This document shows positions 1 through 64,000 of a stretch of 64,000 nt of DNA, piece after piece. Source of the stretch: a virus; IMG/VR virus record IMGVR_UViG_3300009610_000003, positions 18,173 through 82,172 of that record; one strand, 5' to 3'. Below the pieces are notes generated by a model. That model searched no databases. It saw only the letters and a list, made by a program, of their open reading frames with translations, and was not told where the DNA came from. The position numbers and the translations under genes were made by a program. Every line of letters starts with the position of its first letter. Positions within the stretch are counted from its first letter, which is position 1.

Positions 1-2263
1 TGATGAAACCCTTCACCGAGGAAAATTTCCCGTACACCTGCGGCTTGCCGATGGCCAAGGCCGCATTGACGAACTTGGTTGGCAGCTTGTTCATGCGCTC
101 AACGAATTTCGCCTTGTATTTCGCACTGACCGCGCCGTCCGACCATGAGACATCCGCTTCGGTGAGCTTGACCTTGGGTGGTGGCTTCGGCTTCGTCTTC
201 CATGCACCGGAAGCTATTCTGGCATTCACGGCAGCGATGGCGTCAGGGTCGGTGAGCTTTTTGAAATAACCCGCATTCATTTCGGAACTGGGGCCTATGG
301 CGATGATGTCATCGTCATCCAGATCAGCGAGGGTCTTCACCTTCGGTGTCGTGGCGGCAGGGGCCGACGCGGGGGCGGGGGCGGGCGGGGATGGCTTGGG
401 CACTGCAAGCGGCGGCTTCGGCCCGCCCGGCGTCACGTCGATGATCTTGACCGGAACCCGGATGCCGCTGGCCAGCCCCGTCCAGATGCGGCTTTGCCCA
501 GCCATCAGGCGCAGCGTGTTGCCGCTCTTCAGGACGATGGGGGGCGTGGTGACGCCATTGTAGAAGCGATCCCTGATCGCCTTGGGGTCACGCCTGAGAT
601 GCAGCTTCTGATACACCTCGTCGTAGGTCATCAGCTTCTTGGTGTTGACGCTGGTGTACTGAAGGCCGTCATACTCGTCGTTCGTCAGGTAGGTCAGCGG
701 CGCTTCCTTGTAGCGCTGGTTGAAATCGGCTTGGTCTTTGATCGTGTTGCCACCCTTGCTCTGAACCCACGCATGGCCGCCATACGTGTGGTATTCCTTC
801 TTGAATTCCCACTCTAGGCCCTTGTCGCCTTCATCGACCATTCGGTTCGCAGGCATGTCCACCAGTTCGTCGGCCTTGTAGCGGTGGTTGTTGGGCATCG
901 GCTTCGGCAGGCCCTCGCCCGGCACGACTTCAGCCTTGGGCGCTGCGGGCTCAGGCGGGGCCGCTGGCGCGGGTTTGGGTGCTGGGGGTGCCACCGGCTC
1001 GGGTTTGGGCACAACAGGCGCTGGCGGCTCTGCCTTGGGCGCTGGCGGGGCCGCTGGCTCGGCATCCGGCTTCAGATGCGCGTTGGCAATGTCCTTGTCG
1101 CGCTGCTTGTTCAGGAACTGGCCCAGCTTGCCCTTGGGGGCCAGCACCACGGCCTCGCTCTCCCAGCCGTGGTCGAGCGGCGTGCCACCCTCGCGCACGG
1201 CGGTGTAGTAGCGCGCCACCGAGGTGTCGCCTTCGAAATCCCCGGCATGGCCGGTTATCCGAACCTTGAGCCCGGTTTCCTCGTAGGCTTCCTTGATCGC
1301 GTTGGCCTGCAAGCTCAGGCCCTTTTCCTGTGAACCCTTCGGGAACGTGTGCTTGTAGCCGCCATACGCGCCCTTCGGCTTGGCCAGCCAGACGCGGCCA
1401 TCGGGCTCAACGATCAACACGCCGCTGCCCGGCTTCTTGCCCTTGGTGACCAGCGGCGGTTCGACCAGACCGGGCATCTGGCCTTCGACATCCGCCCACT
1501 TGTCATCGGCAGGCGGCTTCCATGGCTTCAGCGGCACGCCGTTCAGTTCAGGGTCGGTGATCGTGCCGCCCTTGGTATAGGTCACCACCTCGTCGGAAAC
1601 GACAGGCTTGGCTGGCGCTGCTGGCGCTTCCGGGGGCTTCGCGGGTGGGGGTGGTTCCACCTCCACGGGCTTAGGAAGTGGAGGCGGTTCGACATCCACC
1701 TGCTTAGGGGGTGGAGGTGGCGGGGCCACCTCGTCCTTGATTGCTTTCAGTCGCCCGGTAGCGCCAGCAGGGTTGATTTCCGACACCGAGGAAGTCGTCG
1801 CCGTCTTCACTGCCTTGAAGTCGGCGGGGTCGTGGATGGTGATGAAGCCCTTCTTGCGGTCATACGCTAGGTCTTCGTTCCAGCCACCCGCCGCCTTGAA
1901 CTCGGCGACGGTCATGCCTTCCTTGTACTGGGCGAAGCGCACTTCAGCCGCCGTGCCCGGCTTCTTCGGGTTGGCTGTGACATGCAACTTGATCTGGTCG
2001 CCACCGGTCACGCGCTTGGTCTTGGCGCTGACCAGCCACTCGGCCTTGTTGGGGCTCTCGGTCGAAACCGCGTGCTTGCCGCTCTTGAGGCCGACGCCCA
2101 TGCCGACGCTCTTCTTGGGCGCTTCGGCCATGCCGGGTTTGTTCGCGAACTTCCCGCCGATGTCGCGTTTGTGCTTGCTCTCTTCGAACTTGGCGCGGGC
2201 GAGCGCCGCGCCCCCGGCGAGCTTGACGCCGCCTTTCTTGGTCTTGGCACGCGGCCTTCTCAT
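1..2263 (-). CDS. Multi-domain protein, 3' end off window: NPKK domain, Nudix hydrolase and ParB/Srx-like domain with Pro-rich linkers
   Basis: Not in the ORF track because there is no stop in the window. Read by hand from ATG 2263 (MRRPRAKTKK..KFEESKHKRDIGGKF), open to position 2. Contains NPKKPGTAAEVRFAQYKEGMTV (~1835-2000), the Nudix box FPKGSQEKGLSLQANAIKEAYEETGL (~1270-1345) and PPIVLKSGNTLRLMAGQSRI..GIRVPVKII (~440-545). Confidence 0.8.
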   Translation of the reverse strand, partial: MRRPRAKTKKGGVKLAGGAALARAKFEESKHKRDIGGKFANKPGMAEAPKKSVGMGVGLKSGKHAVSTESPNKAEWLVSAKTKRVTGGDQIKLHVTANPKKPGTAAEVRFAQYKEGMTVAEFKAAGGWNEDLAYDRKKGFITIHDPADFKAVKTATTSSVSEINPAGATGRLKAIKDEVAPPPPPPKQVDVEPPPLPKPVEVEPPPPAKPPEAPAAPAKPVVSDEVVTYTKGGTITDPELNGVPLKPWKPPADDKWADVEGQMPGLVEPPLVTKGKKPGSGVLIVEPDGRVWLAKPKGAYGGYKHTFPKGSQEKGLSLQANAIKEAYEETGLKVRITGHAGDFEGDTSVARYYTAVREGGTPLDHGWESEAVVLAPKGKLGQFLNKQRDKDIANAHLKPDAEPAAPPAPKAEPPAPVVPKPEPVAPPAPKPAPAAPPEPAAPKAEVVPGEGLPKPMPNNHRYKADELVDMPANRMVDEGDKGLEWEFKKEYHTYGGHAWVQSKGGNTIKDQADFNQRYKEAPLTYLTNDEYDGLQYTSVNTKKLMTYDEVYQKLHLRRDPKAIRDRFYNGVTTPPIVLKSGNTLRLMAGQSRIWTGLASGIRVPVKIIDVTPGGPKPPLAVPKPSPPAPAPASAPAATTPKVKTLADLDDDDIIAIGPSSEMNAGYFKKLTDPDAIAAVNARIASGAWKTKPKPPPKVKLTEADVSWSDGAVSAKYKAKFVERMNKLPTKFVNAALAIGKPQVYGKFSSVKGFI

Positions 2264-2892
2264 GGGGCTATCGGGGGTGGCGGGTCGAACGGCCAGTAGA
2301 GGTCATCGGTGTAGTCCATGGGGATGGGGTCTAGGTCTTTCAGCGACCGGGCATTGCGGATCATCCGCTGTTTGAACCGCAGCATGAACTGCGCCAGATT
2401 GCGCACATCGTAAGCGGTCATGGGCAGGTGGAAATTGTCGGCAGTGATCCAGTAATAGTCCGTGCCCGTGTCGCCGCCGCCACCGGGCGGGGCCTTGGTG
2501 ACTGCCTGTTGCTGCCACGAATAGTCGAAATCGCCAGCGCCTTGGGCGATGGCCGTATCGGCGGCCTGCATGGCGTCCATGATATTGCGCTGGCTGAACT
2601 CGTCGCTCTGGAAGCGGTGACCCATGAAGTCGAAGCCCCCGGTTATGCGCCGGTCGCGTTCCATGTTGACCTGATCGCCCCTGATCGGCGGTGCGACGTA
2701 AGGGTCGATGACGCCGCCGCCTTCGATGTAGGCAAGCCAGTCGCCGACCTGACTTTGGTCGGTCAGCGCCCAGATGCCGCCTTCGGCATCGACCGCCTGC
2801 ACCTGCCGGGGCGGTGGCAACGCATCGACCATCAGCGGGTTCACGTACAGGTCGGGTTCCGGGGAAGTGTATCTGGCCGAGACATAGGGCAT
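2260..2892 (-). CDS. DUF4376-like phage protein, putative fibre assembly chaperone
   Basis: VNMERDRRITGGFDFMGHRFQSD..SQRNI and WITADN..PMT motifs. Lies directly downstream of the fibre genes. Confidence 0.6.
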   Translation of the reverse strand: MPYVSARYTSPEPDLYVNPLMVDALPPPRQVQAVDAEGGIWALTDQSQVGDWLAYIEGGGVIDPYVAPPIRGDQVNMERDRRITGGFDFMGHRFQSDEFSQRNIMDAMQAADTAIAQGAGDFDYSWQQQAVTKAPPGGGGDTGTDYYWITADNFHLPMTAYDVRNLAQFMLRFKQRMIRNARSLKDLDPIPMDYTDDLYWPFDPPPPIAP

Positions 2893-2894
2893 GG

Positions 2895-4025
2895 CTATCT
2901 CGCATTATTGGCGATGTACAAAGTGCCACCGACAGCTTGGTCTTGAATAGCGGCGCGGCCCAGATTTGTCGCTGCCGCCGTGCTGCCGTCGATTTCGTCA
3001 TTGAAGGGGTTCGCGTAAGAGGTGGTGACACCAAGAAGGTTCGTATTGACCCCCTGATCGTAGATCGTGGGCGGCCCCACGATTGAAAGCGCCCCACCAG
3101 CACGCATCTGCACCGTGTGCTGCGTTCCGAGGCGGCCCACCGCCGTGGTTGCCACGCCAATGCCGCATCCGCCCTGCGACTTGTGCCAATGCCGCAGGGC
3201 GTCCATATGCGCCTGCCCCTCGTCAACCAGCAGATGCGGCGGGGCACGGCCCGTCAGGTCAGGGTCCATGTAAAGGCCGACATCGGCAAGTTGGAAGGTG
3301 TTACCGGTAGCAAACCCATTGGTGATGCCCGTGGGCGCAAGAAGGCTCCCCGCCGCCCAAACCCCCGGCGTCGATATGAGCGCCGTGTAGCCGCAGCCGA
3401 AGCAGAAATAGAAATTAATGGCGTGAGGGGTATTGTCCTTTGGCCAAACGCCTGTGACATCACCGGGAATAACTACCGAATATTCCACAAATTGATTGAT
3501 GGTAGAAATCGTGTATTGAAAAACATAGCTGCGATTTGCAGCCGCGTTCCTGAAGCCACCGCCAAAAGTGCCAGCAACAGTGCTCTGTAGATAGAACCGC
3601 AATACTACCTGCTTTGCCTTAGCCGTCCCCCATTCCAAAGACGTGACCCGATTACCTTCCAGACCTGTGCCAATTAAATAATAATCAGTTGCCCCCAGTG
3701 TCGGTTTAACACTTGGTGCGTTGACCGGCATATAGAGTTTATACTGCGAACCCGTAAGGGGTAAACGAAAACCTTGTCGTTGCAGGTTTGTTGATATGCC
3801 GCTTAACGATACAACCCACTGATCCGCCGGGTAATAAGCATTGACACTGGACACTACGTCGCCATTTTGCTGGCTGACCTGCATGGAACCGTTTACGATA
3901 TAATTGAACGGCAGCGCCGTCCCCAACTGGGTCGCGTTCCATGTCGTGCCGTCCCAGATATAGCGAACCGTGCCGCTATCGAATTTCTGGCCGATTGCCG
4001 GGCTAGATGGGAAATTTAGCGCCAT
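2895..4025 (-). CDS. Fibre/receptor-binding-like protein, paralog 3 of 3
   Basis: [14 protein letters not shown]-terminus, NYIVNGSMQVSQ, YPADQW and DVGLYMDP, all shared with its two neighbours. Beta-rich. Confidence 0.7.
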   Translation of the reverse strand: MALNFPSSPAIGQKFDSGTVRYIWDGTTWNATQLGTALPFNYIVNGSMQVSQQNGDVVSSVNAYYPADQWVVSLSGISTNLQRQGFRLPLTGSQYKLYMPVNAPSVKPTLGATDYYLIGTGLEGNRVTSLEWGTAKAKQVVLRFYLQSTVAGTFGGGFRNAAANRSYVFQYTISTINQFVEYSVVIPGDVTGVWPKDNTPHAINFYFCFGCGYTALISTPGVWAAGSLLAPTGITNGFATGNTFQLADVGLYMDPDLTGRAPPHLLVDEGQAHMDALRHWHKSQGGCGIGVATTAVGRLGTQHTVQMRAGGALSIVGPPTIYDQGVNTNLLGVTTSYANPFNDEIDGSTAAATNLGRAAIQDQAVGGTLYIANNAR

Positions 4026-5156
4026 TCAATGCCTCGCGCTAATGGCAAAGTAAGACGCTTCGGTCTGATAATACTGGATGCCCACGCGGCCCGGTGTGAA
4101 ACCACCCGCCGAACAGGACACATCGAACTCGCAGACGTATTCATTGCCCTGCGCTGACATCGAAGTCGCCGTGGGCGTGACACCGGCATCGTATATCTTT
4201 GGCGTGCCGACTATGCTGCCTGCGGGCGGGACGCGCATCGGCGCTGCGTGCTGAGCGCCGCCACGGTACATGGAAGCGGTGTCACCATGCCCTCCGCGCA
4301 AGGTGTATTGCCTGTACCAGTAGCGCTGGCAGCGGCGCAGTTCCTGAGCAAAATCGGGCAGTTCCCACGCGGGGGCGACGCCCGTCTTGTAAGGGTCCAT
4401 GTACAAGCCGACATCGAACAGGTCGTATGTCGCTGCGGATGTGGCCAGACCATTGGAATTGCTGGCGGTGCCATTCCGGCTGTTGGCTTGCCAACCGGCC
4501 ACCCCCTGAACATTCGAACCTGCGGCGAGTGCCACGCCGAATTGCAGTCCGATATTGGCGCTGTCGATTGGCCATGTCCCGGTCGTATCGCCGGGAATGA
4601 CGAACGTCTGCTCGGTGTCGGTGTTGGCCTGCCCGGCGCTGATCGTGAAATTGGCGACGTAGCTGCGCACCGTTGAATGGTTCTTGACAAAGATGCTGTA
4701 CGTGCCTGCCGGGGCTCTGAACCCGAACCGCAAGATGATCTGCTGTGCCGCAGCGCTTCCGAATTTAAGCTCGGCACAGCGAACGCCTTCAATGCGGTGC
4801 TGCATGGACAAATAATCAGGTGCATCCAGCGTGGCGTCGGGAGTTACAATTACAAAACGAAGTCTATGTAACGAACCACGTGGCGTAGTTAACAAATGCT
4901 GTGCCACTGAGGCAACACCCGTGCTGGTAAAGAAGATATACCATTGGTCAACTATCACTGCGGCGCTGCCGCTAACCACGACTGTGTTGCCATATTGTTG
5001 GCTGATCTGCATCGCTGGGTTGACGACATAGTTCTTGGGCAACGCCGTGGTCATCGGCGCAGCGCCCCAGTAACTGCCATCGTACACAAATGACCTGCCG
5101 GGGCTGGCGTTGAATACCTGCCCAGCTACTGGCGAAGATGGAAAATCAATCGCCAT
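4026..5156 (-). CDS. Fibre/receptor-binding-like protein, paralog 2 of 3
   Basis: MAIDFPSSP, NYVVNPAMQISQ and ELRRCQRYW. TGATG coupling with the upstream gene. Confidence 0.7.
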   Translation of the reverse strand: MAIDFPSSPVAGQVFNASPGRSFVYDGSYWGAAPMTTALPKNYVVNPAMQISQQYGNTVVVSGSAAVIVDQWYIFFTSTGVASVAQHLLTTPRGSLHRLRFVIVTPDATLDAPDYLSMQHRIEGVRCAELKFGSAAAQQIILRFGFRAPAGTYSIFVKNHSTVRSYVANFTISAGQANTDTEQTFVIPGDTTGTWPIDSANIGLQFGVALAAGSNVQGVAGWQANSRNGTASNSNGLATSAATYDLFDVGLYMDPYKTGVAPAWELPDFAQELRRCQRYWYRQYTLRGGHGDTASMYRGGAQHAAPMRVPPAGSIVGTPKIYDAGVTPTATSMSAQGNEYVCEFDVSCSAGGFTPGRVGIQYYQTEASYFAISARH

Positions 5157-6292
5157 CACATCCTCGCGTTCACGGCAATGTATTTGGTGTACTGGACGCC
5201 ATCCGAGAGTTGCATGGCGGGTCGTCCCAGAACGAACGTGCCTGCCGTGACCATCACCGCATACAGCGCCATGTTGTTGGACGGGTTGGACGAAATCGAC
5301 GTGATCGTCGGAGCCACAGTAGTGTCATAGAGCCGTGGCGCACCGACAATCGACAGGGCCGGGGCGATGCGCATCGGCACCGGATGCACGGCCTGCACGT
5401 GCCCTTGCAGCGTTCCACTGATCACGCCACGCGACATGAAGCACGGATACCAGTAGCGCTGGCAGTCGGCCAAATCGTCTTCGTAATTCGGAACGATGAA
5501 CTCGGGCGCAAGGCCAGTGTTATTCGGATCAACCCACAGCCCGACATCGGCTATCCGGTGACCATTGCCCGCTGCCGCAGTGATGCCGTTCGTCATACCG
5601 GCGATGCCGAGATGATTGCCCGCCTGCCAGCCCGCGACACCGCTGCCGTAGGTCGTGCCGCAGGCAAAGACAAAATTGATTATCATAGCCATGCCAGTAT
5701 CCACGGTCCATGTAGTAAGTATATCGCCGGGAACTGAAATAACCACAGTCGTCCATGTATTCGCAACAAGTGTGAACGGGGCGAGAAACGAACGGGAACT
5801 GGTTCCATTCCGTATCGCAACTGTATAGGTGCCTGACTTCTCCGAATATGCCCTGAACCGCAGCACAGCGGCTCTGGCCAGACTTGAGGTTACCGGACCC
5901 CAGTTAAAATCTGCAATGCGCGTCCCTTCAATACGTTGACAATACGAATAATAATCGCCAGCGGCGAGCGTCGGCACAGCAACACTGACCGTCCCCGATA
6001 TGCACCATCCGCCAACAGTGTTTACTGCATCCGCAAGCCTTAAAATTGTCCCAGCCGCACCCGGACTTGCATCAAAAAACCACTGGTCAACGGGATAGCC
6101 CCCAATGCCAACCGGGGCGGCAGTAGGCTGCGCGATCTGGAACGTGGGGTTGACGATGCGATTGGGCCTGATGGCCGTACCCGCCGGGCGCGTCCATGCG
6201 CCCTTGGCCGTGCGGTACACGTAATTCGGCAAATTGCCACCGGGCCGCCACACATATCCATCAGTCGGGGACGATGGGAAATTCAGCGCCAT
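5156..6292 (-). CDS. Fibre/receptor-binding-like protein, paralog 1 of 3
   Basis: Start re-set to ATG 6292 (MALNFPSSP), which overlaps the stop of the giant fibre gene. Contains NRIVNPTFQIAQ and DLADCQRYW. Confidence 0.7.
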   Translation of the reverse strand: MALNFPSSPTDGYVWRPGGNLPNYVYRTAKGAWTRPAGTAIRPNRIVNPTFQIAQPTAAPVGIGGYPVDQWFFDASPGAAGTILRLADAVNTVGGWCISGTVSVAVPTLAAGDYYSYCQRIEGTRIADFNWGPVTSSLARAAVLRFRAYSEKSGTYTVAIRNGTSSRSFLAPFTLVANTWTTVVISVPGDILTTWTVDTGMAMIINFVFACGTTYGSGVAGWQAGNHLGIAGMTNGITAAAGNGHRIADVGLWVDPNNTGLAPEFIVPNYEDDLADCQRYWYPCFMSRGVISGTLQGHVQAVHPVPMRIAPALSIVGAPRLYDTTVAPTITSISSNPSNNMALYAVMVTAGTFVLGRPAMQLSDGVQYTKYIAVNARM

Positions 6293-9200
6293 CAGGTGCC
6301 CACCGTGTTGATCTGGACCCACTGATTGGACGTGCCATCCATGTAGTAGATGTAAAAATTGCCGTTCGCCGAGTTGAACCACATTTGCCCATTGACCGGG
6401 CTGGACGGCGCGGTGTCGCTTACATCCGCCGTGGCCTTGTCCATGAACGGCCCCTTGGTCACGGCATTGATGCGCGCATACAGGCCCGCTGTCGTCGTCC
6501 ACAGGTCGCCATTGACCGGGGCCGAGGGCGCAACGCCATGCGGAAGGACGATGCCCGCCGCGCCCGTTGCGGACAGCACCGTGGTCACCTTGCCGGTCGC
6601 CGTCAGCGCGGCGACGGTCACCGTGCCGGTGAATGTCGGGCTCGCAAGGTTGGCCTTCAGATTGTCGGCGGTCGTGACGAAAGCGGTCGTCGCCAACTGC
6701 GTCGTGCTGGTCAACGCGGCGGCTGTCGGCGCAGCCGGGACGCCTGTGAAGGTCGGGCTCGCAAGCGGTGCGAAACTCGCCGCCACGAAAGCCGTGGTCG
6801 CCAACTGGGTCGTATTGGTGCCCGGCGCTGCCGTGGGCGCGTCAGGGGTGCCTGTGAAAACAGGGTCGGCCAGCGTCGCATATAGCTGCGCCTTCACATA
6901 GGCGGTCGTGGCAATCGACGTGTCGTTGTCGGCAGTGGCCGGGGTTGGGGCCTGTGGGTCACCAGTGAAGACCGGGCTTGCCAGATTGGCCTTGAGCGGG
7001 TCACTGACCACCGCACCCAGCGGCCCCACGGTCACCGCGTTGATGCGCGCGTAGAGCCCCGCCGTGGTCGTCCACAGATCGCCGTTGACCGGGGAGGTCG
7101 GCGCGACCCCGTGGGGGATGTTCAGGCTGGCCAGCGCGGCCGTCCCCAACTCGGTCGTCACTTTGCCGGTGAACGTGGGGCTGGCGATATTCGCCTTGAG
7201 GTTGTCAGCCGTGGTGACGAACGCGGTCGTGGCAAGCTGGGTCGTGTTCGTCAACGCCGCCGCCGTGGGGGCCGCTGGCACGCCCGTGAACGTGGGTGAG
7301 GCTAGATTGGCCTTGAGGTTGTCCGCCGTGGTGACGAACGCAGTCGTCGCGATCTGCGTGGTGCTGGTGCCCGGCGCTGCCGTGACTGCGGTTGGGACGC
7401 CATCGCCATAGATGCTGTCATCAAGCGTGTCTACCGTACCGGCAACGTCGCCGGGGAAGGTGGTCGCGCTCAGCGCCGAAAGGCCGAAGATTTTGCCGCC
7501 TGTCAGCACGGAATAGCGCGGCCCGGTAATCGGCCCAGTGGTGACGGCAATGCCTGCGTCAGCCGTGTAAATTGTCCCGCCTTGTATGGCATAGGCAAAG
7601 GCCACTGCGATAACAACGTTCGAAAACGTATCGGGTCGAACAGGGCAAACAATAATCCACGCAGTATCGCTGATGTATATGTAGCCATCAAGCGAGGCAT
7701 AGAGAATATAGCTACAACCCGCCGTCATAAGTGTGATATCGGCGGTGACTGTAATTCTTCCGCCCAAGGTCGCCTGTATGCTGGCGGAAGCGCCGGTGTG
7801 ATTAAACGCCATACCCGCACCGACTGTAACCTCAACACCAACGCCGGATGCCACTAGGGCGTTCAATACAGTGCCAATGCCCAACGTCAGATTATTAAGA
7901 GCAATCCTAGTAGTGGTTCCAGTAACAAGTACCTGCGATAAACCGGACGTTGCGTTGCTCACCCCATTGATCGAAACAGTGGTGACGCCAACCAGCTTGT
8001 CTTCGGCGGTCGAAATACTGGTCGTGAACAGGCTTTGAATGGAAATGGTGACGGCAAACCCATTGCCATCAATCAGGCTCAGCGTGTTCCACGCTGCCTG
8101 CGGCGTGAGGAACGCCCCGGCTGCGTCGTTGGTCAGGCCGGTGTTGGTGTCCAACCCGTCCGAGCGCACATAGTAGGTGCGCGCCGCCGTCAGCTTCTCA
8201 CGTGTCGTTGTCGTCACAAACGCCGTGGTCGCAAGCTGCGTCGTAGAGGTCCGCGCCGCCGCCGTAGGTGCGGCTGGCACGCCAGTGAATGTGGGGCTGG
8301 CGAGGTTCGCCTTCAGGTTGTCTGCCGTGGTGACGAACGCCGTGGTCGCGAGTTGCGTCGTATTGGTCAACGCGGCAGCGGTCGGTGCGGCAGGCACGCC
8401 CGTGAACGTGGGCGAGGCGAGCGGCGCATATGCCTGTGCTTTCACAAAGGCGGTGGTGGCTATGCTGGTGTCGTTGTCGGCGGTCGCGGGCGTAGGTGCC
8501 TGCGGGTCGCCCGTGAAAACAGGGGAAGCGAGGTTCGCCTTGGTCGTCGTGTCGGACGGTAGGATGATGAAGTTGACGCGATCAGCGTTGGCGATGGCGA
8601 CGCCGCCCGAGCTTTCCAGCGTCAGCGTGATCGTCCAGTAGGTCGTGCTGTCCACCAGCGGCGCGGTCACCCGGAAGATGTGCCACGTGGTTGGCGCATC
8701 CTGATTGACGATGCCGACCCGCGCCCCGGTGGTGATCATTTCCGGCATGGTCAGCGTGGTGTCCAGCACGCTCAGATCGGTCTTGAACAGCCACGCCGTG
8801 GTCACCGAGGCCATGGTCGCCGAGTTCACCCGGAACTGGCCAGTCGTCGGCGGTGCGACGATTTCCGTGCGCCACTCGTACTGTCTCGTCGTCAGCGGGT
8901 TGGCGTACTTGAAGAAATCTTCCCAGACCGCGTTGCGCCGGAAATAGAAGCGGCTGTCCGAAGCCGCATCGCTGACCTTCAGCGCCATGTTCGCCTGCAC
9001 GTGGGCGGTCGTGGCCAGCGTCGTGGTGTTGTCGGCGGTCGCAGGCGTCGGCGCTGCCGGGGTGCCTGTGAAGGTCGGGCTGGCAAGGTTCGCCTTGAGC
9101 GCATCGGCAGTCGTCACGAAAGCGGTCGTGGCAAGCTGCGTCGTGCTGGTGAGCGCGGCAGCGGTCGGCGCTGCGGGAACGCCCGTGAAGGTCGGGCTCG

Positions 9201-12200
9201 CCAAGGGGGCCTTGAGCCCGAGGTCGGTGGTCAGATTGGTGACATCCGCCTGCGCGTGGGTGTGTGAGACGTTCGCCTTGAGCGCACCGAGGGCGGTATC
9301 CGCCGCAGTCACGAAAGCCGTGGTCGCAAGCTGGGTGGTGCTGGTCAGGGCCGCCGCCGTGGGTGCGGCTGGGACACCCGTGAAGGTCGGGCTCGCTAGG
9401 TTCGCCTTCAGGTTGTCTGCCGTGGTGACGAACGCCGTGGTTGCAAGCTGGGTGGTGTTGTCACCCGCCGTCGCTGTAGGCGCGGCAGGCACGCCCGTGA
9501 ACGTTGGCCCGGCCAGATTGGCTTTCAGGTTGAGCGCGGTCTGCTGAGCAGTGGAAACCGGCTTGGCGGTGTCTGCCGTGTTGTCCACGTTCGCGAGGCC
9601 GACAGCCGTCTTGTCCAGCGTCTGCCAAGACTTGTCACCGCGCCAGTATTGCGCGGTCGTGCCGAGGGCAATCGACGGCTCGCCACCGGCCCCGAGCGGC
9701 CCCTGCGTGACACCGTTCGCGCGCACGAACAGGCCCGTTGTCGTCGTCCACATATCCCCGTTCACGGGGGTCGTCGGCGCGACACCATGCGGCAAGTTGA
9801 TACTCGCCAGCGAGGCCGTCCCCAGTTCCGTGGTGACCTTCCCGGTGAAAGTCGGGCTGGCAATGTTTGCCTTTAAGTTAAGCGCGGTCTGGGTGGCCGT
9901 GGAAACCGGCTTGGCCGCGTCGGTCGTGTTGTCCACGTTGGCAAGGCCGACAGCCGTCTTGTCCAACGCCACCCATGACTTGTCACCGCGCCAATACTGA
10001 GCCGTGGTGCCTGCGGCTATCAGGGGCTGCATCAGCGCGATGTTGGCCTGCACGAAGGCGGTCGTCGCAAGCTGGGTGGTGTTCGTCACCGTGGCTGCGG
10101 TCGGGGCCGCTGGCGTGCCCGTGAATGTCGGGCTTGCAAGCGGAGCTTTCAGGCCGAGGTCGGTGACGAGGTTCGTCACGTCAGCCTGTGCGTGGGTATG
10201 CGTGGCGTTCGCCTTCAACGCCATATTGGCCTGCACAAAGGCCGTGGTGGCGATCTGCGTATCGTTGTCGGCGGTCGCCGCCGTTGGCGCGGTCGGCGTG
10301 CCGGTCAGCGCGGGCGAGGCCAACGGGGCCTTGAGGCCGAGGTCAGTGACCAGATTGGTGACATCCGCCTGCGCATGGGTATGGGTCGTATTCGCCTTGA
10401 GCGCGTCACCCGCCACCACGAAAGCGGTCGTCGCAAGCTGCGTGGTGTTCGTGCCCGGCGTCGCGGTCGGCGCTGCCGGAACGCCCGTAAGGGTCGGCGA
10501 CGCCAAGGGCGCGGCCCCGGACACATCGCCAACGGCCAGCACGACAGCGCCCTGCCTGCCCGCGACCGAGGTCACTTGGTCGGTGTTGTCCACCTTGTCC
10601 CAAGTCACGCCGTTGGAGATTATCCAGTCGTTGATCGCCCAGTCGCTGATACCGTTGATCAGCGTCGAGCCCGCCACGGCAACCAGATAGTACCAGCCTG
10701 TCGCGCCAACTGCCGAGGGTATGGTCGGCGTGTTGGTCGCCGCGTTCCACGTGCCCTTGTAGATCACCGAGCCGATGACGGCGGCAGGCAACTGCGCCAT
10801 GGGCACCTTGCCGACGCTGTCGAGGCTGGCGTAGCCGTCATTCGCGCCCTTTTCGCTTTCCAACTGGTAGTTGGCCAGCGCACTGGTCACGAAAGCGGTC
10901 GTCGCCAACTGCGTCGTGCTGGTCAGCGCAGCCGCCGTAGGCGCGGCTGGGACGCCGGTAAACGTTGGGCTGGCCAGATTTGCCTTGAGCGCGTCGGCGG
11001 TCGTCACAAAGGCCGTGGTGGCGATCTGCGTCGTGGACGTGCCCGCCGTGGCGGTCGGCGCATCCGGGGTGCCAGTGAAGGTCGGGTCTGCCAGCGGTGC
11101 CTTCAGCGCGAGGTCGGCAACGAGGCTGGTGATATCGGCCTGCGCGTGGGTGTGCGTGGCATTCGCCTTCAGCGCCATGTTGGTCTGCACGAACGCGGTC
11201 GTCGCAAGCTGGGTGGTGTTCGTCGCCTGCGCTGCCGTAGGCGCTGCCGGGATGCCAGTGAAGGTCGGTGCGGCCAACGGGGCTTTCAGCGCGAGGTCGG
11301 CGACGAGGCTGGTGACATCGGCCTGCGCAATGGGCAGGGTCGGCGGGAAGGTCGCGGGCTTGCCCGTGATGCCAGCCCACGGGACGGCATCGGCGGCCAC
11401 CGCCGCATTCACCTTGCCATCGTCATCGCTGTCATAGACCGATGACAGCATGTCGCCGCCGCCCGCCGCCCCGACAGCGGCCTGTACGAAAGCGGTCGTG
11501 GCAAGCTGGGTCGTGTTGGTGCCCAACGTGGCCGTGGGCGCGGCTGGCACGCCCGTGAAGGTCGGCGCGGCCAGATTGGCCTTGAGGTTCAGGGCGGTCT
11601 GTGTGGCCGTGCTGACAGGCTTGGCGAGGTCGGTGGTGTTATCGACGCTGCCAAGGCCGACAGCGGCCTTGTCCAGTGTCTGCCAAGTCTTGGTGCCCTG
11701 CCAGTATTGCGCTGCCGTGCCCGCCGCTATCGCGGGCTCGCCGCCCACGCCGAGCGGCCCCACGCTCACGCCATTGGTGCGCAGGAACAGACCGGCGGTC
11801 GTCGTCCACACATCCCCGTTCACCGGGGCCGAAGGGGCCACGCCATGCGGGATGTTGATGCTGGCCAGCGCAGTCGTCCCCAACTCGGTCGTGACCTTGC
11901 CAGTGAACGTGGGCGAAGCGATATTTGCTTTGAGGTTGAGCGCTGTCTGCTGTGCTGTACTTACAGGCTTCGCAGTATCGGCAGTATTATCAACACTACC
12001 TAGACCGACAGACGCCTTGTCCAAGGTCTGCCACGTCTTGGTTCCCTGCCAATACTGCGCTGCCGTCCCGGCTGCGATGGTGGGTTCCTTGGTCGCTGCC
12101 GAGGTTGCGATGCCCCCGGTCACGAACGCCGTGGTCGCGATGGTGGTGTCGTTGTCGCCTGCCGTGGGTGTCGGCGCGGTCGGCGCACCTGTCAGGGCCG

Positions 12201-13962
12201 GGCTCGCGAGCGGGGCCTTGAGGCCGAGGTCGGTGACGAGGTTGGTCACATCCGCTTGCGCATGTGTATGGCTGACGTTGGCCTTCAACGCCCCGAGCGC
12301 GGTATCCGCAGCGGTCACAAACGCGGTCGTGGCCAACTGCGTGGTGCTGGTCAGGGCCGCCGCTGTAGGTGCTGCCGGAACACCTGTGAACGTGGGCGAG
12401 GCGAGTGGCGACTTCAGCGCGAGGTCGGTGACGAGGTTGGTCACGTCCGCCTGCGCGTGCGTGTGGGCCACGTTCGCCTTGAGCGCGCCGAGCGCCGTGT
12501 CGGCAGCGGTCACGAAAGCAGTTGTAGCCAACTGCGTGGTGCTGGTCAGGGCCGCCGCCGTGGGCGCTGCGGGCACGCCAGTAAAAGTTGGATTGGCCAA
12601 CGGTGCCTTGAGGCCGAGGTCGGTGACAAGGTTGGTCACGTCCGCCTGCGCGTGGGTGTGGCTGACGTTGGCCTTCAACGCCCCGAGGGCCGTGTCTGCG
12701 GCAGTGACGAAAGCAGTCGTGGCAAGTTGTGTCGTTGACGTAAGCGCCGCCGCCGTGGGGGCTGCGGGCGTGCCTGTGAAGGTCGGCGAAGCGAGCGGGG
12801 CCTTGAGGGCCATGTTCGCCTGCACGAAAGCCGTGGTGGCGATGTTGGTGGTGCTGTCGGCAGTCGCCGCCGTTGGCGCGGTCGGTGTCCCGGTCAGCGC
12901 TGGCGATGCAAGAGGGGCCTTGAGGTCGAGCGTCGCCTGCAAATTGACGATGGTGCTGATGGCCTGCACGCCGGTATGATTGGTGCGGGCCAGCAAATCC
13001 AGACTGTCCAGACCGTCCACCTTGTCGGCGTCCAGACCGCTCGCCGCGCCATCGACCGGCGCGAGCTTGGCCAGTATCGTCGCCCCGTCATCGGTCGCCC
13101 CGGCTGGCCCCTGCGGGCCTTGCAGGCCGGTATCGCCCTTGACGCCCTGTGGGCCTTGAACGCCCTGAATACCCTGCGGGCCGGTCGCCCCGGTGTCACC
13201 GGTATCGCCCTTGATGCCCTGCGTCCCGGCAGGCCCCTGCGGGCCGGGTAGGCCCTGCAAGCCCTGAATGCCCTGCGGCCCCTCCGGGCCGACGACATTG
13301 CCGCAATCGACCCAGCTATCGCCGTCCCAGACCCACAGACGGTCGGTATCGTCAGCGACCCAGCCGTCACCGGTCACATTGCCGGTCGGCGGCAGGCTCG
13401 CCGAGGTCGCCACCGAGCCCTTGAAATTGATGCCCACGCCCGCCGGGCCTTGCGCGCCGACAGGCCCGACAGGTCCCTGCGCGCCTTCCTGACCGGGCTC
13501 ACCCTGCAAGCCCGTGCTTCCGGGGGCACCGTCAGCGCCGGGGTAGCCCGGCTCGCCCTGCGGCCCCTCTGGCCCCTGCAAGCCTTGCGGGCCTGCCGGG
13601 CCGAGCGGCCCCTGCGGGCCGGTTATCTCGCCGCAATCGACCCATGACGAGCCGTCCCAGACCCATGTGTGGCCGGTGTCCTGCGTGATGTAGGCGTCGT
13701 TGATCGAAGGGCCGAGGGGCAGGTTGGCATAGGTCAGCACCGTGCCCTTGAAGATGATGCCCATGCCGACAGGGCCTTGCGGCCCCGTGGGGCCAAGCGG
13801 CCCCTGCGGCCCCTGCGGGCCTATCGGCCCGCCGAGTTCTTCGACTTCCACCATATGGATCGGCGGTGCGACGATTTCGATGACCGCCGGTCGGTCAACC
13901 GTCACGTCGATGTAGAACGCGACCGTTTCCTGCAACACGATGTCGGTGATGTCATCGGCCAT
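6292..13962 (-). CDS. Giant (2556 aa) virion fibre protein with collagen and fibre repeats
   Basis: N-terminal G-X-Y collagen tracts with WVWDG.SWVDCG knots. Many copies of PTFTG.PAAPTA...[10 protein letters not shown], plus [11 protein letters not shown] and YW.G.K.WQTLDK.AVGL repeats. A non-repetitive beta-rich block near 7400-8200. Confidence 0.85.
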
Positions 13963-13966
13963 CGGT

Positions 13967-14398
13967 TCAGCCCTTCTTGCGCGCCGCCCTTGGGAACTTC
14001 AGCGTTTTCCCCTGCTGCATCGCGATGGTGGTCGGCTGGGCCATCAGCGCACCCGCCGCGACGCTGTCGGTCACGTCTGCCGTGACTTCCACCGTGCCCA
14101 TCAGGATGGTGTTCACCGAGCCCGAGGGGTAGGTCAGTTGCAAATCCCAGATGTGCGGGGCTATCTCAAGCGCCTGACACTGGGTCGAACTGAGCGACAT
14201 CGCGATGATGTTGGGCAGCACGACTTCGGTGACGAACGTCACGATGACCGCACCGCCCGGCTCAAACCGGATTTCGGCCTTCGGCACCACGCCCGTGAGG
14301 TCGAGCGGGGCGGTCTTGCCCTCGTCAAGCCACAGCTTGAACTGCCACGAATAGCTGTCGCCGTGGTACAGCTTGAGCCCATATTCGCTTGGCATCAT
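13967..14398 (-). CDS. Small virion protein, BppU-N-like fibre adaptor
   Basis: [33 protein letters not shown] pattern. Lies between portal and fibre. Confidence 0.55.
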
Positions 14399-16020
14399 GA
14401 CACGGGTTCCTCAAGCTCTTCCGGCGCGAACAATTCCGCCAGTTCTTCGGGGCTGATCGGGCCATATTCGTCGTCGCCCGTGCCGACGCTGAGGTCGGGG
14501 GTGGCCTCGCCGCCTAGAGGCTGTTCGCCAATCCCCAACTCTCCCATTCCCATGCCGGTGGGCATGGATGCCGCTTCCTCTTCCGCAACGAGTTCCTGTT
14601 CCTCCTCAGCCGTGCGCTCTTCAGACGCGATGCGACCCCGCTGAAGGTTGGCATAAAGCGTTTCATAGGAAATCACCTTGTTCATCCACAACTCGGTCAA
14701 CTTGTTCGCCTCGTCGGGCGTCATGTCCGTGTCGAGGAAATTCAGGTTGGGCTTGACGATCACCTCGTCGGGGTCTTGCCCGACTAGCTCAGCGCAGTAG
14801 CGCAGCACCTGCTCAAGCGCGGCAGCGCTCGTCTGCGCCACGCTCACCAGCGTGGCCGAGCCCGCCCGCGCGCGGATGCGCAGCGCCTCGCCGCTCTCTG
14901 CCGCCTTCTTGTCGCCCACCGCGAACATGCGCGAGCCCGCCTCTGCGGCCCGGCTGCGCTCGTCTTCAATGGCTGTCTTGTGCGCTTCGATACCCGAGCC
15001 CGAGGGGCCAACATACTTGGCGTCGCCCCCTTCGGGTATCGACACGCCGACGCCCGCGCCCACGTAGGTGGGCATGTCATCGGGGTCGAGCCCGATATAG
15101 AACAGGGTTTCCTGCCCGCTCATGAAAAGCTGGTGGCGGTAGTCGGCGTCCAGCCGGTAGATGGCATACGCCGAGCGCGTCACGCCTATCAGCGGGATTT
15201 GATCGGGCTCAAGGCTCAGGTCACGTGAGCCCGCCACGACCAGCGGTACTTCCTCAAGCGGCTTGCCACCTCGCATCTGCGGCACCACCACCGAGGTGGC
15301 GACGCCTTCTTGCACGTCAATCGTGGGGTCTTCGGTGGGGTCCTTTTCCTCATCGCTGCTCAGGGAATGTCCATCTTCGTCAAGCACTTCGACCTGATAC
15401 ACATCATCGACCAGTTCCAGCACGCGGTAACGCTTCTTGGCGTCCCACGTGAAACCCGAACGCACCCGGTAGTCTTCTTCCAGCACGAAGAAGTTGCGGC
15501 TCTCGGACCAGTTGATGAGGCTTTCCGCCTTGTAGACGGCCACCCATGGCAGGTCGCCGCCCTCTGGCGGCAGGTCAGCCAGCAGCGCCACCCTGCCAAC
15601 CGTCAAAATCTCTTCGGTGATGCGCTTGTGCAGCGCCTCAAGCGTCAGGCCATCGGGGGTCGCCGTCTCCCACATCCCCTCAAGCGGGCTGTCTTCGTCC
15701 AGCCCTTCGATCTGCGCCTCGCCGTGGTGGATGATGCCGAGCATCCCCTGAATGGTCGGGGCCATCAGGTCGGGGAACTGCGCCCGCATCTTGTACGCCT
15801 CGTACATGGCCAGCGGCTCAGCCGAGCCGTTGAACCCCGAGGGCATGGGCAGGTACTTGACGTTCTTGGCCTTGACCGTGGTCGCGCCGTCCACGGCGTC
15901 CCGGCATTCCTCGTAGTCGGGGACGATGATGCCGAGGTCGGGGTGCCGCTCTTTCACATCGCCGATGCGGGTCGTGCCCTCCTCCTGCGCCGCTGGCTTG
16001 AGCTTGACCACCTTGGCCAT
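14395..16020 (-). CDS. Portal protein (DUF4055-like)
   Basis: 541 aa directly after terL. KYLP.P, YEAYKMRA.F, YRLDADYRHQL and AESGEALRIR motifs, acidic C-terminus. Confidence 0.85.
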   Translation of the reverse strand: MAKVVKLKPAAQEEGTTRIGDVKERHPDLGIIVPDYEECRDAVDGATTVKAKNVKYLPMPSGFNGSAEPLAMYEAYKMRAQFPDLMAPTIQGMLGIIHHGEAQIEGLDEDSPLEGMWETATPDGLTLEALHKRITEEILTVGRVALLADLPPEGGDLPWVAVYKAESLINWSESRNFFVLEEDYRVRSGFTWDAKKRYRVLELVDDVYQVEVLDEDGHSLSSDEEKDPTEDPTIDVQEGVATSVVVPQMRGGKPLEEVPLVVAGSRDLSLEPDQIPLIGVTRSAYAIYRLDADYRHQLFMSGQETLFYIGLDPDDMPTYVGAGVGVSIPEGGDAKYVGPSGSGIEAHKTAIEDERSRAAEAGSRMFAVGDKKAAESGEALRIRARAGSATLVSVAQTSAAALEQVLRYCAELVGQDPDEVIVKPNLNFLDTDMTPDEANKLTELWMNKVISYETLYANLQRGRIASEERTAEEEQELVAEEEAASMPTGMGMGELGIGEQPLGGEATPDLSVGTGDDEYGPISPEELAELFAPEELEEPVS

Positions 16021-17441
16021 CAGTGATGCCCTCCCCTGATCGGGACGACACCGCCCCTTGCCGATTTGCCGAACACAAGGTCGGTGATGGCCCAGACCAT
16101 GGCGTCGAGCCTGTCCGGGGAACCCGCGCCCTCGTAGCCGCGCTGGGTCATGTAGATCATCTGGTCTTCCAGCTTGGCCATGCTGCCCACGTGGCGCACC
16201 CTGCCCTGCTCGTAGAGCGCCGCCACGGGCTCTGCCCTGACCGCCTTGCCCCGAGAGGCATGGACGGGCCTGTAGGGCACGCGCTTGTCGATTGTACGGA
16301 TGGTGTGTTCGACCATGGCACCGCCGAAATTGGCCTCGCCGACGATCATGTCGGCGTCGTGCCTGCGGTAGGTGTCAACCACCCGCCGCGCCCACCCTTC
16401 GGGGCCGAGATTGATCGTGGCGTCGTCAAGCACATAGATCATGCCATCGTCGCCAAGCCCCGCGCAGACGATGCCTACATCGTCACCTACCTCAAATTCG
16501 TGGTCGCCGCCACGCGCTTCCTTGCGGCGCATGTCGATTTCGCCGTGCGTGCCTGACGGGTCAACGCCCACCACCACCCGGCGCATGTCGGGCAGGCCCT
16601 CGCTCTTGGTCATGCCCGCGCCCTTCGGGTTCGACGCCGAGCGCATCTCAAGCATCCTGCGCGTCCACATCGCGCCCGGCACATCGTCAAGCACTTCGGC
16701 GTGCAGTTCCTGCCGCCCGAGCCTTGTGCCTTCGTACTTCTCCTTCATCTTGGCCAAGAACTTGGCCGAGAGATTGTGATAATTGTCGTATGTGCTGCCG
16801 CGCGTTACGAAGGTGTCTTTATTTTCAAGTAGTTCCCTGACAACTGGAATTGGACGCGGGGTTGTAGTGACCAACTGCCGGGGGTTATCGCCGACGCGCA
16901 GACCGAACTGTAGCATGTCCCAAGTTTCTTGCGCGTACTGCCACTTGGCAAGCTCATCTGACCAAGCGGCCTCATGCTCAGGCCCTCTAAGTTGCTCTGG
17001 GTCATCTGCGGAATAGGTGTGTGCGACTGCGCCATTGGGCCATTCCAGCTTGCGTAGGGAGGGTTTGTAGACCGGGCGGAATTCAGGGGGGTGGCACTTC
17101 AGGATGCCGCCTTGGCTCTGCACCATGACATCACGGGCGTCGGCGGCTGTCTCGGCGACGAGGGCCATGTGCCTGACGCGCCCGCCCGTCAGCGGCGAGC
17201 TACCGCACATCATCGACCGCACCCATTCCGAGCCCATGCGGGTCTTGCCAAAGCCCCGGCCTGCCATGGCCAGCCACACCGACCAGTTGCCGGGGGGTTC
17301 CTGTTGATTGGGTCGGCCCCAGAATTCCCAGTCGTACTCAAGGACGTGTGTCATCTCAGGCGTCAGGCCGAGATAGAACACTTCCTGCTCATGTGGGGGT
17401 CGTTTCGACAGCACCGAGGCCATCGCGACATTGGCATTCAT
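16020..17441 (-). CDS. terL: Terminase large subunit
   Basis: Walker A GRGFGKTR, LRGP..AWSDE, TTTPRP, nuclease motifs VVVGVDP and SPDRLDA. Start re-set to ATG 17441 after a GGGGGA RBS. Confidence 0.95.
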   Translation of the reverse strand: MNANVAMASVLSKRPPHEQEVFYLGLTPEMTHVLEYDWEFWGRPNQQEPPGNWSVWLAMAGRGFGKTRMGSEWVRSMMCGSSPLTGGRVRHMALVAETAADARDVMVQSQGGILKCHPPEFRPVYKPSLRKLEWPNGAVAHTYSADDPEQLRGPEHEAAWSDELAKWQYAQETWDMLQFGLRVGDNPRQLVTTTPRPIPVVRELLENKDTFVTRGSTYDNYHNLSAKFLAKMKEKYEGTRLGRQELHAEVLDDVPGAMWTRRMLEMRSASNPKGAGMTKSEGLPDMRRVVVGVDPSGTHGEIDMRRKEARGGDHEFEVGDDVGIVCAGLGDDGMIYVLDDATINLGPEGWARRVVDTYRRHDADMIVGEANFGGAMVEHTIRTIDKRVPYRPVHASRGKAVRAEPVAALYEQGRVRHVGSMAKLEDQMIYMTQRGYEGAGSPDRLDAMVWAITDLVFGKSARGGVVPIRGGHH

Positions 17442-17562
17442 GCACTTCCCCCAAATAATGGCCCGCCCCGGCTTGGAACCGTACCGGGGCGGGCCTGACG
17501 AAACGCGCCACATGGGCGGTGGGGCTATGGGGATGAAATGCGACGCGCTCGCTAAGCGAAGC

Positions 17563-17591
17563 AAGGTACATTCCCCGAGGGGTCAAGGCAA
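17563..17591 (-). promoter_or_regulatory. Putative sigma70-type promoter for terL
   Basis: TTGCCT-N17-TACCTT on the minus strand, back-to-back with the promoter at 17600. Confidence 0.45.
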
Positions 17592-17599
17592 CCTTGGGC

Positions 17600-17628
17600 T
17601 TGGCCGAAATGAAAAAGGATCGTACCTT
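17600..17628 (+). promoter_or_regulatory. AAGGATCG-class promoter
   Basis: TTGGCC-gaaatgaaaAAGGATCG-TACCTT (17-bp spacer), upstream of the 17664 gene cluster. Confidence 0.65.
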
Positions 17629-17663
17629 TCGAGGCTTAAAAACCGCGACGAGGAACCCCCGAA

Positions 17664-17855
17664 ATGATCACCATGGACAACGAAGAAATCTTCGACGCCA
17701 TCATCGCCAAGCTGAACGAGGCGCAGGCCATCCTCACCAAGGAACTGCCCATGCCCGACATGGATGTCGCCGAGTGGAACGCCACGCCCATTGGTCGCGC
17801 CGTCAGCCGTATCGGCGATGTCTTGGAACTGATGCAGGAACTGGAACTGGAATGA
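17664..17855 (+). CDS. Hypothetical protein
   Basis: AGGA RBS, phage-like codon use, ATGA coupling to the next gene. Confidence 0.7.
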   Translation: MITMDNEEIFDAIIAKLNEAQAILTKELPMPDMDVAEWNATPIGRAVSRIGDVLELMQELELE

Positions 17856-18067
17856 AGGTCACCCGCAAATCGCAGATCACCGGCAAGGCCGCCAGCATGG
17901 AACTGCCTATCACCATGGCCCAGTGGGCGGAATGGATGTCATCGCGGCGCACGCGCCTGATACAGGACATCTTCCCCCAGCTAACCAACGAGCAGCGCGA
18001 ATTCCTCAAGACCGGCATCACGCCCGAGGAATGGGACAAGCACATCAGGAAGGACGACAACGAATGA
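17852..18067 (+). CDS. Conserved phage hypothetical protein
   Basis: MKVTRKSQITGK..LIQDIFPQLT.EQREFL.TGITPEEWD. ATGA overlaps on both sides. Confidence 0.75.
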   Translation: MKVTRKSQITGKAASMELPITMAQWAEWMSSRRTRLIQDIFPQLTNEQREFLKTGITPEEWDKHIRKDDNE

Positions 18068-18270
18068 CCTACATCGTCAGATGCCCGAACGGGCAGCGCT
18101 GGAAGGTGCGGGACGCCCGCTCACTGGATGCTGCGCTTGACCAGATCGCCCTTGCCCGTGTCACTGGCAGCATCGGGGGCAAGACCACCTGCAATGGCAC
18201 CCTGCTCGCGGACGTGGTTCAGATCAACTCGGATGGTAGCGAGCGCCAGCCCTACTCGCAGGTGTACTGA
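18064..18270 (+). CDS. Hypothetical protein
   Basis: MTYIVRCPNGQRW.., translationally coupled on both sides. Confidence 0.65.
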   Translation: MTYIVRCPNGQRWKVRDARSLDAALDQIALARVTGSIGGKTTCNGTLLADVVQINSDGSERQPYSQVY

Positions 18271-18533
18271 TGAGCAAGCAACTGGGCGACGCGCCCATCG
18301 ACCCCGAGCTACACAAGCTGATGAATGCACTGGCGCACGGCATTGACGAACTGCTGAACGGCAAGCCGCCCACCACCAAAACGAACGGCTTCATCTTGAT
18401 GGTGTTCCCGTTCGAAGGGCACGAAGGCCGCTGCAACTACATCAGCAACGCCCACCGCGAGGACGTGGTGACCATGCTCAAGGAACAGGTCGCCCGCTTC
18501 GAAGGCCAAGCCGAGGTGAGGGGAAACGCATGA
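18270..18533 (+). CDS. Conserved phage hypothetical protein
   Basis: GFILMVFPF..GRCNYISNA.REDVV.MLKE motif, coupled to neighbours. Confidence 0.75.
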   Translation: MSKQLGDAPIDPELHKLMNALAHGIDELLNGKPPTTKTNGFILMVFPFEGHEGRCNYISNAHREDVVTMLKEQVARFEGQAEVRGNA

Positions 18534-18718
18534 CCAGCTACTACCTCACGCCCGAGGCCGAGGCCCTACGCACCGAGGCGCTGGTGAAGCGTATCGCGTC
18601 CGAGCCGCACCCCTTCCGGGAAGACAGCGACTTCTGGAAGCTGCCTGCCAAGCTCAAGTTCCGCGTCGCCGAGGTCGCTTACCCGATCAAATACGCGGAC
18701 GCCCGCGTTATTATCTAA
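18530..18718 (+). CDS. Hypothetical protein
   Basis: ATGA overlap and RBS. Confidence 0.6.
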   Translation: MTSYYLTPEAEALRTEALVKRIASEPHPFREDSDFWKLPAKLKFRVAEVAYPIKYADARVII

Positions 18719-18847
18719 CCCACTGATTTTACAGGGAAAGTGTCAATTTATGAGACCGGCGTTCTTGGTTCAGGTTCGTAATAGACGTTGCATCCCACGG
18801 GGGTTCCTCTTGGTCGTGCACCACAGATATTGTCGATGAGGCGTTAA

Positions 18848-19099
18848 ATGAACACCAGCCTCGTCATCTACCGGATGCCAGACACCATCGGCGAGCGCTG
18901 CTCGCTGGCCTGCCACGTGCTGTCGGTGAACGGCACCTTCATCAAGGAAACCCACAGCTACGGCGAGCAGCCGCCTGCCGACCTGCTCGCCATGGCGAGC
19001 AACCTGTCTCACGCCCTGATGGTGCCGATTGAGTTACGGGACACGCGCCCCAAGCCGTCGCCGCGCATCGTCGGGGCAGGGCTCAGGCTGGTGGTGTGA
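18848..19099 (+). CDS. Hypothetical protein
   Basis: GAGG RBS and phage-like codon use. Confidence 0.55.
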   Translation: MNTSLVIYRMPDTIGERCSLACHVLSVNGTFIKETHSYGEQPPADLLAMASNLSHALMVPIELRDTRPKPSPRIVGAGLRLVV

Positions 19100-19272
19100 T
19101 CGGTGCGGGCAGGGCTGTTGCGACCCTGCCCGCTTTTCCACCCGGCGAACCAGAAGAGCATCCGAAAACCGGGCGAAATAGAACCGGGGCGGGGGAGGGG
19201 GAAAGGATGACGCCCCCTGCCCCGCACCCGGCTACATTCCCGGCCCCACTGACGAGTGCCGCCGGGAAGACG

Positions 19273-19299
19273 AGGTTTCGCCACGTGGCGAAACCGAAG
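19273..19299. repeat. Perfect 22-bp palindrome GGTTTCGCCACGTGGCGAAACC, copy 1
   Basis: Palindrome at 19274-19295. The 27 bp 19273-19299 are identical to the reverse complement of 45668-45694. Confidence 0.9.
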
Positions 19300-19300
19300 C

Positions 19301-19588
19301 TCACTTCCGCCAGCGCACGCTGATGCGGCACTGATCTAGGTCGGGCCGCTCTTTGCTGGTGGTGATGAGCGTGTTGCAAAGCTCGCCGATGGTCTGCGAG
19401 CCCCGCCATGGGGCTTCCAGCTTGCCCGCCAGCCAGCCATCGGGGCTGATCAGCGAGGCGCTGACGATGTAGACCGGCACCTGCTGGGATGTGCTGGCGT
19501 CCGAGGCCGCAGGGTCTGGCGCTGGTGCGTCAGGCGGTGGCGGCACCGGGGTGATGTTTTCGAGGTCGATCAAGGTTTCCTGTTTCAT
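19301..19588 (-). CDS. Hypothetical protein
   Basis: MKQETLIDLENITPVPPP.., ATGA overlap with the upstream gene. Confidence 0.55.
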   Translation of the reverse strand: MKQETLIDLENITPVPPPPDAPAPDPAASDASTSQQVPVYIVSASLISPDGWLAGKLEAPWRGSQTIGELCNTLITTSKERPDLDQCRISVRWRK

Positions 19589-20064
19589 CCCGGACCTGCT
19601 GTCGCTGTGACTGATTTGGTGGTGGCGATCACCGTGGTGGGTGCCGCGTTCTCTGCCGCGCCCGTGTTGCGCAGCGTCAGGTTGAGCGCGGCAATCACCG
19701 TGATCTGGAACACGCCCGCCGTGGCGACGGTCACGCACATCCCCACGGCGAGCCCCGTGGTCGCAGCCACAGGCACGACCACGGTCGCACCCACAGCGGG
19801 CTGCGTGAACCCTGCGGTGGTCGTGGTCGGCGTCACGCCCGAGGGGCGCGTAAGCTGCACATCGGTGTCGCAGGCCGCCTGCGCCAGCGCGATGCTGGCA
19901 TAGGGGCCTGATGTTTTGCGGGTGGTGCGGTATTTCGCGCTGTTGGTGCGGTCAACGAAATACTCGTTGCCGAAGCGCCGGATGCGATGGCCGTATCGGC
20001 CACTGTCGAAGAAGGCCGGGATGGCACCATAGTTTCGGATGTAGGCGTGCGAGGTGACGGCCAT
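19585..20064 (-). CDS. Hypothetical protein, possibly virion-associated
   Basis: Thr/Ala/Val-rich C-terminal beta domain (TTAGFTQPAVGATVVV..NTGAAENAAP), coupled to terS. Confidence 0.65.
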   Translation of the reverse strand: MAVTSHAYIRNYGAIPAFFDSGRYGHRIRRFGNEYFVDRTNSAKYRTTRKTSGPYASIALAQAACDTDVQLTRPSGVTPTTTTAGFTQPAVGATVVVPVAATTGLAVGMCVTVATAGVFQITVIAALNLTLRNTGAAENAAPTTVIATTKSVTATAGPG

Positions 20065-20561
20065 CAGCTTTCCTTCTCAGCCTCTTCCTGCGCCTTGGCA
20101 CGGTCGGCCATGGCCTTGATGCGACGCCTGAGTTCCGCCGTGTGATCGACCTGCACTGGCGCTTCCTCCCGCTGCACGGTGGTGATCGTCGCCTTGGGGC
20201 CATAGCGCATCGGGTCGGTCTTCTCGGTGTAGATTTTCCCGGCGGTGACCCGCGTGCTGGCGTCCCATGTCCCAGCTTTGCCGTCTTCAAGGATGCCGTC
20301 AACCAGCAATTCGGTCTGAATGGTCTTCGCCTTGCGATATTTCAGGTTGAACGCGGGTTCCTGTTCCATCCACAGGAGGAAGGTTCCGGGCAGGGGGTAG
20401 TCGCGATTGTTCGAACACAGCGCGTTCAGCGTCTCGCCGTTCATGACCCGCAGGATGATCGCATCGGCCAGATCGGGGTCGAAGTCGAGCGGCCTGCGCA
20501 GGTAGTCGTCTTCGGCCCAGCGCGGCTGGTAGACGGTCACTTGTGGGACGGGGCGGGGCAT
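20064..20561 (-). CDS. terS: Terminase small subunit (HTH type)
   Basis: FDPDLADAIILRVMNGETLNALC..P...TFLLW..F..KY..AK pattern. First gene of the leftward late region. Confidence 0.75.
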   Translation of the reverse strand: MPRPVPQVTVYQPRWAEDDYLRRPLDFDPDLADAIILRVMNGETLNALCSNNRDYPLPGTFLLWMEQEPAFNLKYRKAKTIQTELLVDGILEDGKAGTWDASTRVTAGKIYTEKTDPMRYGPKATITTVQREEAPVQVDHTAELRRRIKAMADRAKAQEEAEKES

Positions 20562-20670
20562 AATTCAGGGGGGAACTTAACGCCCTTCCGGGGGGCAGGC
20601 AACTGGATGAGCGTTATATTCTTGACGCTACGACGATGGGTCAAAAAGGGGCAAAAAACTGCACGCCAGA

Positions 20671-20808
20671 AAAAACCAATAGAAAACCAATAGGCGCTAA
20701 GTGCTTATAAAAGCTCGCGTATACGTGAACACTATTAGATTTTTACGCTTTTGCTCGCGCGCGATTTTTGCAAATGAGGGTTCACGCGTACGCGATTAAA
20801 ATAAGAGA
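20671..20808. repeat. AT-rich element with internal direct and inverted repeats, copy A
   Basis: AAACCAATAG twice, then TCGCGTATACGTGAAC...GTTCACGCGTACGCGA. Colinear with 52731-52871. Confidence 0.8.
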
Positions 20809-20873
20809 TAATAGGGCTTGTGCAGCCACCCCGGATATGCGACAAGGTTGGATCGGCCCAACCAGCCGACCCG

Positions 20874-20898
20874 ACCAACCAACCACGAAAGACCAACC
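20874..20898 (+). promoter_or_regulatory. ACCAACCAACCAC start-associated leader
   Basis: The same motif precedes the start codons at 24245, 24575, 25949 and 43351(-), with a partial copy before 24905. Confidence 0.7.
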
Positions 20899-21423
20899 AT
20901 GAACCCCATCGAAACCGCCGTCGCCCCCTTGAAGGCCGACGCTATCGCCCGCGCCGAAACCGAGGCTCAGGCGGCCATCGCCCGTGCCCATGCCAAGCTC
21001 GCCGAGTTTGGCTGGGACGTTGACAAGGCCGCGCCCCGCCCGAACGGCAACATGGGCCGCGCCCAGTACAAGACCATGATGGCCCGCCACAACTGGCTGC
21101 TCAGCCTGACCGACCACACCAAGTCGTACCACCGCCACGGTGAGCCGCATATCCGCGCGGCGTCCCCGGAACGCGAAGCCCGCTACATCGTCGCTGCCCG
21201 CGAGCAGGCCGCCGCTCAGTACGACCTCTTCGTCATGAAGCTGGTGCGCAAGGTCGGCGATTGCCTGACCGCCACGCTCACCGGCTCGCACGTCTGGGGC
21301 CACAGCATCCTCACCGTTGGCAAGGCCGATGGCACCACCGAGCGCTGGAAGACCCAGCAGATTGTCAACCAGTCGGTGCTGGGGACGATCTTCAACCAGT
21401 GGCCGAGCCGGAAGGTCAAGTGA
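20899..21423 (+). CDS. Early hypothetical protein
   Basis: MNPIETAVAPLK.. after the leader motif, strong phage codon bias. Confidence 0.8.
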   Translation: MNPIETAVAPLKADAIARAETEAQAAIARAHAKLAEFGWDVDKAAPRPNGNMGRAQYKTMMARHNWLLSLTDHTKSYHRHGEPHIRAASPEREARYIVAAREQAAAQYDLFVMKLVRKVGDCLTATLTGSHVWGHSILTVGKADGTTERWKTQQIVNQSVLGTIFNQWPSRKVK

Positions 21424-21629
21424 TGGCCCACCCCGCCGACCGCTTCATCAAGGCGACCGATGCCCCACGGGGCATCGTTCGTGCCTGCACGCTGTGCAGG
21501 TTCTCGGACCTCGTCCTGAAGCCCCGCCCCGGCACCGCCGGGCGCGGCTGGGGGATGCGCGAGGGCAACAAGCAGCGCGGTCGCCTGATCGCGCACATCA
21601 AGACCGCTCACCCGGAGGTGCTGGCATGA
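21423..21629 (+). CDS. Small C2H2-like zinc-binding protein
   Basis: CTLC..HIKTAH, TGATG coupling. Confidence 0.6.
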   Translation: MAHPADRFIKATDAPRGIVRACTLCRFSDLVLKPRPGTAGRGWGMREGNKQRGRLIAHIKTAHPEVLA

Positions 21630-21892
21630 CCGCCACCCTCCGCGACGTGAAGAAGGCCGCCGCCCTGATCGGGGCGACGGTCGTGGACGACAAGGCGTAT
21701 GGCACCCACGAATGCACCGTCGAAGCGCCGCACCGCTATCGATGGGCCGATGGCCTGCACATGTTCGTAGACTGCACCAACCAGCCGTGGAAGCCCGACT
21801 ACCAAGACCTGCTTGACCGTATGAGCTACGGCATTGAACCCTGCACCGACCCCGAGTGCGACTGGTGCAACAGCGACGAGGACGACCAGTGA
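21626..21892 (+). CDS. Hypothetical Cys-rich protein
   Basis: MTATLRDVKK..PCTDPECDWC, GGAGG RBS. Confidence 0.7.
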   Translation: MTATLRDVKKAAALIGATVVDDKAYGTHECTVEAPHRYRWADGLHMFVDCTNQPWKPDYQDLLDRMSYGIEPCTDPECDWCNSDEDDQ

Positions 21893-21894
21893 CC

Positions 21895-22131
21895 ATGAAA
21901 CAATTTTTCGCCCCGCTGCTGATCGTGCTGACCCCTATCGGCGTTCTGGCCACCATTCACGGTGGCCAGAATTACCAGCGCCATCAGCTTGAGCAGACAC
22001 GGCAACACGACCGCGACACCTGTGATGCGCTCGCCGAGATTGCCGCCCTGAAGCACGTGTACGTCATCACCACGCAGGAGGTGCAACGCTGCGAAGATCG
22101 CTATCAGAAAAAATGGGGCTCGACCCGATGA
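21895..22131 (+). CDS. Small protein with hydrophobic N-terminus
   Basis: MKQFFAPLLIVLTPIGVLATI.. Confidence 0.55.
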   Translation: MKQFFAPLLIVLTPIGVLATIHGGQNYQRHQLEQTRQHDRDTCDALAEIAALKHVYVITTQEVQRCEDRYQKKWGSTR

Positions 22132-22280
22132 CCCGCGTTCAGCTCCGCCGTCTGGCGATACTCACCGAGCTTGTGAAGCTGTCCAAGGACGGGTGGGCCA
22201 ACGCCCGCCCCTGCGACTACGAACCCCTTGAGGCCGAGCTTCGCTCGCTCGCCCAACCCACCGGAAAGGTGAAACCATGA
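22128..22280 (+). CDS. Hypothetical protein (50 aa)
   Basis: Fills the gap with ATGA overlaps at both ends. Confidence 0.5.
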   Translation: MTRVQLRRLAILTELVKLSKDGWANARPCDYEPLEAELRSLAQPTGKVKP

Positions 22281-22471
22281 CCGACATCGAACGCGACGCC
22301 CGCGAATACTGGGCGCTTCTCCACTCTGCCCCCAATGGCTGGGGGCAGCACGTCCATCCGCGCTACGGCGCGTCCCACTACATGCTGCTGGCCATGTGCC
22401 AGCGGCATGGCAAGGATGCCTTCGACGCCGCGCTTGACGCGACGCGGGCGAGCGTCCTCGCACAAGCCTGA
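22277..22471 (+). CDS. Hypothetical protein
   Basis: AAGGTG RBS, followed by a hairpin. Confidence 0.65.
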   Translation: MTDIERDAREYWALLHSAPNGWGQHVHPRYGASHYMLLAMCQRHGKDAFDAALDATRASVLAQA

Positions 22472-22541
22472 AGCCTACCGGCCTGCCCTGTGGGCTATGG
22501 GGCAGGCCGTCAATCTCAACCCAAACATTGGAACCAAAACC

Positions 22542-23483
22542 ATGCGCTACAACCCCGTTAAAATCCGCATTCTCTGCGCCACCAACCCCAAGAAATTCGG
22601 CACCGCCGCTTGGGCTCGCTTCAACCTGTACCGGGATGGCATGACCATTCCCGAGTTCAAGGCCGCTGGCGGCTGGCAGGAAGACATCACCAACGACCTC
22701 GCCAAGGGCTTCATCAGCCTCTCAAACTTGGACAACCGCCCCGATGGCACCGCCCCGAACGGCGCTCAGAACAGCAACCGGCAGGCCGCTATCGCCCGCA
22801 TCAGGGCGCTCGCCGCCAAGACCATCGACAACGGCTGCACCGAGGCCGAGGCCATGTCCGCCGCCGCCAAGATGGGCCAGTTGATGGACAAGTATGGCAT
22901 CGCGTCCAGCGAGACTGAAATCCGCGACGAGAAGTGCCTGACCGGCATTCACGGCGGCGAGCGCAAGAAGCGCCACGAAAGCCAGTGGGTGTCATCAGCC
23001 GTGGGCAAATACTGCTCTTGCCGCGTCTGGTATCGCACCGGCACCGGGAACATCTGTTTCTTCGGCCTGCCCAGTGACGTGGAAGTCGCCACGTACCTCA
23101 TGCGTGTCATCGAAGGGTCGATGAACCGCTCGTTCAAAGACTATAAGCGCGATCCTTTCTTCCCCTCACACGAAAGCTCGCGCCGGGTGCGCAACACGTT
23201 CATGAACGGGTTTGCCCGGCGCGTGAACGCCCGGCTCGCCGAAATGCTCGCCGCCCGCGAGGCCGAGGCCCCCAAGACCACCACCGGCACCTCGCTGGTC
23301 GTGGTCAGGAACGCCGTGGTCGCCGAGCAGTACGAGGCCCTTGGCCTGCGCCTGCGCAACACCACCAGCCAGCGTGCGATGAGCTACAGCAACGCCGCTC
23401 ACGAAGCGGGCATGAAGGCCGGTGACCGGGTGCATCTGGGCAGCGCCATCAGGGGCGGTGGCGAGAACCGCCGCCTGCACTGA
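22542..23483 (+). CDS. NPKK domain fused to a DUF2786-like protein
   Basis: N-terminal NPKKFGTAAWARFNLYRDGMTI, then IARIRALAAKT..GCTEAEAMSAAAK..LM.KYGI and FFGLPSDVEVA.Y. Confidence 0.8.
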   Translation: MRYNPVKIRILCATNPKKFGTAAWARFNLYRDGMTIPEFKAAGGWQEDITNDLAKGFISLSNLDNRPDGTAPNGAQNSNRQAAIARIRALAAKTIDNGCTEAEAMSAAAKMGQLMDKYGIASSETEIRDEKCLTGIHGGERKKRHESQWVSSAVGKYCSCRVWYRTGTGNICFFGLPSDVEVATYLMRVIEGSMNRSFKDYKRDPFFPSHESSRRVRNTFMNGFARRVNARLAEMLAAREAEAPKTTTGTSLVVVRNAVVAEQYEALGLRLRNTTSQRAMSYSNAAHEAGMKAGDRVHLGSAIRGGGENRRLH

Positions 23484-23550
23484 CCGGCCCCAGCCAAGCC
23501 CCCGCGTGAAAGCGCGGGGGTCACCCCATCCCCTGACGAGGAAACCTGCC

Positions 23551-23988
23551 ATGACCGCCACCCACCTTGCCGCGTGCGACGCCCGAGCTATCCGCTTCGC
23601 CCTTGCCCTGCCCGACAGCGCCGACCTGCCCTACCCCAGCGCCGAGGTGCTGGCCTGCCTTGACCTCAGCCATGACGTGCCGGTGATGATCGCCACAGCC
23701 GTCCTGCGGGGCCGCCTGACGCGGTGTCCCCCGGACATGCGCCTGACCCCCAAGCCGTGGCCGAAACTGCCCACAGCCGCCTCTGTGCCGGTCAAGAAGG
23801 GCCGCGTATCCGGGGATGCCGTGCTGGCCACGTGCGCGCCGAACCCCAAGAAACCCGGCAGCGCCGCGCGCGAGCGGTATGCCCGCTACGCCATCGGCCT
23901 GACCAAGAACCAGCTACGCGGGCTTGGGCTGACGCTGGAAGACCTGCTGGACGATTGCGAGAAGGGTTTCATCACATGGGCCACATGA
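23551..23988 (+). CDS. Hypothetical protein with C-terminal NPKK domain
   Basis: GAGGA RBS, NPKKPGSAARERYARY..EDLLDD.EKGFITW. Confidence 0.7.
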   Translation: MTATHLAACDARAIRFALALPDSADLPYPSAEVLACLDLSHDVPVMIATAVLRGRLTRCPPDMRLTPKPWPKLPTAASVPVKKGRVSGDAVLATCAPNPKKPGSAARERYARYAIGLTKNQLRGLGLTLEDLLDDCEKGFITWAT

Positions 23989-24155
23989 TCGGGTACACGC
24001 TCGTTGCCACGCTTGCCCGCCGCGCTGGCCTGACCTGCCACTTCGATGGCGCATACCTCGTCTTCCGCCGTGCTGATGGCACCGAGGCCGGGCGCACGCT
24101 GATGGACGACAACGGCATGGCCAGCCGCCATGCGGTCGAACTTATTTTGAAATAG
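23985..24155 (+). CDS. Hypothetical protein
   Basis: MIGYTLVATL.., ATGA overlap. Confidence 0.5.
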   Translation: MIGYTLVATLARRAGLTCHFDGAYLVFRRADGTEAGRTLMDDNGMASRHAVELILK

Positions 24156-24244
24156 GGGTAGACGCACGATCCAACCCGTGCCATAAGCGTTTCGGGTCGC
24201 TCAACCAAGCGGCCCGCGACCAACCAACCACAGGAACCAGCCAC

Positions 24245-24511
24245 ATGACCTACCGCAATCTCCGTTACCTCTGCGCCGCGATCTGCCGCGCCGAGGGCGA
24301 CTTCTCCCAGCCTGCTTTCGCGATCTACAACGATCACGGCAGGGTTCTCCGCTTCGGCACCGACCGCACGGCCATGCTGAAGCTCTTCAACCGCGCCTAC
24401 GACCGCATTCCCGGCCTGCACATCAGCGCCGTGTGGGCTCAGAACGACTACCAGCCCGTCGCCGACGCTGCCGAACGCGCGCTGGCACGCTGGGAAGCTG
24501 CCAACCTGTGA
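24245..24511 (+). CDS. Early hypothetical protein
   Basis: ACCAACC leader plus AGGA RBS. Confidence 0.75.
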   Translation: MTYRNLRYLCAAICRAEGDFSQPAFAIYNDHGRVLRFGTDRTAMLKLFNRAYDRIPGLHISAVWAQNDYQPVADAAERALARWEAANL

Positions 24512-24574
24512 CCTGAACCGGGAGGGCTTCGGCCCTCCCGCCACCAACCACCAACCACGAAGGAACCAGCCACA

Positions 24575-24850
24575 ATGACCACCACCGACCACGACATCCG
24601 CCGCGACCCCGCCTACATGCGCTTCTGGCACGCCATCAACGAGGGCCGCGCCCTGCTGGGCCTGCCCGAGGCGCTTTTCGGCAACGTCCATGCCATGTGG
24701 ATGCAGGCCATGCAGGTCACCCAGACCGAGTTCAACTGTGCCGCCCTGCGCGGCACGACCCCGCAGCCGAGCGCCGAGCGCATCGACCCCTACGAGGCGC
24801 AGACGCGGGCCAATCGCTCGTACGCCATCAACCGCGCCAACCAGCGCTGA
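24575..24850 (+). CDS. Early hypothetical protein
   Basis: ACCAACC leader plus AAGGA RBS, preceded by a C-UUCG-G hairpin (24519-24540). Confidence 0.75.
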   Translation: MTTTDHDIRRDPAYMRFWHAINEGRALLGLPEALFGNVHAMWMQAMQVTQTEFNCAALRGTTPQPSAERIDPYEAQTRANRSYAINRANQR

Positions 24851-24858
24851 ACCCAACC

Positions 24859-24887
24859 GGGGCCGCCTGACCAGCGGCCCCATTTTT
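24859..24887 (+). terminator. Intrinsic terminator
   Basis: GGGGCCGC..GCGGCCCC followed by ATTTTT. Confidence 0.6.
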
Positions 24888-24904
24888 CTCAAGGAACCAA
24901 CCAC

Positions 24905-25093
24905 ATGACCCGAGTTCAAATTCCCGTCTGGTCCGACAGATGGATGCGCGGCGACAGGTATGGCGAAATCGTCAAGATCGTCGTCAGGCCCGAGCCCAAT
25001 CGCGACGGCACCTACAAGCTCGCCCGCATCAAGCTGGACAAGTCGGGCAAGGTCGTCAGCTTCCCGCTCGCCGACTGTGAAGTGCTGTCATGA
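24905..25093 (+). CDS. Small SH3-like hypothetical protein
   Basis: WMRGDRYGEIVK..RIKLDKSGK, AAGGA RBS. Confidence 0.7.
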   Translation: MTRVQIPVWSDRWMRGDRYGEIVKIVVRPEPNRDGTYKLARIKLDKSGKVVSFPLADCEVLS

Positions 25094-25299
25094 GCGCCAC
25101 CCTGACCAAGCGCCAGCGCGACATGCTGCGCGACCTTGACCGCGACGGCGAGGCGACCGACTACGCCAGCTTCGCCGACCGCGCGCCCGGCGGGCTCGCT
25201 TGGCGCAACCGCGAGCGGGTCATCGACGCCCTGCACCGCAAGGGCCTGATCGACGGCGACCTCGCCCTGACGCCAGCCGGGAAGGAGGTGCTGGCATGA
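25090..25299 (+). CDS. Small winged-helix-like protein
   Basis: LTKRQRDML..IDALHRKGLID..LTPAGKEVL. Confidence 0.6.
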   Translation: MSATLTKRQRDMLRDLDRDGEATDYASFADRAPGGLAWRNRERVIDALHRKGLIDGDLALTPAGKEVLA

Positions 25300-25808
25300 C
25301 CTCCCCCCTGCTCACCGTGCCCACCCTGCGCACCCTGCTCGCCGACACCGTGACCAACTGGTCGCGGCTGGGTGCGCCCGCGCTCTGCGAGCGCTTCGTG
25401 CTGAACAACGGCTGGGTGTTCAAGGGCCGCAAGCTGCCCAAGAGCTACGTCAGGGGCGAGCCCAAGAACTGTTTCCAGAACGCCGCCGACCTCGCCTCGC
25501 AGAACCGTACCCGCCTGCGCTACGTCGAAGGCTACGCCATGCGCAACCGCCTGCTGTTCCCGACGCTGCACGCTTGGTGCATCGACAGCAAAGACCGGGT
25601 GATCGACCCGACATGGGACGACCCCCAGCACTGCCAGTACATGGGCGTCCCCATGACGGCGGGGGAATGCTGGGCCGAGATGAAGCGAACCGGCGTCTAC
25701 GGCCTGATCGACCCCGGCATGGTCAACTACGAATGGATGTTCCGCCTTGACCCCGGCCTCAAGGCCGAGGTCGAGGCCGTGGTCGGCAAGGTGAACCTTC
25801 CGGGGTAA
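25296..25808 (+). CDS. Putative Cys-His-Asp (papain/transglutaminase-like) enzyme
   Basis: KNCFQNA..YVEGYA..LHAWC.D..VIDPTW. Confidence 0.6.
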   Translation: MTSPLLTVPTLRTLLADTVTNWSRLGAPALCERFVLNNGWVFKGRKLPKSYVRGEPKNCFQNAADLASQNRTRLRYVEGYAMRNRLLFPTLHAWCIDSKDRVIDPTWDDPQHCQYMGVPMTAGECWAEMKRTGVYGLIDPGMVNYEWMFRLDPGLKAEVEAVVGKVNLPG

Positions 25809-25830
25809 ACGATTTGACCCGGAAGAAACT

Positions 25831-25856
25831 GGGGGCTTCGGCCCCCTTTTTCTTTT
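25831..25856 (+). terminator. Intrinsic terminator
   Basis: GGGGGC-TTCG-GCCCCC-TTTTTCTTTT. Confidence 0.8.
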
Positions 25857-25948
25857 GCCGGGGCTTGCGCCGAGTAGGATCGTGCGTTATGACCTGAACC
25901 GGGTCGCAACCAACGGCCCCCGACCAACCAACCACAAGGCCAACCACC

Positions 25949-26224
25949 ATGAACACCACCACCCTGCACTACTACCGCCAGTTCCGTGCCCACCAGCACG
26001 CCGTCGCCATGGACGGCAGCGGCAGTCTGACCGTCTACCCGAGCGGGCGCACCGAGACGAGCTATGGCAGCGCGCCCTATGGCGAACACGCGCTCAGCGC
26101 CTACCTCAGCGCCAAGTGCCACATCGCCTTTCGCCAGCGCCTCGCCGCTGACGTTGCCGACCACAAGAAGCGCAGCCGCGCCGCCAAGCAGGCGTGGAAG
26201 ACCCGCCGGGCGGGGGCACGCTGA
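25949..26224 (+). CDS. Early hypothetical protein
   Basis: ACCAACC leader, basic C-terminus RSRAAKQAWKTRR. Confidence 0.7.
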   Translation: MNTTTLHYYRQFRAHQHAVAMDGSGSLTVYPSGRTETSYGSAPYGEHALSAYLSAKCHIAFRQRLAADVADHKKRSRAAKQAWKTRRAGAR

Positions 26225-26409
26225 TGACCTACGTCATCGACGGCTTCATCCCCCACTGGGACACCCCGGCCCTGCCCCGTCCCCACTGGACGACCATCGC
26301 CTGCACGAAGAGCCTCGCCGAGGCCCGTGCCCTGCTCAAGGCGGCCAACAGCGACCCTCGCTTCAAGCGCGGGCGGGTGCTGGCCGCCGGGGTGGAGGTC
26401 ACGATATGA
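26224..26409 (+). CDS. Hypothetical protein
   Basis: MTYVIDGF.., TGATG coupling. Confidence 0.6.
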   Translation: MTYVIDGFIPHWDTPALPRPHWTTIACTKSLAEARALLKAANSDPRFKRGRVLAAGVEVTI

Positions 26410-26615
26410 GCGTCAGCCAGAACACCCAGCGCGGCCTTTACGCGCGGTCGTGCGACGAAACCCACTTCGCCCGCGACGCCGTCGCCGCCGAGGTCAAGGC
26501 CACGGCGCTGCGCGCCACCGGCCTTTACCAGCGCATCGAAATGCGCAGGTGGAACAATGGCACCCGCCAGCAGGCCCGTTGGGAATACAAGATCATGGCG
26601 TGGCGCAAAGCCTGA
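26406..26615 (+). CDS. Hypothetical protein
   Basis: MSVSQNTQRG.., GGAGG RBS, ATGA overlap. Confidence 0.6.
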   Translation: MSVSQNTQRGLYARSCDETHFARDAVAAEVKATALRATGLYQRIEMRRWNNGTRQQARWEYKIMAWRKA

Positions 26616-26638
26616 CCGGGGGAACCGGAAAATCCCGA

Positions 26639-26660
26639 GGGGGCCGCGAGGCCCCCTTTT
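26639..26660 (+). terminator. Intrinsic terminator
   Basis: GGGGGCC-GCGA-GGCCCCC-TTTT. Confidence 0.75.
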
Positions 26661-26695
26661 CATTTGGGGCCGGATCAGCGTACCGTGCCGCCGCG

Positions 26696-27145
26696 ATGCC
26701 CACCTTTGCGCACGATCCCTCCCGCGTTCACCCGCCTGCGAGCGCGGGCGGCTACCCGTCAATCGCCGAGGAAGAGCGGACATCGCGGGCAGTACCGGCA
26801 CCACGCGAGGTCGTCCCGGAACCGCCACGTACCCGCTCTGTCTACGACGACAAGATAACCCTTGTGTCCATCGCCTTGGGCGAAAGCGGGATGCCGCACC
26901 GCGTCGTGTTCGTGAACACGCATCGCCAGTACCGGGGACAAGGCCGGGCCACCAACATGCTCAACACCGCACTGGGCGATATGGACGCTGATGGCCGACC
27001 GTCCGAAATCTATGTCCGAAATGTTGAGCCCGACTGCGATGTCGGTCGCCTCGTCGCGTTCTTTGCACGTTTTGGCTACGGGCAAGCAGACCCCGACCCG
27101 GATGAACCCGACACGCCCCACCTCACCCGCCCCGCTGGTGGTTGA
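26696..27145 (+). CDS. GNAT-family acetyltransferase
   Basis: Motif A VNTHRQYRGQGRAT.ML and motif B RLVAFFARFGY. Start is uncertain. Confidence 0.7.
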   Translation: MPTFAHDPSRVHPPASAGGYPSIAEEERTSRAVPAPREVVPEPPRTRSVYDDKITLVSIALGESGMPHRVVFVNTHRQYRGQGRATNMLNTALGDMDADGRPSEIYVRNVEPDCDVGRLVAFFARFGYGQADPDPDEPDTPHLTRPAGG

Positions 27146-27320
27146 CGCGCTTTTCGCGGTGACCATCACCGGCCTGACGGCCCGCACCTGCCGCTGGCCT
27201 CTCTGGGGGCACGACGACCGCCCCAACCGCAAGTCGCTCTACTGCGGCCTGCCGCCGCTCGCCCCCGACCAGCCCTACTGCGCCGCTCACGCCCACCTCG
27301 CCTACAAGGAACCCCGATGA
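27138..27320 (+). CDS. Stand-alone GcrA C-terminal-like domain
   Basis: ITGLTARTCRWPLWG..YCG.P...PYCAAH..LAY. GTG start assumed. Confidence 0.75.
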   Translation: MVDALFAVTITGLTARTCRWPLWGHDDRPNRKSLYCGLPPLAPDQPYCAAHAHLAYKEPR

Positions 27321-27505
27321 CCGCCACCACCATGGCTTGCTGCCCGTTCTGTCGCAAAGTGTTCCAGTTTGAATGGGGCGAGGCGATCACCACCGTGATC
27401 GACGGCAAGCGGCGCTTCGTCTGCCAGCCGTGCAACGACAGGCTGATGGTTATCGCCAAGACTGCCGCCCCGCAGAAAAGCAACGGCTCGGTTCCGGCGG
27501 GATAA
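27317..27505 (+). CDS. Zinc-ribbon protein
   Basis: CPFC..CQPC, AAGGA RBS. Confidence 0.6.
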   Translation: MTATTMACCPFCRKVFQFEWGEAITTVIDGKRRFVCQPCNDRLMVIAKTAAPQKSNGSVPAG

Positions 27506-27509
27506 AAAT

Positions 27510-27538
27510 TTGCCCGAATAAAAAAAGGATCGTACAAC
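27510..27538 (+). promoter_or_regulatory. AAGGATCG-class promoter
   Basis: TTGCCC-gaataaaaaAAGGATCG-TACAAC (17-bp spacer). Confidence 0.7.
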
Positions 27539-27579
27539 GGAAGCTCTAAACCACCGGACACCGGACAGGAGAGTTTTCC

Positions 27580-27867
27580 GTGACCAATCTTGTAGTGCCT
27601 ACCGTAAATCTCAACGGCAACGACGCCGATGACCTCGTCGCCCAGCTTCGCGACGTGCTGAAGGCTCTGGACGATGCCAACAGCCAGATGGGCGCTGCCA
27701 GCGACATCTGGCATGGCCGCAACTTCCAGCTTGCCCCCGACCCGCAGCGCGCCCAGTTCGATGCGCAGATCGCGTGGACGGAACGCCGCCTCGTCATCGC
27801 CAAGATGCGCGACGAAATCATGGAACTGGCCTTGGCCGTTCAGGAACAGGGGCGTGTCAGGGCATGA
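27580..27867 (+). CDS. Conserved phage hypothetical protein
   Basis: PTVNLNGN..L..Q..HGRNFQ, AGGAG RBS. Confidence 0.75.
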   Translation: MTNLVVPTVNLNGNDADDLVAQLRDVLKALDDANSQMGAASDIWHGRNFQLAPDPQRAQFDAQIAWTERRLVIAKMRDEIMELALAVQEQGRVRA

Positions 27868-28202
27868 TCGTCCACGTCTTCCACAACGCCACCCACGTGG
27901 CGACCATCGCCGCGCCCGGCGACCTCAATACCGACGAGGCGCTGGAATTCGCGTGGCGCTGGACGCAGAACGTGGACGGCTCTTGGTCGGTGCCCGGCTC
28001 TGCCGACTATCATGAGCGCGTCAAGGTCGTGGCCCCGCTGCGCGAGCATCAGGGCCGTACCTTTGGCCACCGCTCAAGCGCGGTCGGCGACATCTTCACC
28101 ACCGGGACGCGCACCTTCGTGGTCGCGTCCACGGGCTTCCGGGAACTGACCGAGGTCGCCGAGCTTATCGGGGAAGTCATGGGGAAGCCCCATGCGGCTT
28201 GA
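27864..28202 (+). CDS. YodL-like protein
   Basis: LEFAWRWTQN..GHRSSAVGDI..FVVASTGF. Confidence 0.55.
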   Translation: MIVHVFHNATHVATIAAPGDLNTDEALEFAWRWTQNVDGSWSVPGSADYHERVKVVAPLREHQGRTFGHRSSAVGDIFTTGTRTFVVASTGFRELTEVAELIGEVMGKPHAA

Positions 28203-28503
28203 AGCAAAGTTCCACAAGGCCATGTTGGCTCTGTACGAGCAGACCAAGCGCGAGGTCTACAGCCCGACGCTGTTCTTTGCCGCCGTCGCGAATGTCGGCG
28301 GGCGGCAGGCCGTGAAGGATTTGATCAACAAGGAAACCGCCGAGGGCTTTTACCACCTCGCCGAGGCCAATCGCTTCGACCTGACCGTGGAAGCCTACGT
28401 GATCGAACACCCGGAATACTGGCCGCTGTTCACCCTTGACGAAATCCGGCGTGCCAACGCCCGGCTGCGCTCGTTCAGCTACACGCCACGGGTGCAGGCA
28501 TGA
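28192..28503 (+). CDS. Conserved all-helical hypothetical protein
   Basis: GG.QAVK.L..EGF..L....RFDLTVEA.V..Y.PLFT..E...A.ARL. Confidence 0.7.
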   Translation: MRLEAKFHKAMLALYEQTKREVYSPTLFFAAVANVGGRQAVKDLINKETAEGFYHLAEANRFDLTVEAYVIEHPEYWPLFTLDEIRRANARLRSFSYTPRVQA

Positions 28504-28679
28504 GCAACCAGCCCGTGTATCTGGGCGACGGCGTCTATGCCACCTTCGACGGGTGGTATGTCGAGCTTCGCCTGAGCCGCCACGACGTGCCCTTCGCCGT
28601 GGCCCTTGAGCCGCCGGTCATGGAAAAGCTGATCGCCTACTACAGGCAAGTGTCTAACCGGAAGCCGCAGCGGCCATGA
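28500..28679 (+). CDS. Conserved phage hypothetical protein
   Basis: YLGDGVYATFDG..ALEPPV, ATGA overlaps on both sides. Confidence 0.65.
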   Translation: MSNQPVYLGDGVYATFDGWYVELRLSRHDVPFAVALEPPVMEKLIAYYRQVSNRKPQRP

Positions 28680-29461
28680 CCGCCATGCGAACTATTTGCT
28701 GGGCCTGCAAGACGACCCACGACGCCGCCACCCCGGTCAACAGCAAGAAGGACGCGCCCGCCGAGGGCGACGTGAGCCTGTGCCTCTCCTGCGGCGAGTG
28801 GGGCATGTTCACCGCCGCTGGCGAACTGCGCAGGCCGACCGACGACGAGTTCATGGAAATAGGCACCGACCCACGGATGCGCCTGACGCGCCAGTTGTGG
28901 GTCGAAACGGACAAGGAACGCAGGCGTGAGCAAGGAAGCCTTTCTGGAAGTGACGATCAGTTTCGCGGTGAACAGCGGCGACACGACCAGTGGCCCGATG
29001 CTGGTTCGCTTCGGGGCGATACAGACCATCACCCCGCTGGCGAGCGGCACCAAGATCAGTCTGGGCGGGGGCACGGCGCTGTACGCGACCGAGAGCTACG
29101 AACAGATCGCGGCGGCGCTGGCCGGGGTCAAACCGCTGTGAGGCCGGTCTTCGCCAAGATCGGCACCGGGGGGCGGCTCAGCCTTGCGGACATCTGCGGG
29201 TTCATCCCGACCTTCCTCAGCCTCGCCGACCCGCGCCCGGCGCGCGAGCAGCTTGACGCCCACTACCAGCACGGCGGCGGCTGGCGGCCACAGGAAGGCT
29301 TCACGATGCACGGCGGCATGAGCCTGCACTATCCCGGCGACCCGGCGTTCCGGCCCTTGGCCATGGCCCGGTTCCGCGACGAGAAGATCGTCATCTACGA
29401 ACACGAATATGTTGCTGTCATCCAGCCGGATGGCAGCTTCGAAGTCAGCAGGATGAATTGA
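28676..29461 (+). CDS. Zn-binding hypothetical protein reading through into the 29138-29461 gene (possible frameshift)
   Basis: CWAC..GDVSLCLSCG N-terminus. The distal part (GTG 29138; GFIPTFLS..HGGGW..YPGDP..QPDGSFEVSR) looks like a separate gene. Confidence 0.5.
   Translation: MTAMRTICWACKTTHDAATPVNSKKDAPAEGDVSLCLSCGEWGMFTAAGELRRPTDDEFMEIGTDPRMRLTRQLWVETDKERRREQGSLSGSDDQFRGEQRRHDQWPDAGSLRGDTDHHPAGERHQDQSGRGHGAVRDRELRTDRGGAGRGQTAVRPVFAKIGTGGRLSLADICGFIPTFLSLADPRPAREQLDAHYQHGGGWRPQEGFTMHGGMSLHYPGDPAFRPLAMARFRDEKIVIYEHEYVAVIQPDGSFEVSRMN
28926..29141 (+). CDS. Small FlbD-like hypothetical protein
   Basis: MLVRFGAIQTI..GTKISL.GG..LYATESYEQI, AAGGA RBS. Confidence 0.55.
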   Translation: MSKEAFLEVTISFAVNSGDTTSGPMLVRFGAIQTITPLASGTKISLGGGTALYATESYEQIAAALAGVKPL

Positions 29462-29470
29462 GGGTACGAC

Positions 29471-29743
29471 ATGAACAAGGAACGTAGAGCCGCCATCGCC
29501 AAGCTGCGCGGCGAGCTTGAAGAACTGGCAGATAGTCTTGCAAACCTGCGGGACGAAATTGAAACCCCGCGCGACGAAGAGCAGGAATACTTCGACACCA
29601 TGCCCGAGAGCATTCAGGGCGGCGACAAAGGGCAGGTCGCCGAGGCCGCCGTCAACTCGCTTCAGCAGGCTTACGACTATCTGGACAACGCCCACAGTGA
29701 AATTCAGAACGCCATCGGCGAACTGGAAGAAGCAGCCGCATGA
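29471..29743 (+). CDS. Conserved phage coiled-coil protein
   Basis: MNKERR..DEEQEYFDTMPESIQGGDKG. Confidence 0.8.
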   Translation: MNKERRAAIAKLRGELEELADSLANLRDEIETPRDEEQEYFDTMPESIQGGDKGQVAEAAVNSLQQAYDYLDNAHSEIQNAIGELEEAAA

Positions 29744-29771
29744 ACTAAGGTTTGGGGAGTGTCATGCGGCG

Positions 29772-29806
29772 AGGGGCGCGGGTTGCCACACGGCCCGCGC
29801 CCTTTT
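29772..29806 (+). terminator. Terminator ending the rightward early region
   Basis: GGGGCGCGGG..CCCGCGCCCC-TTTT. Confidence 0.65.
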
Positions 29807-30146
29807 ATACTTCCTGCCGGGTCGGAGGTGGTGAAGGTCAGGGTTACTTCTGGAAAAAAGTGCGCCCCTGTCCGCTTGTTCCCCTTCGACCTAGATGCCC
29901 GGTCGCGACGACGAACGCCAAGTGCCCATCAAATTGTGGCGCAGCCACAGGATGCCCGTAGCGCAGCCCAGCAGCCCCGTACAGCGCGATGAGCCCGTTT
30001 CCGCTACCAGACAGCCGCCAGCCCCACGGAACGCGCCCAGCGAGCCCGCAGGCGGCCCAGCGCCTAACCCAGCAGCATCACCAGCGCCACCAGCAGGCAA
30101 AACACCGCCGTCCACATGAAAATTGCCGTGAGTTGCCGCATGGCCC

Positions 30147-30611
30147 TCATCCTCGCCGCCGCGCCGTGCGACTGGTCAATATGGCCATGACGTTCGCCCA
30201 GTTCCACTCGGTGGGCGGGCCGGGCCAGCGGCCCAGCACGGCGCTTCCGGGAAGGTCGTTCAGGCCGAGCTTGGCGAGGTCGCGCGCGGCATCCCCGGAC
30301 ACGGCCCACAGGCTGTCGCCTCGCCGCTGCGCGCTGCCGACGCCCTTTGCCCGGATCAGGAACGTGCAGTGCACGCCTGCCCGCCGATGGGTTTCGAACC
30401 ACGCCACCTGATGCGGGCGCAGGGTCACGGCCCAGCCGTTGGTCATCTTGTGTTCGATCCACCCTGACGTTTGGGTGGGCTGATGCGCCCAGAAGCTGTC
30501 GGGCACGCCAGCGTGGGTCGAGCCCGTCTCGATGGGCGTCCACAGCCACCCTTTGCTCTTGTGCAGGTGGTCTTGCACGATGCGGCGCAAGCCCGCGTCG
30601 GCGACGGTCAT
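30147..30611 (-). CDS. PD-(D/E)xK nuclease (VRR-NUC/resolvase-like)
   Basis: IETG..AGVPD..WIEHK..LRPHQVAW. Confidence 0.8.
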   Translation of the reverse strand: MTVADAGLRRIVQDHLHKSKGWLWTPIETGSTHAGVPDSFWAHQPTQTSGWIEHKMTNGWAVTLRPHQVAWFETHRRAGVHCTFLIRAKGVGSAQRRGDSLWAVSGDAARDLAKLGLNDLPGSAVLGRWPGPPTEWNWANVMAILTSRTARRRG

Positions 30612-30787
30612 GTCTTTGTGGGCTCCGTCACATGCTCGCTGCCATCGGGCAGCATGATGATGCGTCGGCACCAGACGCAGCCAGCTTTCTGCGCATCGAC
30701 CGCCTCGTCGCCCATCAGCAGGCATACAGGCGGCCCCTGACAGACGATGATCGTGGGTGGCTCGTCGTCTTCGTCGGCGATGGTCAT
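30608..30787 (-). CDS. Small Cys-rich protein
   Basis: MTIADEDDEPP..CQGPPVC..GCVWC, ATGA overlaps. Confidence 0.55.
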   Translation of the reverse strand: MTIADEDDEPPTIIVCQGPPVCLLMGDEAVDAQKAGCVWCRRIIMLPDGSEHVTEPTKT

Positions 30788-31536
30788 TGCCGGGGGCTGA
30801 GGTAGTGGTCAACCGTGTGGCGCACGTCGCTATCGTTGCGGTAGATGTCGTTTTCGCGCGCCACCCATCGGAGGTAGTCGAGCGGCACTTCGGCCCATGG
30901 CTGGCCCTTGTGCTTGCCGAAATTGCAGGTGGCCAGCAGCACCGGGGTCTGGCTGAGTTGCAAAAGGTTAGCCGGTGTCCGACCCGTCGCCAGCATCCGT
31001 AAAAGGATCGCACCTGTGCACGCCGCATCGTAGAGCGCCCTGTGCGGGGCCATGCCCGCCAGCATCTCTTTAGGCGGCTCAGCATTCAGGTGATAGCGCA
31101 GAACTTGGTTCCCCATCTTCGGGCTTTCCGGGTAGAGGTGCCGGGCGCACTGGTAGGTGTCGATGAAGGCCAGCGACAGTTCCGGCAGGAACTTCATGTC
31201 GAACTTCGCATTGTGCGCCGCATAGAGCATGGTGCCGGGCTGCTCAGCCGCCTTTAGCTGCCCGATGGCGATGCCCCGTGGCACGCAGTAGGGCGCACCG
31301 GGCTTGACCTGATCGGGGTGGATGTGGTGGGCGGCCCGCGCCGCCGGGTGCATGGCCGCTGTGGTTTCGATGAACGACCACGCATATTCGCCAAAGACCC
31401 AGCCGCTGGCTGGCCGGGTGTCGTCGCCGACCTTTCTGAGGTTGACCAAGCCTAACTCGCACATCTCGGCTCCGTTGGCCGGGTCGTCGCCGGTCGTCTC
31501 GGTGTCCAGCACGACGATGCGGTTCACGTTGTCCAT
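30784..31536 (-). CDS. DEDDh 3'-5' exonuclease (ExoX-like)
   Basis: LDTETTG, AHNAKFD, HRALYD, C-terminal FGKHKG..VP.DYL.W. Confidence 0.9.
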   Translation of the reverse strand: MDNVNRIVVLDTETTGDDPANGAEMCELGLVNLRKVGDDTRPASGWVFGEYAWSFIETTAAMHPAARAAHHIHPDQVKPGAPYCVPRGIAIGQLKAAEQPGTMLYAAHNAKFDMKFLPELSLAFIDTYQCARHLYPESPKMGNQVLRYHLNAEPPKEMLAGMAPHRALYDAACTGAILLRMLATGRTPANLLQLSQTPVLLATCNFGKHKGQPWAEVPLDYLRWVARENDIYRNDSDVRHTVDHYLSPRQ

Positions 31537-31623
31537 GGGCCAGCCTTGCGTTGTGGTGCGAAGCACCGCATAGTGACGGTGCGAAGTGTTTGACACCCTC
31601 AGACCTTGGTACGCAAGCTCAAC

Positions 31624-31860
31624 TCAGGCCCCTTCGTCGGGGGCCTTTTCTTTGAGCGCGGTGTCAGCAATCTCCCGGACCCATGGCACGATGCGCCGGT
31701 CGTGACTGATGTTCAGCAGCGCCATGCGGAACCGGGCGTTTTCTTCCTTCAGCTTCCTGATAGCCCACCAGCGCCTGCGCGCGATGGTCTTTTTCCTAGC
31801 GGCTTCGGTCTGTGCGTCCAGCGTGAAATCGATCTTCCACGGGTTGGGCTTCGGCTTCAT
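31624..31860 (-). CDS. Hypothetical protein
   Basis: ATGA overlap, in operon. Confidence 0.55.
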   Translation of the reverse strand: MKPKPNPWKIDFTLDAQTEAARKKTIARRRWWAIRKLKEENARFRMALLNISHDRRIVPWVREIADTALKEKAPDEGA

Positions 31861-32312
31861 TTTTCCAGTCGGTCAAGAATGAGGTTCACCCGCTCGTCGC
31901 CCAGCGCGGCCAGCCGGGTGACAATCGTCTGTAGGCTGCTCAGCACCGTGTCACCGCCATCGAACCTGTCGGTGGCGTACTGGTGGTGAGCGTCATACTT
32001 GTCGCAGCGGCGGCAATAGCGGGTGAGCCGGGCATTCACATCGGTGGCCACGGCCTTGCATTTCTGGCACTGGTAGGGACGGCGCTTGACCTCGGCCCGG
32101 AATGCCAGTTCCTCGGCCCGCGCCCGTTCCTGTCGCATGGCGAGAGCGGTCGGGGATGGCGAGTGGGTCGGAGATGGCGAGTATGGGGCCGGGGGCGCAT
32201 AAGTCACGAAACCGATGTAGTCGTGATAATTGAACTCGGCCAGCGTGATGCCCCGTTCCTTCAGATACCGGTAGACGTTCGCGTCAAGCTTCGTATCGAC
32301 ATCGATCACCAT
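31857..32312 (-). CDS. Zinc-finger hypothetical protein
   Basis: CQKC..CRRC, coupled to the polymerase stop. Confidence 0.6.
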   Translation of the reverse strand: MVIDVDTKLDANVYRYLKERGITLAEFNYHDYIGFVTYAPPAPYSPSPTHSPSPTALAMRQERARAEELAFRAEVKRRPYQCQKCKAVATDVNARLTRYCRRCDKYDAHHQYATDRFDGGDTVLSSLQTIVTRLAALGDERVNLILDRLEK

Positions 32313-34285
32313 GGCTTCTTGGCCTCTCCCCAAGTGGGTCCTACCTCGAAATCGACAATCGTCGGGACGACGAGCGGCGTCGTTTCGACCATGATCGCCT
32401 GTGCCTTCTCGGCGACCGCCCGGTCGGCGGTGCTGATGTCAAGCTCGTCGTGCAGTTGCAGCATCGGCACGATGCCTTCGCGCCAGCAGGCGAGCATCGC
32501 CAGCTTGGTCTGGCGCGCGGCTGAGCCCTGAATGAGGTTGTTCAGGCTCTTGCGGGTGTCGGCCCGCCGCAGCATCGTCTTGGCCCATGGGTGGTCGGGG
32601 TTCTCGCGCCGCTTCATGGCCTCGTCGTAGCTGCACGGGCTCATCTTGTGCCCCTGCGCCTCGGCGCTCATGCGCGTGTCGAAATCGACATAGCCGCCCT
32701 CCCAGCGCGGGTAGTGCATCCGGGCACCGTCGATCAGCCTGATGTAGCCGCGCTCGTTGGCGGCCCGCTTGCATTCGTCCTCTAGGCTTTTGATGAACGG
32801 CAGGCGGTTGTGATAGTCGCGCAGCAACTCTTCAGCTTCGGCGAGGCTCAGGCCAAGCTCTTCCGCCAGCGCCCGCTTGCCTTTGCCGTAGGTCATCGAC
32901 AGGTTCAAAATCTTGGCGATGGCGCGGGGCCGGTCAACCATCTCGGCGACCATCTGGTGATAGTCGGTGCGCGGGTCGTCCAGATACCGCTGCACTGCCG
33001 CCTCAGCGCCCCGTGCACCGACCTTGGACGCGAAGTGCACGGTCAGCCGTGGCTCCTGCTGGGAATAGTCAAGCGCCACCCAGCGCTCGCCCTCTTCCGG
33101 GAGGAAGCAGCTTCTGATCGCCACGCCGATGTCGTCCTTGTCAGGGGAAGGCATCTGCTGAAGCGGTGGTTCCGAATAGCTGAACCGGTGCGAGCGTGTC
33201 CCCCCGGACGTGTCGCGATACTGGTGTATCTCGGCGTGGATGCGGCCCCGGTATTCGTAGCTCAGCAGGAAGTTCTCAAGGAACTTCGACTTGGCTTCCT
33301 CGTACTTTTCAGCGACCGCACAGGCGCGCGGCAGCGGGTGGTCGTGCTTCTCCATCCAGTCTTTGGTGAAGCTCGCCTGTGAGGTCTTCTGGGTGCGCGG
33401 GAAGGCGATATGCTCGCGGCTGAACCATTCTTCCATCTGCTTGGGCGAGCGCACCTCTTTCATGCTGGCGGCACGCTTCAGTTCCAGCAGCGAGCCGACC
33501 TCGGCCAGTGCCGCGTCGCGCTTGGCGGTGAACGCCTTCATGGTCTGTTCGATGCGGGGCATGTCCAGCCGGATGCCGCGCCGCCGCATGGCGGTCACCA
33601 TGGGCAACAACGCCATCTCGGTGTCGTAGGCCCCGGTCAGGTTTTGCGCGTGCAACAGCGGTGCCGTGTGCTGCCACAGCGCCCATGTCTGCTCAGCGTC
33701 GGCGATGGCGTAGGGGGCCGCGAACTTGGCTTCCACGGCCCAGATGGCCTGAGCCGCCTTGGCGGGGTCGTAGCCCTCGCTTTCCACGGCCTGCGCCAGC
33801 AGCTTCTTGTCCTTGCCGGGAAGGCCGATGCGATGGCAGCAATCGTCCAGCGCGTAGCTGAATTCGTTCTCGTCGGTCAACACACAGGCGGCGAGCGTGT
33901 CATCGATCTGCGCGCCGGTCAGGTCGGCCCCGCTCGTCGTCAGCCAGCCATAGTCGTAGGCGGCGTTGTGGAAGACCAGCCGGGTGGCGCTCTTGGCGAT
34001 GTCGGTCACCCACTGCATGACCTCTGTCCGCGCGAAATGGTTGCCGTCAGCATGGTAGATCGGCGCATAGCCGCTGGTGCCCTCGGCGGCCCAGCTTACG
34101 CCGCAAATGTAACCTTGGCCGAAAGCCCAGCCGGGGCCTTTGCCATGCTCAAGACCCATGTCGCGGGTTTCGCAGTCAAGCACCACCACCGGATGCTGCC
34201 GCAGGTCGGGCAGTTCCGATGGTGGTTTCCAGTCGCTGTCGGGGCGGAACAAGCCAAGCTGCCCTTGTTTGAACCTCTTGGCCAC
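32306..34285 (-). CDS. polA: Family A DNA polymerase with 3'-5' exonuclease
   Basis: DCET, FHNAAYD, motif A LDYSQQEPR, motif B AKILNLSMTYG, NNLIQGSAA, motif C LHDEL. Confidence 0.95.
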   Translation of the reverse strand: MAKRFKQGQLGLFRPDSDWKPPSELPDLRQHPVVVLDCETRDMGLEHGKGPGWAFGQGYICGVSWAAEGTSGYAPIYHADGNHFARTEVMQWVTDIAKSATRLVFHNAAYDYGWLTTSGADLTGAQIDDTLAACVLTDENEFSYALDDCCHRIGLPGKDKKLLAQAVESEGYDPAKAAQAIWAVEAKFAAPYAIADAEQTWALWQHTAPLLHAQNLTGAYDTEMALLPMVTAMRRRGIRLDMPRIEQTMKAFTAKRDAALAEVGSLLELKRAASMKEVRSPKQMEEWFSREHIAFPRTQKTSQASFTKDWMEKHDHPLPRACAVAEKYEEAKSKFLENFLLSYEYRGRIHAEIHQYRDTSGGTRSHRFSYSEPPLQQMPSPDKDDIGVAIRSCFLPEEGERWVALDYSQQEPRLTVHFASKVGARGAEAAVQRYLDDPRTDYHQMVAEMVDRPRAIAKILNLSMTYGKGKRALAEELGLSLAEAEELLRDYHNRLPFIKSLEDECKRAANERGYIRLIDGARMHYPRWEGGYVDFDTRMSAEAQGHKMSPCSYDEAMKRRENPDHPWAKTMLRRADTRKSLNNLIQGSAARQTKLAMLACWREGIVPMLQLHDELDISTADRAVAEKAQAIMVETTPLVVPTIVDFEVGPTWGEAKKPW

Positions 34286-34288
34286 GGG

Positions 34289-34792
34289 TCAGATGCCCCG
34301 GTTCAGTTCCTGCCGCACGGCGCGCACGGCGTCGTCCATGCCCGTGTCGGCGTCGCTGGCGGCAGCGTGGTGGCCGCCGTTCTCGGGCGTGCCGCCATGA
34401 CCGTTGGCAGCAACCTCTTTCGTCCGCTTGCCATAGATGTCGTGAACCCGCTGCATGGCTTCCTCGCGGGTGCAGCCCCAGCCCACGGCGAGCGCGGCGT
34501 AAAGCTCCTGCCCGTCATAGGGCCGCACGGGCTTGCGCAGGCGGTCTGCGACGCAGCGGGCGTAACCGGCGATGTCGTCCCAGTGATCTTCGTGGCTGGG
34601 GTCGCCTGCCAGTATGCGGGCCATCTTGTGGGCGATCATATAGAGCGCGTGCCGCTGGGGGTCGGGCAGGATGGGCCAGTTGCGCTCGCGCTGCATGGCC
34701 CGCAGCATCTCCCACGTCGCCCGTGAATTCTCGTTGAATTCGCCATGCACGGGGGCGCGCTCGCTCATCACCTTGGCGGTCTTGTCCATCAT
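34289..34792 (-). CDS. DUF6378-like all-alpha protein, putative nucleotide hydrolase
   Basis: ER..VHG.F..MIAHKMARIL.GDP...DHWDDIAGYA. Confidence 0.7.
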   Translation of the reverse strand: MMDKTAKVMSERAPVHGEFNENSRATWEMLRAMQRERNWPILPDPQRHALYMIAHKMARILAGDPSHEDHWDDIAGYARCVADRLRKPVRPYDGQELYAALAVGWGCTREEAMQRVHDIYGKRTKEVAANGHGGTPENGGHHAAASDADTGMDDAVRAVRQELNRGI

Positions 34793-35373
34793 GCGCTTTC
34801 CTTCAGGTTGTAGCCCACGGCCCCGGTGCGCCGGTTCATCTGGTACAGCACGTCTTCGTGCCTTGCGTCGGCGCGCTCAATGAACTCATTCACGGCGTTG
34901 TAATCGTCGCGGGTCAATGTTGCCGCGAGCTTCAGGGCGGCCTGTCGCGTGCGCATGACGATGGCGATGGCGTACATATTGCCCATCAGCCGTTCCACCA
35001 TGCCGAACTGCATTATTTCCAAGAGGTCGCACACCTTGATGCGGGCGATCAGGTTTGGATGCAGCGGCGGCAGTTGCGCCAGCTTCAGCTTGTCCATCTC
35101 CCGGCGTTCCAGCCGCTCAACGATGCTCTTGAGGTCGGGATTTTCCGCTTTCACGGGGAACGGGATGTCGCCGACGCCAAGCTCGCCCGCGTCGTGCAGG
35201 CGGATATAGCGTTCGACCGGGCCGCCCAGATCGCCGAAGATGGCCGCGTAGATGCAGGCCATCTGCCAGCTATGCTCAGCCACCGTCTGGGTCTGGATGG
35301 TAGGCCACGTGTGATACCTTCTGGTGCGGCCCGCGAAATACAGGTCGTCGGTCACGAAATCGGTTTGGGTCAT
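34789..35373 (-). CDS. HD-domain 5'-deoxynucleotidase (YfbR-like)
   Basis: RRYHT..QTVAEHSW..LHDAGE..GDIP.PVK..KVCD.LE. Confidence 0.85.
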   Translation of the reverse strand: MTQTDFVTDDLYFAGRTRRYHTWPTIQTQTVAEHSWQMACIYAAIFGDLGGPVERYIRLHDAGELGVGDIPFPVKAENPDLKSIVERLERREMDKLKLAQLPPLHPNLIARIKVCDLLEIMQFGMVERLMGNMYAIAIVMRTRQAALKLAATLTRDDYNAVNEFIERADARHEDVLYQMNRRTGAVGYNLKESA

Positions 35374-35678
35374 GTAGCGTCCTCGTCAACAATGCCTCTT
35401 CCGACCTTGCTTTTACGATCCTTTTTCGTTCCGGGCAAACCTTCGGGCTCAGGTTCGTGGTCTTCCAGCCGCTCGCGCGCCTCGCGCCGCTGCCGGGGTG
35501 GCAGTTCCTTGGCCGCCGACGCAGCCCTCGTCGCCGCCGCCTGACTGACGCGGGCCAGCACTTCGACCTGACCGGTGCCGCTGCACGACAGGCACGGGTT
35601 GCCCGATACCGGGTCGGTGCCCTCGCCAGCGCACGCCTCGCAGTCGCGTACCTTCTTGATCGTCCTGAAAATGCTCAT
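35370..35678 (-). CDS. DnaJ-type zinc-finger protein
   Basis: CEACAGEG..CLSCSGTG. Confidence 0.65.
   Translation of the reverse strand: MSIFRTIKKVRDCEACAGEGTDPVSGNPCLSCSGTGQVEVLARVSQAAATRAASAAKELPPRQRREARERLEDHEPEPEGLPGTKKDRKSKVGRGIVDEDAT
35410..35438 (-). promoter_or_regulatory. AAGGATCG-class promoter inside a CDS, upstream of the HD gene, DUF6378 gene and polymerase
   Basis: TTGCCC-ggaacgaaaAAGGATCG-TAAAAG (17-bp spacer). Confidence 0.55.
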
Positions 35679-35974
35679 TTCCATGTCTCCTTGACGCGCC
35701 AATGTTGAAGCAGGCGGATTTTCCCTGACGAATTCATGCCCGCCAGTTTGACGGGGTCATCAAGGAACCCCTTGTCATGCAGCGGCTTCATGCGCGGCGA
35801 GACAGACCACTTGTCGATGTTCATCTCGGCAGCGATCTGAATTGAAGTCATGTAGCGTGGCCAGCATGTCCGCATGAAATTAAAGACATCCTCTTCCAAT
35901 TTCGATTTCCCAACAATGCTTGCGGCCAGATGTGAAGTGTAGGGGTCGCCCGGTCGGGCTGATGCACTTGTCAT
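35675..35974 (-). CDS. Winged-HTH DNA-binding protein
   Basis: ARPGDP.TSH.AA..MTSIQIAAEM.IDKWSVSPRMKPL..KG. Confidence 0.7.
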   Translation of the reverse strand: MTSASARPGDPYTSHLAASIVGKSKLEEDVFNFMRTCWPRYMTSIQIAAEMNIDKWSVSPRMKPLHDKGFLDDPVKLAGMNSSGKIRLLQHWRVKETWK

Positions 35975-36957
35975 TTCTTCATCCTCCGTTTCAGCCACGC
36001 TGCCGTAGCAATTCGCCAGTCAGGCGCGGCAATTGAATGTGCCCAGTTCAGTGCTTCTTCCCAGTCATGCTCTTTGCGCAGTTTGTTCGCGAGGAACATG
36101 GGCCGCGCCGTGTTGGTCAGGAATTCATTTCGCAGCTTCGGCACCTCGTCGGGGTCGGCGACATAGGCCCTGACATCGGCGTCGAATGTGTAGGGGTCGG
36201 TCACCAGCGGCAGCGTGCCGGGGTAGGCCGGATGACGGGACATCGCGTCAAGGCTCACCAGATGCTTGGCGCTGTCGTACATATGCCAGTTCCAAGAGAA
36301 CTGGGTCATCGTGCCCATGCCGACGCCGATGCGCGCGGCGAGGTATTCCTGCAAGATTGAGAAATGCACGACATTCGCGCCGTAGCAGCCCCAGACGATA
36401 TCGTTGCTGCGGCAGGTGACGCCAAGATCAAGCGCGTTTTTCTGAATGCGCAGGTAAATCTGGGTGTTGCAGGGGCGATCCTTTAAGCCAACGACACCCA
36501 GATCACATGGCGCGTCCCACATCTGGATGACGGCTTGGCGGCTGGTCGGGTCGTCCTGCAAAATGCTAATTACTTTTTTCAACTGGTCTAGCGCCGTGTT
36601 GGTGTAGGCATTTGGGTTCTCGAAATGGCGACGCCACCGGTAGCCGTAGGCCCCGTGCATCTGTCCGTCTTCCTCGGCGAACCGGGCCGAGAAGTCGCCG
36701 ACGAACTGGTCAAGCCATGTCGCGTCGTTCTGCCCGGCGAGCATCCACAGCGCTTCGTGTAAGTGAAATATAGGGTTTGCATCCCTGACCGGGTCGAACA
36801 GCACCCGCTGCATCGGTTGTGCATAGTTGGTGACCACCGGCCACGGCACGACGCGCACGTTACCCGCCCGCGACGGCTCAGGCACGCCGTACATATCAAT
36901 CAGGGTGATTGCCTTCGGCCATGCGTCGTTGACGTTGGTCGCGTGTATCGTCCTCAT
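35971..36957 (-). CDS. Thymidylate-synthase-fold enzyme, probable dUMP hydroxymethylase
   Basis: RDANP.FHL.EALWML.G, GAYGYRWR, SRQAV..MWD, catalytic PCN, RSNDIVWGCYGAN with Asn at the pyrimidine-specificity position, and H.Y. Confidence 0.85.
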   Translation of the reverse strand: MRTIHATNVNDAWPKAITLIDMYGVPEPSRAGNVRVVPWPVVTNYAQPMQRVLFDPVRDANPIFHLHEALWMLAGQNDATWLDQFVGDFSARFAEEDGQMHGAYGYRWRRHFENPNAYTNTALDQLKKVISILQDDPTSRQAVIQMWDAPCDLGVVGLKDRPCNTQIYLRIQKNALDLGVTCRSNDIVWGCYGANVVHFSILQEYLAARIGVGMGTMTQFSWNWHMYDSAKHLVSLDAMSRHPAYPGTLPLVTDPYTFDADVRAYVADPDEVPKLRNEFLTNTARPMFLANKLRKEHDWEEALNWAHSIAAPDWRIATAAWLKRRMKK

Positions 36958-37151
36958 ATCAGCCCTTCTCTCATCGCCAGCCATTCCGGCAGCGTCACGA
37001 TGACGATGTCGCTGCCCCTTTTCCCTTCGATGTCGCACTGGCTCTTGGGTAACCAGACGGCATCTTTTTCCTCGCCGCTGTCGGACACCAGAATAGCCAT
37101 GGGGGTTTCGTGGTGCAGGTGCAGTGTCAGGTCGATTGGCTCGCGGCTCAT
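36954..37151 (-). CDS. Conserved small phage protein
   Basis: HET..AILVSD.G....VWLPKSQ..VTLPEWLA..EGLI. Confidence 0.75.
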   Translation of the reverse strand: MSREPIDLTLHLHHETPMAILVSDSGEEKDAVWLPKSQCDIEGKRGSDIVIVTLPEWLAMREGLI

Positions 37152-37711
37152 AGTCCCAGCAACTCCATGGTCTTGGTCATCGCCTCGGCGCGTGGCAGCA
37201 TGAACACGTTCAGGCCAATTTTCCGGTTGTTCCGGGTCGTGACGATCAGCGACCGGTGCTTGTTCCGGGTGTGAACCTCGTTGAACGGGTTGGGGCTTTG
37301 CGCTGCCTCGCGGCGCGCGTAGATCGACGCCAGACACTCGTCTATCGTGGTGGCCAGCAGGATGACGGTGAGGCCCCCGGCGGCGTCCAGCTTGCGCAGG
37401 CGGGGTTTCCCCCAGCTACCCACCAGCAGCCCTTCAAACAGCACGTTCTGGCCCCGCAGGGCCTCGGCGACGATCAACGCTTCCTGATCGTTGGCCGCCC
37501 CCGGCCACGTCTGCGCGTCGCAGCCACCGGTCGCCTCATCGTAGCGCCCGATGACCGTCAGCTTGGCCTTGTCCCAGATGTAGGCCCCGACCTTGCGCCG
37601 TGGCCCGAGCGGGAGCTTGAGCGCCTTGTCCATGCCCCCGGCCCGTGCCATCGCCTCGCGGGCGATGAAGCTCTTGCCGGAACCCGACGCACCTCTCAAC
37701 AGCACAATCAT
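37148..37711 (-). CDS. P-loop nucleotide kinase of base-modification clusters
   Basis: LRGASGSGKS, IGRY...TGGCD, VLFEGLL, CLASI.ARR. Confidence 0.8.
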   Translation of the reverse strand: MIVLLRGASGSGKSFIAREAMARAGGMDKALKLPLGPRRKVGAYIWDKAKLTVIGRYDEATGGCDAQTWPGAANDQEALIVAEALRGQNVLFEGLLVGSWGKPRLRKLDAAGGLTVILLATTIDECLASIYARREAAQSPNPFNEVHTRNKHRSLIVTTRNNRKIGLNVFMLPRAEAMTKTMELLGL

Positions 37712-38148
37712 GGGCGATCCATTAGATACTGCTTAAAGTATTCGTTGGCGAGCGCGCCCTTCCGAACCTGCTTCACGGCCTCGATTGCCTCGGCTCCGGT
37801 CAGGCCCCGCAGCCGCATCAGGGCCAATGCCGCCACCAACCCCGAGCGGTTGCGTCCGCCCCAGCAATGCACCAGCGCGCAGCCGCCCTCCCGGATGTGG
37901 CGTTCGACACGCACGGCGGCATACTCGGCGACGATTGCCGCTTCGCCCGTGACCTTGCCGTCTGGCATGGTCTTCTGCTCGTACCAGCCCACCAGTTCGC
38001 GCACCCGCGCATCGGGCGTGTGCCACAGGTTCATCACGCCGGTAATGTCATGGTCGCCAATCAGGTAACGCACTTCGTTATCGGTCAAGGTGTGGGTTCG
38101 CGCCGACAGGTACATCCGGCCCGGCATCAACTCGTAGACCCGCATCAT
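37708..38148 (-). CDS. Dual-specificity/PTP-like phosphatase
   Basis: LVHCWGGRNRSG (HCx5R), A.EAV..VRKGALAN..F. Confidence 0.9.
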   Translation of the reverse strand: MMRVYELMPGRMYLSARTHTLTDNEVRYLIGDHDITGVMNLWHTPDARVRELVGWYEQKTMPDGKVTGEAAIVAEYAAVRVERHIREGGCALVHCWGGRNRSGLVAALALMRLRGLTGAEAIEAVKQVRKGALANEYFKQYLMDRP

Positions 38149-39146
38149 GCCGACCATTCCTTCGGATGCGCAAAGTCAGTGGTGGAAAGGTAGTTGAACC
38201 GCAGGTCTGACCACGTGTAGCCATGGTCGGCCAGCGATGCCGCCGCGTCTTTGCGCGGCTTGTCCCAGCCCATCATTTCGCCGAGATGCTTGAACGGGAA
38301 CAGCTTCTTGCGCGCCTGCCAGATGGCCGATGTGTATTCCCACTCGTCCTCGGCCCGCCGGGCATATCTCAGTTCGCTGTCGTGGCTGCGGCCCGGATAG
38401 AACTTCTTGCTTTCCCAGCTTTCGCGGTATTCGCACAGCAGCACCTGAAGCTGGAACATATCGATCTTGATGCCGTGGTCGTCGTCCAGCAGCGCCAGCG
38501 CGTCTTCGCAGCTTTCGTGCGCCAGCTTCAGGGCTTCCTTGGAATTGTCCCTGTTGCCCAGCCCCCGGTCGGGGAACAGGTAGCCGAGCGTGTGCCTCGG
38601 TGACCACGCGGCGAAGGGCCGGATGTCGGGCGTGCGCACCGGCAGGTCGTGGAAGCGCCGCAGGTATTCGATGAGCTTGATGGCCGCGTACCTGCCCACC
38701 GTCTCGATCTTCAGCACGTGTTCCCACGCGATTTCGAACCCCTCTTCCGGGGTGGCCGCGTCAAAGCACCGTTCGCACAGCTTGTCGTAGATGCCGATGA
38801 AGTGCTGGCAGTCGCGCAGGTATTCATACATCTGGTCCGGGCGGCGCGCGGCGCGGCGTTCGATGCGCGTGGTGATGTGGCCTCGGGCAAAGGCGGTGTC
38901 CAGCCAGTGGCGCATCCACTGAGGGCTTTCCATGCACTTGCTGAAGGGCAGGCCGCGCCACAGCACCTCGCCGTAGGGCACGTTGTAGACGCCGATGTAG
39001 CAGCACCCCCGCCATATCGCTTCCTCGTCGCTAGCGGCGTCCTTGGCCATCTCGAATACCGTGGGCAACTGCGGGTCGGGGCCGCCGCTCGCAAGCTCCC
39101 ACTTGCAGAACTCGGCGAAGAATTTCCGGTGTTCCTCGGTGTTCAT
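38145..39146 (-). CDS. aGPT-Pplase2 / amino-acid:DNA transferase-like protein
   Basis: GGPDP, Y.GVYN, HhH-like VGRYAAIKLIEYL, QVLLCEY..FYPGRSHD. Assignment rests on motif resemblance plus gene context. Confidence 0.7.
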   Translation of the reverse strand: MNTEEHRKFFAEFCKWELASGGPDPQLPTVFEMAKDAASDEEAIWRGCCYIGVYNVPYGEVLWRGLPFSKCMESPQWMRHWLDTAFARGHITTRIERRAARRPDQMYEYLRDCQHFIGIYDKLCERCFDAATPEEGFEIAWEHVLKIETVGRYAAIKLIEYLRRFHDLPVRTPDIRPFAAWSPRHTLGYLFPDRGLGNRDNSKEALKLAHESCEDALALLDDDHGIKIDMFQLQVLLCEYRESWESKKFYPGRSHDSELRYARRAEDEWEYTSAIWQARKKLFPFKHLGEMMGWDKPRKDAAASLADHGYTWSDLRFNYLSTTDFAHPKEWSA

Positions 39147-40072
39147 TTCGTGAACCATGACAACTCCAATCCAAAACGCTTGCCCTGACCCTCGGTGCAT
39201 TTGTCGCAGGGTTTCTGCGCCCCCCGGTCACGCGCGATCAGGTTGGCGCGCACCTCGTCGTAGGCGTCCCACAGGTCGGGAAGCGACCGTTCCGGGAAGC
39301 TCCCGATGATGTGGGCATCTCCCCAGTCATCGCAGCAAAAGGGCACCGAGCCGTCGAACCACATCGGCATTTCTCTGAACGGCCTGACGCACATCCGGGC
39401 CAGCGGCGCAGCTACGGGTCGGACGTTTGGATAAATCTTGGATGCCCGGCCCGGCCCTACGTCAGCAAATCCACCTTGGTTGTGGTAGTGCAGGATGACG
39501 TTCTCGCGCGGCACGCGGCCTAGCTCGCTCTTGTAGGTGGTGGCGTCCTTGATGATGAGCGCCCGCCAGTTGGGGCCTCGGTAGCCGTAGGGGCTCATGG
39601 CCTCGTCGCCGAAGAACAGGTCGGCGGCACCCTTGAACAGCACCGTGAACTCGCGCAGGCGCTTGGGTGTGTAGCAGTCGAGCAGGAAGCAGTTGACACC
39701 CTCGGCCTGCGCTTCGGCGACCCATTCCCTAAACAGCGGCAGGCCCAGCACGTTGACCAGATCGCCGTTGGTGCTGACGAGGAACTGTGCCTGCGGCAAC
39801 AGCTTGCGGGCGATGCGGATGAACCTGATGAACTGGGGGTGCATCGTCGGCTCGCCACGGTTGGCGATTTCAATTCTGACCTTCGGTTTCCAATCTCTCA
39901 CGGCCCGACAATAGTCGATCCATAAGTCTTCGTGCATGAACTGGTAGGGGCCTTCGGCCCATGTCTGGTTGCGCAAGCCGCAGAAGACGCATCGCATGGT
40001 GCAGCCGCGCACGAATTCCGGCTTCAGCGTGTACGGCAGATGCCGCCCGCCTGTATTTCCCATCGAAGTCAC
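39143..40072 (-). CDS. Radical SAM enzyme with SPASM/twitch-like C-terminus
   Basis: CTMRCVFC (CxxxCxxC), RGEPTMHP, STNG, CVRPF..DGSVPFCCDDW..PCDKC. Confidence 0.9.
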   Translation of the reverse strand: MTSMGNTGGRHLPYTLKPEFVRGCTMRCVFCGLRNQTWAEGPYQFMHEDLWIDYCRAVRDWKPKVRIEIANRGEPTMHPQFIRFIRIARKLLPQAQFLVSTNGDLVNVLGLPLFREWVAEAQAEGVNCFLLDCYTPKRLREFTVLFKGAADLFFGDEAMSPYGYRGPNWRALIIKDATTYKSELGRVPRENVILHYHNQGGFADVGPGRASKIYPNVRPVAAPLARMCVRPFREMPMWFDGSVPFCCDDWGDAHIIGSFPERSLPDLWDAYDEVRANLIARDRGAQKPCDKCTEGQGKRFGLELSWFTK

Positions 40073-40080
40073 TCCCCTTC

Positions 40081-40223
40081 GAAGAAAACGGCGGCCCAGT
40101 TTTTAAGCTGAGCCGCCGCCCGACAGCGGAACGTGCCGACCAAGGCGCGTCTACCCGCTGTCTTAACCACCTTTCTCAACCCCAAGAAGCCAACCACGGC
40201 CTTCTGGGGGAACCGGGTGGTTA
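40081..40223 (-). promoter_or_regulatory. Structured leader (three hairpins) ending in a terminator-like stem
   Basis: On the minus strand: TAACCACC..GGTGGTTA, GACAGCGG..CCGCTGTC, CGGCGGCTCAG..CTGGGCCGCCG-TTTTCTT. Confidence 0.5.
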
Positions 40224-40553
40224 TGCGTGTATCTGTGTCGGCGACGGACTAAACACGTGGTGCACTATCGGCCCGACGATGAACGTTCCCACATAGTCAT
40301 CGGCAGCGTCGATTGGCACCTCGCCCCCGGTCGCCACCAGCACGATGGCGCGCTTTTCCAGCGGCATGTCCGGGGCGACGAGGAACCACACGCACAGCAC
40401 GCTGTCCGGGTCGGGACCAACGTGCAGTGCTTTCGCGCCCTGCGGTATCTCATGCACCGTCAACTGTTGCGCGGCCACGGGGTATTTCCAGATCGTACCC
40501 ATGGGCGGGCCGTTATCTGGCGCTGGCCCAGCACGGGCGTTTGTCGTTTGCAT
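40221..40553 (-). CDS. Conserved phage hypothetical protein
   Basis: TIWKYP..IPQGA..LHVG..CVW.LV..TG..YVGTF..HHVF. Confidence 0.75.
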   Translation of the reverse strand: MQTTNARAGPAPDNGPPMGTIWKYPVAAQQLTVHEIPQGAKALHVGPDPDSVLCVWFLVAPDMPLEKRAIVLVATGGEVPIDAADDYVGTFIVGPIVHHVFSPSPTQIHA

Positions 40554-40577
40554 GGATGTTCCTTTTCTCATCGGCGA

Positions 40578-40606
40578 AGCATACGATCCTTATTAATTCG
40601 CCGCCA
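40578..40606 (-). promoter_or_regulatory. AAGGATCG-class promoter heading the modification operon
   Basis: TGGCGG-cgaattaatAAGGATCG-TATGCT (17-bp spacer). Confidence 0.6.
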
Positions 40607-40616
40607 GCTTATTCCT

Positions 40617-41756
40617 TTATTTGGTGACCTCGTAGCCCTTGTGAACGACGCCCAGTTTCTCGTCGCCTCGGCCATGGCTGGTGCGCCACCAGCGCTTTGC
40701 CGGGCACTTCTGGCAATGATACCTGTCCGGGGTCACCGGTTCCCACTCATGCGTGCAGGCGGGTATGCGGCGGCTTTGGCACCAGTGCCCGCGCACCGAG
40801 TGGTAGCGGTGGTGCCTGTCGGTGTGTCCGCCCTCGGTGACGCGCCGGTAGCTTTCCTGCGGGCTCAGGTGCAACTTGACGCTGTTGTGGCTGACCAGCA
40901 CCTGACTGTGCCCCTTGAGCAATATGCGCTTGTGCGGCTCGTCAGTGACCATCAGCACGTGCTTCGTGGGCCGCGTCAGCAAGAGCAGCATGATGATGAT
41001 CTGCTTCATGCTGCCAGCGGAAGAGCGCAGGGTTCGCAGCTTGTCCACGACCGTCATCTTGTCGAACGGCGGCTTGCTGTAAAATTCGAAGCTGTGGCTG
41101 CGGCAAATCTCGTTGGCCACATGCGTGTTCCACCACTTCCCCTCAAGACCGGGGTCGCCATAGATCATCTTCCGCAGCATCAGCCGCGACGTGTTCAGTT
41201 CCTGCGCCAGTTCCAGTTCCCGTTCGAACGTCATCGGGCGGTGCAAGTGGTAGATCAGCGGGGTGACGCCAACATCGTCCAGACCGAGTGCCGTGGTGGT
41301 TTTCCGCCGCGCCTCGGACGCCGAGTAGACCTTGCCATGATCGAAGAAGTAGCCCACCCGCGTGTCGGCGGTCGGGTCGTCGGGGTTCATGCCGGGGATG
41401 ACCTCGGCGTAGGCGCGGAAATCCATTTCCAGCCACGTAAGCTGGTGCGGCGGTCGGGCAAATTCATGCTGTTCCAGCATCAGCGGCGCGGCCTTATTGA
41501 CCAGTTCGCCGACCAGACGACTGGCCGGTGCATCCAGCACAAAGCGATGCGCCATGCGCAGGCTGAGCGGCGAGATGCCGCTGTAGTTCAGCGCCTTCTG
41601 GTTGGCCAGCAGCTTGTCGATCAGGTTGGGCTGCGGCTTGGGCTTCCTGACGAAGCCCCGCAGCAAGCCGTCGATGTCTTTCTGGGTGCCGCCGTGCGCC
41701 TGCTTGAGGGCAGTGCGCACGGTCTTTGAGGGGGTGCCAGCGGGGAAGGTGGTCAT
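40617..41756 (-). CDS. Hypothetical protein (379 aa)
   Basis: Long ORF coupled to the helicase. C-terminal HSVRGHW..C.H..C.KC..WWRTSH.RGD motif. Confidence 0.75.
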   Translation of the reverse strand: MTTFPAGTPSKTVRTALKQAHGGTQKDIDGLLRGFVRKPKPQPNLIDKLLANQKALNYSGISPLSLRMAHRFVLDAPASRLVGELVNKAAPLMLEQHEFARPPHQLTWLEMDFRAYAEVIPGMNPDDPTADTRVGYFFDHGKVYSASEARRKTTTALGLDDVGVTPLIYHLHRPMTFERELELAQELNTSRLMLRKMIYGDPGLEGKWWNTHVANEICRSHSFEFYSKPPFDKMTVVDKLRTLRSSAGSMKQIIIMLLLLTRPTKHVLMVTDEPHKRILLKGHSQVLVSHNSVKLHLSPQESYRRVTEGGHTDRHHRYHSVRGHWCQSRRIPACTHEWEPVTPDRYHCQKCPAKRWWRTSHGRGDEKLGVVHKGYEVTK

Positions 41757-43351
41757 GACGCCACCTCTTCCACCGGCTTCTTGGCCGCCTTCATGAGGTC
41801 AGCCGGGGTCGGCATCGGCACGTCGATCAGGGCTTCCTGAGCCCGCGTCACGGCGACATAGGCGAGGTTGATTTCCTGCTCTTGCTGCCATTCCTGAACC
41901 GCACGCGGGGACGGGAGGATTTCGCCACGGCCCAGAATGTGAACCACCGGCCACTCAAGCCCCTTGCTCTTGTGAACGCTGCTCAGGATGACCTGACCAG
42001 CCGAGCCCTCAAGGGCGGTATCGGCGAACATGCCAGACACCATGGTCTGCATCTCGGCGACCGTCTGAAGGCCCTGCTCACGGGCACGTTCCAAGAGGCA
42101 TACGATGGTCGCCTGCTTGTCTTCGTGACGGGCCAGCTTGGCTTCATCGGCCCCGGCCTTGGCACGCTCGCGGGCATCCCACTTGATCAGCTTGGTTTCG
42201 AAAGCGTCGAGGCTCTTGACCTTCCAGCGTCCGACCAGATCAACGAGGCCCTTGCCGATTTCACGGCCTTCGATCTTGGCGGCCTTGCCAGCGCGGATGA
42301 GGCGGAAGCAAAGTTCCACCAGCGGGGCGTTGAAGCGGCACAGGACGGCATGGCCCGGCTGGATGGTATCGACCATCTGGCGGTAGCTGATCGCGCTCAC
42401 CGAGCCTTCCAGCGCCGTAGGTGCGGCGTGGATGTGATCGACGTACTGACGAGCGACGGCAACCACCGCCTGCGGGCAGCGCCATGACACCGACAGCGAC
42501 ATCGTGGCCGCACCGAAAATCTGCCGGATCAAATCAAGCGAGCGGTTATCGGCACCGGTAAATCCGAAAATGGCCTGATGGGGGTCGCCAACCGCGACGA
42601 GCCTGCCCGTGCCCGGCTTGAGCATCCGGCGGGCAATTTCGCGACGAACGGAATTCGTATCCTGCGCCTCGTCAATCAGAACCCAGTCTTTTTTCCAAAA
42701 ACGAAGGTTCATCAGCAGGGGGAGGTAGCACATATCATCGAAGTCAATGATCGTGCGCTGAGCGTTCGAAGCCTTCAGGGCGGCATCGGCGAGCGACACC
42801 AGCGTGTTGATGTCATAGTCGTCGGACAGGCCATCGGCCACATCGTGGCGGTTGATAAGCTCAACCCAGTAATGGGGCTTCACGATTTCGACCAAGCCAC
42901 GGCAAAAGAAACCGGTCTGCTTGGCAAGCGACACCAGCTTGCAGATCGCACCAGCTTCCCCGGCCTCGGGCTCGCGGTTCATGTCCGCGAACATTTCGTT
43001 CACGATGTTCATGACCTTTTTGCCCTTGTCGTCCACCGTGAAACCAGTGGCCTTCAGGGCGTAACGCAGGGCCGAGAAGCCAGCGGAATGGAAAGTAGCA
43101 GCGGTCTTGCCGTTGCTGCCCATGGCTTCCAAGCCCATGTCGGCGAGGCGGCCCTTAAGCTCAGCGGCCATCTTGGTGTTGTAAGCGCCCAAGAAGACTT
43201 CGCCATTCATGCGCTTAACGCCTTCCATCAGGGTGGAAGTCTTGCCAGCGCCCGCGACGGCCTCAAGAACGCATGAGCCCGTGCCGTTAGAAATCCAGTC
43301 AAGGAAGACGGCCTGTTCCGGCGACGGGGTGAAAACTTTGGTGGTGGTCAT
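41753..43351 (-). CDS. UvrD/Rep-like SF1 helicase
   Basis: AVAGAGKT, TFHS, DFDDM, IDEAQD, VGDPHQAIFGF, SVHKSKGLEW, YVAVTRA. Confidence 0.95.
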   Translation of the reverse strand: MTTTKVFTPSPEQAVFLDWISNGTGSCVLEAVAGAGKTSTLMEGVKRMNGEVFLGAYNTKMAAELKGRLADMGLEAMGSNGKTAATFHSAGFSALRYALKATGFTVDDKGKKVMNIVNEMFADMNREPEAGEAGAICKLVSLAKQTGFFCRGLVEIVKPHYWVELINRHDVADGLSDDYDINTLVSLADAALKASNAQRTIIDFDDMCYLPLLMNLRFWKKDWVLIDEAQDTNSVRREIARRMLKPGTGRLVAVGDPHQAIFGFTGADNRSLDLIRQIFGAATMSLSVSWRCPQAVVAVARQYVDHIHAAPTALEGSVSAISYRQMVDTIQPGHAVLCRFNAPLVELCFRLIRAGKAAKIEGREIGKGLVDLVGRWKVKSLDAFETKLIKWDARERAKAGADEAKLARHEDKQATIVCLLERAREQGLQTVAEMQTMVSGMFADTALEGSAGQVILSSVHKSKGLEWPVVHILGRGEILPSPRAVQEWQQEQEINLAYVAVTRAQEALIDVPMPTPADLMKAAKKPVEEVAS

Positions 43352-43525
43352 TGTGGTTGGCTTTCGTGGTTGGTTGGTCGGTGGGGGCCGCTGGTTGGGC
43401 GACCCGATGTGTTCCTTACCCGTGCCCCGTTACGAAGTAAAGGGTTATTCGGATCGTACCGCGATTTTATTTGCCGCCCCCCGCCACGTCTGCTACAGAT
43501 GGTCGTAGCAGCTAACCCATTGAAA

Positions 43526-43987
43526 TCAAAAGGGAATCTCGTCGTCCAGAAGCTTACGTGTGCTTTGCTGCGAGGGCTTGGCCGTGACCTTGACATCGGC
43601 CTTGGGCCGACGCTCTTCCTGCCGGTCAACATCGCTCTGCGTGCTGCCCTGCGACATAAGCTGGACGCTGCCACCGAACCGGGGGACGACGATTTCGGTG
43701 ACCCACCGCTCTTGGTTGTCCCGGTCGAGATACTTGCGGGTTTCAATGGTGCCTTCAATGCACACTGTGTCGCCCTTCTTCGCGTACTGGCGCAGGAAGT
43801 TTGCGCCATGTTCGTTGAAGACGGTTACGTTGTGCCACTGCGTGCGTTCCTGACGCTCGCCCGTCTGCTTGTCCTTCCAGCTTTCGCTGGTCGCCACGCG
43901 ACACGTCACGAAGCCGTCACGGCCCTTGACCTCGGGGTCGGCACCGAGCCGCCCCATGATGATCGCCTTGTTTATGTTGATTGCCAT
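43526..43987 (-). CDS. ssb: Single-stranded DNA-binding protein
   Basis: INKAIIMGRLGADPE, ERTQWHNV, C-terminal DDEIPF. Confidence 0.95.
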   Translation of the reverse strand: MAININKAIIMGRLGADPEVKGRDGFVTCRVATSESWKDKQTGERQERTQWHNVTVFNEHGANFLRQYAKKGDTVCIEGTIETRKYLDRDNQERWVTEIVVPRFGGSVQLMSQGSTQSDVDRQEERRPKADVKVTAKPSQQSTRKLLDDEIPF

Positions 43988-44000
43988 TTCGGTTCCTTCT

Positions 44001-44303
44001 CTAACAGTCATTGACCAGAAGCTGGGTGGCATGGAATGCCGCCTGCATCTGCTTGAAGTCGGGTTTGTAATGCTCGCTGATCGGCTGGCTGGCGTAGCCG
44101 CTGACGATCTGCACGCCACAGCCCTCGCATTCCCACAGGTCGGCCAACCAGACCTTGTAGGGCGTCCAGCGGTGCGGTTCCTGCGTCCCCGGCAGCGCCC
44201 TGTGCGGGATGTCATCCCCTTTGGGCATCATCTCGGTGAGCGCGTAGCCATTCTTCTGGACGCGGAAGAACCGTTGGCAGCGGACGCAGACTGGCTTGGG
44301 CAT
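44001..44303 (-). CDS. Zinc-ribbon protein
   Basis: PVCVRC..ADLWECEGCG, AGGAG RBS. Confidence 0.7.
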   Translation of the reverse strand: MPKPVCVRCQRFFRVQKNGYALTEMMPKGDDIPHRALPGTQEPHRWTPYKVWLADLWECEGCGVQIVSGYASQPISEHYKPDFKQMQAAFHATQLLVNDC

Positions 44304-44611
44304 TATCTCTCCTGATATTTCCGGTGCTGGAACCAGAACCCGGCGTACAGGTCGTGCAACTCGTCGTCGCGGACGCTGTCCTTGAAATTCGGGTAGTCGA
44401 TTTCCCGGACCCGCTTGGCGACGATGAACGCGAACAGCTTCTTGGTGACGAACACCCGGAACCGATAGTCGGTGTCTTCCGACCGGTGGACCTTGTAGCC
44501 GGGGAACAGTCGCTCAAGATGCTTGCGCTTGCGCGCCCGCACCTTGAGCAGGTTGGGCTTGGTTTCGTGCTGAACAGCCGAAACGAAAGCGTCGTTGAAA
44601 CATATCCACAT
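44303..44611 (-). CDS. Conserved phage hypothetical protein
   Basis: MWICFNDAFVSAV..LKVRAR..TDYRFR..IDYPNFK. Confidence 0.8.
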   Translation of the reverse strand: MWICFNDAFVSAVQHETKPNLLKVRARKRKHLERLFPGYKVHRSEDTDYRFRVFVTKKLFAFIVAKRVREIDYPNFKDSVRDDELHDLYAGFWFQHRKYQER

Positions 44612-44615
44612 TAGC

Positions 44616-44957
44616 TCAAGTATTCTCCTCTTCCCCTGATGGCGGTTCCCCCAATTGTGATTTACGTTGCTTCCGGCTAAGCTTATATCGTCTCATGATC
44701 TGATTGCGCAGCTTCATGATATGGGCGAGCTTGCAATCTTGAAGATCAATATACACACTATTTTCATGAACGTGACCTTGGGCATAGTCACGGATCATTA
44801 TGGCCATCAGCACATCATCAATTACCATTTTGCCTTCAACAGCTTCAAAGTCATAAATCGCCATTGCATAGCTTTGATATATCGGGTCTTCCCACAGCGC
44901 CTCGTTGATTTCATCAACGGCGTCGATGAGTGTTTCTGCCTTCTTGGCGGTTTCCAT
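44616..44957 (-). CDS. Hypothetical protein, paralog of 46093-46485
   Basis: Shared W E.P.Y, AVEG..V.DD, RDYA, KLA and RRYKL.RK.RK. Noticeably more AT-rich. Confidence 0.7.
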   Translation of the reverse strand: METAKKAETLIDAVDEINEALWEDPIYQSYAMAIYDFEAVEGKMVIDDVLMAIMIRDYAQGHVHENSVYIDLQDCKLAHIMKLRNQIMRRYKLSRKQRKSQLGEPPSGEEENT

Positions 44958-44962
44958 GGCCT

Positions 44963-46024
44963 TTACCCCTTCGCCATTTTACGTTCACGTTCCGCAGCCT
45001 TGGCCGCTGCCGCACGGGCCTTTGCCTCTGCAAAGGTTGCAGGCGGTCGCTGGAACATATCGACCGGCTTTTCCTTCTCGTTGCACAGCGCAAGCTCGTA
45101 ATGCCGGATGATGCGGAACGCCTCGTTGAAGTCGGCCACCAGCTTGGGGCTGGGGTTCAGGTGATGAAGACCATCGGGGTGCAGACATTTGACCAGCTTG
45201 CGATATTCATCAGCCGTCAGCACGCCCTTGCGATGCTTGATGGTGTTGAACAGTTCCTCATATTTCCGGTTCCAAGCAGGAAAGATCATCTCGTCCATGC
45301 GCTTCTGAACCTCAGCTTGCACCGCTGTTTCTAATTCCAGTTGGAACCGCTTTTTTTCAGCGCGTACCATCGCGTCGAACTTCTCCTGCATGGTCTTCGA
45401 CAGTTCAGGCTTGCTCTGGGGCGCATATTCCGCCCGCACACGCTCTTCGGTTTCCCGCCGCACGATTGCTTCCATGGCAATGATCGGGCTGACGTTTGCT
45501 TCCTCGCAGATCAGGGTGCGCGTGATCGGCTCACCCGCCAGCTTGCGCCGGTCATAGGCGTGCAGGGCGCGTTCCAGCGTCTCGCGTTCCTTGGGGTCTG
45601 GGTTGGCGTCAGGTGCCTTGGGCGCGGGCTTGGTGTCCGGGGCCTCGGGCGCGGGCTTGGCCTTGGCCTTCGGTTTCGCCACGTGGCGAAACCTAGACTT
45701 AAACTCCGTGCGGTGGATATGTCGCAAAGATCGCCGCTCGGTGGCTTCAAGCACCGCACGCGCCACCTCGGGCTGCTTACCCATGGCAATGGCGGCAGCA
45801 CGGTCATCGTCCGATAGCGCCAGTTTCTGTTCTTTCAGCCAATCGCCGAATTGCCGGTCAGCCTTGAACATGGCCCGCGCCTCTGCGAGGTACGTACACA
45901 AGTTCAGCGCGCCCCGCGCCCACTCGGCCTTTCCACGTTCACAGGCGAGCAGCGCCCCCCGAATTTCACCAGCAAGCTGTTCCAGCTTGTCGTGGTTCGT
46001 TGTCGATGTCGTCATGTCGTTCAT
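44963..46024 (-). CDS. Putative DNA-binding protein (DUF3102-like N-terminus, J-like HPD C-terminus)
   Basis: LAEARAMF..DRQFGDWL and EYRKLVKCLHPD..FNEAF. Contains palindrome copy 2. Confidence 0.65.
   Translation of the reverse strand: MNDMTTSTTNHDKLEQLAGEIRGALLACERGKAEWARGALNLCTYLAEARAMFKADRQFGDWLKEQKLALSDDDRAAAIAMGKQPEVARAVLEATERRSLRHIHRTEFKSRFRHVAKPKAKAKPAPEAPDTKPAPKAPDANPDPKERETLERALHAYDRRKLAGEPITRTLICEEANVSPIIAMEAIVRRETEERVRAEYAPQSKPELSKTMQEKFDAMVRAEKKRFQLELETAVQAEVQKRMDEMIFPAWNRKYEELFNTIKHRKGVLTADEYRKLVKCLHPDGLHHLNPSPKLVADFNEAFRIIRHYELALCNEKEKPVDMFQRPPATFAEAKARAAAAKAAERERKMAKG
45668..45694. repeat. Perfect 22-bp palindrome, copy 2 (intragenic)
   Basis: GGTTTCGCCACGTGGCGAAACC at 45672-45693. 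Confidence 0.9.
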
Positions 46025-46092
46025 TCCCATAGCCCCGTGAAAGAGGAAGAGGGGGTATCGCCCCTCTTCCAAGCTTCAGTTCCAGTTGCGGA

Positions 46093-46485
46093 TTATTCCT
46101 GTTCGCCGACGCCGCCCTCGGACGGGACGACTTCGCCGCCGACCGTGAACTTGCGCAGCTTGCGCGTCAGCTTGTAGCGCCGCAGCACCACACTCTGAGC
46201 CAGCTTGATGGCGTGCAGTTTCTCGTGTGCCACGCTCGGGAAGTTGTTTTCCTTGGCGTAGTCACGCAGGAACCGGGCGGCTGCATAGTCGTCAGCCACC
46301 AAGGAACCTTCCACAGCGCTGCCGTCTTCAACGGCAGTCAGCAGGCGCGTATAGTCGGGGTTTTCCCATACCAGATCGATGATCTGTTCAACCGTGTCGT
46401 TCAGGTTGGGAAGCTGCTTGACGGCCCGGTTGGCCCGGAACTCGTCGCGGGTCGCCGGAAGCGGCGGAACGTATATGTTTGCCAT
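46093..46485 (-). CDS. Hypothetical protein, paralog of 44616-44957
   Basis: AAGGAG RBS and its own promoter. Confidence 0.8.
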   Translation of the reverse strand: MANIYVPPLPATRDEFRANRAVKQLPNLNDTVEQIIDLVWENPDYTRLLTAVEDGSAVEGSLVADDYAAARFLRDYAKENNFPSVAHEKLHAIKLAQSVVLRRYKLTRKLRKFTVGGEVVPSEGGVGEQE

Positions 46486-46524
46486 TTACTTTCTCCTTCA
46501 CTGGCCACAATGCCAGCGAGGAAT

Positions 46525-46553
46525 ATGATACGATCCTTTTTTCAAACCGGCAA
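46525..46553 (-). promoter_or_regulatory. AAGGATCG-class promoter
   Basis: TTGCCG-gtttgaaaaAAGGATCG-TATCAT (17-bp spacer). Confidence 0.7.
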
Positions 46554-46556
46554 ATT

Positions 46557-47438
46557 TCAACCAGCTTCGGCATAAATTCCGTTTCGAAACAATTGCTTCG
46601 GTCGGCCCTCGCCCAAGCGCGTGCGCTCGTACTTGTCGAATTCGCACAGCACGTTCTGGACATCCTGCCCATCGGGAACGGGCCAGCCCATGTTGACGAA
46701 CAGCGGTTCAAGCGCGTCCTGTAGCTCGCTGACCCGCAACCGGAACTCATCTTCCTTCCAGCTACGATCTTTGGGCAGGCTCATGACCCGGTTCATGCCG
46801 CGCTGGCTTCCCGGCCCGGACGCGCAGAACGTGTTCCAATCTTTCGCTTGTCGCAACACCCCGTGGTGCTTGGTATCGGCGACGATCTGCGCCGACATGA
46901 ACGAACCCAGCCCGTGCCACAGGCCGAGTGCCATGTGCCAGCCCGTCAGCGTGTCGCCAGCCTGCGGCCTGATCTTCTCGCGGCCCTTCCACAACGGCCC
47001 CAGCACATCATGGGCGAGGTACTTGGCCTTGCCGCCGGGCACGCCGCTGTGCGCGCCAATCATGTAGGCCGCGCCGAATGCCTTCTCACCGCGCTTCTGG
47101 CGGCTTTCCATGATTTCGATGAACAGGTCGGCATTCCATGGCAGGGGAACCCCGCCGAACGCTTCCAGCGTCGGGACGTGGTTCACATGCCGGGCAACGG
47201 CGAATGCGTGCCACAGGTCAGGCTCGTCGGCGTGCGGGTCACCCCAGTTCTGGCGCAGCCACGCGGTCACCGCGTCCAATTCCCTGTACACGTTGCAAAA
47301 TCGGAACTTCTGGAAGATCGGGTCGTCCGTCCAGTTCTTGGCAGGCTCCCCGGCTGTGCGCCGGATGTAGATCAGGTGCCGCTCCCGGCTGAAATTCCAC
47401 ACGTCTTCGACGCGCATCCGCTCGTTGATGTCGATCAC
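46557..47438 (-). CDS. aGPT-Pplase1 / 5-hmdU DNA kinase-like protein
   Basis: ERH.IYIRR..G....WTDDPIFQKFRFCNVYRELD, GLGSFMSAQIVAD, GPGS.RG, QNVLCEFDKYER. GTG start overlaps the upstream stop. Confidence 0.85.
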   Translation of the reverse strand: MIDINERMRVEDVWNFSRERHLIYIRRTAGEPAKNWTDDPIFQKFRFCNVYRELDAVTAWLRQNWGDPHADEPDLWHAFAVARHVNHVPTLEAFGGVPLPWNADLFIEIMESRQKRGEKAFGAAYMIGAHSGVPGGKAKYLAHDVLGPLWKGREKIRPQAGDTLTGWHMALGLWHGLGSFMSAQIVADTKHHGVLRQAKDWNTFCASGPGSQRGMNRVMSLPKDRSWKEDEFRLRVSELQDALEPLFVNMGWPVPDGQDVQNVLCEFDKYERTRLGEGRPKQLFRNGIYAEAG

Positions 47439-47779
47439 GCTGCCTTCTTCCTCTTCTTTTTCTTGGGGACCTCGGCCACCGGCACTGCGACCGGCTCTGC
47501 CTTGGCCTTCGGTTTCCGTTTCTTCCTCGGTGTCTTGGGCGGGGTCAGCTTGGTCGCCGGGGTGGTCAGCGAGATGAACCGGTGATCGAAGTCGTGGGTC
47601 ACATCGACAGACCACAGGCCAGCCGCCTTGGCCTCGCGAACGGTCATGCCGTCCTTGTACAGATCGAACCTCTTGTGTGCCGCCGACCCCTCCTTCTTGG
47701 GGTTTGCCCGGCCCTCGGTGATCACGTGGATGATCGCATCTTCCCGGATGCGGGGACGCTGCGGTTTTGTGGTTGCCAT
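47435..47779 (-). CDS. NPKK-domain protein with Lys-rich tail
   Basis: NPKKEGSAAHKRFDLYKDGMTVREAKAAG..D..FISL followed by KKTPRKKRKPK..KKKKRKK. Confidence 0.75.
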   Translation of the reverse strand: MATTKPQRPRIREDAIIHVITEGRANPKKEGSAAHKRFDLYKDGMTVREAKAAGLWSVDVTHDFDHRFISLTTPATKLTPPKTPRKKRKPKAKAEPVAVPVAEVPKKKKRKKAA

Positions 47780-47836
47780 TTAAGCGATCCTTTTTCGGAA
47801 TTGGAAACAACCAGCAACCCAAACATGCTTCAGGGC

Positions 47837-49381
47837 TTATTTCAATTGGTACGCCCGGAATGAATTCTGTGGTTCCACGATGGTCAATTTCTGCTTGGCC
47901 CTCGTCGTTGCCACGTACCACACGCGCGCCTCGTCATCGTGCAGGGGGCCATGGCTGGCAGCTTTCACATCGTGCCGAACCATGTCGGTCAGCAAGATGA
48001 CATGGTCAGCCTGCCCGCCCTTTGCCCCGTGTATCGTTGATATTTTGATCTTGGGTCGCTCGGTCAGTTTCTGACCGCCCTTCAGCACTGCGATAATGTA
48101 TGTGCGCTCTTCCACGCTGACCCGTGTCAGGGCTTCATGCCAGATGGCCTCTGTGCGCAGACCCCCGCTGGTCTTCAGATCGGACAGGGTGACCATCTGC
48201 TCGCGATCTGGCCATGCAGGTAGCTTCTTGTGCCCGCGCTCGTAACACTCGCCGACGCTCATCTGGTCATAGATGCCCTCGGCCTCGGCCACCATGACCT
48301 CGCCGCCCCGGCGCAGGCGTTCCCATGCCACGATGGCATCGGTCAGGTCTTTGCGCACTGATGGTTCGCCCTGATATTCGTACAGGACACCATTGCTTCT
48401 GAGCAGCGGCTGAACCGTGTTGCGCAAATAGCGCGTGTTACGCGACAAGATCAGGGTGTCTTCATCCACGCTCGGATTGGCTCTGCCAAACGTAGGCACA
48501 GCCACGACCACACCGCTGCCATCGCGAGCGTCCCACTGCTTTTTGCGACGATGCCCGATGCGGGAAATCAGGCGCAGCGACACAGCCTGCACTTCCGGGG
48601 GGACGCGCCAGCTATGCCCCAGCACGGTCACGTCGCCCGACATATCGATGAAGCGGTCAACTGCGGCCCCGGCCCAGCGATAGATGGCTTGATCGTCGTC
48701 ACCGGCCACCACCACGCGGCGAGCCTTCTTGGCGAGCGCCCCAATCACCTGCCATTGCAACATTGACAGGTCTTGGGCCTCGTCAACGATCACCACTTCG
48801 GGATGCACCACCGACGCACCGCCGCGCTCAACGAACTGGGCAAGCATGTCAGTGTAATCAAGCAAACCGGTCGCTGTTTTATAGGCGGCGAGACTGTCCG
48901 ACAGATACTGGGCATCGTACAAATCCAGCTTGTCGCGTTTTTCCGCGAATTGCTGACGCAGCCCGATGCAACGCACACGCGCCATGTTATCCATGAACAT
49001 GGCACGGTCGCCCGGCAAAACACCCGGTTTGATGATTTCGTTCACCACCCAATTGCCATCGTCATCCATCAAAATAAAATTGCTCAATTTTATCTTGAGC
49101 CATTGACCGAATTCCCGCAGCGCTTCGCCCTGAAGCACCTGCTCGGGCTTGAGGCCAAGCGCCCGAAAACACATGCTGTGCAGCGTGCTGACCCATGGCA
49201 TGTCTATGGGGCTCAGACCGAACTTCTCCACGGCACGGGTCTTGGCCTCTATCGCGGCCCGCTTGGTGAAGCTGACGAAGCTGATGCGTTCTGGCGGCAC
49301 CCCCCGGTCAAGCTCGCGTTCCATCTGTTCCAACAGGTACGTGGTCTTGCCGGTGCCCGGCGGGCCGAGAACGATTTCCAT
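47837..49381 (-). CDS. UvrD-like SF1 helicase coupled to the primase
   Basis: GPPGTGKTT, FTKRAA, STLHS, VDEAQD, GDDDQAIY, STIHGAKGG, YVATTRAK. Confidence 0.95.
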   Translation of the reverse strand: MEIVLGPPGTGKTTYLLEQMERELDRGVPPERISFVSFTKRAAIEAKTRAVEKFGLSPIDMPWVSTLHSMCFRALGLKPEQVLQGEALREFGQWLKIKLSNFILMDDDGNWVVNEIIKPGVLPGDRAMFMDNMARVRCIGLRQQFAEKRDKLDLYDAQYLSDSLAAYKTATGLLDYTDMLAQFVERGGASVVHPEVVIVDEAQDLSMLQWQVIGALAKKARRVVVAGDDDQAIYRWAGAAVDRFIDMSGDVTVLGHSWRVPPEVQAVSLRLISRIGHRRKKQWDARDGSGVVVAVPTFGRANPSVDEDTLILSRNTRYLRNTVQPLLRSNGVLYEYQGEPSVRKDLTDAIVAWERLRRGGEVMVAEAEGIYDQMSVGECYERGHKKLPAWPDREQMVTLSDLKTSGGLRTEAIWHEALTRVSVEERTYIIAVLKGGQKLTERPKIKISTIHGAKGGQADHVILLTDMVRHDVKAASHGPLHDDEARVWYVATTRAKQKLTIVEPQNSFRAYQLK

Positions 49382-51069
49382 CAGATTTCTTTGGCCGGGG
49401 GTTGCGGGGGTTGCGCTGGTGCAGGCTGCTTGCCCACAAGGGTGTATGGCACCCACCATACATTGGTGCCCTTTTTACCCTTCAGCCAGAAGAAGGCGTG
49501 GTCACCGCCCAGCGCCCGGATGCGCGTCACGATCTGCCCCCGGCTATGCGTGGTGAAATTGGCATCGGTTAAGTAATTTTGCAGGTCTTTCAACCGGAAG
49601 TAGAACTTCCATTTCTTGATCGTAGTATCACCGCGACATATTCGGCAGATGTCCTTGGTTTTAACAGTTACGCCCGTACCATCACACGCTTCACAACGAT
49701 AATCTTTCTCGTCACTGTCATCCAGCCACGTGCGTTTTAACAAAATGTCATCGCGGGTTTCGGCAAAATTCGTATTGGTGATGAAGTCTTCCAACAATTC
49801 AACGAACTGCCCCGGCAACCCGGCTTCCGATGAAACTTCGATCTTGGTGACGCCGCCCTCGGAACCTGTCAGGCTATTCAGTATTTTCGACCACGCCGAC
49901 TGCTTCATCTCATCGAAGAAAATGAAGATTTTCCGGCCCACAATACGCTGGAAATTGCGATACAAAATCAGGTCTTCGGTCAGGAATTCAATGCGCGTGT
50001 CGTTGACATCGACAAACCACACAGGCGGGTCTGTGCACAGCACCGAGAGGCCACCGATGATCGGCAAGCCATGCTCGCCACCGCTCGCCACGCCATGCTT
50101 GCGCGTGCGGCACAGCGCCGAGTTGCAATGAGCGACGATGGGGTGTTCCTTGCAACCGTAATAGTACGTTTTCTTTTCCAGCCGGTTGAGGATGTCCACC
50201 ACCTCGGCTGATGGCAGTGGCGGGCGCACGAAGTCACGGTTCCAGCGCTCAACAGCATCCTTCCATTTCGAACCGAATTTCTTCTTGGCAAAAATCCCGT
50301 ATTGAAAAAGGCCCATGTTGCGACTGCCCTCGCCCAGCCCGACCTTGGCCAGATGCTGCAAGCAGGGCGGCCCATCCGTGAACTCGGGGTCGGCATTCGG
50401 GTCGTCTTCCCGCAAGGTCTTGGTCTTGTTGCTACCCTTCTTCAACAGCCATTCCGGTGGCTGCGCGAGGCTGTCGGCAAGGTCAAGGAATTCAGGCAAC
50501 GACATGAACGTCTTGCCGTCTTCGTTGTAGGCGTGCCGCGTGTCGCCGAAATAGGGCATGTTCAACCAGCTTCCCATGTCGCCGCGAGCCCAATCGACCC
50601 GTTGCTGCTTGGGGAAAACCTCGCTGTTGCCATGACCCAGCAGGGCGGCGATTTCCTTCAGGCGGAACTGCACCACATTGGCCTCTATCGGCTTGGACAG
50701 GAACAGGAAAAGATGGACGCCGCCCGACTTGCTGGCGCAGGCGATCAACGGCAATTTTTCCTTCTTCATCTGCCGCAACAGTTCCGGGACATCGACGCCG
50801 TAATCATCGATGTCGATCACGCCCCAAAGGCATGTGTTATTATCCCGTATCGGAATGATGCCCAGCGGCGTGGTGCCTTTCAGATGCTTTTGCCACAGCG
50901 CCAGCGTCACAGGCGCACGCTTGGTGTAGGCGGTCGATTTGATTTCAACCTTGCCGCCAAAAATAGCGGTGATCGTGGCATCCGGGTCATAGCCGCCATA
51001 AGCCGCCACATAGCCTTCGAAACGCAGCATCATGCGCTTGGCCAGCGCCTCGTCGTCTTCTTCGGTCAT
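49381..51069 (-). CDS. Archaeo-eukaryotic-type primase with PriCT-like domain
   Basis: WGVIDID, SKSGGVHLFLF, EVFPKQ, LNMPYF, PPCL..EGSRN, PPLP..EV. Confidence 0.85.
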   Translation of the reverse strand: MTEEDDEALAKRMMLRFEGYVAAYGGYDPDATITAIFGGKVEIKSTAYTKRAPVTLALWQKHLKGTTPLGIIPIRDNNTCLWGVIDIDDYGVDVPELLRQMKKEKLPLIACASKSGGVHLFLFLSKPIEANVVQFRLKEIAALLGHGNSEVFPKQQRVDWARGDMGSWLNMPYFGDTRHAYNEDGKTFMSLPEFLDLADSLAQPPEWLLKKGSNKTKTLREDDPNADPEFTDGPPCLQHLAKVGLGEGSRNMGLFQYGIFAKKKFGSKWKDAVERWNRDFVRPPLPSAEVVDILNRLEKKTYYYGCKEHPIVAHCNSALCRTRKHGVASGGEHGLPIIGGLSVLCTDPPVWFVDVNDTRIEFLTEDLILYRNFQRIVGRKIFIFFDEMKQSAWSKILNSLTGSEGGVTKIEVSSEAGLPGQFVELLEDFITNTNFAETRDDILLKRTWLDDSDEKDYRCEACDGTGVTVKTKDICRICRGDTTIKKWKFYFRLKDLQNYLTDANFTTHSRGQIVTRIRALGGDHAFFWLKGKKGTNVWWVPYTLVGKQPAPAQPPQPPAKEI

Positions 51070-51133
51070 TGATCGCACCTGTGCAGGCCCAGCCGGGTGG
51101 CGTTCCCGGCTGGGTTGGGTTGAGGTTCAGGGC

Positions 51134-52027
51134 TCAGATTTCGTCGCTGACTTCGCCGCCGCCGCCATCCCCGGCGTAGTCTTCGGCCCCGGCCCGGACG
51201 GTGCCCGCCTTGGCCGCCTCGTACATGGCCTTGCCCATGGCCCGGATGGACGCATTGGGGATCACGTCGCCGTCAGCAATGGTGCCGACGAAGAAGCTGC
51301 CCTTCTTGTTCTCACGCGCCTTGCTGCCGACGATGTATTTGCGCCACCAGACAGGCTGCTTGACCAGCACCAGTTCCCCGGTGTCCGGGTGGGCGACCTC
51401 GGTCATGAAGCCACCCGCCATCGTCGTCCACTGGCGGCTGGTGGTGTGCCCCGTCGAAGAGAACGGGATCACCGCAGGCTGCGGGTGGTCGTTGTTGATG
51501 ATGTGCCCGAAGTGGTAGCGGGTTTCGATCAGGTCGTTGTTGCTCTCGGGGGCCTTCCACACGGATTTGTTGGGGTCGTTGGGGTCGCGTCCCTTCCGCC
51601 CGCCAATCTTGCGCATGGCGCTTTCCACGTCGCCGTCCAGCGGGTAGCGGGCAATGAAGCCGCCGCCCTCGGTGCGAGGCACCCATTCAACGATGCCCTT
51701 GTCCAGATAGCAGTATTGGAATTCCAGCATCGGCTTGCCGGTGCGCTCGGACATGGCCTTGTCGCCAGCCCAAAGCTGCTTGGTCGCCCGGTTCATGTAC
51801 ATCCCGGCCTCGGCCCCTTCGACGTAGTTGTTGGGGTCGCGCTTCTTGACCTCGGGGCTCATGTCCTGAAGCAACAGGATGATGGGTATCAAATTGTCTT
51901 CCGCAGCGGTGGAAATGCCCGCCCCTGCGTCGGCGATCAATTCCTTCAGCATGTCGTCGGTGATGGTCACGCCACCCCCGTTGCCGCCGCGTGTGGCGAC
52001 TTCTTGCTTTTTCTCTGCACGTGCCAT
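51134..52027 (-). CDS. Conserved replication protein, putative ssDNA-binding
   Basis: IP.I.LLQ.MSPEV..YVEGAE.G..EWVPR..GGG..ETRYH, acidic tail, located in the replication operon. Confidence 0.65.
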   Translation of the reverse strand: MARAEKKQEVATRGGNGGGVTITDDMLKELIADAGAGISTAAEDNLIPIILLLQDMSPEVKKRDPNNYVEGAEAGMYMNRATKQLWAGDKAMSERTGKPMLEFQYCYLDKGIVEWVPRTEGGGFIARYPLDGDVESAMRKIGGRKGRDPNDPNKSVWKAPESNNDLIETRYHFGHIINNDHPQPAVIPFSSTGHTTSRQWTTMAGGFMTEVAHPDTGELVLVKQPVWWRKYIVGSKARENKKGSFFVGTIADGDVIPNASIRAMGKAMYEAAKAGTVRAGAEDYAGDGGGGEVSDEI

Positions 52028-52032
52028 TTAGA

Positions 52033-52644
52033 CTACTCCTTTGCTTTGCTGATCTTGACTATACGTCCGATAGTGCCGCCGATGACATCCAGCGGCGGCA
52101 TCACTTTGTGGGGGTTCTGGCTCTGGTGCATTTCCTTCAGCCACGCCGTCAGCGTCATGTGATGCACGGCCCGCTGACGGGACACATCGGCCATCTGGAA
52201 CCGCTGACGGATCAGTTGCTCGGCCAGCCGGGCTTCATCGTCCGCACCTTTCGGGAACGCGACGGTGATGATGTTTTTAATCAAATCACCAGCACCATGT
52301 TCGTCCAGCCACGCGAGGCCGGGGTGCTGCTGGTCGTCCACCGGGATGAGCGCCTTGTAGTACGGCCCGGCCTGAAACTTCCTGTCGCCCACCTGAAGCA
52401 GGCTCACGCCAGCTTCATCCATCATGTCAACGAGGCTCGCCGTCAGGATGGTGTCCCGGCGGGCTCGCAGTTCCTTGATGCGCGCTTCGTTTTTCGCGAT
52501 GCGCTCGTCTATGTCGATGACTTCTTCCGCCAGCGCCTGCATACTCTCAAGCGTGGGCCGTTCAGACGCCGCTTCCTCCCCTTCCGGGAAGGCCGCAGCA
52601 AGAGCCTCTGCCGCAAGCTCTGCGGCCAAGTCAGTGTCTGCCAT
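52033..52644 (-). CDS. Conserved replication-module protein
   Basis: Coiled-coil N-terminus, WL.EHG.GDLIKN..VHHMTL.AW.KE. Confidence 0.75.
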   Translation of the reverse strand: MADTDLAAELAAEALAAAFPEGEEAASERPTLESMQALAEEVIDIDERIAKNEARIKELRARRDTILTASLVDMMDEAGVSLLQVGDRKFQAGPYYKALIPVDDQQHPGLAWLDEHGAGDLIKNIITVAFPKGADDEARLAEQLIRQRFQMADVSRQRAVHHMTLTAWLKEMHQSQNPHKVMPPLDVIGGTIGRIVKISKAKE

Positions 52645-52673
52645 GTCGGGTATTCCTCGTCAGTTGCCCCTTG

Positions 52674-52702
52674 ACGGTACGCCCCTTATTTTTGATGGGC
52701 AA
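52674..52702 (-). promoter_or_regulatory. Promoter of the replication operon (AAGGGGCG variant)
   Basis: TTGCCC-atcaaaaatAAGGGGCG-TACCGT (17-bp spacer). Confidence 0.6.
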
Positions 52703-52730
52703 TGACCAGCTATTGTTTTTTCGGGGACGG

Positions 52731-52871
52731 AAAAACCAATAGCAAACCAATAGGTGCCTAACCCATTGAAAAAGCCCGCATATACGTGAACACCTATTAG
52801 ATTTTTACACTATTGCCTCGCGCGGGCTTTTTATTTTTAAGGTTTCCCGTATAGGCGAGCTTTTATAAGAG
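52731..52871. repeat. AT-rich element with internal direct and inverted repeats, copy B
   Basis: AAACCAATAG twice, then AAAAGCCCGCATATACGTGAA...TTCCCGTATAGGCGAGCTTTT. Confidence 0.8.
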
Positions 52872-52887
52872 GTGGGGGTGGGTGGGG

Positions 52888-52916
52888 TTTCCCCATCTAA
52901 ATAAGGATCGTACACT
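52888..52916 (+). promoter_or_regulatory. AAGGATCG-class promoter
   Basis: TTTCCC-catctaaatAAGGATCG-TACACT, with an ATG 7 nt downstream. Confidence 0.6.
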
Positions 52917-52922
52917 GTGCTG

Positions 52923-54407
52923 ATGACCCTGCACGACATGCCCACCGCCTATGCTCCCCGGACACCGCCGCTGCACCATCAGGCCGAAGCCTTGGCCTGC
53001 GGCTGGAAGAAGCCGTTCTTCGCCTACTTTCTGGAAATGGGGCTGGGCAAGACGCGGGTGCTGATTGACGATTTCCTGCTGAACTACGAGGACGACAGGG
53101 TTGACGGCCTGATCGTGATCGCCCCCAAGGGCGTCTACACGAACTGGCACCGCGACCACAAAGACAACCCCGGCGAGCTTCAGCGGTGGGTCTGGGACAA
53201 GCATCTGGAAACCGCCCGCATGTACCTGTACCGGGCGGGCCGGTGGAAGACCGACAGGCCCGTCATCGACTGGCTCATGGACACCAGCCTGCCCAGCCCC
53301 CGCGTGCTGGTCATCAACATCGAAAGCCTCGCGGCCACCCCGGATGCCATCGGGCTGATCAAGAAGTTCTGCGCCACCCACCGCACCATGATGGTCGTGG
53401 ACGAAAGCACGGTCATCAAGACCTTCGACGCCAAGCGCACCAAGTGGCTGCACAAGCTGTCGCGGCTGGCCAAGATGCACCGCATCATGACCGGCTCGCC
53501 GTCCACCGGCTCGCAGTCGGACCTCTGGGCGCAATTCGAGTTTCTGCGCCCCGGCCAGAACCCGCTGGGCTTCACCAGCTTCCGGGTGTTTCAGGCGCGC
53601 TTCAACAAGATGATCGACGTGTACACGGGCGTGCGCACCGTCAAGAAGGAAGGCGGCCCCGCCAACACCGACGAGCTTGCCCGCCTCGTCGGCCTGCACA
53701 GCTTCCGCAGGCGCAAGGCCGAGTGCCTTGACCTGCCGCCCAAGGTCTACCGCCGCTGGGAAGTGGAACTGACCAAGGAACAGCGGGGCGTCTACGACGA
53801 GTTGCGCGATTTCGCGCTGGCCAAGGTGCACGGCCACGAAGCCACGACCCAACTGGTGATCACCCAGTTGATGCGGATGCACTCGGTGATCTGCGGCCAC
53901 GTGCGCACCGACGATGGCGTCCTGCGCCTTCTGCACAGCAACCGCATGGCGGCTGTAGAGGCCATCGTGGGCGCGAGCGAAGAGCAGGCGGTGATCTGGT
54001 GCCACTGGCGGGCCGACGCCGCTCTGGTGGCCGGGGAACTGCGCAAGCTCTACGGCGAGGATGCCGTGGCCGAATGGCACGGTGGCGTCAGCACCGCCCA
54101 GCGCGAGGAATACGAGGCCCAGTTCCAAGGCGGCAGGCGGCGCTTCATGGTCGCCACCGACCAAGCCGGGGGGCGCGGGCGAACGTGGACGGCGGCCACG
54201 CTGGTGATCTACTACAGCAACGGTTACGACTGGGAACTGCGCGAGCAGTCGGAAGACCGCACCCACCGCATCGGCACGCGGGGGACGGTCACCTACGTTG
54301 ACATCGTCGCCCCCGGAACCGTCGATGAGAAAATCCTGATGGCGCTGCGCACCAAGCGCGACATCGCCCGTGCCGTGGTCAACGATGGCTTGCAGGCGTG
54401 GATATGA
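52923..54407 (+). CDS. SNF2-like SF2 helicase
   Basis: EMGLGKT, VVDEST.IK, MTGSP, DLPPK, QSEDRTHRIG. Confidence 0.92.
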   Translation: MTLHDMPTAYAPRTPPLHHQAEALACGWKKPFFAYFLEMGLGKTRVLIDDFLLNYEDDRVDGLIVIAPKGVYTNWHRDHKDNPGELQRWVWDKHLETARMYLYRAGRWKTDRPVIDWLMDTSLPSPRVLVINIESLAATPDAIGLIKKFCATHRTMMVVDESTVIKTFDAKRTKWLHKLSRLAKMHRIMTGSPSTGSQSDLWAQFEFLRPGQNPLGFTSFRVFQARFNKMIDVYTGVRTVKKEGGPANTDELARLVGLHSFRRRKAECLDLPPKVYRRWEVELTKEQRGVYDELRDFALAKVHGHEATTQLVITQLMRMHSVICGHVRTDDGVLRLLHSNRMAAVEAIVGASEEQAVIWCHWRADAALVAGELRKLYGEDAVAEWHGGVSTAQREEYEAQFQGGRRRFMVATDQAGGRGRTWTAATLVIYYSNGYDWELREQSEDRTHRIGTRGTVTYVDIVAPGTVDEKILMALRTKRDIARAVVNDGLQAWI

Positions 54408-54694
54408 GAACCGCCGAGACACTGGCCCAGACCATCCGCCGCGTGAAGTGGGAACGCGACCGGCTGCGCGAGACAAACGAGCGGCTGAACATGGCGCTGG
54501 ACGAAATCAGATCGTGGGCCAAAGCCTACCCGCTGGAAATTTTCCCCGAGTACGATTTCAAGGAAGCCCACAAGGTGCTGGTGACCCACGGCATGACGCT
54601 GGACGCCATTTCGGCCCACGCCATGCGCCACGTGCTGAAGGGCGTCATCCAGATCATCGACGGCGCGCTCACCGAGGAAACCAGCAATGCCTGA
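54404..54694 (+). CDS. Hypothetical protein
   Basis: ERDRLRE..WAKAYPLEIFPE, ATGA overlap. Confidence 0.7.
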   Translation: MRTAETLAQTIRRVKWERDRLRETNERLNMALDEIRSWAKAYPLEIFPEYDFKEAHKVLVTHGMTLDAISAHAMRHVLKGVIQIIDGALTEETSNA

Positions 54695-55016
54695 CGAGAA
54701 CCCGCAGAAGCTCGCCCTTGAGTGGCTGAACAACATACTGGCCCGCGTCCGGGAAGTCGAAGCCGAGAACAAGCGGCTGCTGGAAATAATCGCTCGCAAG
54801 CCGACCGGCACGAAGACCCAACGTGAACAGCAGATGCTGAAGCGGATGGAAGCGGCGGAAGCCGAGTGCGCAAGCCTGCGTGAAACCAAGGACAAGTTCA
54901 TGTGGCAGGTGCGCGATACCTGCAAGCGAGCCGAAGCCGCCGAAGCCGAATGTGCCCGGCTGCGCGCGGCGCTAGAGCGACGCGGTGAAGCAATCTTCGG
55001 GCGAGACGGAGATTAA
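54687..55016 (+). CDS. Coiled-coil hypothetical protein
   Basis: AEAECA..LR repeats, GAGGA RBS. Confidence 0.65.
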   Translation: MPDENPQKLALEWLNNILARVREVEAENKRLLEIIARKPTGTKTQREQQMLKRMEAAEAECASLRETKDKFMWQVRDTCKRAEAAEAECARLRAALERRGEAIFGRDGD

Positions 55017-55021
55017 GGACA

Positions 55022-55384
55022 ATGAGCGATCTGACTGACAGGCTCCGCAACCCATCTGCATGGCCCGGCGGCGAATTGATGCTGCTCACCGAAGCTGCCA
55101 ACGAAATCGACCGGCTGCGAGAACGTGTTGTAAAACTGGAACGCTCTCAGCTTGAGACCTCTATCGAAAACAACCGGCTGCGCGAGGCGCTGAGCGTTAC
55201 GAGTGCTGACGACCCGCGCTATCAGAAATACTGGACTAACCTTGGTGGGCGGATAGCAGAAAGGGACCGGCTGCGCGAGGCGCTGACGGGGCTCTTGGCT
55301 ATTGACGAAAACACCGAGCCGCTTGTCGCTAAGGCCGCGTGGCTTCGCGCCGAAGCCGCGCTAGCGAAGGAGGCGGGGAAATGA
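55022..55384 (+). CDS. Coiled-coil hypothetical protein
   Basis: MSDLTDRLR..EAANEIDRLRE..RLREAL. Confidence 0.7.
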   Translation: MSDLTDRLRNPSAWPGGELMLLTEAANEIDRLRERVVKLERSQLETSIENNRLREALSVTSADDPRYQKYWTNLGGRIAERDRLREALTGLLAIDENTEPLVAKAAWLRAEAALAKEAGK

Positions 55385-55722
55385 TCGACCAGTCATGGGA
55401 ACACGATGACGCAGGCCGGGTCATATTGGAGTTGATGACGGAGCGGGACCGGCTGCGCGAGGCTCAAGTCTGGGTGTCAGCTAGCACGATGGAAAAGGAT
55501 GCTCCGAGGTGGGGCGAACACTTCCTGATATTTCGTCGCGGTGGCGAGCGGCTGGGGGAACTGGCTATCCAGCCGGACCAGATCGGTCTTGCCCGCTACG
55601 TTCCCGACGACCGGACTGGCTGGCGGCTGGAAACGAACTGGCAGTACGGCTCCAAGTACGCATTGTCACAGCCGACGCACTGGGCGAAAATTCCAACACC
55701 CCCCAAAGCGGAGGAAACCTGA
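55381..55722 (+). CDS. DUF551-like hypothetical protein
   Basis: ERDRLRE..W...KDAP..PTHW..IP.PP, GGAGG RBS. Confidence 0.6.
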   Translation: MIDQSWEHDDAGRVILELMTERDRLREAQVWVSASTMEKDAPRWGEHFLIFRRGGERLGELAIQPDQIGLARYVPDDRTGWRLETNWQYGSKYALSQPTHWAKIPTPPKAEET

Positions 55723-55877
55723 TGCTGCTGCATCGCACAGGCTACGCAGCGACGCTGCTCGGCACCCGCAAACTTGTCCGCCTGTGGCCCAGCCGCTGGT
55801 GGCTGGTGCGTGGGCGCGACAACAGGAACGGGCGGCTGTTCATCGGCTTTGCCCGCTACGAGAAGGCGGCGCGGTAA
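55722..55877 (+). CDS. Hypothetical protein (51 aa)
   Basis: GGAGG RBS, TGATG and TAATG coupling. Confidence 0.5.
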   Translation: MLLHRTGYAATLLGTRKLVRLWPSRWWLVRGRDNRNGRLFIGFARYEKAAR

Positions 55878-56083
55878 TGAGCGACCAACGCTACACTGAC
55901 GCGCTGCTCGCGAACGGGCGGCTCCGCGAGGAGCGGGACAAGCTGCGCGAGGCGCTGGAATGGTACGCTGAGCAGGTCGCAGGCTGTCGCAAGCTCGGCA
56001 GTATCGGTGACCCTGCACGCCACGCACTGGATGCTGACGGCGGAAAGCGTGCCCGCACCGCGCTGGCGAAGGAGGGGAAATGA
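55877..56083 (+). CDS. Hypothetical protein
   Basis: ERDKLREALEWYA..DGGKRAR.AL. Confidence 0.65.
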   Translation: MSDQRYTDALLANGRLREERDKLREALEWYAEQVAGCRKLGSIGDPARHALDADGGKRARTALAKEGK

Positions 56084-56174
56084 AGCTCACACCAGAAACA
56101 GGCGGCGCGTTCCTGTTGGGGTCATTGTTCATGCTGCTTCTCGTAACCATGGCAGAGTATTGGCAGGCGGGGCA

Positions 56175-56384
56175 GTGAGCGACACCCATGCCCTGCCCGT
56201 CGCCCGGCTGGTGAAAGCCGTGGAAGCGCTGCTGGCCTCGCTGTCCCACGACGATCAGGGGACGATGATCGGCGGCAAGTACCAAGGCGGCAACGGCGGG
56301 CTCATCTCCCCCGCCACGGTCGCGCTGGCCGACGAGGTGCGCCGCGCGCTCAACGCGCTTGCCAACCTCAATGGCCGGTCTTGA
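56175..56384 (+). CDS. Hypothetical protein
   Basis: GTG start coupled to a 32-aa hydrophobic ORF (56080-56178). GGNGGLIS motif. Confidence 0.55.
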   Translation: MSDTHALPVARLVKAVEALLASLSHDDQGTMIGGKYQGGNGGLISPATVALADEVRRALNALANLNGRS

Positions 56385-56565
56385 CCCAGACCGTGACCCT
56401 GATCGTGTTGTCGGGCATGTCGAAATTGCGCTCGACCACCGTGTAGGTTTCCCCGTCCCCGAACGTCACATCGTCGCCGACCATGGGCGGGGTGTACATC
56501 AGGTAATCGCCCAGCGCCTTGCCGCCGTCCACGTAGAAACTCACCTTGTCTGCGCCGTTGGCCAT
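56368..56565 (-). CDS. Hypothetical protein
   Basis: GAGGA RBS, last gene of the leftward lysis block. Confidence 0.6.
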   Translation of the reverse strand: MANGADKVSFYVDGGKALGDYLMYTPPMVGDDVTFGDGETYTVVERNFDMPDNTIRVTVWVKTGH

Positions 56566-56574
56566 GTCAGTTCC

Positions 56575-57009
56575 TCATCGAATTGGAATTGTGGACGGCG
56601 GGAAAATCTTGATGTCGCCGCCGGGAAAGACCGGGCTGGGGTGGTTCTCCGGGTCGCGCGCATAGGCGATGATCGCCCCCAGCATGTTGCAAAGTGCAAC
56701 AGCCTGATTGGCATCCGGCTCGTTTGGCGTCTCAATCGAAATCACCCACCTGTCCTGCCCCGAATAGGCGAACGGCCTGCTGACCCGGTAGTCATTGCCG
56801 CCGCCGCTCACGCTGGCGATGCGCATGAAGCAGTCGGTTGCCGGTATCGGGGCTTCCGAGTAGGTCGAAAAGAATACGCTGGCGAACTCGTTGTCGGTCG
56901 TGAGCTTGTAGGCGAAATAGCCGGGGATCAAGACCAGCGCGAGCGCGATGATGACCCCCACGTTGCGGAGGGTCAGGCCCTTCAGGTAACCAAGCCAGTC
57001 GTTCACCAT
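56575..57009 (-). CDS. Single-pass membrane protein in the lysis region
   Basis: TM segment VGVIIALALVLIPGYFAY, soluble domain with two Cys. Confidence 0.65.
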   Translation of the reverse strand: MVNDWLGYLKGLTLRNVGVIIALALVLIPGYFAYKLTTDNEFASVFFSTYSEAPIPATDCFMRIASVSGGGNDYRVSRPFAYSGQDRWVISIETPNEPDANQAVALCNMLGAIIAYARDPENHPSPVFPGGDIKIFPPSTIPIR

Positions 57010-57124
57010 ATGTCTGCCCCGTACAGGCGGTTCGTGCCTTCGCCGCTGTCTGATACCGGCCAGACCCCGGAAACGCGCTGGCGGGGCCGCTGGGTGGCCC
57101 AGCGCTGATTTTAACCGCCGAAGA

Positions 57125-57334
57125 TCAGGTCACACTCGGCAACCCGACATGAACTCCGGTGAACTGAAGCAACAGCAGGATGATGATCAGCACCGCAACG
57201 ACCACCATGGCCATCTTGGCGAAGCGGTTGAACGGCTCTGCCACGTTCAGGTAGTCGAGCGCCCAGAACACCAGCCCGCCGACGAGGGCCAGCACGATTA
57301 TCCAGACGAGCAGGTTGACCAGTGCGGCTATCAT
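57125..57334 (-). CDS. Two-TM membrane protein, holin candidate
   Basis: Two long hydrophobic helices, directly after the endolysin. Confidence 0.6.
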   Translation of the reverse strand: MIAALVNLLVWIIVLALVGGLVFWALDYLNVAEPFNRFAKMAMVVVAVLIIILLLLQFTGVHVGLPSVT

Positions 57335-57347
57335 GACTGCGATCCTT

Positions 57348-58079
57348 TCACGGTTCGACGGTCGGTTCCGGCGATGAAGCCGTCTCCACGGACATCACGC
57401 TTACGACAGCCTGCTCTCTTTCCCGCACAGTCGAACGCAGGCGGTCGCCGCAGGCTTTCGCGCCTTTGACGGATGCGTCGAAGGCGAGGCGTGTATAATC
57501 CCACTTGCCCGATTGCGCGATGCCGAGATTGGCCTGCACCTCAGCGTGGGAAAGAACAGTATCGTCGGTGATGGGGATGGAATAGCGCGAGCAAAGCTCG
57601 GCCACGACCTGACACATCGTCTCCCACTGGGTTTCAGTGGTGGGATATTTGCCCGCGCTGAACGGGTTTTCAACCGCACCCGCCATTGAACAGCAGGAAA
57701 CACCAATTGAACCAGTATTACAGTTCTTCGTGTGCGCTGCATACCGGCCATCGGAAGTATTCACATTGTCCTTGATGGAATAGCTGCCGCGAACCAGCCT
57801 GCCATCGTCCTCAACGAGGATGTGGTAATGGGCCACATCGTCGCTGTTGGCTTTCCAAGCGCCTGCCGTCCAATGGACGATCACCCGTTCCATCGAACAG
57901 TCGGGCATCCACTCATCCGGGATAATCCCGTTGGGGATGATCGGCTCAGGCACATCAGGTGCCCACAGGTCGAGCGCGTCGAAAATGGCTTCTTCCGTGA
58001 GCGGGCCATAAACGCCATCGGTCGGGCCGGGGTCGAGCCCCAGCGCCCGCAGGCGTGATTGCAGTTCAGCGGTTCTCAT
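57348..58079 (-). CDS. Endolysin (peptidoglycan-binding domain plus N-acetylmuramoyl-L-alanine amidase)
   Basis: LQSRLRALG.DPGP.DGVYGPLT, VIVHWTAG, YHILV, AAHT..CNTGSIGV, VLSHAE..GKWD. Confidence 0.9.
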   Translation of the reverse strand: MRTAELQSRLRALGLDPGPTDGVYGPLTEEAIFDALDLWAPDVPEPIIPNGIIPDEWMPDCSMERVIVHWTAGAWKANSDDVAHYHILVEDDGRLVRGSYSIKDNVNTSDGRYAAHTKNCNTGSIGVSCCSMAGAVENPFSAGKYPTTETQWETMCQVVAELCSRYSIPITDDTVLSHAEVQANLGIAQSGKWDYTRLAFDASVKGAKACGDRLRSTVREREQAVVSVMSVETASSPEPTVEP

Positions 58080-58566
58080 TTTTCAGCTCCCTTTTAGGCG
58101 GTGGTGCCTTTGCCGCCGATGTTGCTGCCGTTAACGCCGCCGTTGCCTCTGCCACCTTGTCATTGGCAGCTTCCATGACTTCCGTGAGCCGGGCAGCTTG
58201 CAGCTTGCTTTCATTGATGGCCTGATAGCTGCGGATAAGCTCGTTGTTGACGCTGCCGAACGCCGTAGCGCGGGTGTCCCAGATCGCCTCAAGGGCGCTG
58301 GCCAACTGCTCGTCGGTCACATCGGCGCTGGTGCCGCTTTCCAGCGCGCTGGTGATGTCCGGGCTGTTGCTGACCGCGTGAACGGCGAGCAGAAGCGGGC
58401 GCTCGTCGCCCCGGAATATCTGGTTGGCGTAGGCCAGCCGGTTGGCGTAATTCGGCGTTTCCGGGGGCTCCCCGGTAGCGCGTTGCGCGATCTGCATGGC
58501 CGCGTAAGCGACACGCTGGCAGAACAGCTTGTCGGCGATTTCCGTCATGACTTTTTCACTGGCCAT
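58066..58566 (-). CDS. Hypothetical protein
   Basis: F.QRV.YA..EPPETPNYANRLAYA, in operon. Confidence 0.7.
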   Translation of the reverse strand: MASEKVMTEIADKLFCQRVAYAAMQIAQRATGEPPETPNYANRLAYANQIFRGDERPLLLAVHAVSNSPDITSALESGTSADVTDEQLASALEAIWDTRATAFGSVNNELIRSYQAINESKLQAARLTEVMEAANDKVAEATAALTAATSAAKAPPPKRELKNENR

Positions 58567-58843
58567 CGAATAGGTCCCCTATGGTTTCGCCGCCCAGCAG
58601 GCTGAACGGTATCTGGCCCAGCTTCTCGGCGAATGTCAGTGGCGTCGGCGGTGGCCCGCTGTCGGCTACCCAGTCATCCCGTTCGCGGTCGAAGACGGCG
58701 CGTTGGCCTGTCTCAAGTTCCGGCGGTGCCTTGGTGGTGGCGTAGGCCGGGATGATGAAGGCTCCGGGCTCAAGCAAATCCGGGTCGGCGTCGTCTTCCC
58801 CGGTGAATTCGCCGGTCTGGAAGTGGTAATTGTAAATTCGCAT
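58556..58843 (-). CDS. Tail fibre assembly-like protein
   Basis: IYNYH..TGEF.G...ADPD.LEPG.FIIPAYATT.APP. Confidence 0.75.
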   Translation of the reverse strand: MRIYNYHFQTGEFTGEDDADPDLLEPGAFIIPAYATTKAPPELETGQRAVFDRERDDWVADSGPPPTPLTFAEKLGQIPFSLLGGETIGDLFDGQ

Positions 58844-58857
58844 CTTAACACTCTCCC

Positions 58858-60027
58858 CTAGTATTTGATGCAGGCCAGCAGCGCGATATTTCTCGGGCGG
58901 GTTTCAGCCATCGCGGGCGTGGCGTTGACGGTGACGGTATGGGCGTGGTTAGCCACAGTGTCGGTATAGCCGCCGCTGAAAGTGTGGCCATGCGCGCCGC
59001 CTGTGCCCGTGTTGGCCGACCGACTGTCCCTAGCATCGCCGCCTTCTATGGAATTCTCCCAGTAGTTCGCATGAGTATAGATTTGAGTGTACGTGTGGCT
59101 GTGCGCCGCCGCTGCGTCGATGGTGCCGTAGGCGGCATGGTTGTGGGTGCCTGCTGCGCCGCTGCTTGCAGTGTGCGCGTGGCTTTCGATGGCGTCCTGT
59201 TGCAGGGTGCCGATGGCGCGGGATGCATCCACGCCTCGCGCATTGTCCCAGTTGCGCACGAAGTTGCCGCGTCCATCAGGGATGCGGAACGTGGTCGAGC
59301 CGTCACCGGGCGAGAACTGGCCTTCCGTCCACAGGGCATCGGTTGACGTGAGGTTGCCGCTGGCCTGTGCAAAGCCCCACAGGCTGGTGTAGCTCGCGCG
59401 GGTCAGCAGTGCCCCGTTCAGGCGCAGGAAGCCCGCTGGCGGGTTCGCCGAGGGCACGTGAACCACGCCGCCGACCGGGAAGGCCCCACCCATCGTGTTG
59501 TCGGTGAACAGGTTGGTGCCGTCATAGAACAGCGTGATGCTGGCCCCTGCCGTCAGGGTCAGCGCCGTGACACCGTCCACCGTTTCAGCCGCGTAGGGGT
59601 CGATGGTGATGGTGATGTTGGCCGCGATGATGCGCACCCACCAGCCCGCGATGAGCGTCGCCTTGGGGTCTATGGCGACCGTCTGCGCCGACGCACCGCT
59701 GAAGTTGAACAGGGTGCCCCAATCACTCAGGTGCAGCGTAGCGCCGCCGGAAGCGATGGTGCGGGCGAAGTTGCCTGCCGACGAGTACCGGTGCCCCACC
59801 GGGTCGATGAAGCCGCGCAGGGCGCTGCCGACGCCGTCATAGACGTAGTCAACCCACGACGCCGCGTTGGTGTCGTTTATCCAGTTCAGGCCCGCCACCT
59901 TGTAGGTGGGCACGGCAGCGCCCTTGTGGGTCGTGTGCAGCGCGTCGCGCCATGCGTTCAGGTCGGCAGCGAGGCCGGAACCCGACTTGGTGCTGGCAAC
60001 GATGGTGCCGAAATTAAACTGGCTCAT
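58858..60027 (-). CDS. Tail fibre protein with tail-collar domain
   Basis: PVG..PPAGFLRLNGA..GDGSTTFRIPDGRG.F.R.WD..RGVD, H.H repeats, ETRPRNIAL..CIKY. Confidence 0.9.
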   Translation of the reverse strand: MSQFNFGTIVASTKSGSGLAADLNAWRDALHTTHKGAAVPTYKVAGLNWINDTNAASWVDYVYDGVGSALRGFIDPVGHRYSSAGNFARTIASGGATLHLSDWGTLFNFSGASAQTVAIDPKATLIAGWWVRIIAANITITIDPYAAETVDGVTALTLTAGASITLFYDGTNLFTDNTMGGAFPVGGVVHVPSANPPAGFLRLNGALLTRASYTSLWGFAQASGNLTSTDALWTEGQFSPGDGSTTFRIPDGRGNFVRNWDNARGVDASRAIGTLQQDAIESHAHTASSGAAGTHNHAAYGTIDAAAAHSHTYTQIYTHANYWENSIEGGDARDSRSANTGTGGAHGHTFSGGYTDTVANHAHTVTVNATPAMAETRPRNIALLACIKY

Positions 60028-63000
60028 TGAACCCTTCCCCAGCCTTTCGACATCCAGTCGAATGTCAGGCTCTTCAACACATTGCCACTGGTGTAAAATT
60101 TCACGTTGAAAGACGTTTCGGTCTTCGCGCTTACGATCCAGTAATCGCCCTGCACCATGTTCTGCGGCGTGATGACCACTGCCGGGGGCACCCGGTACTT
60201 GCCATTCGGATAAGTGATCGTGATGCCGGGCGCAGGAGCTATGATGTCGTCGCCCTGTTCGATGCGGTCGGCCATATCGATGGTCACCGACAACTGCTGG
60301 ATGGCGGGCGTGGTGGTCGAATAGACGGTGTTGCTCTCAACGTCCATTTCCACCTTGCCCTTGAGTACCAGCCGGAACTGGATGCCCCACGCCACGATGT
60401 CGGTCAGCCCGCCGAAAGGCCGCCATGCTTCCCACAGGTTCGATGTCGGGTTGACCTGCGTGATGCGGTATTCGGGCTGTATCGACCATTCCGATTTGTC
60501 GATGGGGTCGATGGGGTTGACGCTCGCCAGCGTCACCCATTTCGACATCACGTTCTGCGGGTTGTAGCCATAGGCGTCGATGAACAGGGTGATGCGCGCG
60601 GCGATGTTCTCGCCGAGGTTGATCTGATTGGCAAAGGTGTAGGTGCCGTCGATCTGGAAATTCAGCCCGGTGACATCGTCGGTCAGCCGCAATTCTTCGG
60701 CCACCATCTCGGTGTTCAACTTGACACCGGTAAAATTGGGGTCTTCCTGAATTACGGTGATGAAGTTCAGCGCTGTCAGGCTGGCAACATTAGTATAAAT
60801 CGTCTTCGCATTAGCAGATGCCAAGCCCCAAGGGCGCTTGGCTTTAATAAAAAATGTACCTGTTCTTGTGCCAATCTGCGCCGAGGTCGTCACGGTATCG
60901 ATGAGTGGCAGCGCCCCGTTCCAGATCGGCGCGACGATGCCATCGGCGGCATGGCGAAGCTCATACGAGACATCGACACCGGCCACGGCGTCCCACCGCA
61001 AGATTGACACGTCGCCCGTGGTCGAGATGCGGAAATTCTCGACATCGGCTGGCGGCTGCGAGAACTCGGTGGTGGCATGTGCAGGCGCATACAGCCAGTT
61101 CGAATAGCTGCCGTTCTCGAACACGCTGCGGATGCGCACCGTGTAGACGCCCGCCTCAAGCTGGCGGATTTCAGTGTTGTTGACCGTCGCGGCCTGCGAC
61201 GGCAGCGAAACCCACTTATCGGTGTCGTCGTTCTCTTCGCGATACTGTAGCTGGAACTGCGCCGTGCGCCCGAACGGTGGCGCATCCCAGCTTATGTACA
61301 GCACCGCCCAATACTGCACGCCGCCTTCGGAATAGACGCCATCGGTCACCTGCAAATTCTTCGGCGGCATCAGGAACGGGTCGATGGGGTCGCTGATGCC
61401 TTCGGTGTAGGCCGGGATTTGCCCGATGTCGGCGTTGGCGATTTCCGGGGCGTCGGCTACGAGGGTCAGCCGATGCACCATGTCTTCCATGGGCTCGATG
61501 CCGGTTACCCTGAAAACCCGACTGTCAGTGCCAGAATAACCAAAGGAAAACAGATCGTTAGCAGCAGGCATAGGAAGCCCAGTACCCACCAACTGAACCG
61601 TTGTGTATTCGCCTTGGTAAAGCGTCGGATCAACTGAGCGCTCAAGGTACGTGCCATTCGCCAGCCTGAAGCGGAACATATAGCCGGTGGTGCCTGCCAG
61701 CGTCAGGTTGGTGTCCACCGTGACGATCTGGTTGGGGCCGTCAACCGACACCACGCGCCCCGCGTAGAGCCCGTACTTGAAGCTGTCGAAATTCACCCTG
61801 ACGCGATCACCCCGGATGAGCGGCAGCGCGTCCCAGCTTGTCATGATGCTGTAGATGCCGGGCCGCAGGATGCGTTGCGCAAGGTGGAAGCGGGCATGTC
61901 GCCACACTCTGTCAGTGTGGGTCTGGCCCGGCGTGTCGAAGCCTTCCAGCAGGGTCGCATTGGCCTTGTTGTACCCATCGTTGTAGACGACGCGCTCGTC
62001 TTCCTTCCACTCTTTCTGCTCGTTGGGGAAGCGTATCCGGTAGCCGTGGGGGATGGGCTCAAGGTCGCGCTGCTCTTCGAAGTTCCAGCTATTGCGCGGG
62101 GTGAAAAGCTGGCTGATCGGCACGTTCTGATCGTCCCAGACGACAGACCATTTGCCATCTTTGAACACCGGCATGGCGCGGCCCGCCGCGCAGATTTCGG
62201 TCAGGAGGTCGAACACCGACATCTGGCCGACGACCCATTTGTCATAGACGAAGCCTTTGGTCTTGCAGTAGGCCGACCACTGCTGAAGCGCCACCAGATC
62301 GATCTTGGCCGTGGGGAATGGCCGCCGGTTGGCCCCGCATTGCAGCACCCACCTGAACAGGTCCGGGGGACTGCGGGAAGCCGTGTTGGCGACCCACGCC
62401 GTGCCGTTCCACGCGGTCACCTTTGAGGTGGCAAGGATGTTGTAGGTGTCCACGCTCTGGTTGATGCGGCCCGATGCCTTGACACGCAGTGCCGTCAGGC
62501 TGACCGGGGCGTCGGTGAAGCGCACCGGCTCGCCCGTGCGGAACGTACGGATGGCCGTCCACATGCAGGTGTCGAAGACCCCTATCTTCGACCGGTCGAT
62601 CTGCGCTTGGGACATTTCGTTGCCCTCTTTGTGGATTTCGAATTCGTACTGCCGACCGACCACCGGCAGGTTGATGGTGACCGTGCGCCGGGTCGCCTTC
62701 TGGGTGGCCAGAACCATCCAGAAATTGGGGGCGCTCGTCCACGTCACCCCGGACGGGTATTCCCGGTATCGGATGGAAATCGAATAGCCCATGCGCTGGC
62801 GCTTGCCCTTCTCGTCGATCCAGCACAGGCCGTTGGGCCACATGAAATCAAGCGCCACCTGATAGCCGTCCGTGGCGCACGCCTGCTTGCTCGGCGGGTC
62901 AACCTTCTTCAGTTCGATGCTCAGCGGGTTGTCGATGACGCTCGCCGGGTAAAGCGTCGTCGCGGGCTCGCCCACATAGTCGCCGTACCTGTGCTGAATT

Positions 63001-63686
63001 TCCGCTTCCGGGTAGCTGCTGACCAGCGTCTCGCCGATTTTGGCCGTGTCGATTTCCAGCGCCAGCGGCCCGTAGCCATTGCAGAATAACTGCCTGAGAT
63101 ACTGGTCGTCGCCGACTATCTCGGTGTAGGGGCTCGCCGCGAGCGGCGGGGTGATGCGCATCCGACCGAGTAGCAGGGGTATGGGTTGCCACTGGGCGAC
63201 TTGGTTGCGGCTCGCGCTGATGCTGTACACCGGCTTGGCGTCGCTGGGGTCTGGCGGCTTGGGCGCGAACAGCTTGTTGAGCAGGAATTGCAGGCCGATG
63301 CTGATGCCCAGCATGATCAGCTTGCCGAATATGCCCAGCGCCGCAATTGCCGCTTGGAACCCGGCAAAAGCACTGCTCAGCAGCGGTATCAGCGCCATGA
63401 ATGGCCCTTCCGCCACCGGGCGGGCGACCACCGAGGTGTTGGGCTTCAGCCTGACGTGGTCCCACATCTCTTCAGGAACGCGGGTGCCGTCCTGAAGGTA
63501 GAAGCCGAACTTGGCCGGGAAGATCGGCGCGCGGCCCTTGGCGAGCTTTATCGCTTCGGTGACCGACAGCCCCGCAGGCACGTCGAACGCTTCCCGCTGC
63601 GAGCCGAAAGCGTGCGGGAACAGGAAGACCCGGACCTTCTCGTCGGGCAGGAAGATTTCGCCATCGCGGGGCTCAGACGGCCTCAT
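60024..63686 (-). CDS. Tail tip / host-specificity (J-like) protein with N-terminal tail-assembly I-like part
   Basis: 1220 aa. YSISASRNQ..PIP..LGR, YTEIVGDDQYL, FTPRNSW, FN3-like repeats. Confidence 0.9.
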   Translation of the reverse strand: MRPSEPRDGEIFLPDEKVRVFLFPHAFGSQREAFDVPAGLSVTEAIKLAKGRAPIFPAKFGFYLQDGTRVPEEMWDHVRLKPNTSVVARPVAEGPFMALIPLLSSAFAGFQAAIAALGIFGKLIMLGISIGLQFLLNKLFAPKPPDPSDAKPVYSISASRNQVAQWQPIPLLLGRMRITPPLAASPYTEIVGDDQYLRQLFCNGYGPLALEIDTAKIGETLVSSYPEAEIQHRYGDYVGEPATTLYPASVIDNPLSIELKKVDPPSKQACATDGYQVALDFMWPNGLCWIDEKGKRQRMGYSISIRYREYPSGVTWTSAPNFWMVLATQKATRRTVTINLPVVGRQYEFEIHKEGNEMSQAQIDRSKIGVFDTCMWTAIRTFRTGEPVRFTDAPVSLTALRVKASGRINQSVDTYNILATSKVTAWNGTAWVANTASRSPPDLFRWVLQCGANRRPFPTAKIDLVALQQWSAYCKTKGFVYDKWVVGQMSVFDLLTEICAAGRAMPVFKDGKWSVVWDDQNVPISQLFTPRNSWNFEEQRDLEPIPHGYRIRFPNEQKEWKEDERVVYNDGYNKANATLLEGFDTPGQTHTDRVWRHARFHLAQRILRPGIYSIMTSWDALPLIRGDRVRVNFDSFKYGLYAGRVVSVDGPNQIVTVDTNLTLAGTTGYMFRFRLANGTYLERSVDPTLYQGEYTTVQLVGTGLPMPAANDLFSFGYSGTDSRVFRVTGIEPMEDMVHRLTLVADAPEIANADIGQIPAYTEGISDPIDPFLMPPKNLQVTDGVYSEGGVQYWAVLYISWDAPPFGRTAQFQLQYREENDDTDKWVSLPSQAATVNNTEIRQLEAGVYTVRIRSVFENGSYSNWLYAPAHATTEFSQPPADVENFRISTTGDVSILRWDAVAGVDVSYELRHAADGIVAPIWNGALPLIDTVTTSAQIGTRTGTFFIKAKRPWGLASANAKTIYTNVASLTALNFITVIQEDPNFTGVKLNTEMVAEELRLTDDVTGLNFQIDGTYTFANQINLGENIAARITLFIDAYGYNPQNVMSKWVTLASVNPIDPIDKSEWSIQPEYRITQVNPTSNLWEAWRPFGGLTDIVAWGIQFRLVLKGKVEMDVESNTVYSTTTPAIQQLSVTIDMADRIEQGDDIIAPAPGITITYPNGKYRVPPAVVITPQNMVQGDYWIVSAKTETSFNVKFYTSGNVLKSLTFDWMSKGWGRVQ

Positions 63687-64000
63687 AGCGGTAAAAGCCC
63701 TCCAGCGTGCCAGCCACTCTCAGCGACTGGTAGCTTTCGATCACCGCCCCCGTGCCCTTCTCGATATGCAGCATCAGCCCGTCGCCGATGACGACACCAA
63801 CATGCGGGCGCAACATCCTGTACATCAGCACGCCGTCGCCCGCACGTGGCTCGGTCACTTTTACCCAGTCGTCCTTGCCGCCGTTCACCAGCCGGGTCGT
63901 CACCTCCCGGTCAAGCGCGGTCGGGTAAGAGGCGCTGTAGGCGGGAAGCTCAATACCCAGCACTTCGGCGTAGACCATGCGGAAAAGCCCCCAGCAGTCG
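63673..64000 (-). CDS. NlpC/P60 tail-tip protein, 5' end off window
   Basis: DCWGL at the window edge, GD..HVGVV..MLH. Confidence 0.85.
   Translation of the reverse strand, partial: DCWGLFRMVYAEVLGIELPAYSASYPTALDREVTTRLVNGGKDDWVKVTEPRAGDGVLMYRMLRPHVGVVIGDGLMLHIEKGTGAVIESYQSLRVAGTLEGFYRYEAV

Follow-up and report, generated by a model that had tools for sequence, protein, structure and literature searches.

A phage gene cluster that points to a putative inositol-type modification of thymidine

Results

Organization of the locus

The window analyzed here is a 64,000-nucleotide stretch (positions 18,173 to 82,172) of IMGVR_UViG_3300009610_000003, the complete 82,172-bp genome of an uncultured phage with direct terminal repeats. 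Judged by the polymerase, terminase and portal, its nearest cultured relatives are phages of Proteobacteria, and a proteobacterial host is probable. Every gene named in the initial annotation of this DNA was found again on the minus strand, at or near its original position. Six of them form a run in the order radical SAM enzyme, AADT-family transferase, CX5R phosphatase, P-loop 5-hmdU kinase, small protein and TS-fold enzyme. The stop/start overlaps reported in that annotation are genuine. Direct reading of the sequence revealed ATGA at all five junctions (radical SAM/transferase, transferase/phosphatase, phosphatase/kinase, kinase/small protein and small protein/TS). The small conserved protein (~65 residues, 36954-37151, minus strand) thus overlaps the kinase stop and the TS start; it matches phrog_8389 (1e-10) at residues 62-127 of its long ORF.

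The run is continued on the minus strand by a 107-residue protein without a Pfam match (35675-35998) and a 110-residue protein (35370-35702) with a weak zinc-ribbon-like match under the cut-off (PF00684, 21.9 bits), whose homologue cluster c10 occurs in related loci. Further downstream are, in order, an HD-domain 5'-deoxynucleotidase-like protein (HD/YfbR-like; 34789-35373; PF12917 2.3e-8, PF13023 6.6e-6), a DUF6378 protein (34289-34792; PF19905 7.3e-8) and a family A DNA polymerase with a 3'-5' exonuclease region (32306-34285; PF00476 6.6e-44). On the other side of the run, a DUF7352 protein (40221-40571, minus strand; PF24043 8.9e-18) also lies upstream of the module in relatives and is matched by their c31 cluster (8.4e-44). 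Next to it is a 379-residue protein (40617-41756, minus strand) that has no match in Pfam, PHROG or NCBIfam. Language-model features gave an AcrVA2-like lead, with a score of 0.97 to clusters in which 41-58% of the members carry PF26125. This protein is kept in three related loci (L094, L095 and L097) and probably lies outside the pathway. The earlier statement that no PLP or FAD enzyme is recognizable holds for the families tried, as PF01266, PF00155 and PF01041 gave no match in the complete genome.

The base-making core

The assignment of the locus to thymidine hypermodification of the M6/PaMx11 type stands: five of its proteins are homologous to PaMx11 gp49, gp50, gp51, gp52 and gp55, and their order is shared. 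The P-loop kinase (37148-37711, minus strand) aligns by tblastn with PaMx11 positions 39232-39777 (gp49) at 30.7% identity over 98% of the query; Table 1 of PMC8989533 lists gp49 as a 5-hmdU DNA kinase. The helical subunit of the kinase is encoded ~9 kb away from the P-loop subunit and ~7 kb upstream of the coupled run (46557-47438, minus strand; PF18723 9e-34; 34% identity to gp50). This gene had been described as aGPT-Pplase1-like. It is present, but PF18723, formerly aGPT-Pplase1, is the helical domain of 5-hmdU DNA kinase in current Pfam naming, and the gene does not encode a second transferase. The N-terminal 160 residues of its long ORF are low-complexity read-through, with a GTG at 47438. 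The TS-fold enzyme (35971-36957, minus strand; PF00303 6.5e-24, phrog_5131 1.6e-89) is 38% identical to gp51 and, from its gene context, is presumed to be a dUMP hydroxymethylase. The polymerase is 33% identical to gp55, and the HD protein has weak homology to gp52.

The transferase and the phosphatase

The transferase (38145-39146, minus strand) matches PF18724 (aGPT-Pplase2) with an E-value of 1.6e-5, its score of 25.2 bits falling slightly short of the 26.2-bit cut-off; the domain is present in many of its homologues. The AF2 model (pLDDT 96.8) has PaMx11 gp46, also called PUGT (8Z2N/8Z2M), as its top three PDB matches in Foldseek (prob 1.0, TM 0.54/0.61, E 2.5e-3), and no PDB match at E 0.001 or better. 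gp46 is out of reach of profile searches and has no detectable sequence similarity to the transferase clade. The PUGT residues Asp24, Arg94, Arg97, Trp146, Lys150 and Cys247, the positions mutated in PMC11472151, map to clade-conserved columns in a colinear but non-significant hhalign alignment. The predicted AADT fold bears out the initial assignment as an aGPT-Pplase2-like transferase, and in these comparisons the enzyme is a member of a distinct AADT-family clade tied to the phosphatase.

The phosphatase (37708-38148, minus strand) is a Cys-X5-Arg enzyme of the dual-specificity type (PF00782, 39.7 bits against a cut-off of 33.5; motif HCWGGRNRS). It matches protein-tyrosine phosphatases in the PDB at an E-value of 5e-8, and the solved structures closest to it are those of generic protein-tyrosine and dual-specificity phosphatases. 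The catalytic Cys and Arg, together with a D-G loop, are invariant in all 15 aligned relatives. In the 55 IMG/VR viral loci retrieved with a transferase profile, the phosphatase directly follows the transferase in 52, and the transferase adjoins the phosphatase in 21 of the 21 loci retrieved with a phosphatase pattern. Adjacency within the module is kept in three gene orders, down to ~30% identity. The two proteins are fused in four loci, and in seven of the 120 homologues listed, with the phosphatase at the C-terminus of the transferase, which favors an action on the transferase product. Its genomic distribution marks the phosphatase as the near-obligate companion of this transferase clade.

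The radical SAM enzyme

The first gene of the run encodes a radical SAM enzyme (39143-40072, minus strand; PF04055, 39.7 bits against a cut-off of 29.5; PF13186, 25.2 against 21.5). Translation likely begins at an ATG near 40063 that follows a GGGGAG ribosome-binding site. The CX3CX2C motif is located at residues 24-31, and further conserved cysteines are Cys228, Cys246/247, Cys289 and Cys292. The C-terminal domain contains only five conserved cysteines, aligned to the four ligands of the single twitch cluster in BtrN. Therefore the enzyme, previously called a SPASM protein, is of the twitch type with one auxiliary cluster and not full SPASM. A profile of its family matched BtrN over both domains at an E-value of 1.6e-17, the next best PDB match being at 1e-3. 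The AF2 model is of moderate confidence (pLDDT 78), and its top Foldseek match is again BtrN (4M7T; E 1.2e-9, TM 0.59/0.73). SpeY, DesII and anSME come after BtrN among its relatives.

This enzyme is found in 9 of the 55 transferase loci and is missing from 46. In a set of 80 loci containing the radical SAM gene, its neighbor is a different transferase, the TET-associated glycosyltransferase (TAGT), in 54; the kinase helical subunit is present in 56 and the TS-fold gene in 53. In a quick tree, the transferase-linked radical SAM enzymes cluster (9 rows, one change, support 75). The initial annotation treated the phosphatase and the radical SAM enzyme as a tailoring pair. Each is linked to the transferase in relatives, but they do not form an evolutionary pair. 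As judged by these loci, there are two separate linkages: that of the phosphatase is near-obligate, and the radical SAM enzyme is an optional member here whose usual partner elsewhere is TAGT.

Inositol genes in related phages

In 27 of the 55 loci, the gene directly preceding the transferase encodes an Ino1-type inositol-phosphate synthase, and the closest full-length relative has the gene order synthase-radical SAM-transferase-phosphatase. All six synthases scanned match PF01658 at ~1e-36; M. tuberculosis Ino1 (1GR0) is matched at 3.5e-136. The phage synthase scores 492 bits against TIGR03450, under the NCBIfam equivalog cut-off of 638 bits. The window transferase is 57-61% identical to the synthase-linked transferases of L092-L098, and 59% identical to that of the relative with both synthase and radical SAM enzyme. 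In four loci the transferase adjoins a cluster represented by a homologue of IolG, the inositol 2-dehydrogenase (TIGR04380 2.5e-100). It precedes an uncharacterized gene, c15, in L140 and L143, and the radical SAM gene precedes this same gene in L111, L115 and L116. The IolG homologue holds the slot of the radical SAM enzyme in other loci. Genes of the O-methyltransferase type are also part of the module, those of FkbM in 11 loci and those of class I in 4.

The synthase is absent from the phage studied here: neither PF01658 nor the synthase of a relative gave a match in the complete 82,172-bp genome, and IolG-type (PF01408) and IMPase (PF00459) families were not found in it either. Among 23 related records without a flanking synthase, three of them complete genomes, only one has a synthase elsewhere, and the phosphatase is therefore kept in the absence of a phage synthase.

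Discussion

The run is best explained as a phage operon, coupled at the level of translation, that hypermodifies thymidine after replication, and we consider it somewhat better than an even chance that its product is a cyclitol (inositol-derived) adduct. In the proposed pathway, the TS-fold enzyme would generate 5-hydroxymethyl-dUMP for incorporation by the polymerase, the two-part kinase (37148-37711 and 46557-47438) would phosphorylate 5-hmdU in DNA to 5-PmdU, and the AADT-fold transferase would exchange the phosphate for a nucleophile, as suggested by homology to the PaMx11 and M6 enzymes. Comparative genomics suggests the following steps. The nucleophile may be a hydroxyl of myo-inositol 3-phosphate, the CX5R phosphatase would strip the ring phosphate from the DNA-bound adduct, and the BtrN-like twitch radical SAM enzyme would oxidize a single ring hydroxyl to the ketone and so yield an adduct of the inosose type, a step that an NAD-dependent IolG homologue appears to perform in other members. 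The initial annotation had listed a polyol or sugar phosphate, unmasked and then oxidized, among the possible groups. This proposal gains strong comparative support from the synthase in 27 of the 55 loci, the IolG homologue in the radical SAM slot and the relationship to BtrN. Against the reading stand the poor prediction of chemistry from radical SAM folds and the absence of this enzyme from 46 of the 55 transferase loci. Since the complete genome has no synthase, the donor in this particular phage is uncertain; it would have to come from the host or be a related phospho-polyol, and supply of inositol phosphate by a proteobacterial host is likewise uncertain. Taken together, the enzyme set and the synthase of the relatives point to an undescribed, still putative inositol-type DNA base, and our literature search found no paper describing such a base.

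The role of the phosphatase could be different. In the canonical inositol route a synthase is followed by a monophosphatase, and the same adduct would be obtained if the phosphatase took the place of IMPase, acting on free inositol phosphate before the transfer, and free myo-inositol was then attached. The IMPase family PF00459 is missing from the genome, and the order synthase-transferase-phosphatase is compatible with either sequence of events. However, phosphates borne on polymers or lipids are common targets of dual-specificity-type phosphatases, several phages have the phosphatase fused to the C-terminus of the DNA transferase, and the enzyme is retained in complete genomes without synthase. 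We regard this order as unlikely. An alternative already raised in the initial annotation is that the phosphatase edits unreacted 5-PmdU, or trims a pyrophosphoryl form, and thereby keeps a labile charged intermediate out of packaging; a phosphate on the donor would then be unnecessary. Its persistence in synthase-less phages, this one included, and the position of its gene between transferase and kinase in most loci agree with such a function. A general clean-up enzyme, however, is expected neither to be confined to one transferase clade, as in all 21 loci of our scans, nor to cluster with synthase, IolG and O-methyltransferase genes. Furthermore, the PaMx11 cluster lacks the phosphatase despite the same kinase chemistry, and L136, L140 and L143 retain the transferase without it. 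Editing therefore seems quite unlikely.

It is also conceivable that this synthase-less phage uses another phospho-metabolite available in any host, such as glycerol phosphate, a sugar phosphate, phosphoserine or phosphoethanolamine, which is unmasked by the phosphatase and remodeled by the radical SAM enzyme. The complete genome without a synthase, the probably proteobacterial host and the amino acids or amines used by the characterized AADTs in Table 1 of PMC8989533 are in line with such a donor. We nevertheless hold it to be decidedly unlikely, as there is little scope for a different donor at 57-61% identity to synthase-linked transferases, a ring polyol is a better match for a BtrN-like radical SAM enzyme than an amino acid would be, and no PLP enzyme for amino-acid tailoring was found with PF00155 and PF01041. 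Finally, the phosphatase and the radical SAM enzyme could be in the operon by chance and have no part in DNA modification, the former being a host-takeover protein phosphatase or an RNA-end phosphatase and the latter directed at nucleotides. Viperin-like enzymes are among the weaker matches of the radical SAM enzyme, and the closest solved structures to the phosphatase are generic. The conserved adjacency across divergent loci and gene orders, the phosphatase-transferase fusions, the ATGA coupling and the frequent company of the radical SAM gene with the kinase helical subunit (56/80) and the TS-fold gene (53/80) make this extremely improbable.

Comparison with characterized systems places the putative cyclitol pathway among known hypermodifications. 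The 5-AcNmdU cluster of Pseudomonas phage PaMx11 comprises gp46 (AADT/PUGT), gp47 (flavin lyase), gp48 (acetyltransferase), gp49 (kinase), gp50, gp51 (TS-fold), gp52 (HD) and gp55 (polymerase), the roles of gp46 and gp49 being given in Table 1 of PMC8989533. Backbone and gene order agree in both loci, running from the transferase through the tailoring slot to the P-loop kinase, then to the TS-fold enzyme and the HD protein, and finally to the polymerase. For the five proteins with homologues among gp49-gp52 and gp55, identities range from 26 to 38%, and the modeled window transferase has the gp46 fold. The tailoring slot contains the flavin lyase and acetyltransferase in PaMx11, whereas it contains the CX5R phosphatase in the window, where a BtrN-like radical SAM enzyme precedes the transferase and the helical kinase subunit has shifted 9 kb away. 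The donor is glycine in PaMx11 and presumably a cyclitol phosphate here.

The 5-NedU pathway of Pseudomonas phage M6 (gp51 AADT, gp52 PLP decarboxylase, gp53 radical SAM isomerase, gp54 kinase) is likewise a thymidine hypermodification in which, as described in PMC8989533 (section 18), a radical SAM enzyme acts on the DNA-bound adduct. According to the same source, gp53 resembles spore photoproduct lyase, whereas the window enzyme resembles BtrN and carries a twitch domain. A search of 50,697 phage records with the window enzyme matched only one unrelated record, so gp53 is not among its homologues at the sensitivity of this search. M6 also differs in its PLP decarboxylase, an enzyme type not found here with PF00155 and PF01041. 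BtrN itself is the 2-deoxy-scyllo-inosamine dehydrogenase of butirosin biosynthesis, and SpeY is also a twitch dehydrogenase. The CX3CX2C motif and the four twitch-cluster cysteines of BtrN align with the window enzyme, and the BtrN substrate is a cyclitol. Their identity is only 14-17%, however, and the substrate of BtrN is a free small molecule; the putative substrate here would be tethered to DNA.

The 5-NeOmdU pathway of Salmonella phage ViI employs the kinases gp67 and gp243, the serine:DNA transferase gp247 and the PLP decarboxylase gp226. It differs in its amino-acid donor and in tailoring by PLP-dependent decarboxylation, and the ViI genes named in main-text passages of PMC8989533 include no phosphatase, synthase or radical SAM enzyme of the window type. 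It does provide a precedent for the predicted linkage. The ViI transferase joins a hydroxyl oxygen to the C5-methylene to form O-serinyl-T (PMC8989533, section 16), and an inositol ether would require this same type of oxygen-to-C5-methylene bond.

Gene organization

The source record, an IMG/VR virus, is 82,172 bp long, carries direct terminal repeats and has a completeness rating of 100%; the window covers its bases 18173-82172. Every long gene from 32306 to about 51000 lies on the minus strand. Read along that strand, the region encodes a PF18723 protein (46557-47438), a 369-aa protein without assignment (44963-46072), an SSB (43526-44215), a UvrD-type helicase (41753-43351), a 379-aa protein without assignment (40617-41756), a DUF7352 protein (40221-40571), a radical SAM enzyme (rSAM; 39143-40072), a PF18724-like transferase (38145-39146), a Cys-X5-Arg phosphatase (37708-38148), a P-loop kinase (37148-37711), a small protein of ~65 aa (36954-37151), a TS-fold enzyme (35971-36957), two more small proteins (35675-35998 and 35370-35702), an HD nucleotidase-like protein (34789-35373), a DUF6378 protein (34289-34792) and polymerase A (32306-34285). 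The overlapping operon described in the initial annotation is borne out by the gene calls and by ATGA stop/start overlaps, read directly, at five junctions (rSAM/transferase, transferase/phosphatase, phosphatase/kinase, kinase/small protein and small protein/TS-fold enzyme). Upstream of the rSAM gene there is a 150-bp gap with a GGGGAG site, and no terminator-like sites were found on the coding strand within the coupled run. A near-identity DNA search with positions 36000-42000 gave zero matches in 50,697 phage records.

The 379-aa and 369-aa proteins were considered as pathway members and not counted, as iterated HMM searches with them matched the closest relative only. The 379-aa protein has a Cys/His-rich C-terminus and no match in Pfam, PHROG or NCBIfam; its language-model features score 0.97 to clusters, 41-58% of these with PF26125 (AcrVA2-like anti-CRISPR). 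It is kept in three relatives, placed between the helicase and the modification module. Two very long ORFs lie beyond the operon, at 6292-13962 (minus strand, 2,556 aa) and 60024-63686 (minus strand, 1,220 aa).

A 5-hmdU-based system, in the work of Lee et al. from 2018 and 2021, is said to consist of a TS-fold dUMP hydroxymethylase near both the cluster and the polymerase, a 5-hmdU DNA kinase and an AADT. The P-loop kinase of the window is a full-length homologue (30.7% identity) of gp49 from the Pseudomonas phage PaMx11, which Table 1 of PMC8989533 enters as a 5-hmdU DNA kinase. Homologues of the PF18723 protein, TS-fold enzyme, HD protein and polymerase are also found in PaMx11 (gp50, gp51, gp52 and gp55, respectively). 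The TS-fold gene is located 1.7 kb from polymerase A, and sequence alone does not tell hydroxymethylase from methylase activity in its product. The PF18723 match of the protein at 46557-47438 has an E value of 9e-34, and the current Pfam name of this family is helical domain of 5-hmdU DNA kinase. Therefore, the aGPT-Pplase1-like gene noted earlier is indeed present upstream, but by this naming it is the second, helical subunit of the kinase, displaced by about 9 kb. Both subunits of the 5-hmdU DNA kinase are predicted to be encoded. The longest ORF of the helical subunit (46557-47921, minus strand) starts 160 codons too early, in low-complexity read-through sequence that it shares with the upstream helicase gene; the true start is the GTG at 47438 or an ATG a few codons later.

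The transferase and the phosphatase

The transferase scores 25.2 bits against PF18724, one bit short of the Pfam gathering cut-off of 26.2. PF18724 is above the cut-off in seven of the eight longer homologues scanned, and most homologues among those listed (120 of 145 found) carry a precomputed PF18724 assignment. An AlphaFold model with an alignment of 40 of these 120 homologues (A2) as input has a pLDDT of 96.8. When the model was compared with the PDB by Foldseek, the top three matches were to PaMx11 gp46/PUGT (8Z2M, 8Z2N; probability 1.00, TM 0.54/0.61, ~300 columns, E 2.5e-3), with DNA glycosylases ranking next. Sequence and profile searches against the PDB gave nothing relevant, and gp46 was reached by fold comparison only. 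PUGT residues shown to matter in PMC11472151 are D24, R94, H95, R97, L142, W146, K150, E243 and C247. With hhalign, PUGT and the transferase clade gave a colinear but non-significant alignment (probability 0.25%); in it, D24, R94, R97, K150 and C247 each meet the identical residue at a conserved position, W146 is opposite an invariant Tyr, and H95 and E243 are not preserved. We accept the transferase as an AADT-fold enzyme of a separate clade. The AADT-family assignment of 38145-39146, on which the initial annotation had staked its proposal, is upheld by the gp46 fold and by PF18724 in the homologues.

The phosphatase carries the motif HCWGGRNRS and matches PF00782 with 39.7 bits (cut-off 33.5). 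The Cys, the Arg and a D-G loop ~30 residues upstream are invariant in all 15 relatives aligned, and the His before the Cys is not conserved. With its C-X5-R(S/T) P-loop and general-acid Asp loop, the protein is predicted to be a Cys-based phosphatase of the dual-specificity/PTP type. Several phosphatases that act on inositol phosphates and phosphoinositides belong to the CX5R type.

A single-sequence search of IMG/VR with the transferase gave no confirmed locus; a later profile scan with the transferase alignment gave 55 loci. The phosphatase gene is immediately 3' of the transferase gene in 52 of them (exceptions L136, L140 and L143), and the two share a single open reading frame in L101, L102, L137 and L138. 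Among the 120 homologues listed, seven are transferase-phosphatase fusions of 487-507 aa, in which the C-terminal part aligns with the full length of the window phosphatase (35-44% identity). A reverse pattern scan from the phosphatase found 21 loci, all with an adjoining transferase. The linkage in relatives expected by the initial annotation is thereby confirmed, and the phosphatase appears to belong with the transferase. Homing-endonuclease-type genes occur in or beside the module (P0059; L131:9341-10117; L100, L117, L130 and L141). One transferase carries an N-terminal NUMOD3 fusion, and homologues of group I intron endonucleases were seen as well.

The radical SAM enzyme

The rSAM protein has the CX3CX2C cysteines (C24, C28 and C31), matches PF04055 above the cut-off and has a fold that matches radical SAM enzymes. 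The SPASM label given to it earlier does not hold. PF13186 (SPASM) is matched with 25.2 bits (cut-off 21.5); the seven-cysteine motif is absent, and the only conserved cysteines of the C-terminal domain (C228, C246, C247, C289 and C292) align with the ligands of the single twitch cluster in BtrN. The rSAM alignment (A1) used 25 of 40 homologues. A profile of the family matched BtrN in the PDB with an E value of 1.6e-17, with the core, the twitch domain and the auxiliary-cluster cysteines all aligned; the next match was at 1e-3. The top match of the rSAM model (pLDDT 78) is BtrN with bound 2-deoxy-scyllo-inosamine (4M7T; E 1.2e-9, TM 0.59/0.73), followed by the twitch dehydrogenase SpeY, DesII and anSME. 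The protein resembles, in sequence and predicted fold, the BtrN/SpeY-type twitch dehydrogenases, which oxidize a secondary alcohol on a cyclitol or sugar; this is a resemblance only. Its close protein clusters, about 40, are all metagenomic, with no homologue from a cultured phage. By tblastn against 50,697 phage records, the only record matched was that of an unannotated faecal phage; M6-like phages gave no match.

Scanning IMG/VR with a profile gave 124 rSAM relatives, and 80 were kept as loci; these 80 and the 55 transferase loci contain some near-duplicate contigs and have six contigs in common. The PF18723 kinase subunit is found in 56 of the 80 rSAM loci, the TS-fold gene in 53 and polymerase A in 41, and therefore the rSAM family belongs to thymidine hypermodification clusters. 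Only eight of the 80 contain the transferase and only seven the phosphatase, which then lie 1-2 genes from rSAM in three different orders. From the transferase side, rSAM is present in only 9/55 loci. In a quick tree of the 68 distinct rSAM proteins left after identical sequences and those shorter than 230 aa were dropped, the nine transferase-linked ones are on one side of a branch with support 75, and TAGT- and TET-linked members make up a starred group. This distribution suggests that rSAM is a mobile module separate from the transferase-phosphatase pair.

The neighbour of rSAM in 54/80 loci (44/68 distinct sequences) is a protein of ~270 aa, and all 30 sampled match PF20691, the TET-associated glycosyltransferase (TAGT). 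The sample (alignment A3) was drawn from 40 de-duplicated TAGT-like ORFs of the 54 loci, with fragments and near-copies left out. These loci lie within L020-L088 (for example L040:6962-11084 and L032:7276-9030) and are usually arranged as helical kinase subunit, TAGT, rSAM, TS-fold enzyme and polymerase. The possibility that the TAGT-like partners are divergent AADTs was rejected, as hhalign to the transferase clade shows no relation (probability 0.2%). The rSAM-TAGT pairing looks like a separate, larger and uncharacterized class of thymidine hypermodification, perhaps with an oxidized sugar on 5-hmdU.

A Tet/JBP oxygenase is encoded in eight rSAM loci (L028, L031, L036, L062, L063, L067, L072 and L073). 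An oxygenase of this type also accompanies the transferase-phosphatase module in L118, L119, L123, L124, L128, L135 and L139, and a TS-fold gene was not seen in the flank. In these seven loci, the source of 5-hmdU may be thymine oxidized in situ. A second protein, of ~460-500 aa and matching radical SAM only weakly (18-19 bits, short of the cut-off), is located near the BtrN-like rSAM in 10 loci, for example L011:11133-12506, L016:2410-3684, L022:5870-7390, L052:5906-7348 and L103:9245-10618.

Inositol-linked genes in related phages

In the closest relatives that lack rSAM, the transferase is immediately preceded by a gene of ~370 aa. Each of the six scanned matches PF01658 (myo-inositol-1-phosphate synthase), with E values of 2e-33 to 2e-36. 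Two of the phage synthases match TIGR03450 (mycothiol-type Ino1) with 492-493 bits, under the equivalog cut-off of 638, and one matches M. tuberculosis Ino1 (1GR0) with an E value of 3.5e-136 over 352 residues. An HMM of the six synthases located the gene in 27/55 transferase loci; its median distance upstream is 1.2 kb. In the closest full-length relative, a record of 78,961 bp, the order is synthase-rSAM-transferase-phosphatase-kinase-TS; its rSAM and that of the window share 74% identity.

Other genes adjoin the transferase in subsets of the loci; each was labelled from one scanned representative per cluster. A homologue of IolG, the inositol 2-dehydrogenase (TIGR04380, E 2.5e-100, 335 bits vs a cut-off of 355), occurs in L106, L113, L140 and L143, an FkbM-type methyltransferase in 11 loci (L104, L107, L109, L117-L119, L123, L129, L131, L132 and L139), and a class-I methyltransferase in four (L105, L106, L108 and L110). 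The order is transferase-IolG-c15 in L140 and L143, c15 being a gene cluster of the relatives, and transferase-phosphatase-rSAM-c15 in L111, L115 and L116. Their shared position before c15 suggests that the NAD enzyme and rSAM hold the same slot. The presence of these IolG, FkbM and class-I genes beside the transferase implies a family of related cyclitol adducts.

Two features set the window phage apart: its operon opens with rSAM, and it lacks the synthase. In its complete 82,172-bp genome, neither PF01658 nor the synthase of a relative has a match, and PF01408, PF00459, PF01266, PF00155 and PF01041 are likewise without matches; in the window, nothing convincing came from HMMs of five gene clusters of the relatives (synthase, IolG, FkbM, class-I methyltransferase and c15). 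Among 23 related records without a flanking synthase, three of them complete genomes, only one has a synthase elsewhere. Judged by polymerase (34-37%), terminase (49%) and portal (35%), the closest phages in culture are distant and have proteobacterial hosts, and therefore a supply of inositol phosphate by the host is not assured.

Discussion

Combining the gene neighbourhoods and the predicted folds, we tentatively propose, with somewhat less than even confidence, that phages of this group carry myo-inositol ether-linked to the thymine methyl carbon, and that the window phage oxidizes this adduct to an inosose with a radical SAM dehydrogenase that works on DNA. The pathway as far as 5-PmdU, the phosphorylated 5-hmdU in DNA, is predicted from homology to characterized enzymes; the steps beyond it we infer. 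In the relatives, the synthase would make inositol 3-phosphate, and the AADT-fold enzyme would couple a hydroxyl of this compound to the activated C5-methylene. A passage of PMC8989533 describes a like linkage with the serine hydroxyl, made by gp247 of phage ViI. The phosphatase would then take off the ring phosphate, and optional enzymes may afterwards oxidize or methylate the ring. The linkages of the synthase, phosphatase, rSAM or IolG, and methyltransferases fit such a single pathway.

The phosphatase could also act before transfer, on the free inositol phosphate; this order is less favoured because the phosphatase is fused to the transferase in some relatives. The synthase-less genome and the proteobacterial relatives keep alive two other explanations for the window phage. 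The phosphatase may edit unreacted 5-PmdU, although in our scans the phosphatase is confined to this transferase clade, and the PaMx11 cluster manages without one. The phage may instead draw on another phospho-donor.

To our knowledge, the known thymidine hypermodifications have amino acids or polyamines as their building blocks. If the proposed inositol ether is correct, it would be the first cyclitol-modified nucleobase and would widen natural DNA chemistry; AADT-family enzymes would be found to take a phospho-polyol, the first non-amino-acid phospho-donor in the family; a CX5R, dual-specificity phosphatase would for the first time be seen to act on a DNA adduct; and a BtrN-type radical SAM dehydrogenase would work on a polymer-bound substrate. 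The resulting base would be bulky and hydroxyl-rich or keto-bearing, and may be one that restriction enzymes and CRISPR nucleases do not tolerate. The rSAM-TAGT pairing would represent a second, larger class of oxidized-sugar thymidine modifications. With its small gene set, the hypothesis lends itself to direct tests on 5-hmdU DNA in lysates.

Our literature search found no paper that ties inositol, a CX5R phosphatase or a BtrN/SPASM-type radical SAM enzyme to 5-hmdU hypermodification; the metagenomic clusters in Figure 2 and the supplement of PMC8989533, which were outside the search, may include such contigs. Section 21 of that paper lists metagenomic combinations with radical SAM, PLP and flavin enzymes and with amidoligase and glutaminotransferase domains, and mentions neither a phosphatase nor an inositol enzyme. 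Compared with known systems, the window rSAM differs from M6 gp53, the radical SAM isomerase of the 5-NedU pathway, to which it has no relation at tblastn sensitivity and which a passage of PMC8989533 likens to spore photoproduct lyase. The order of the window genes matches that of PaMx11 from gp46 to gp55.
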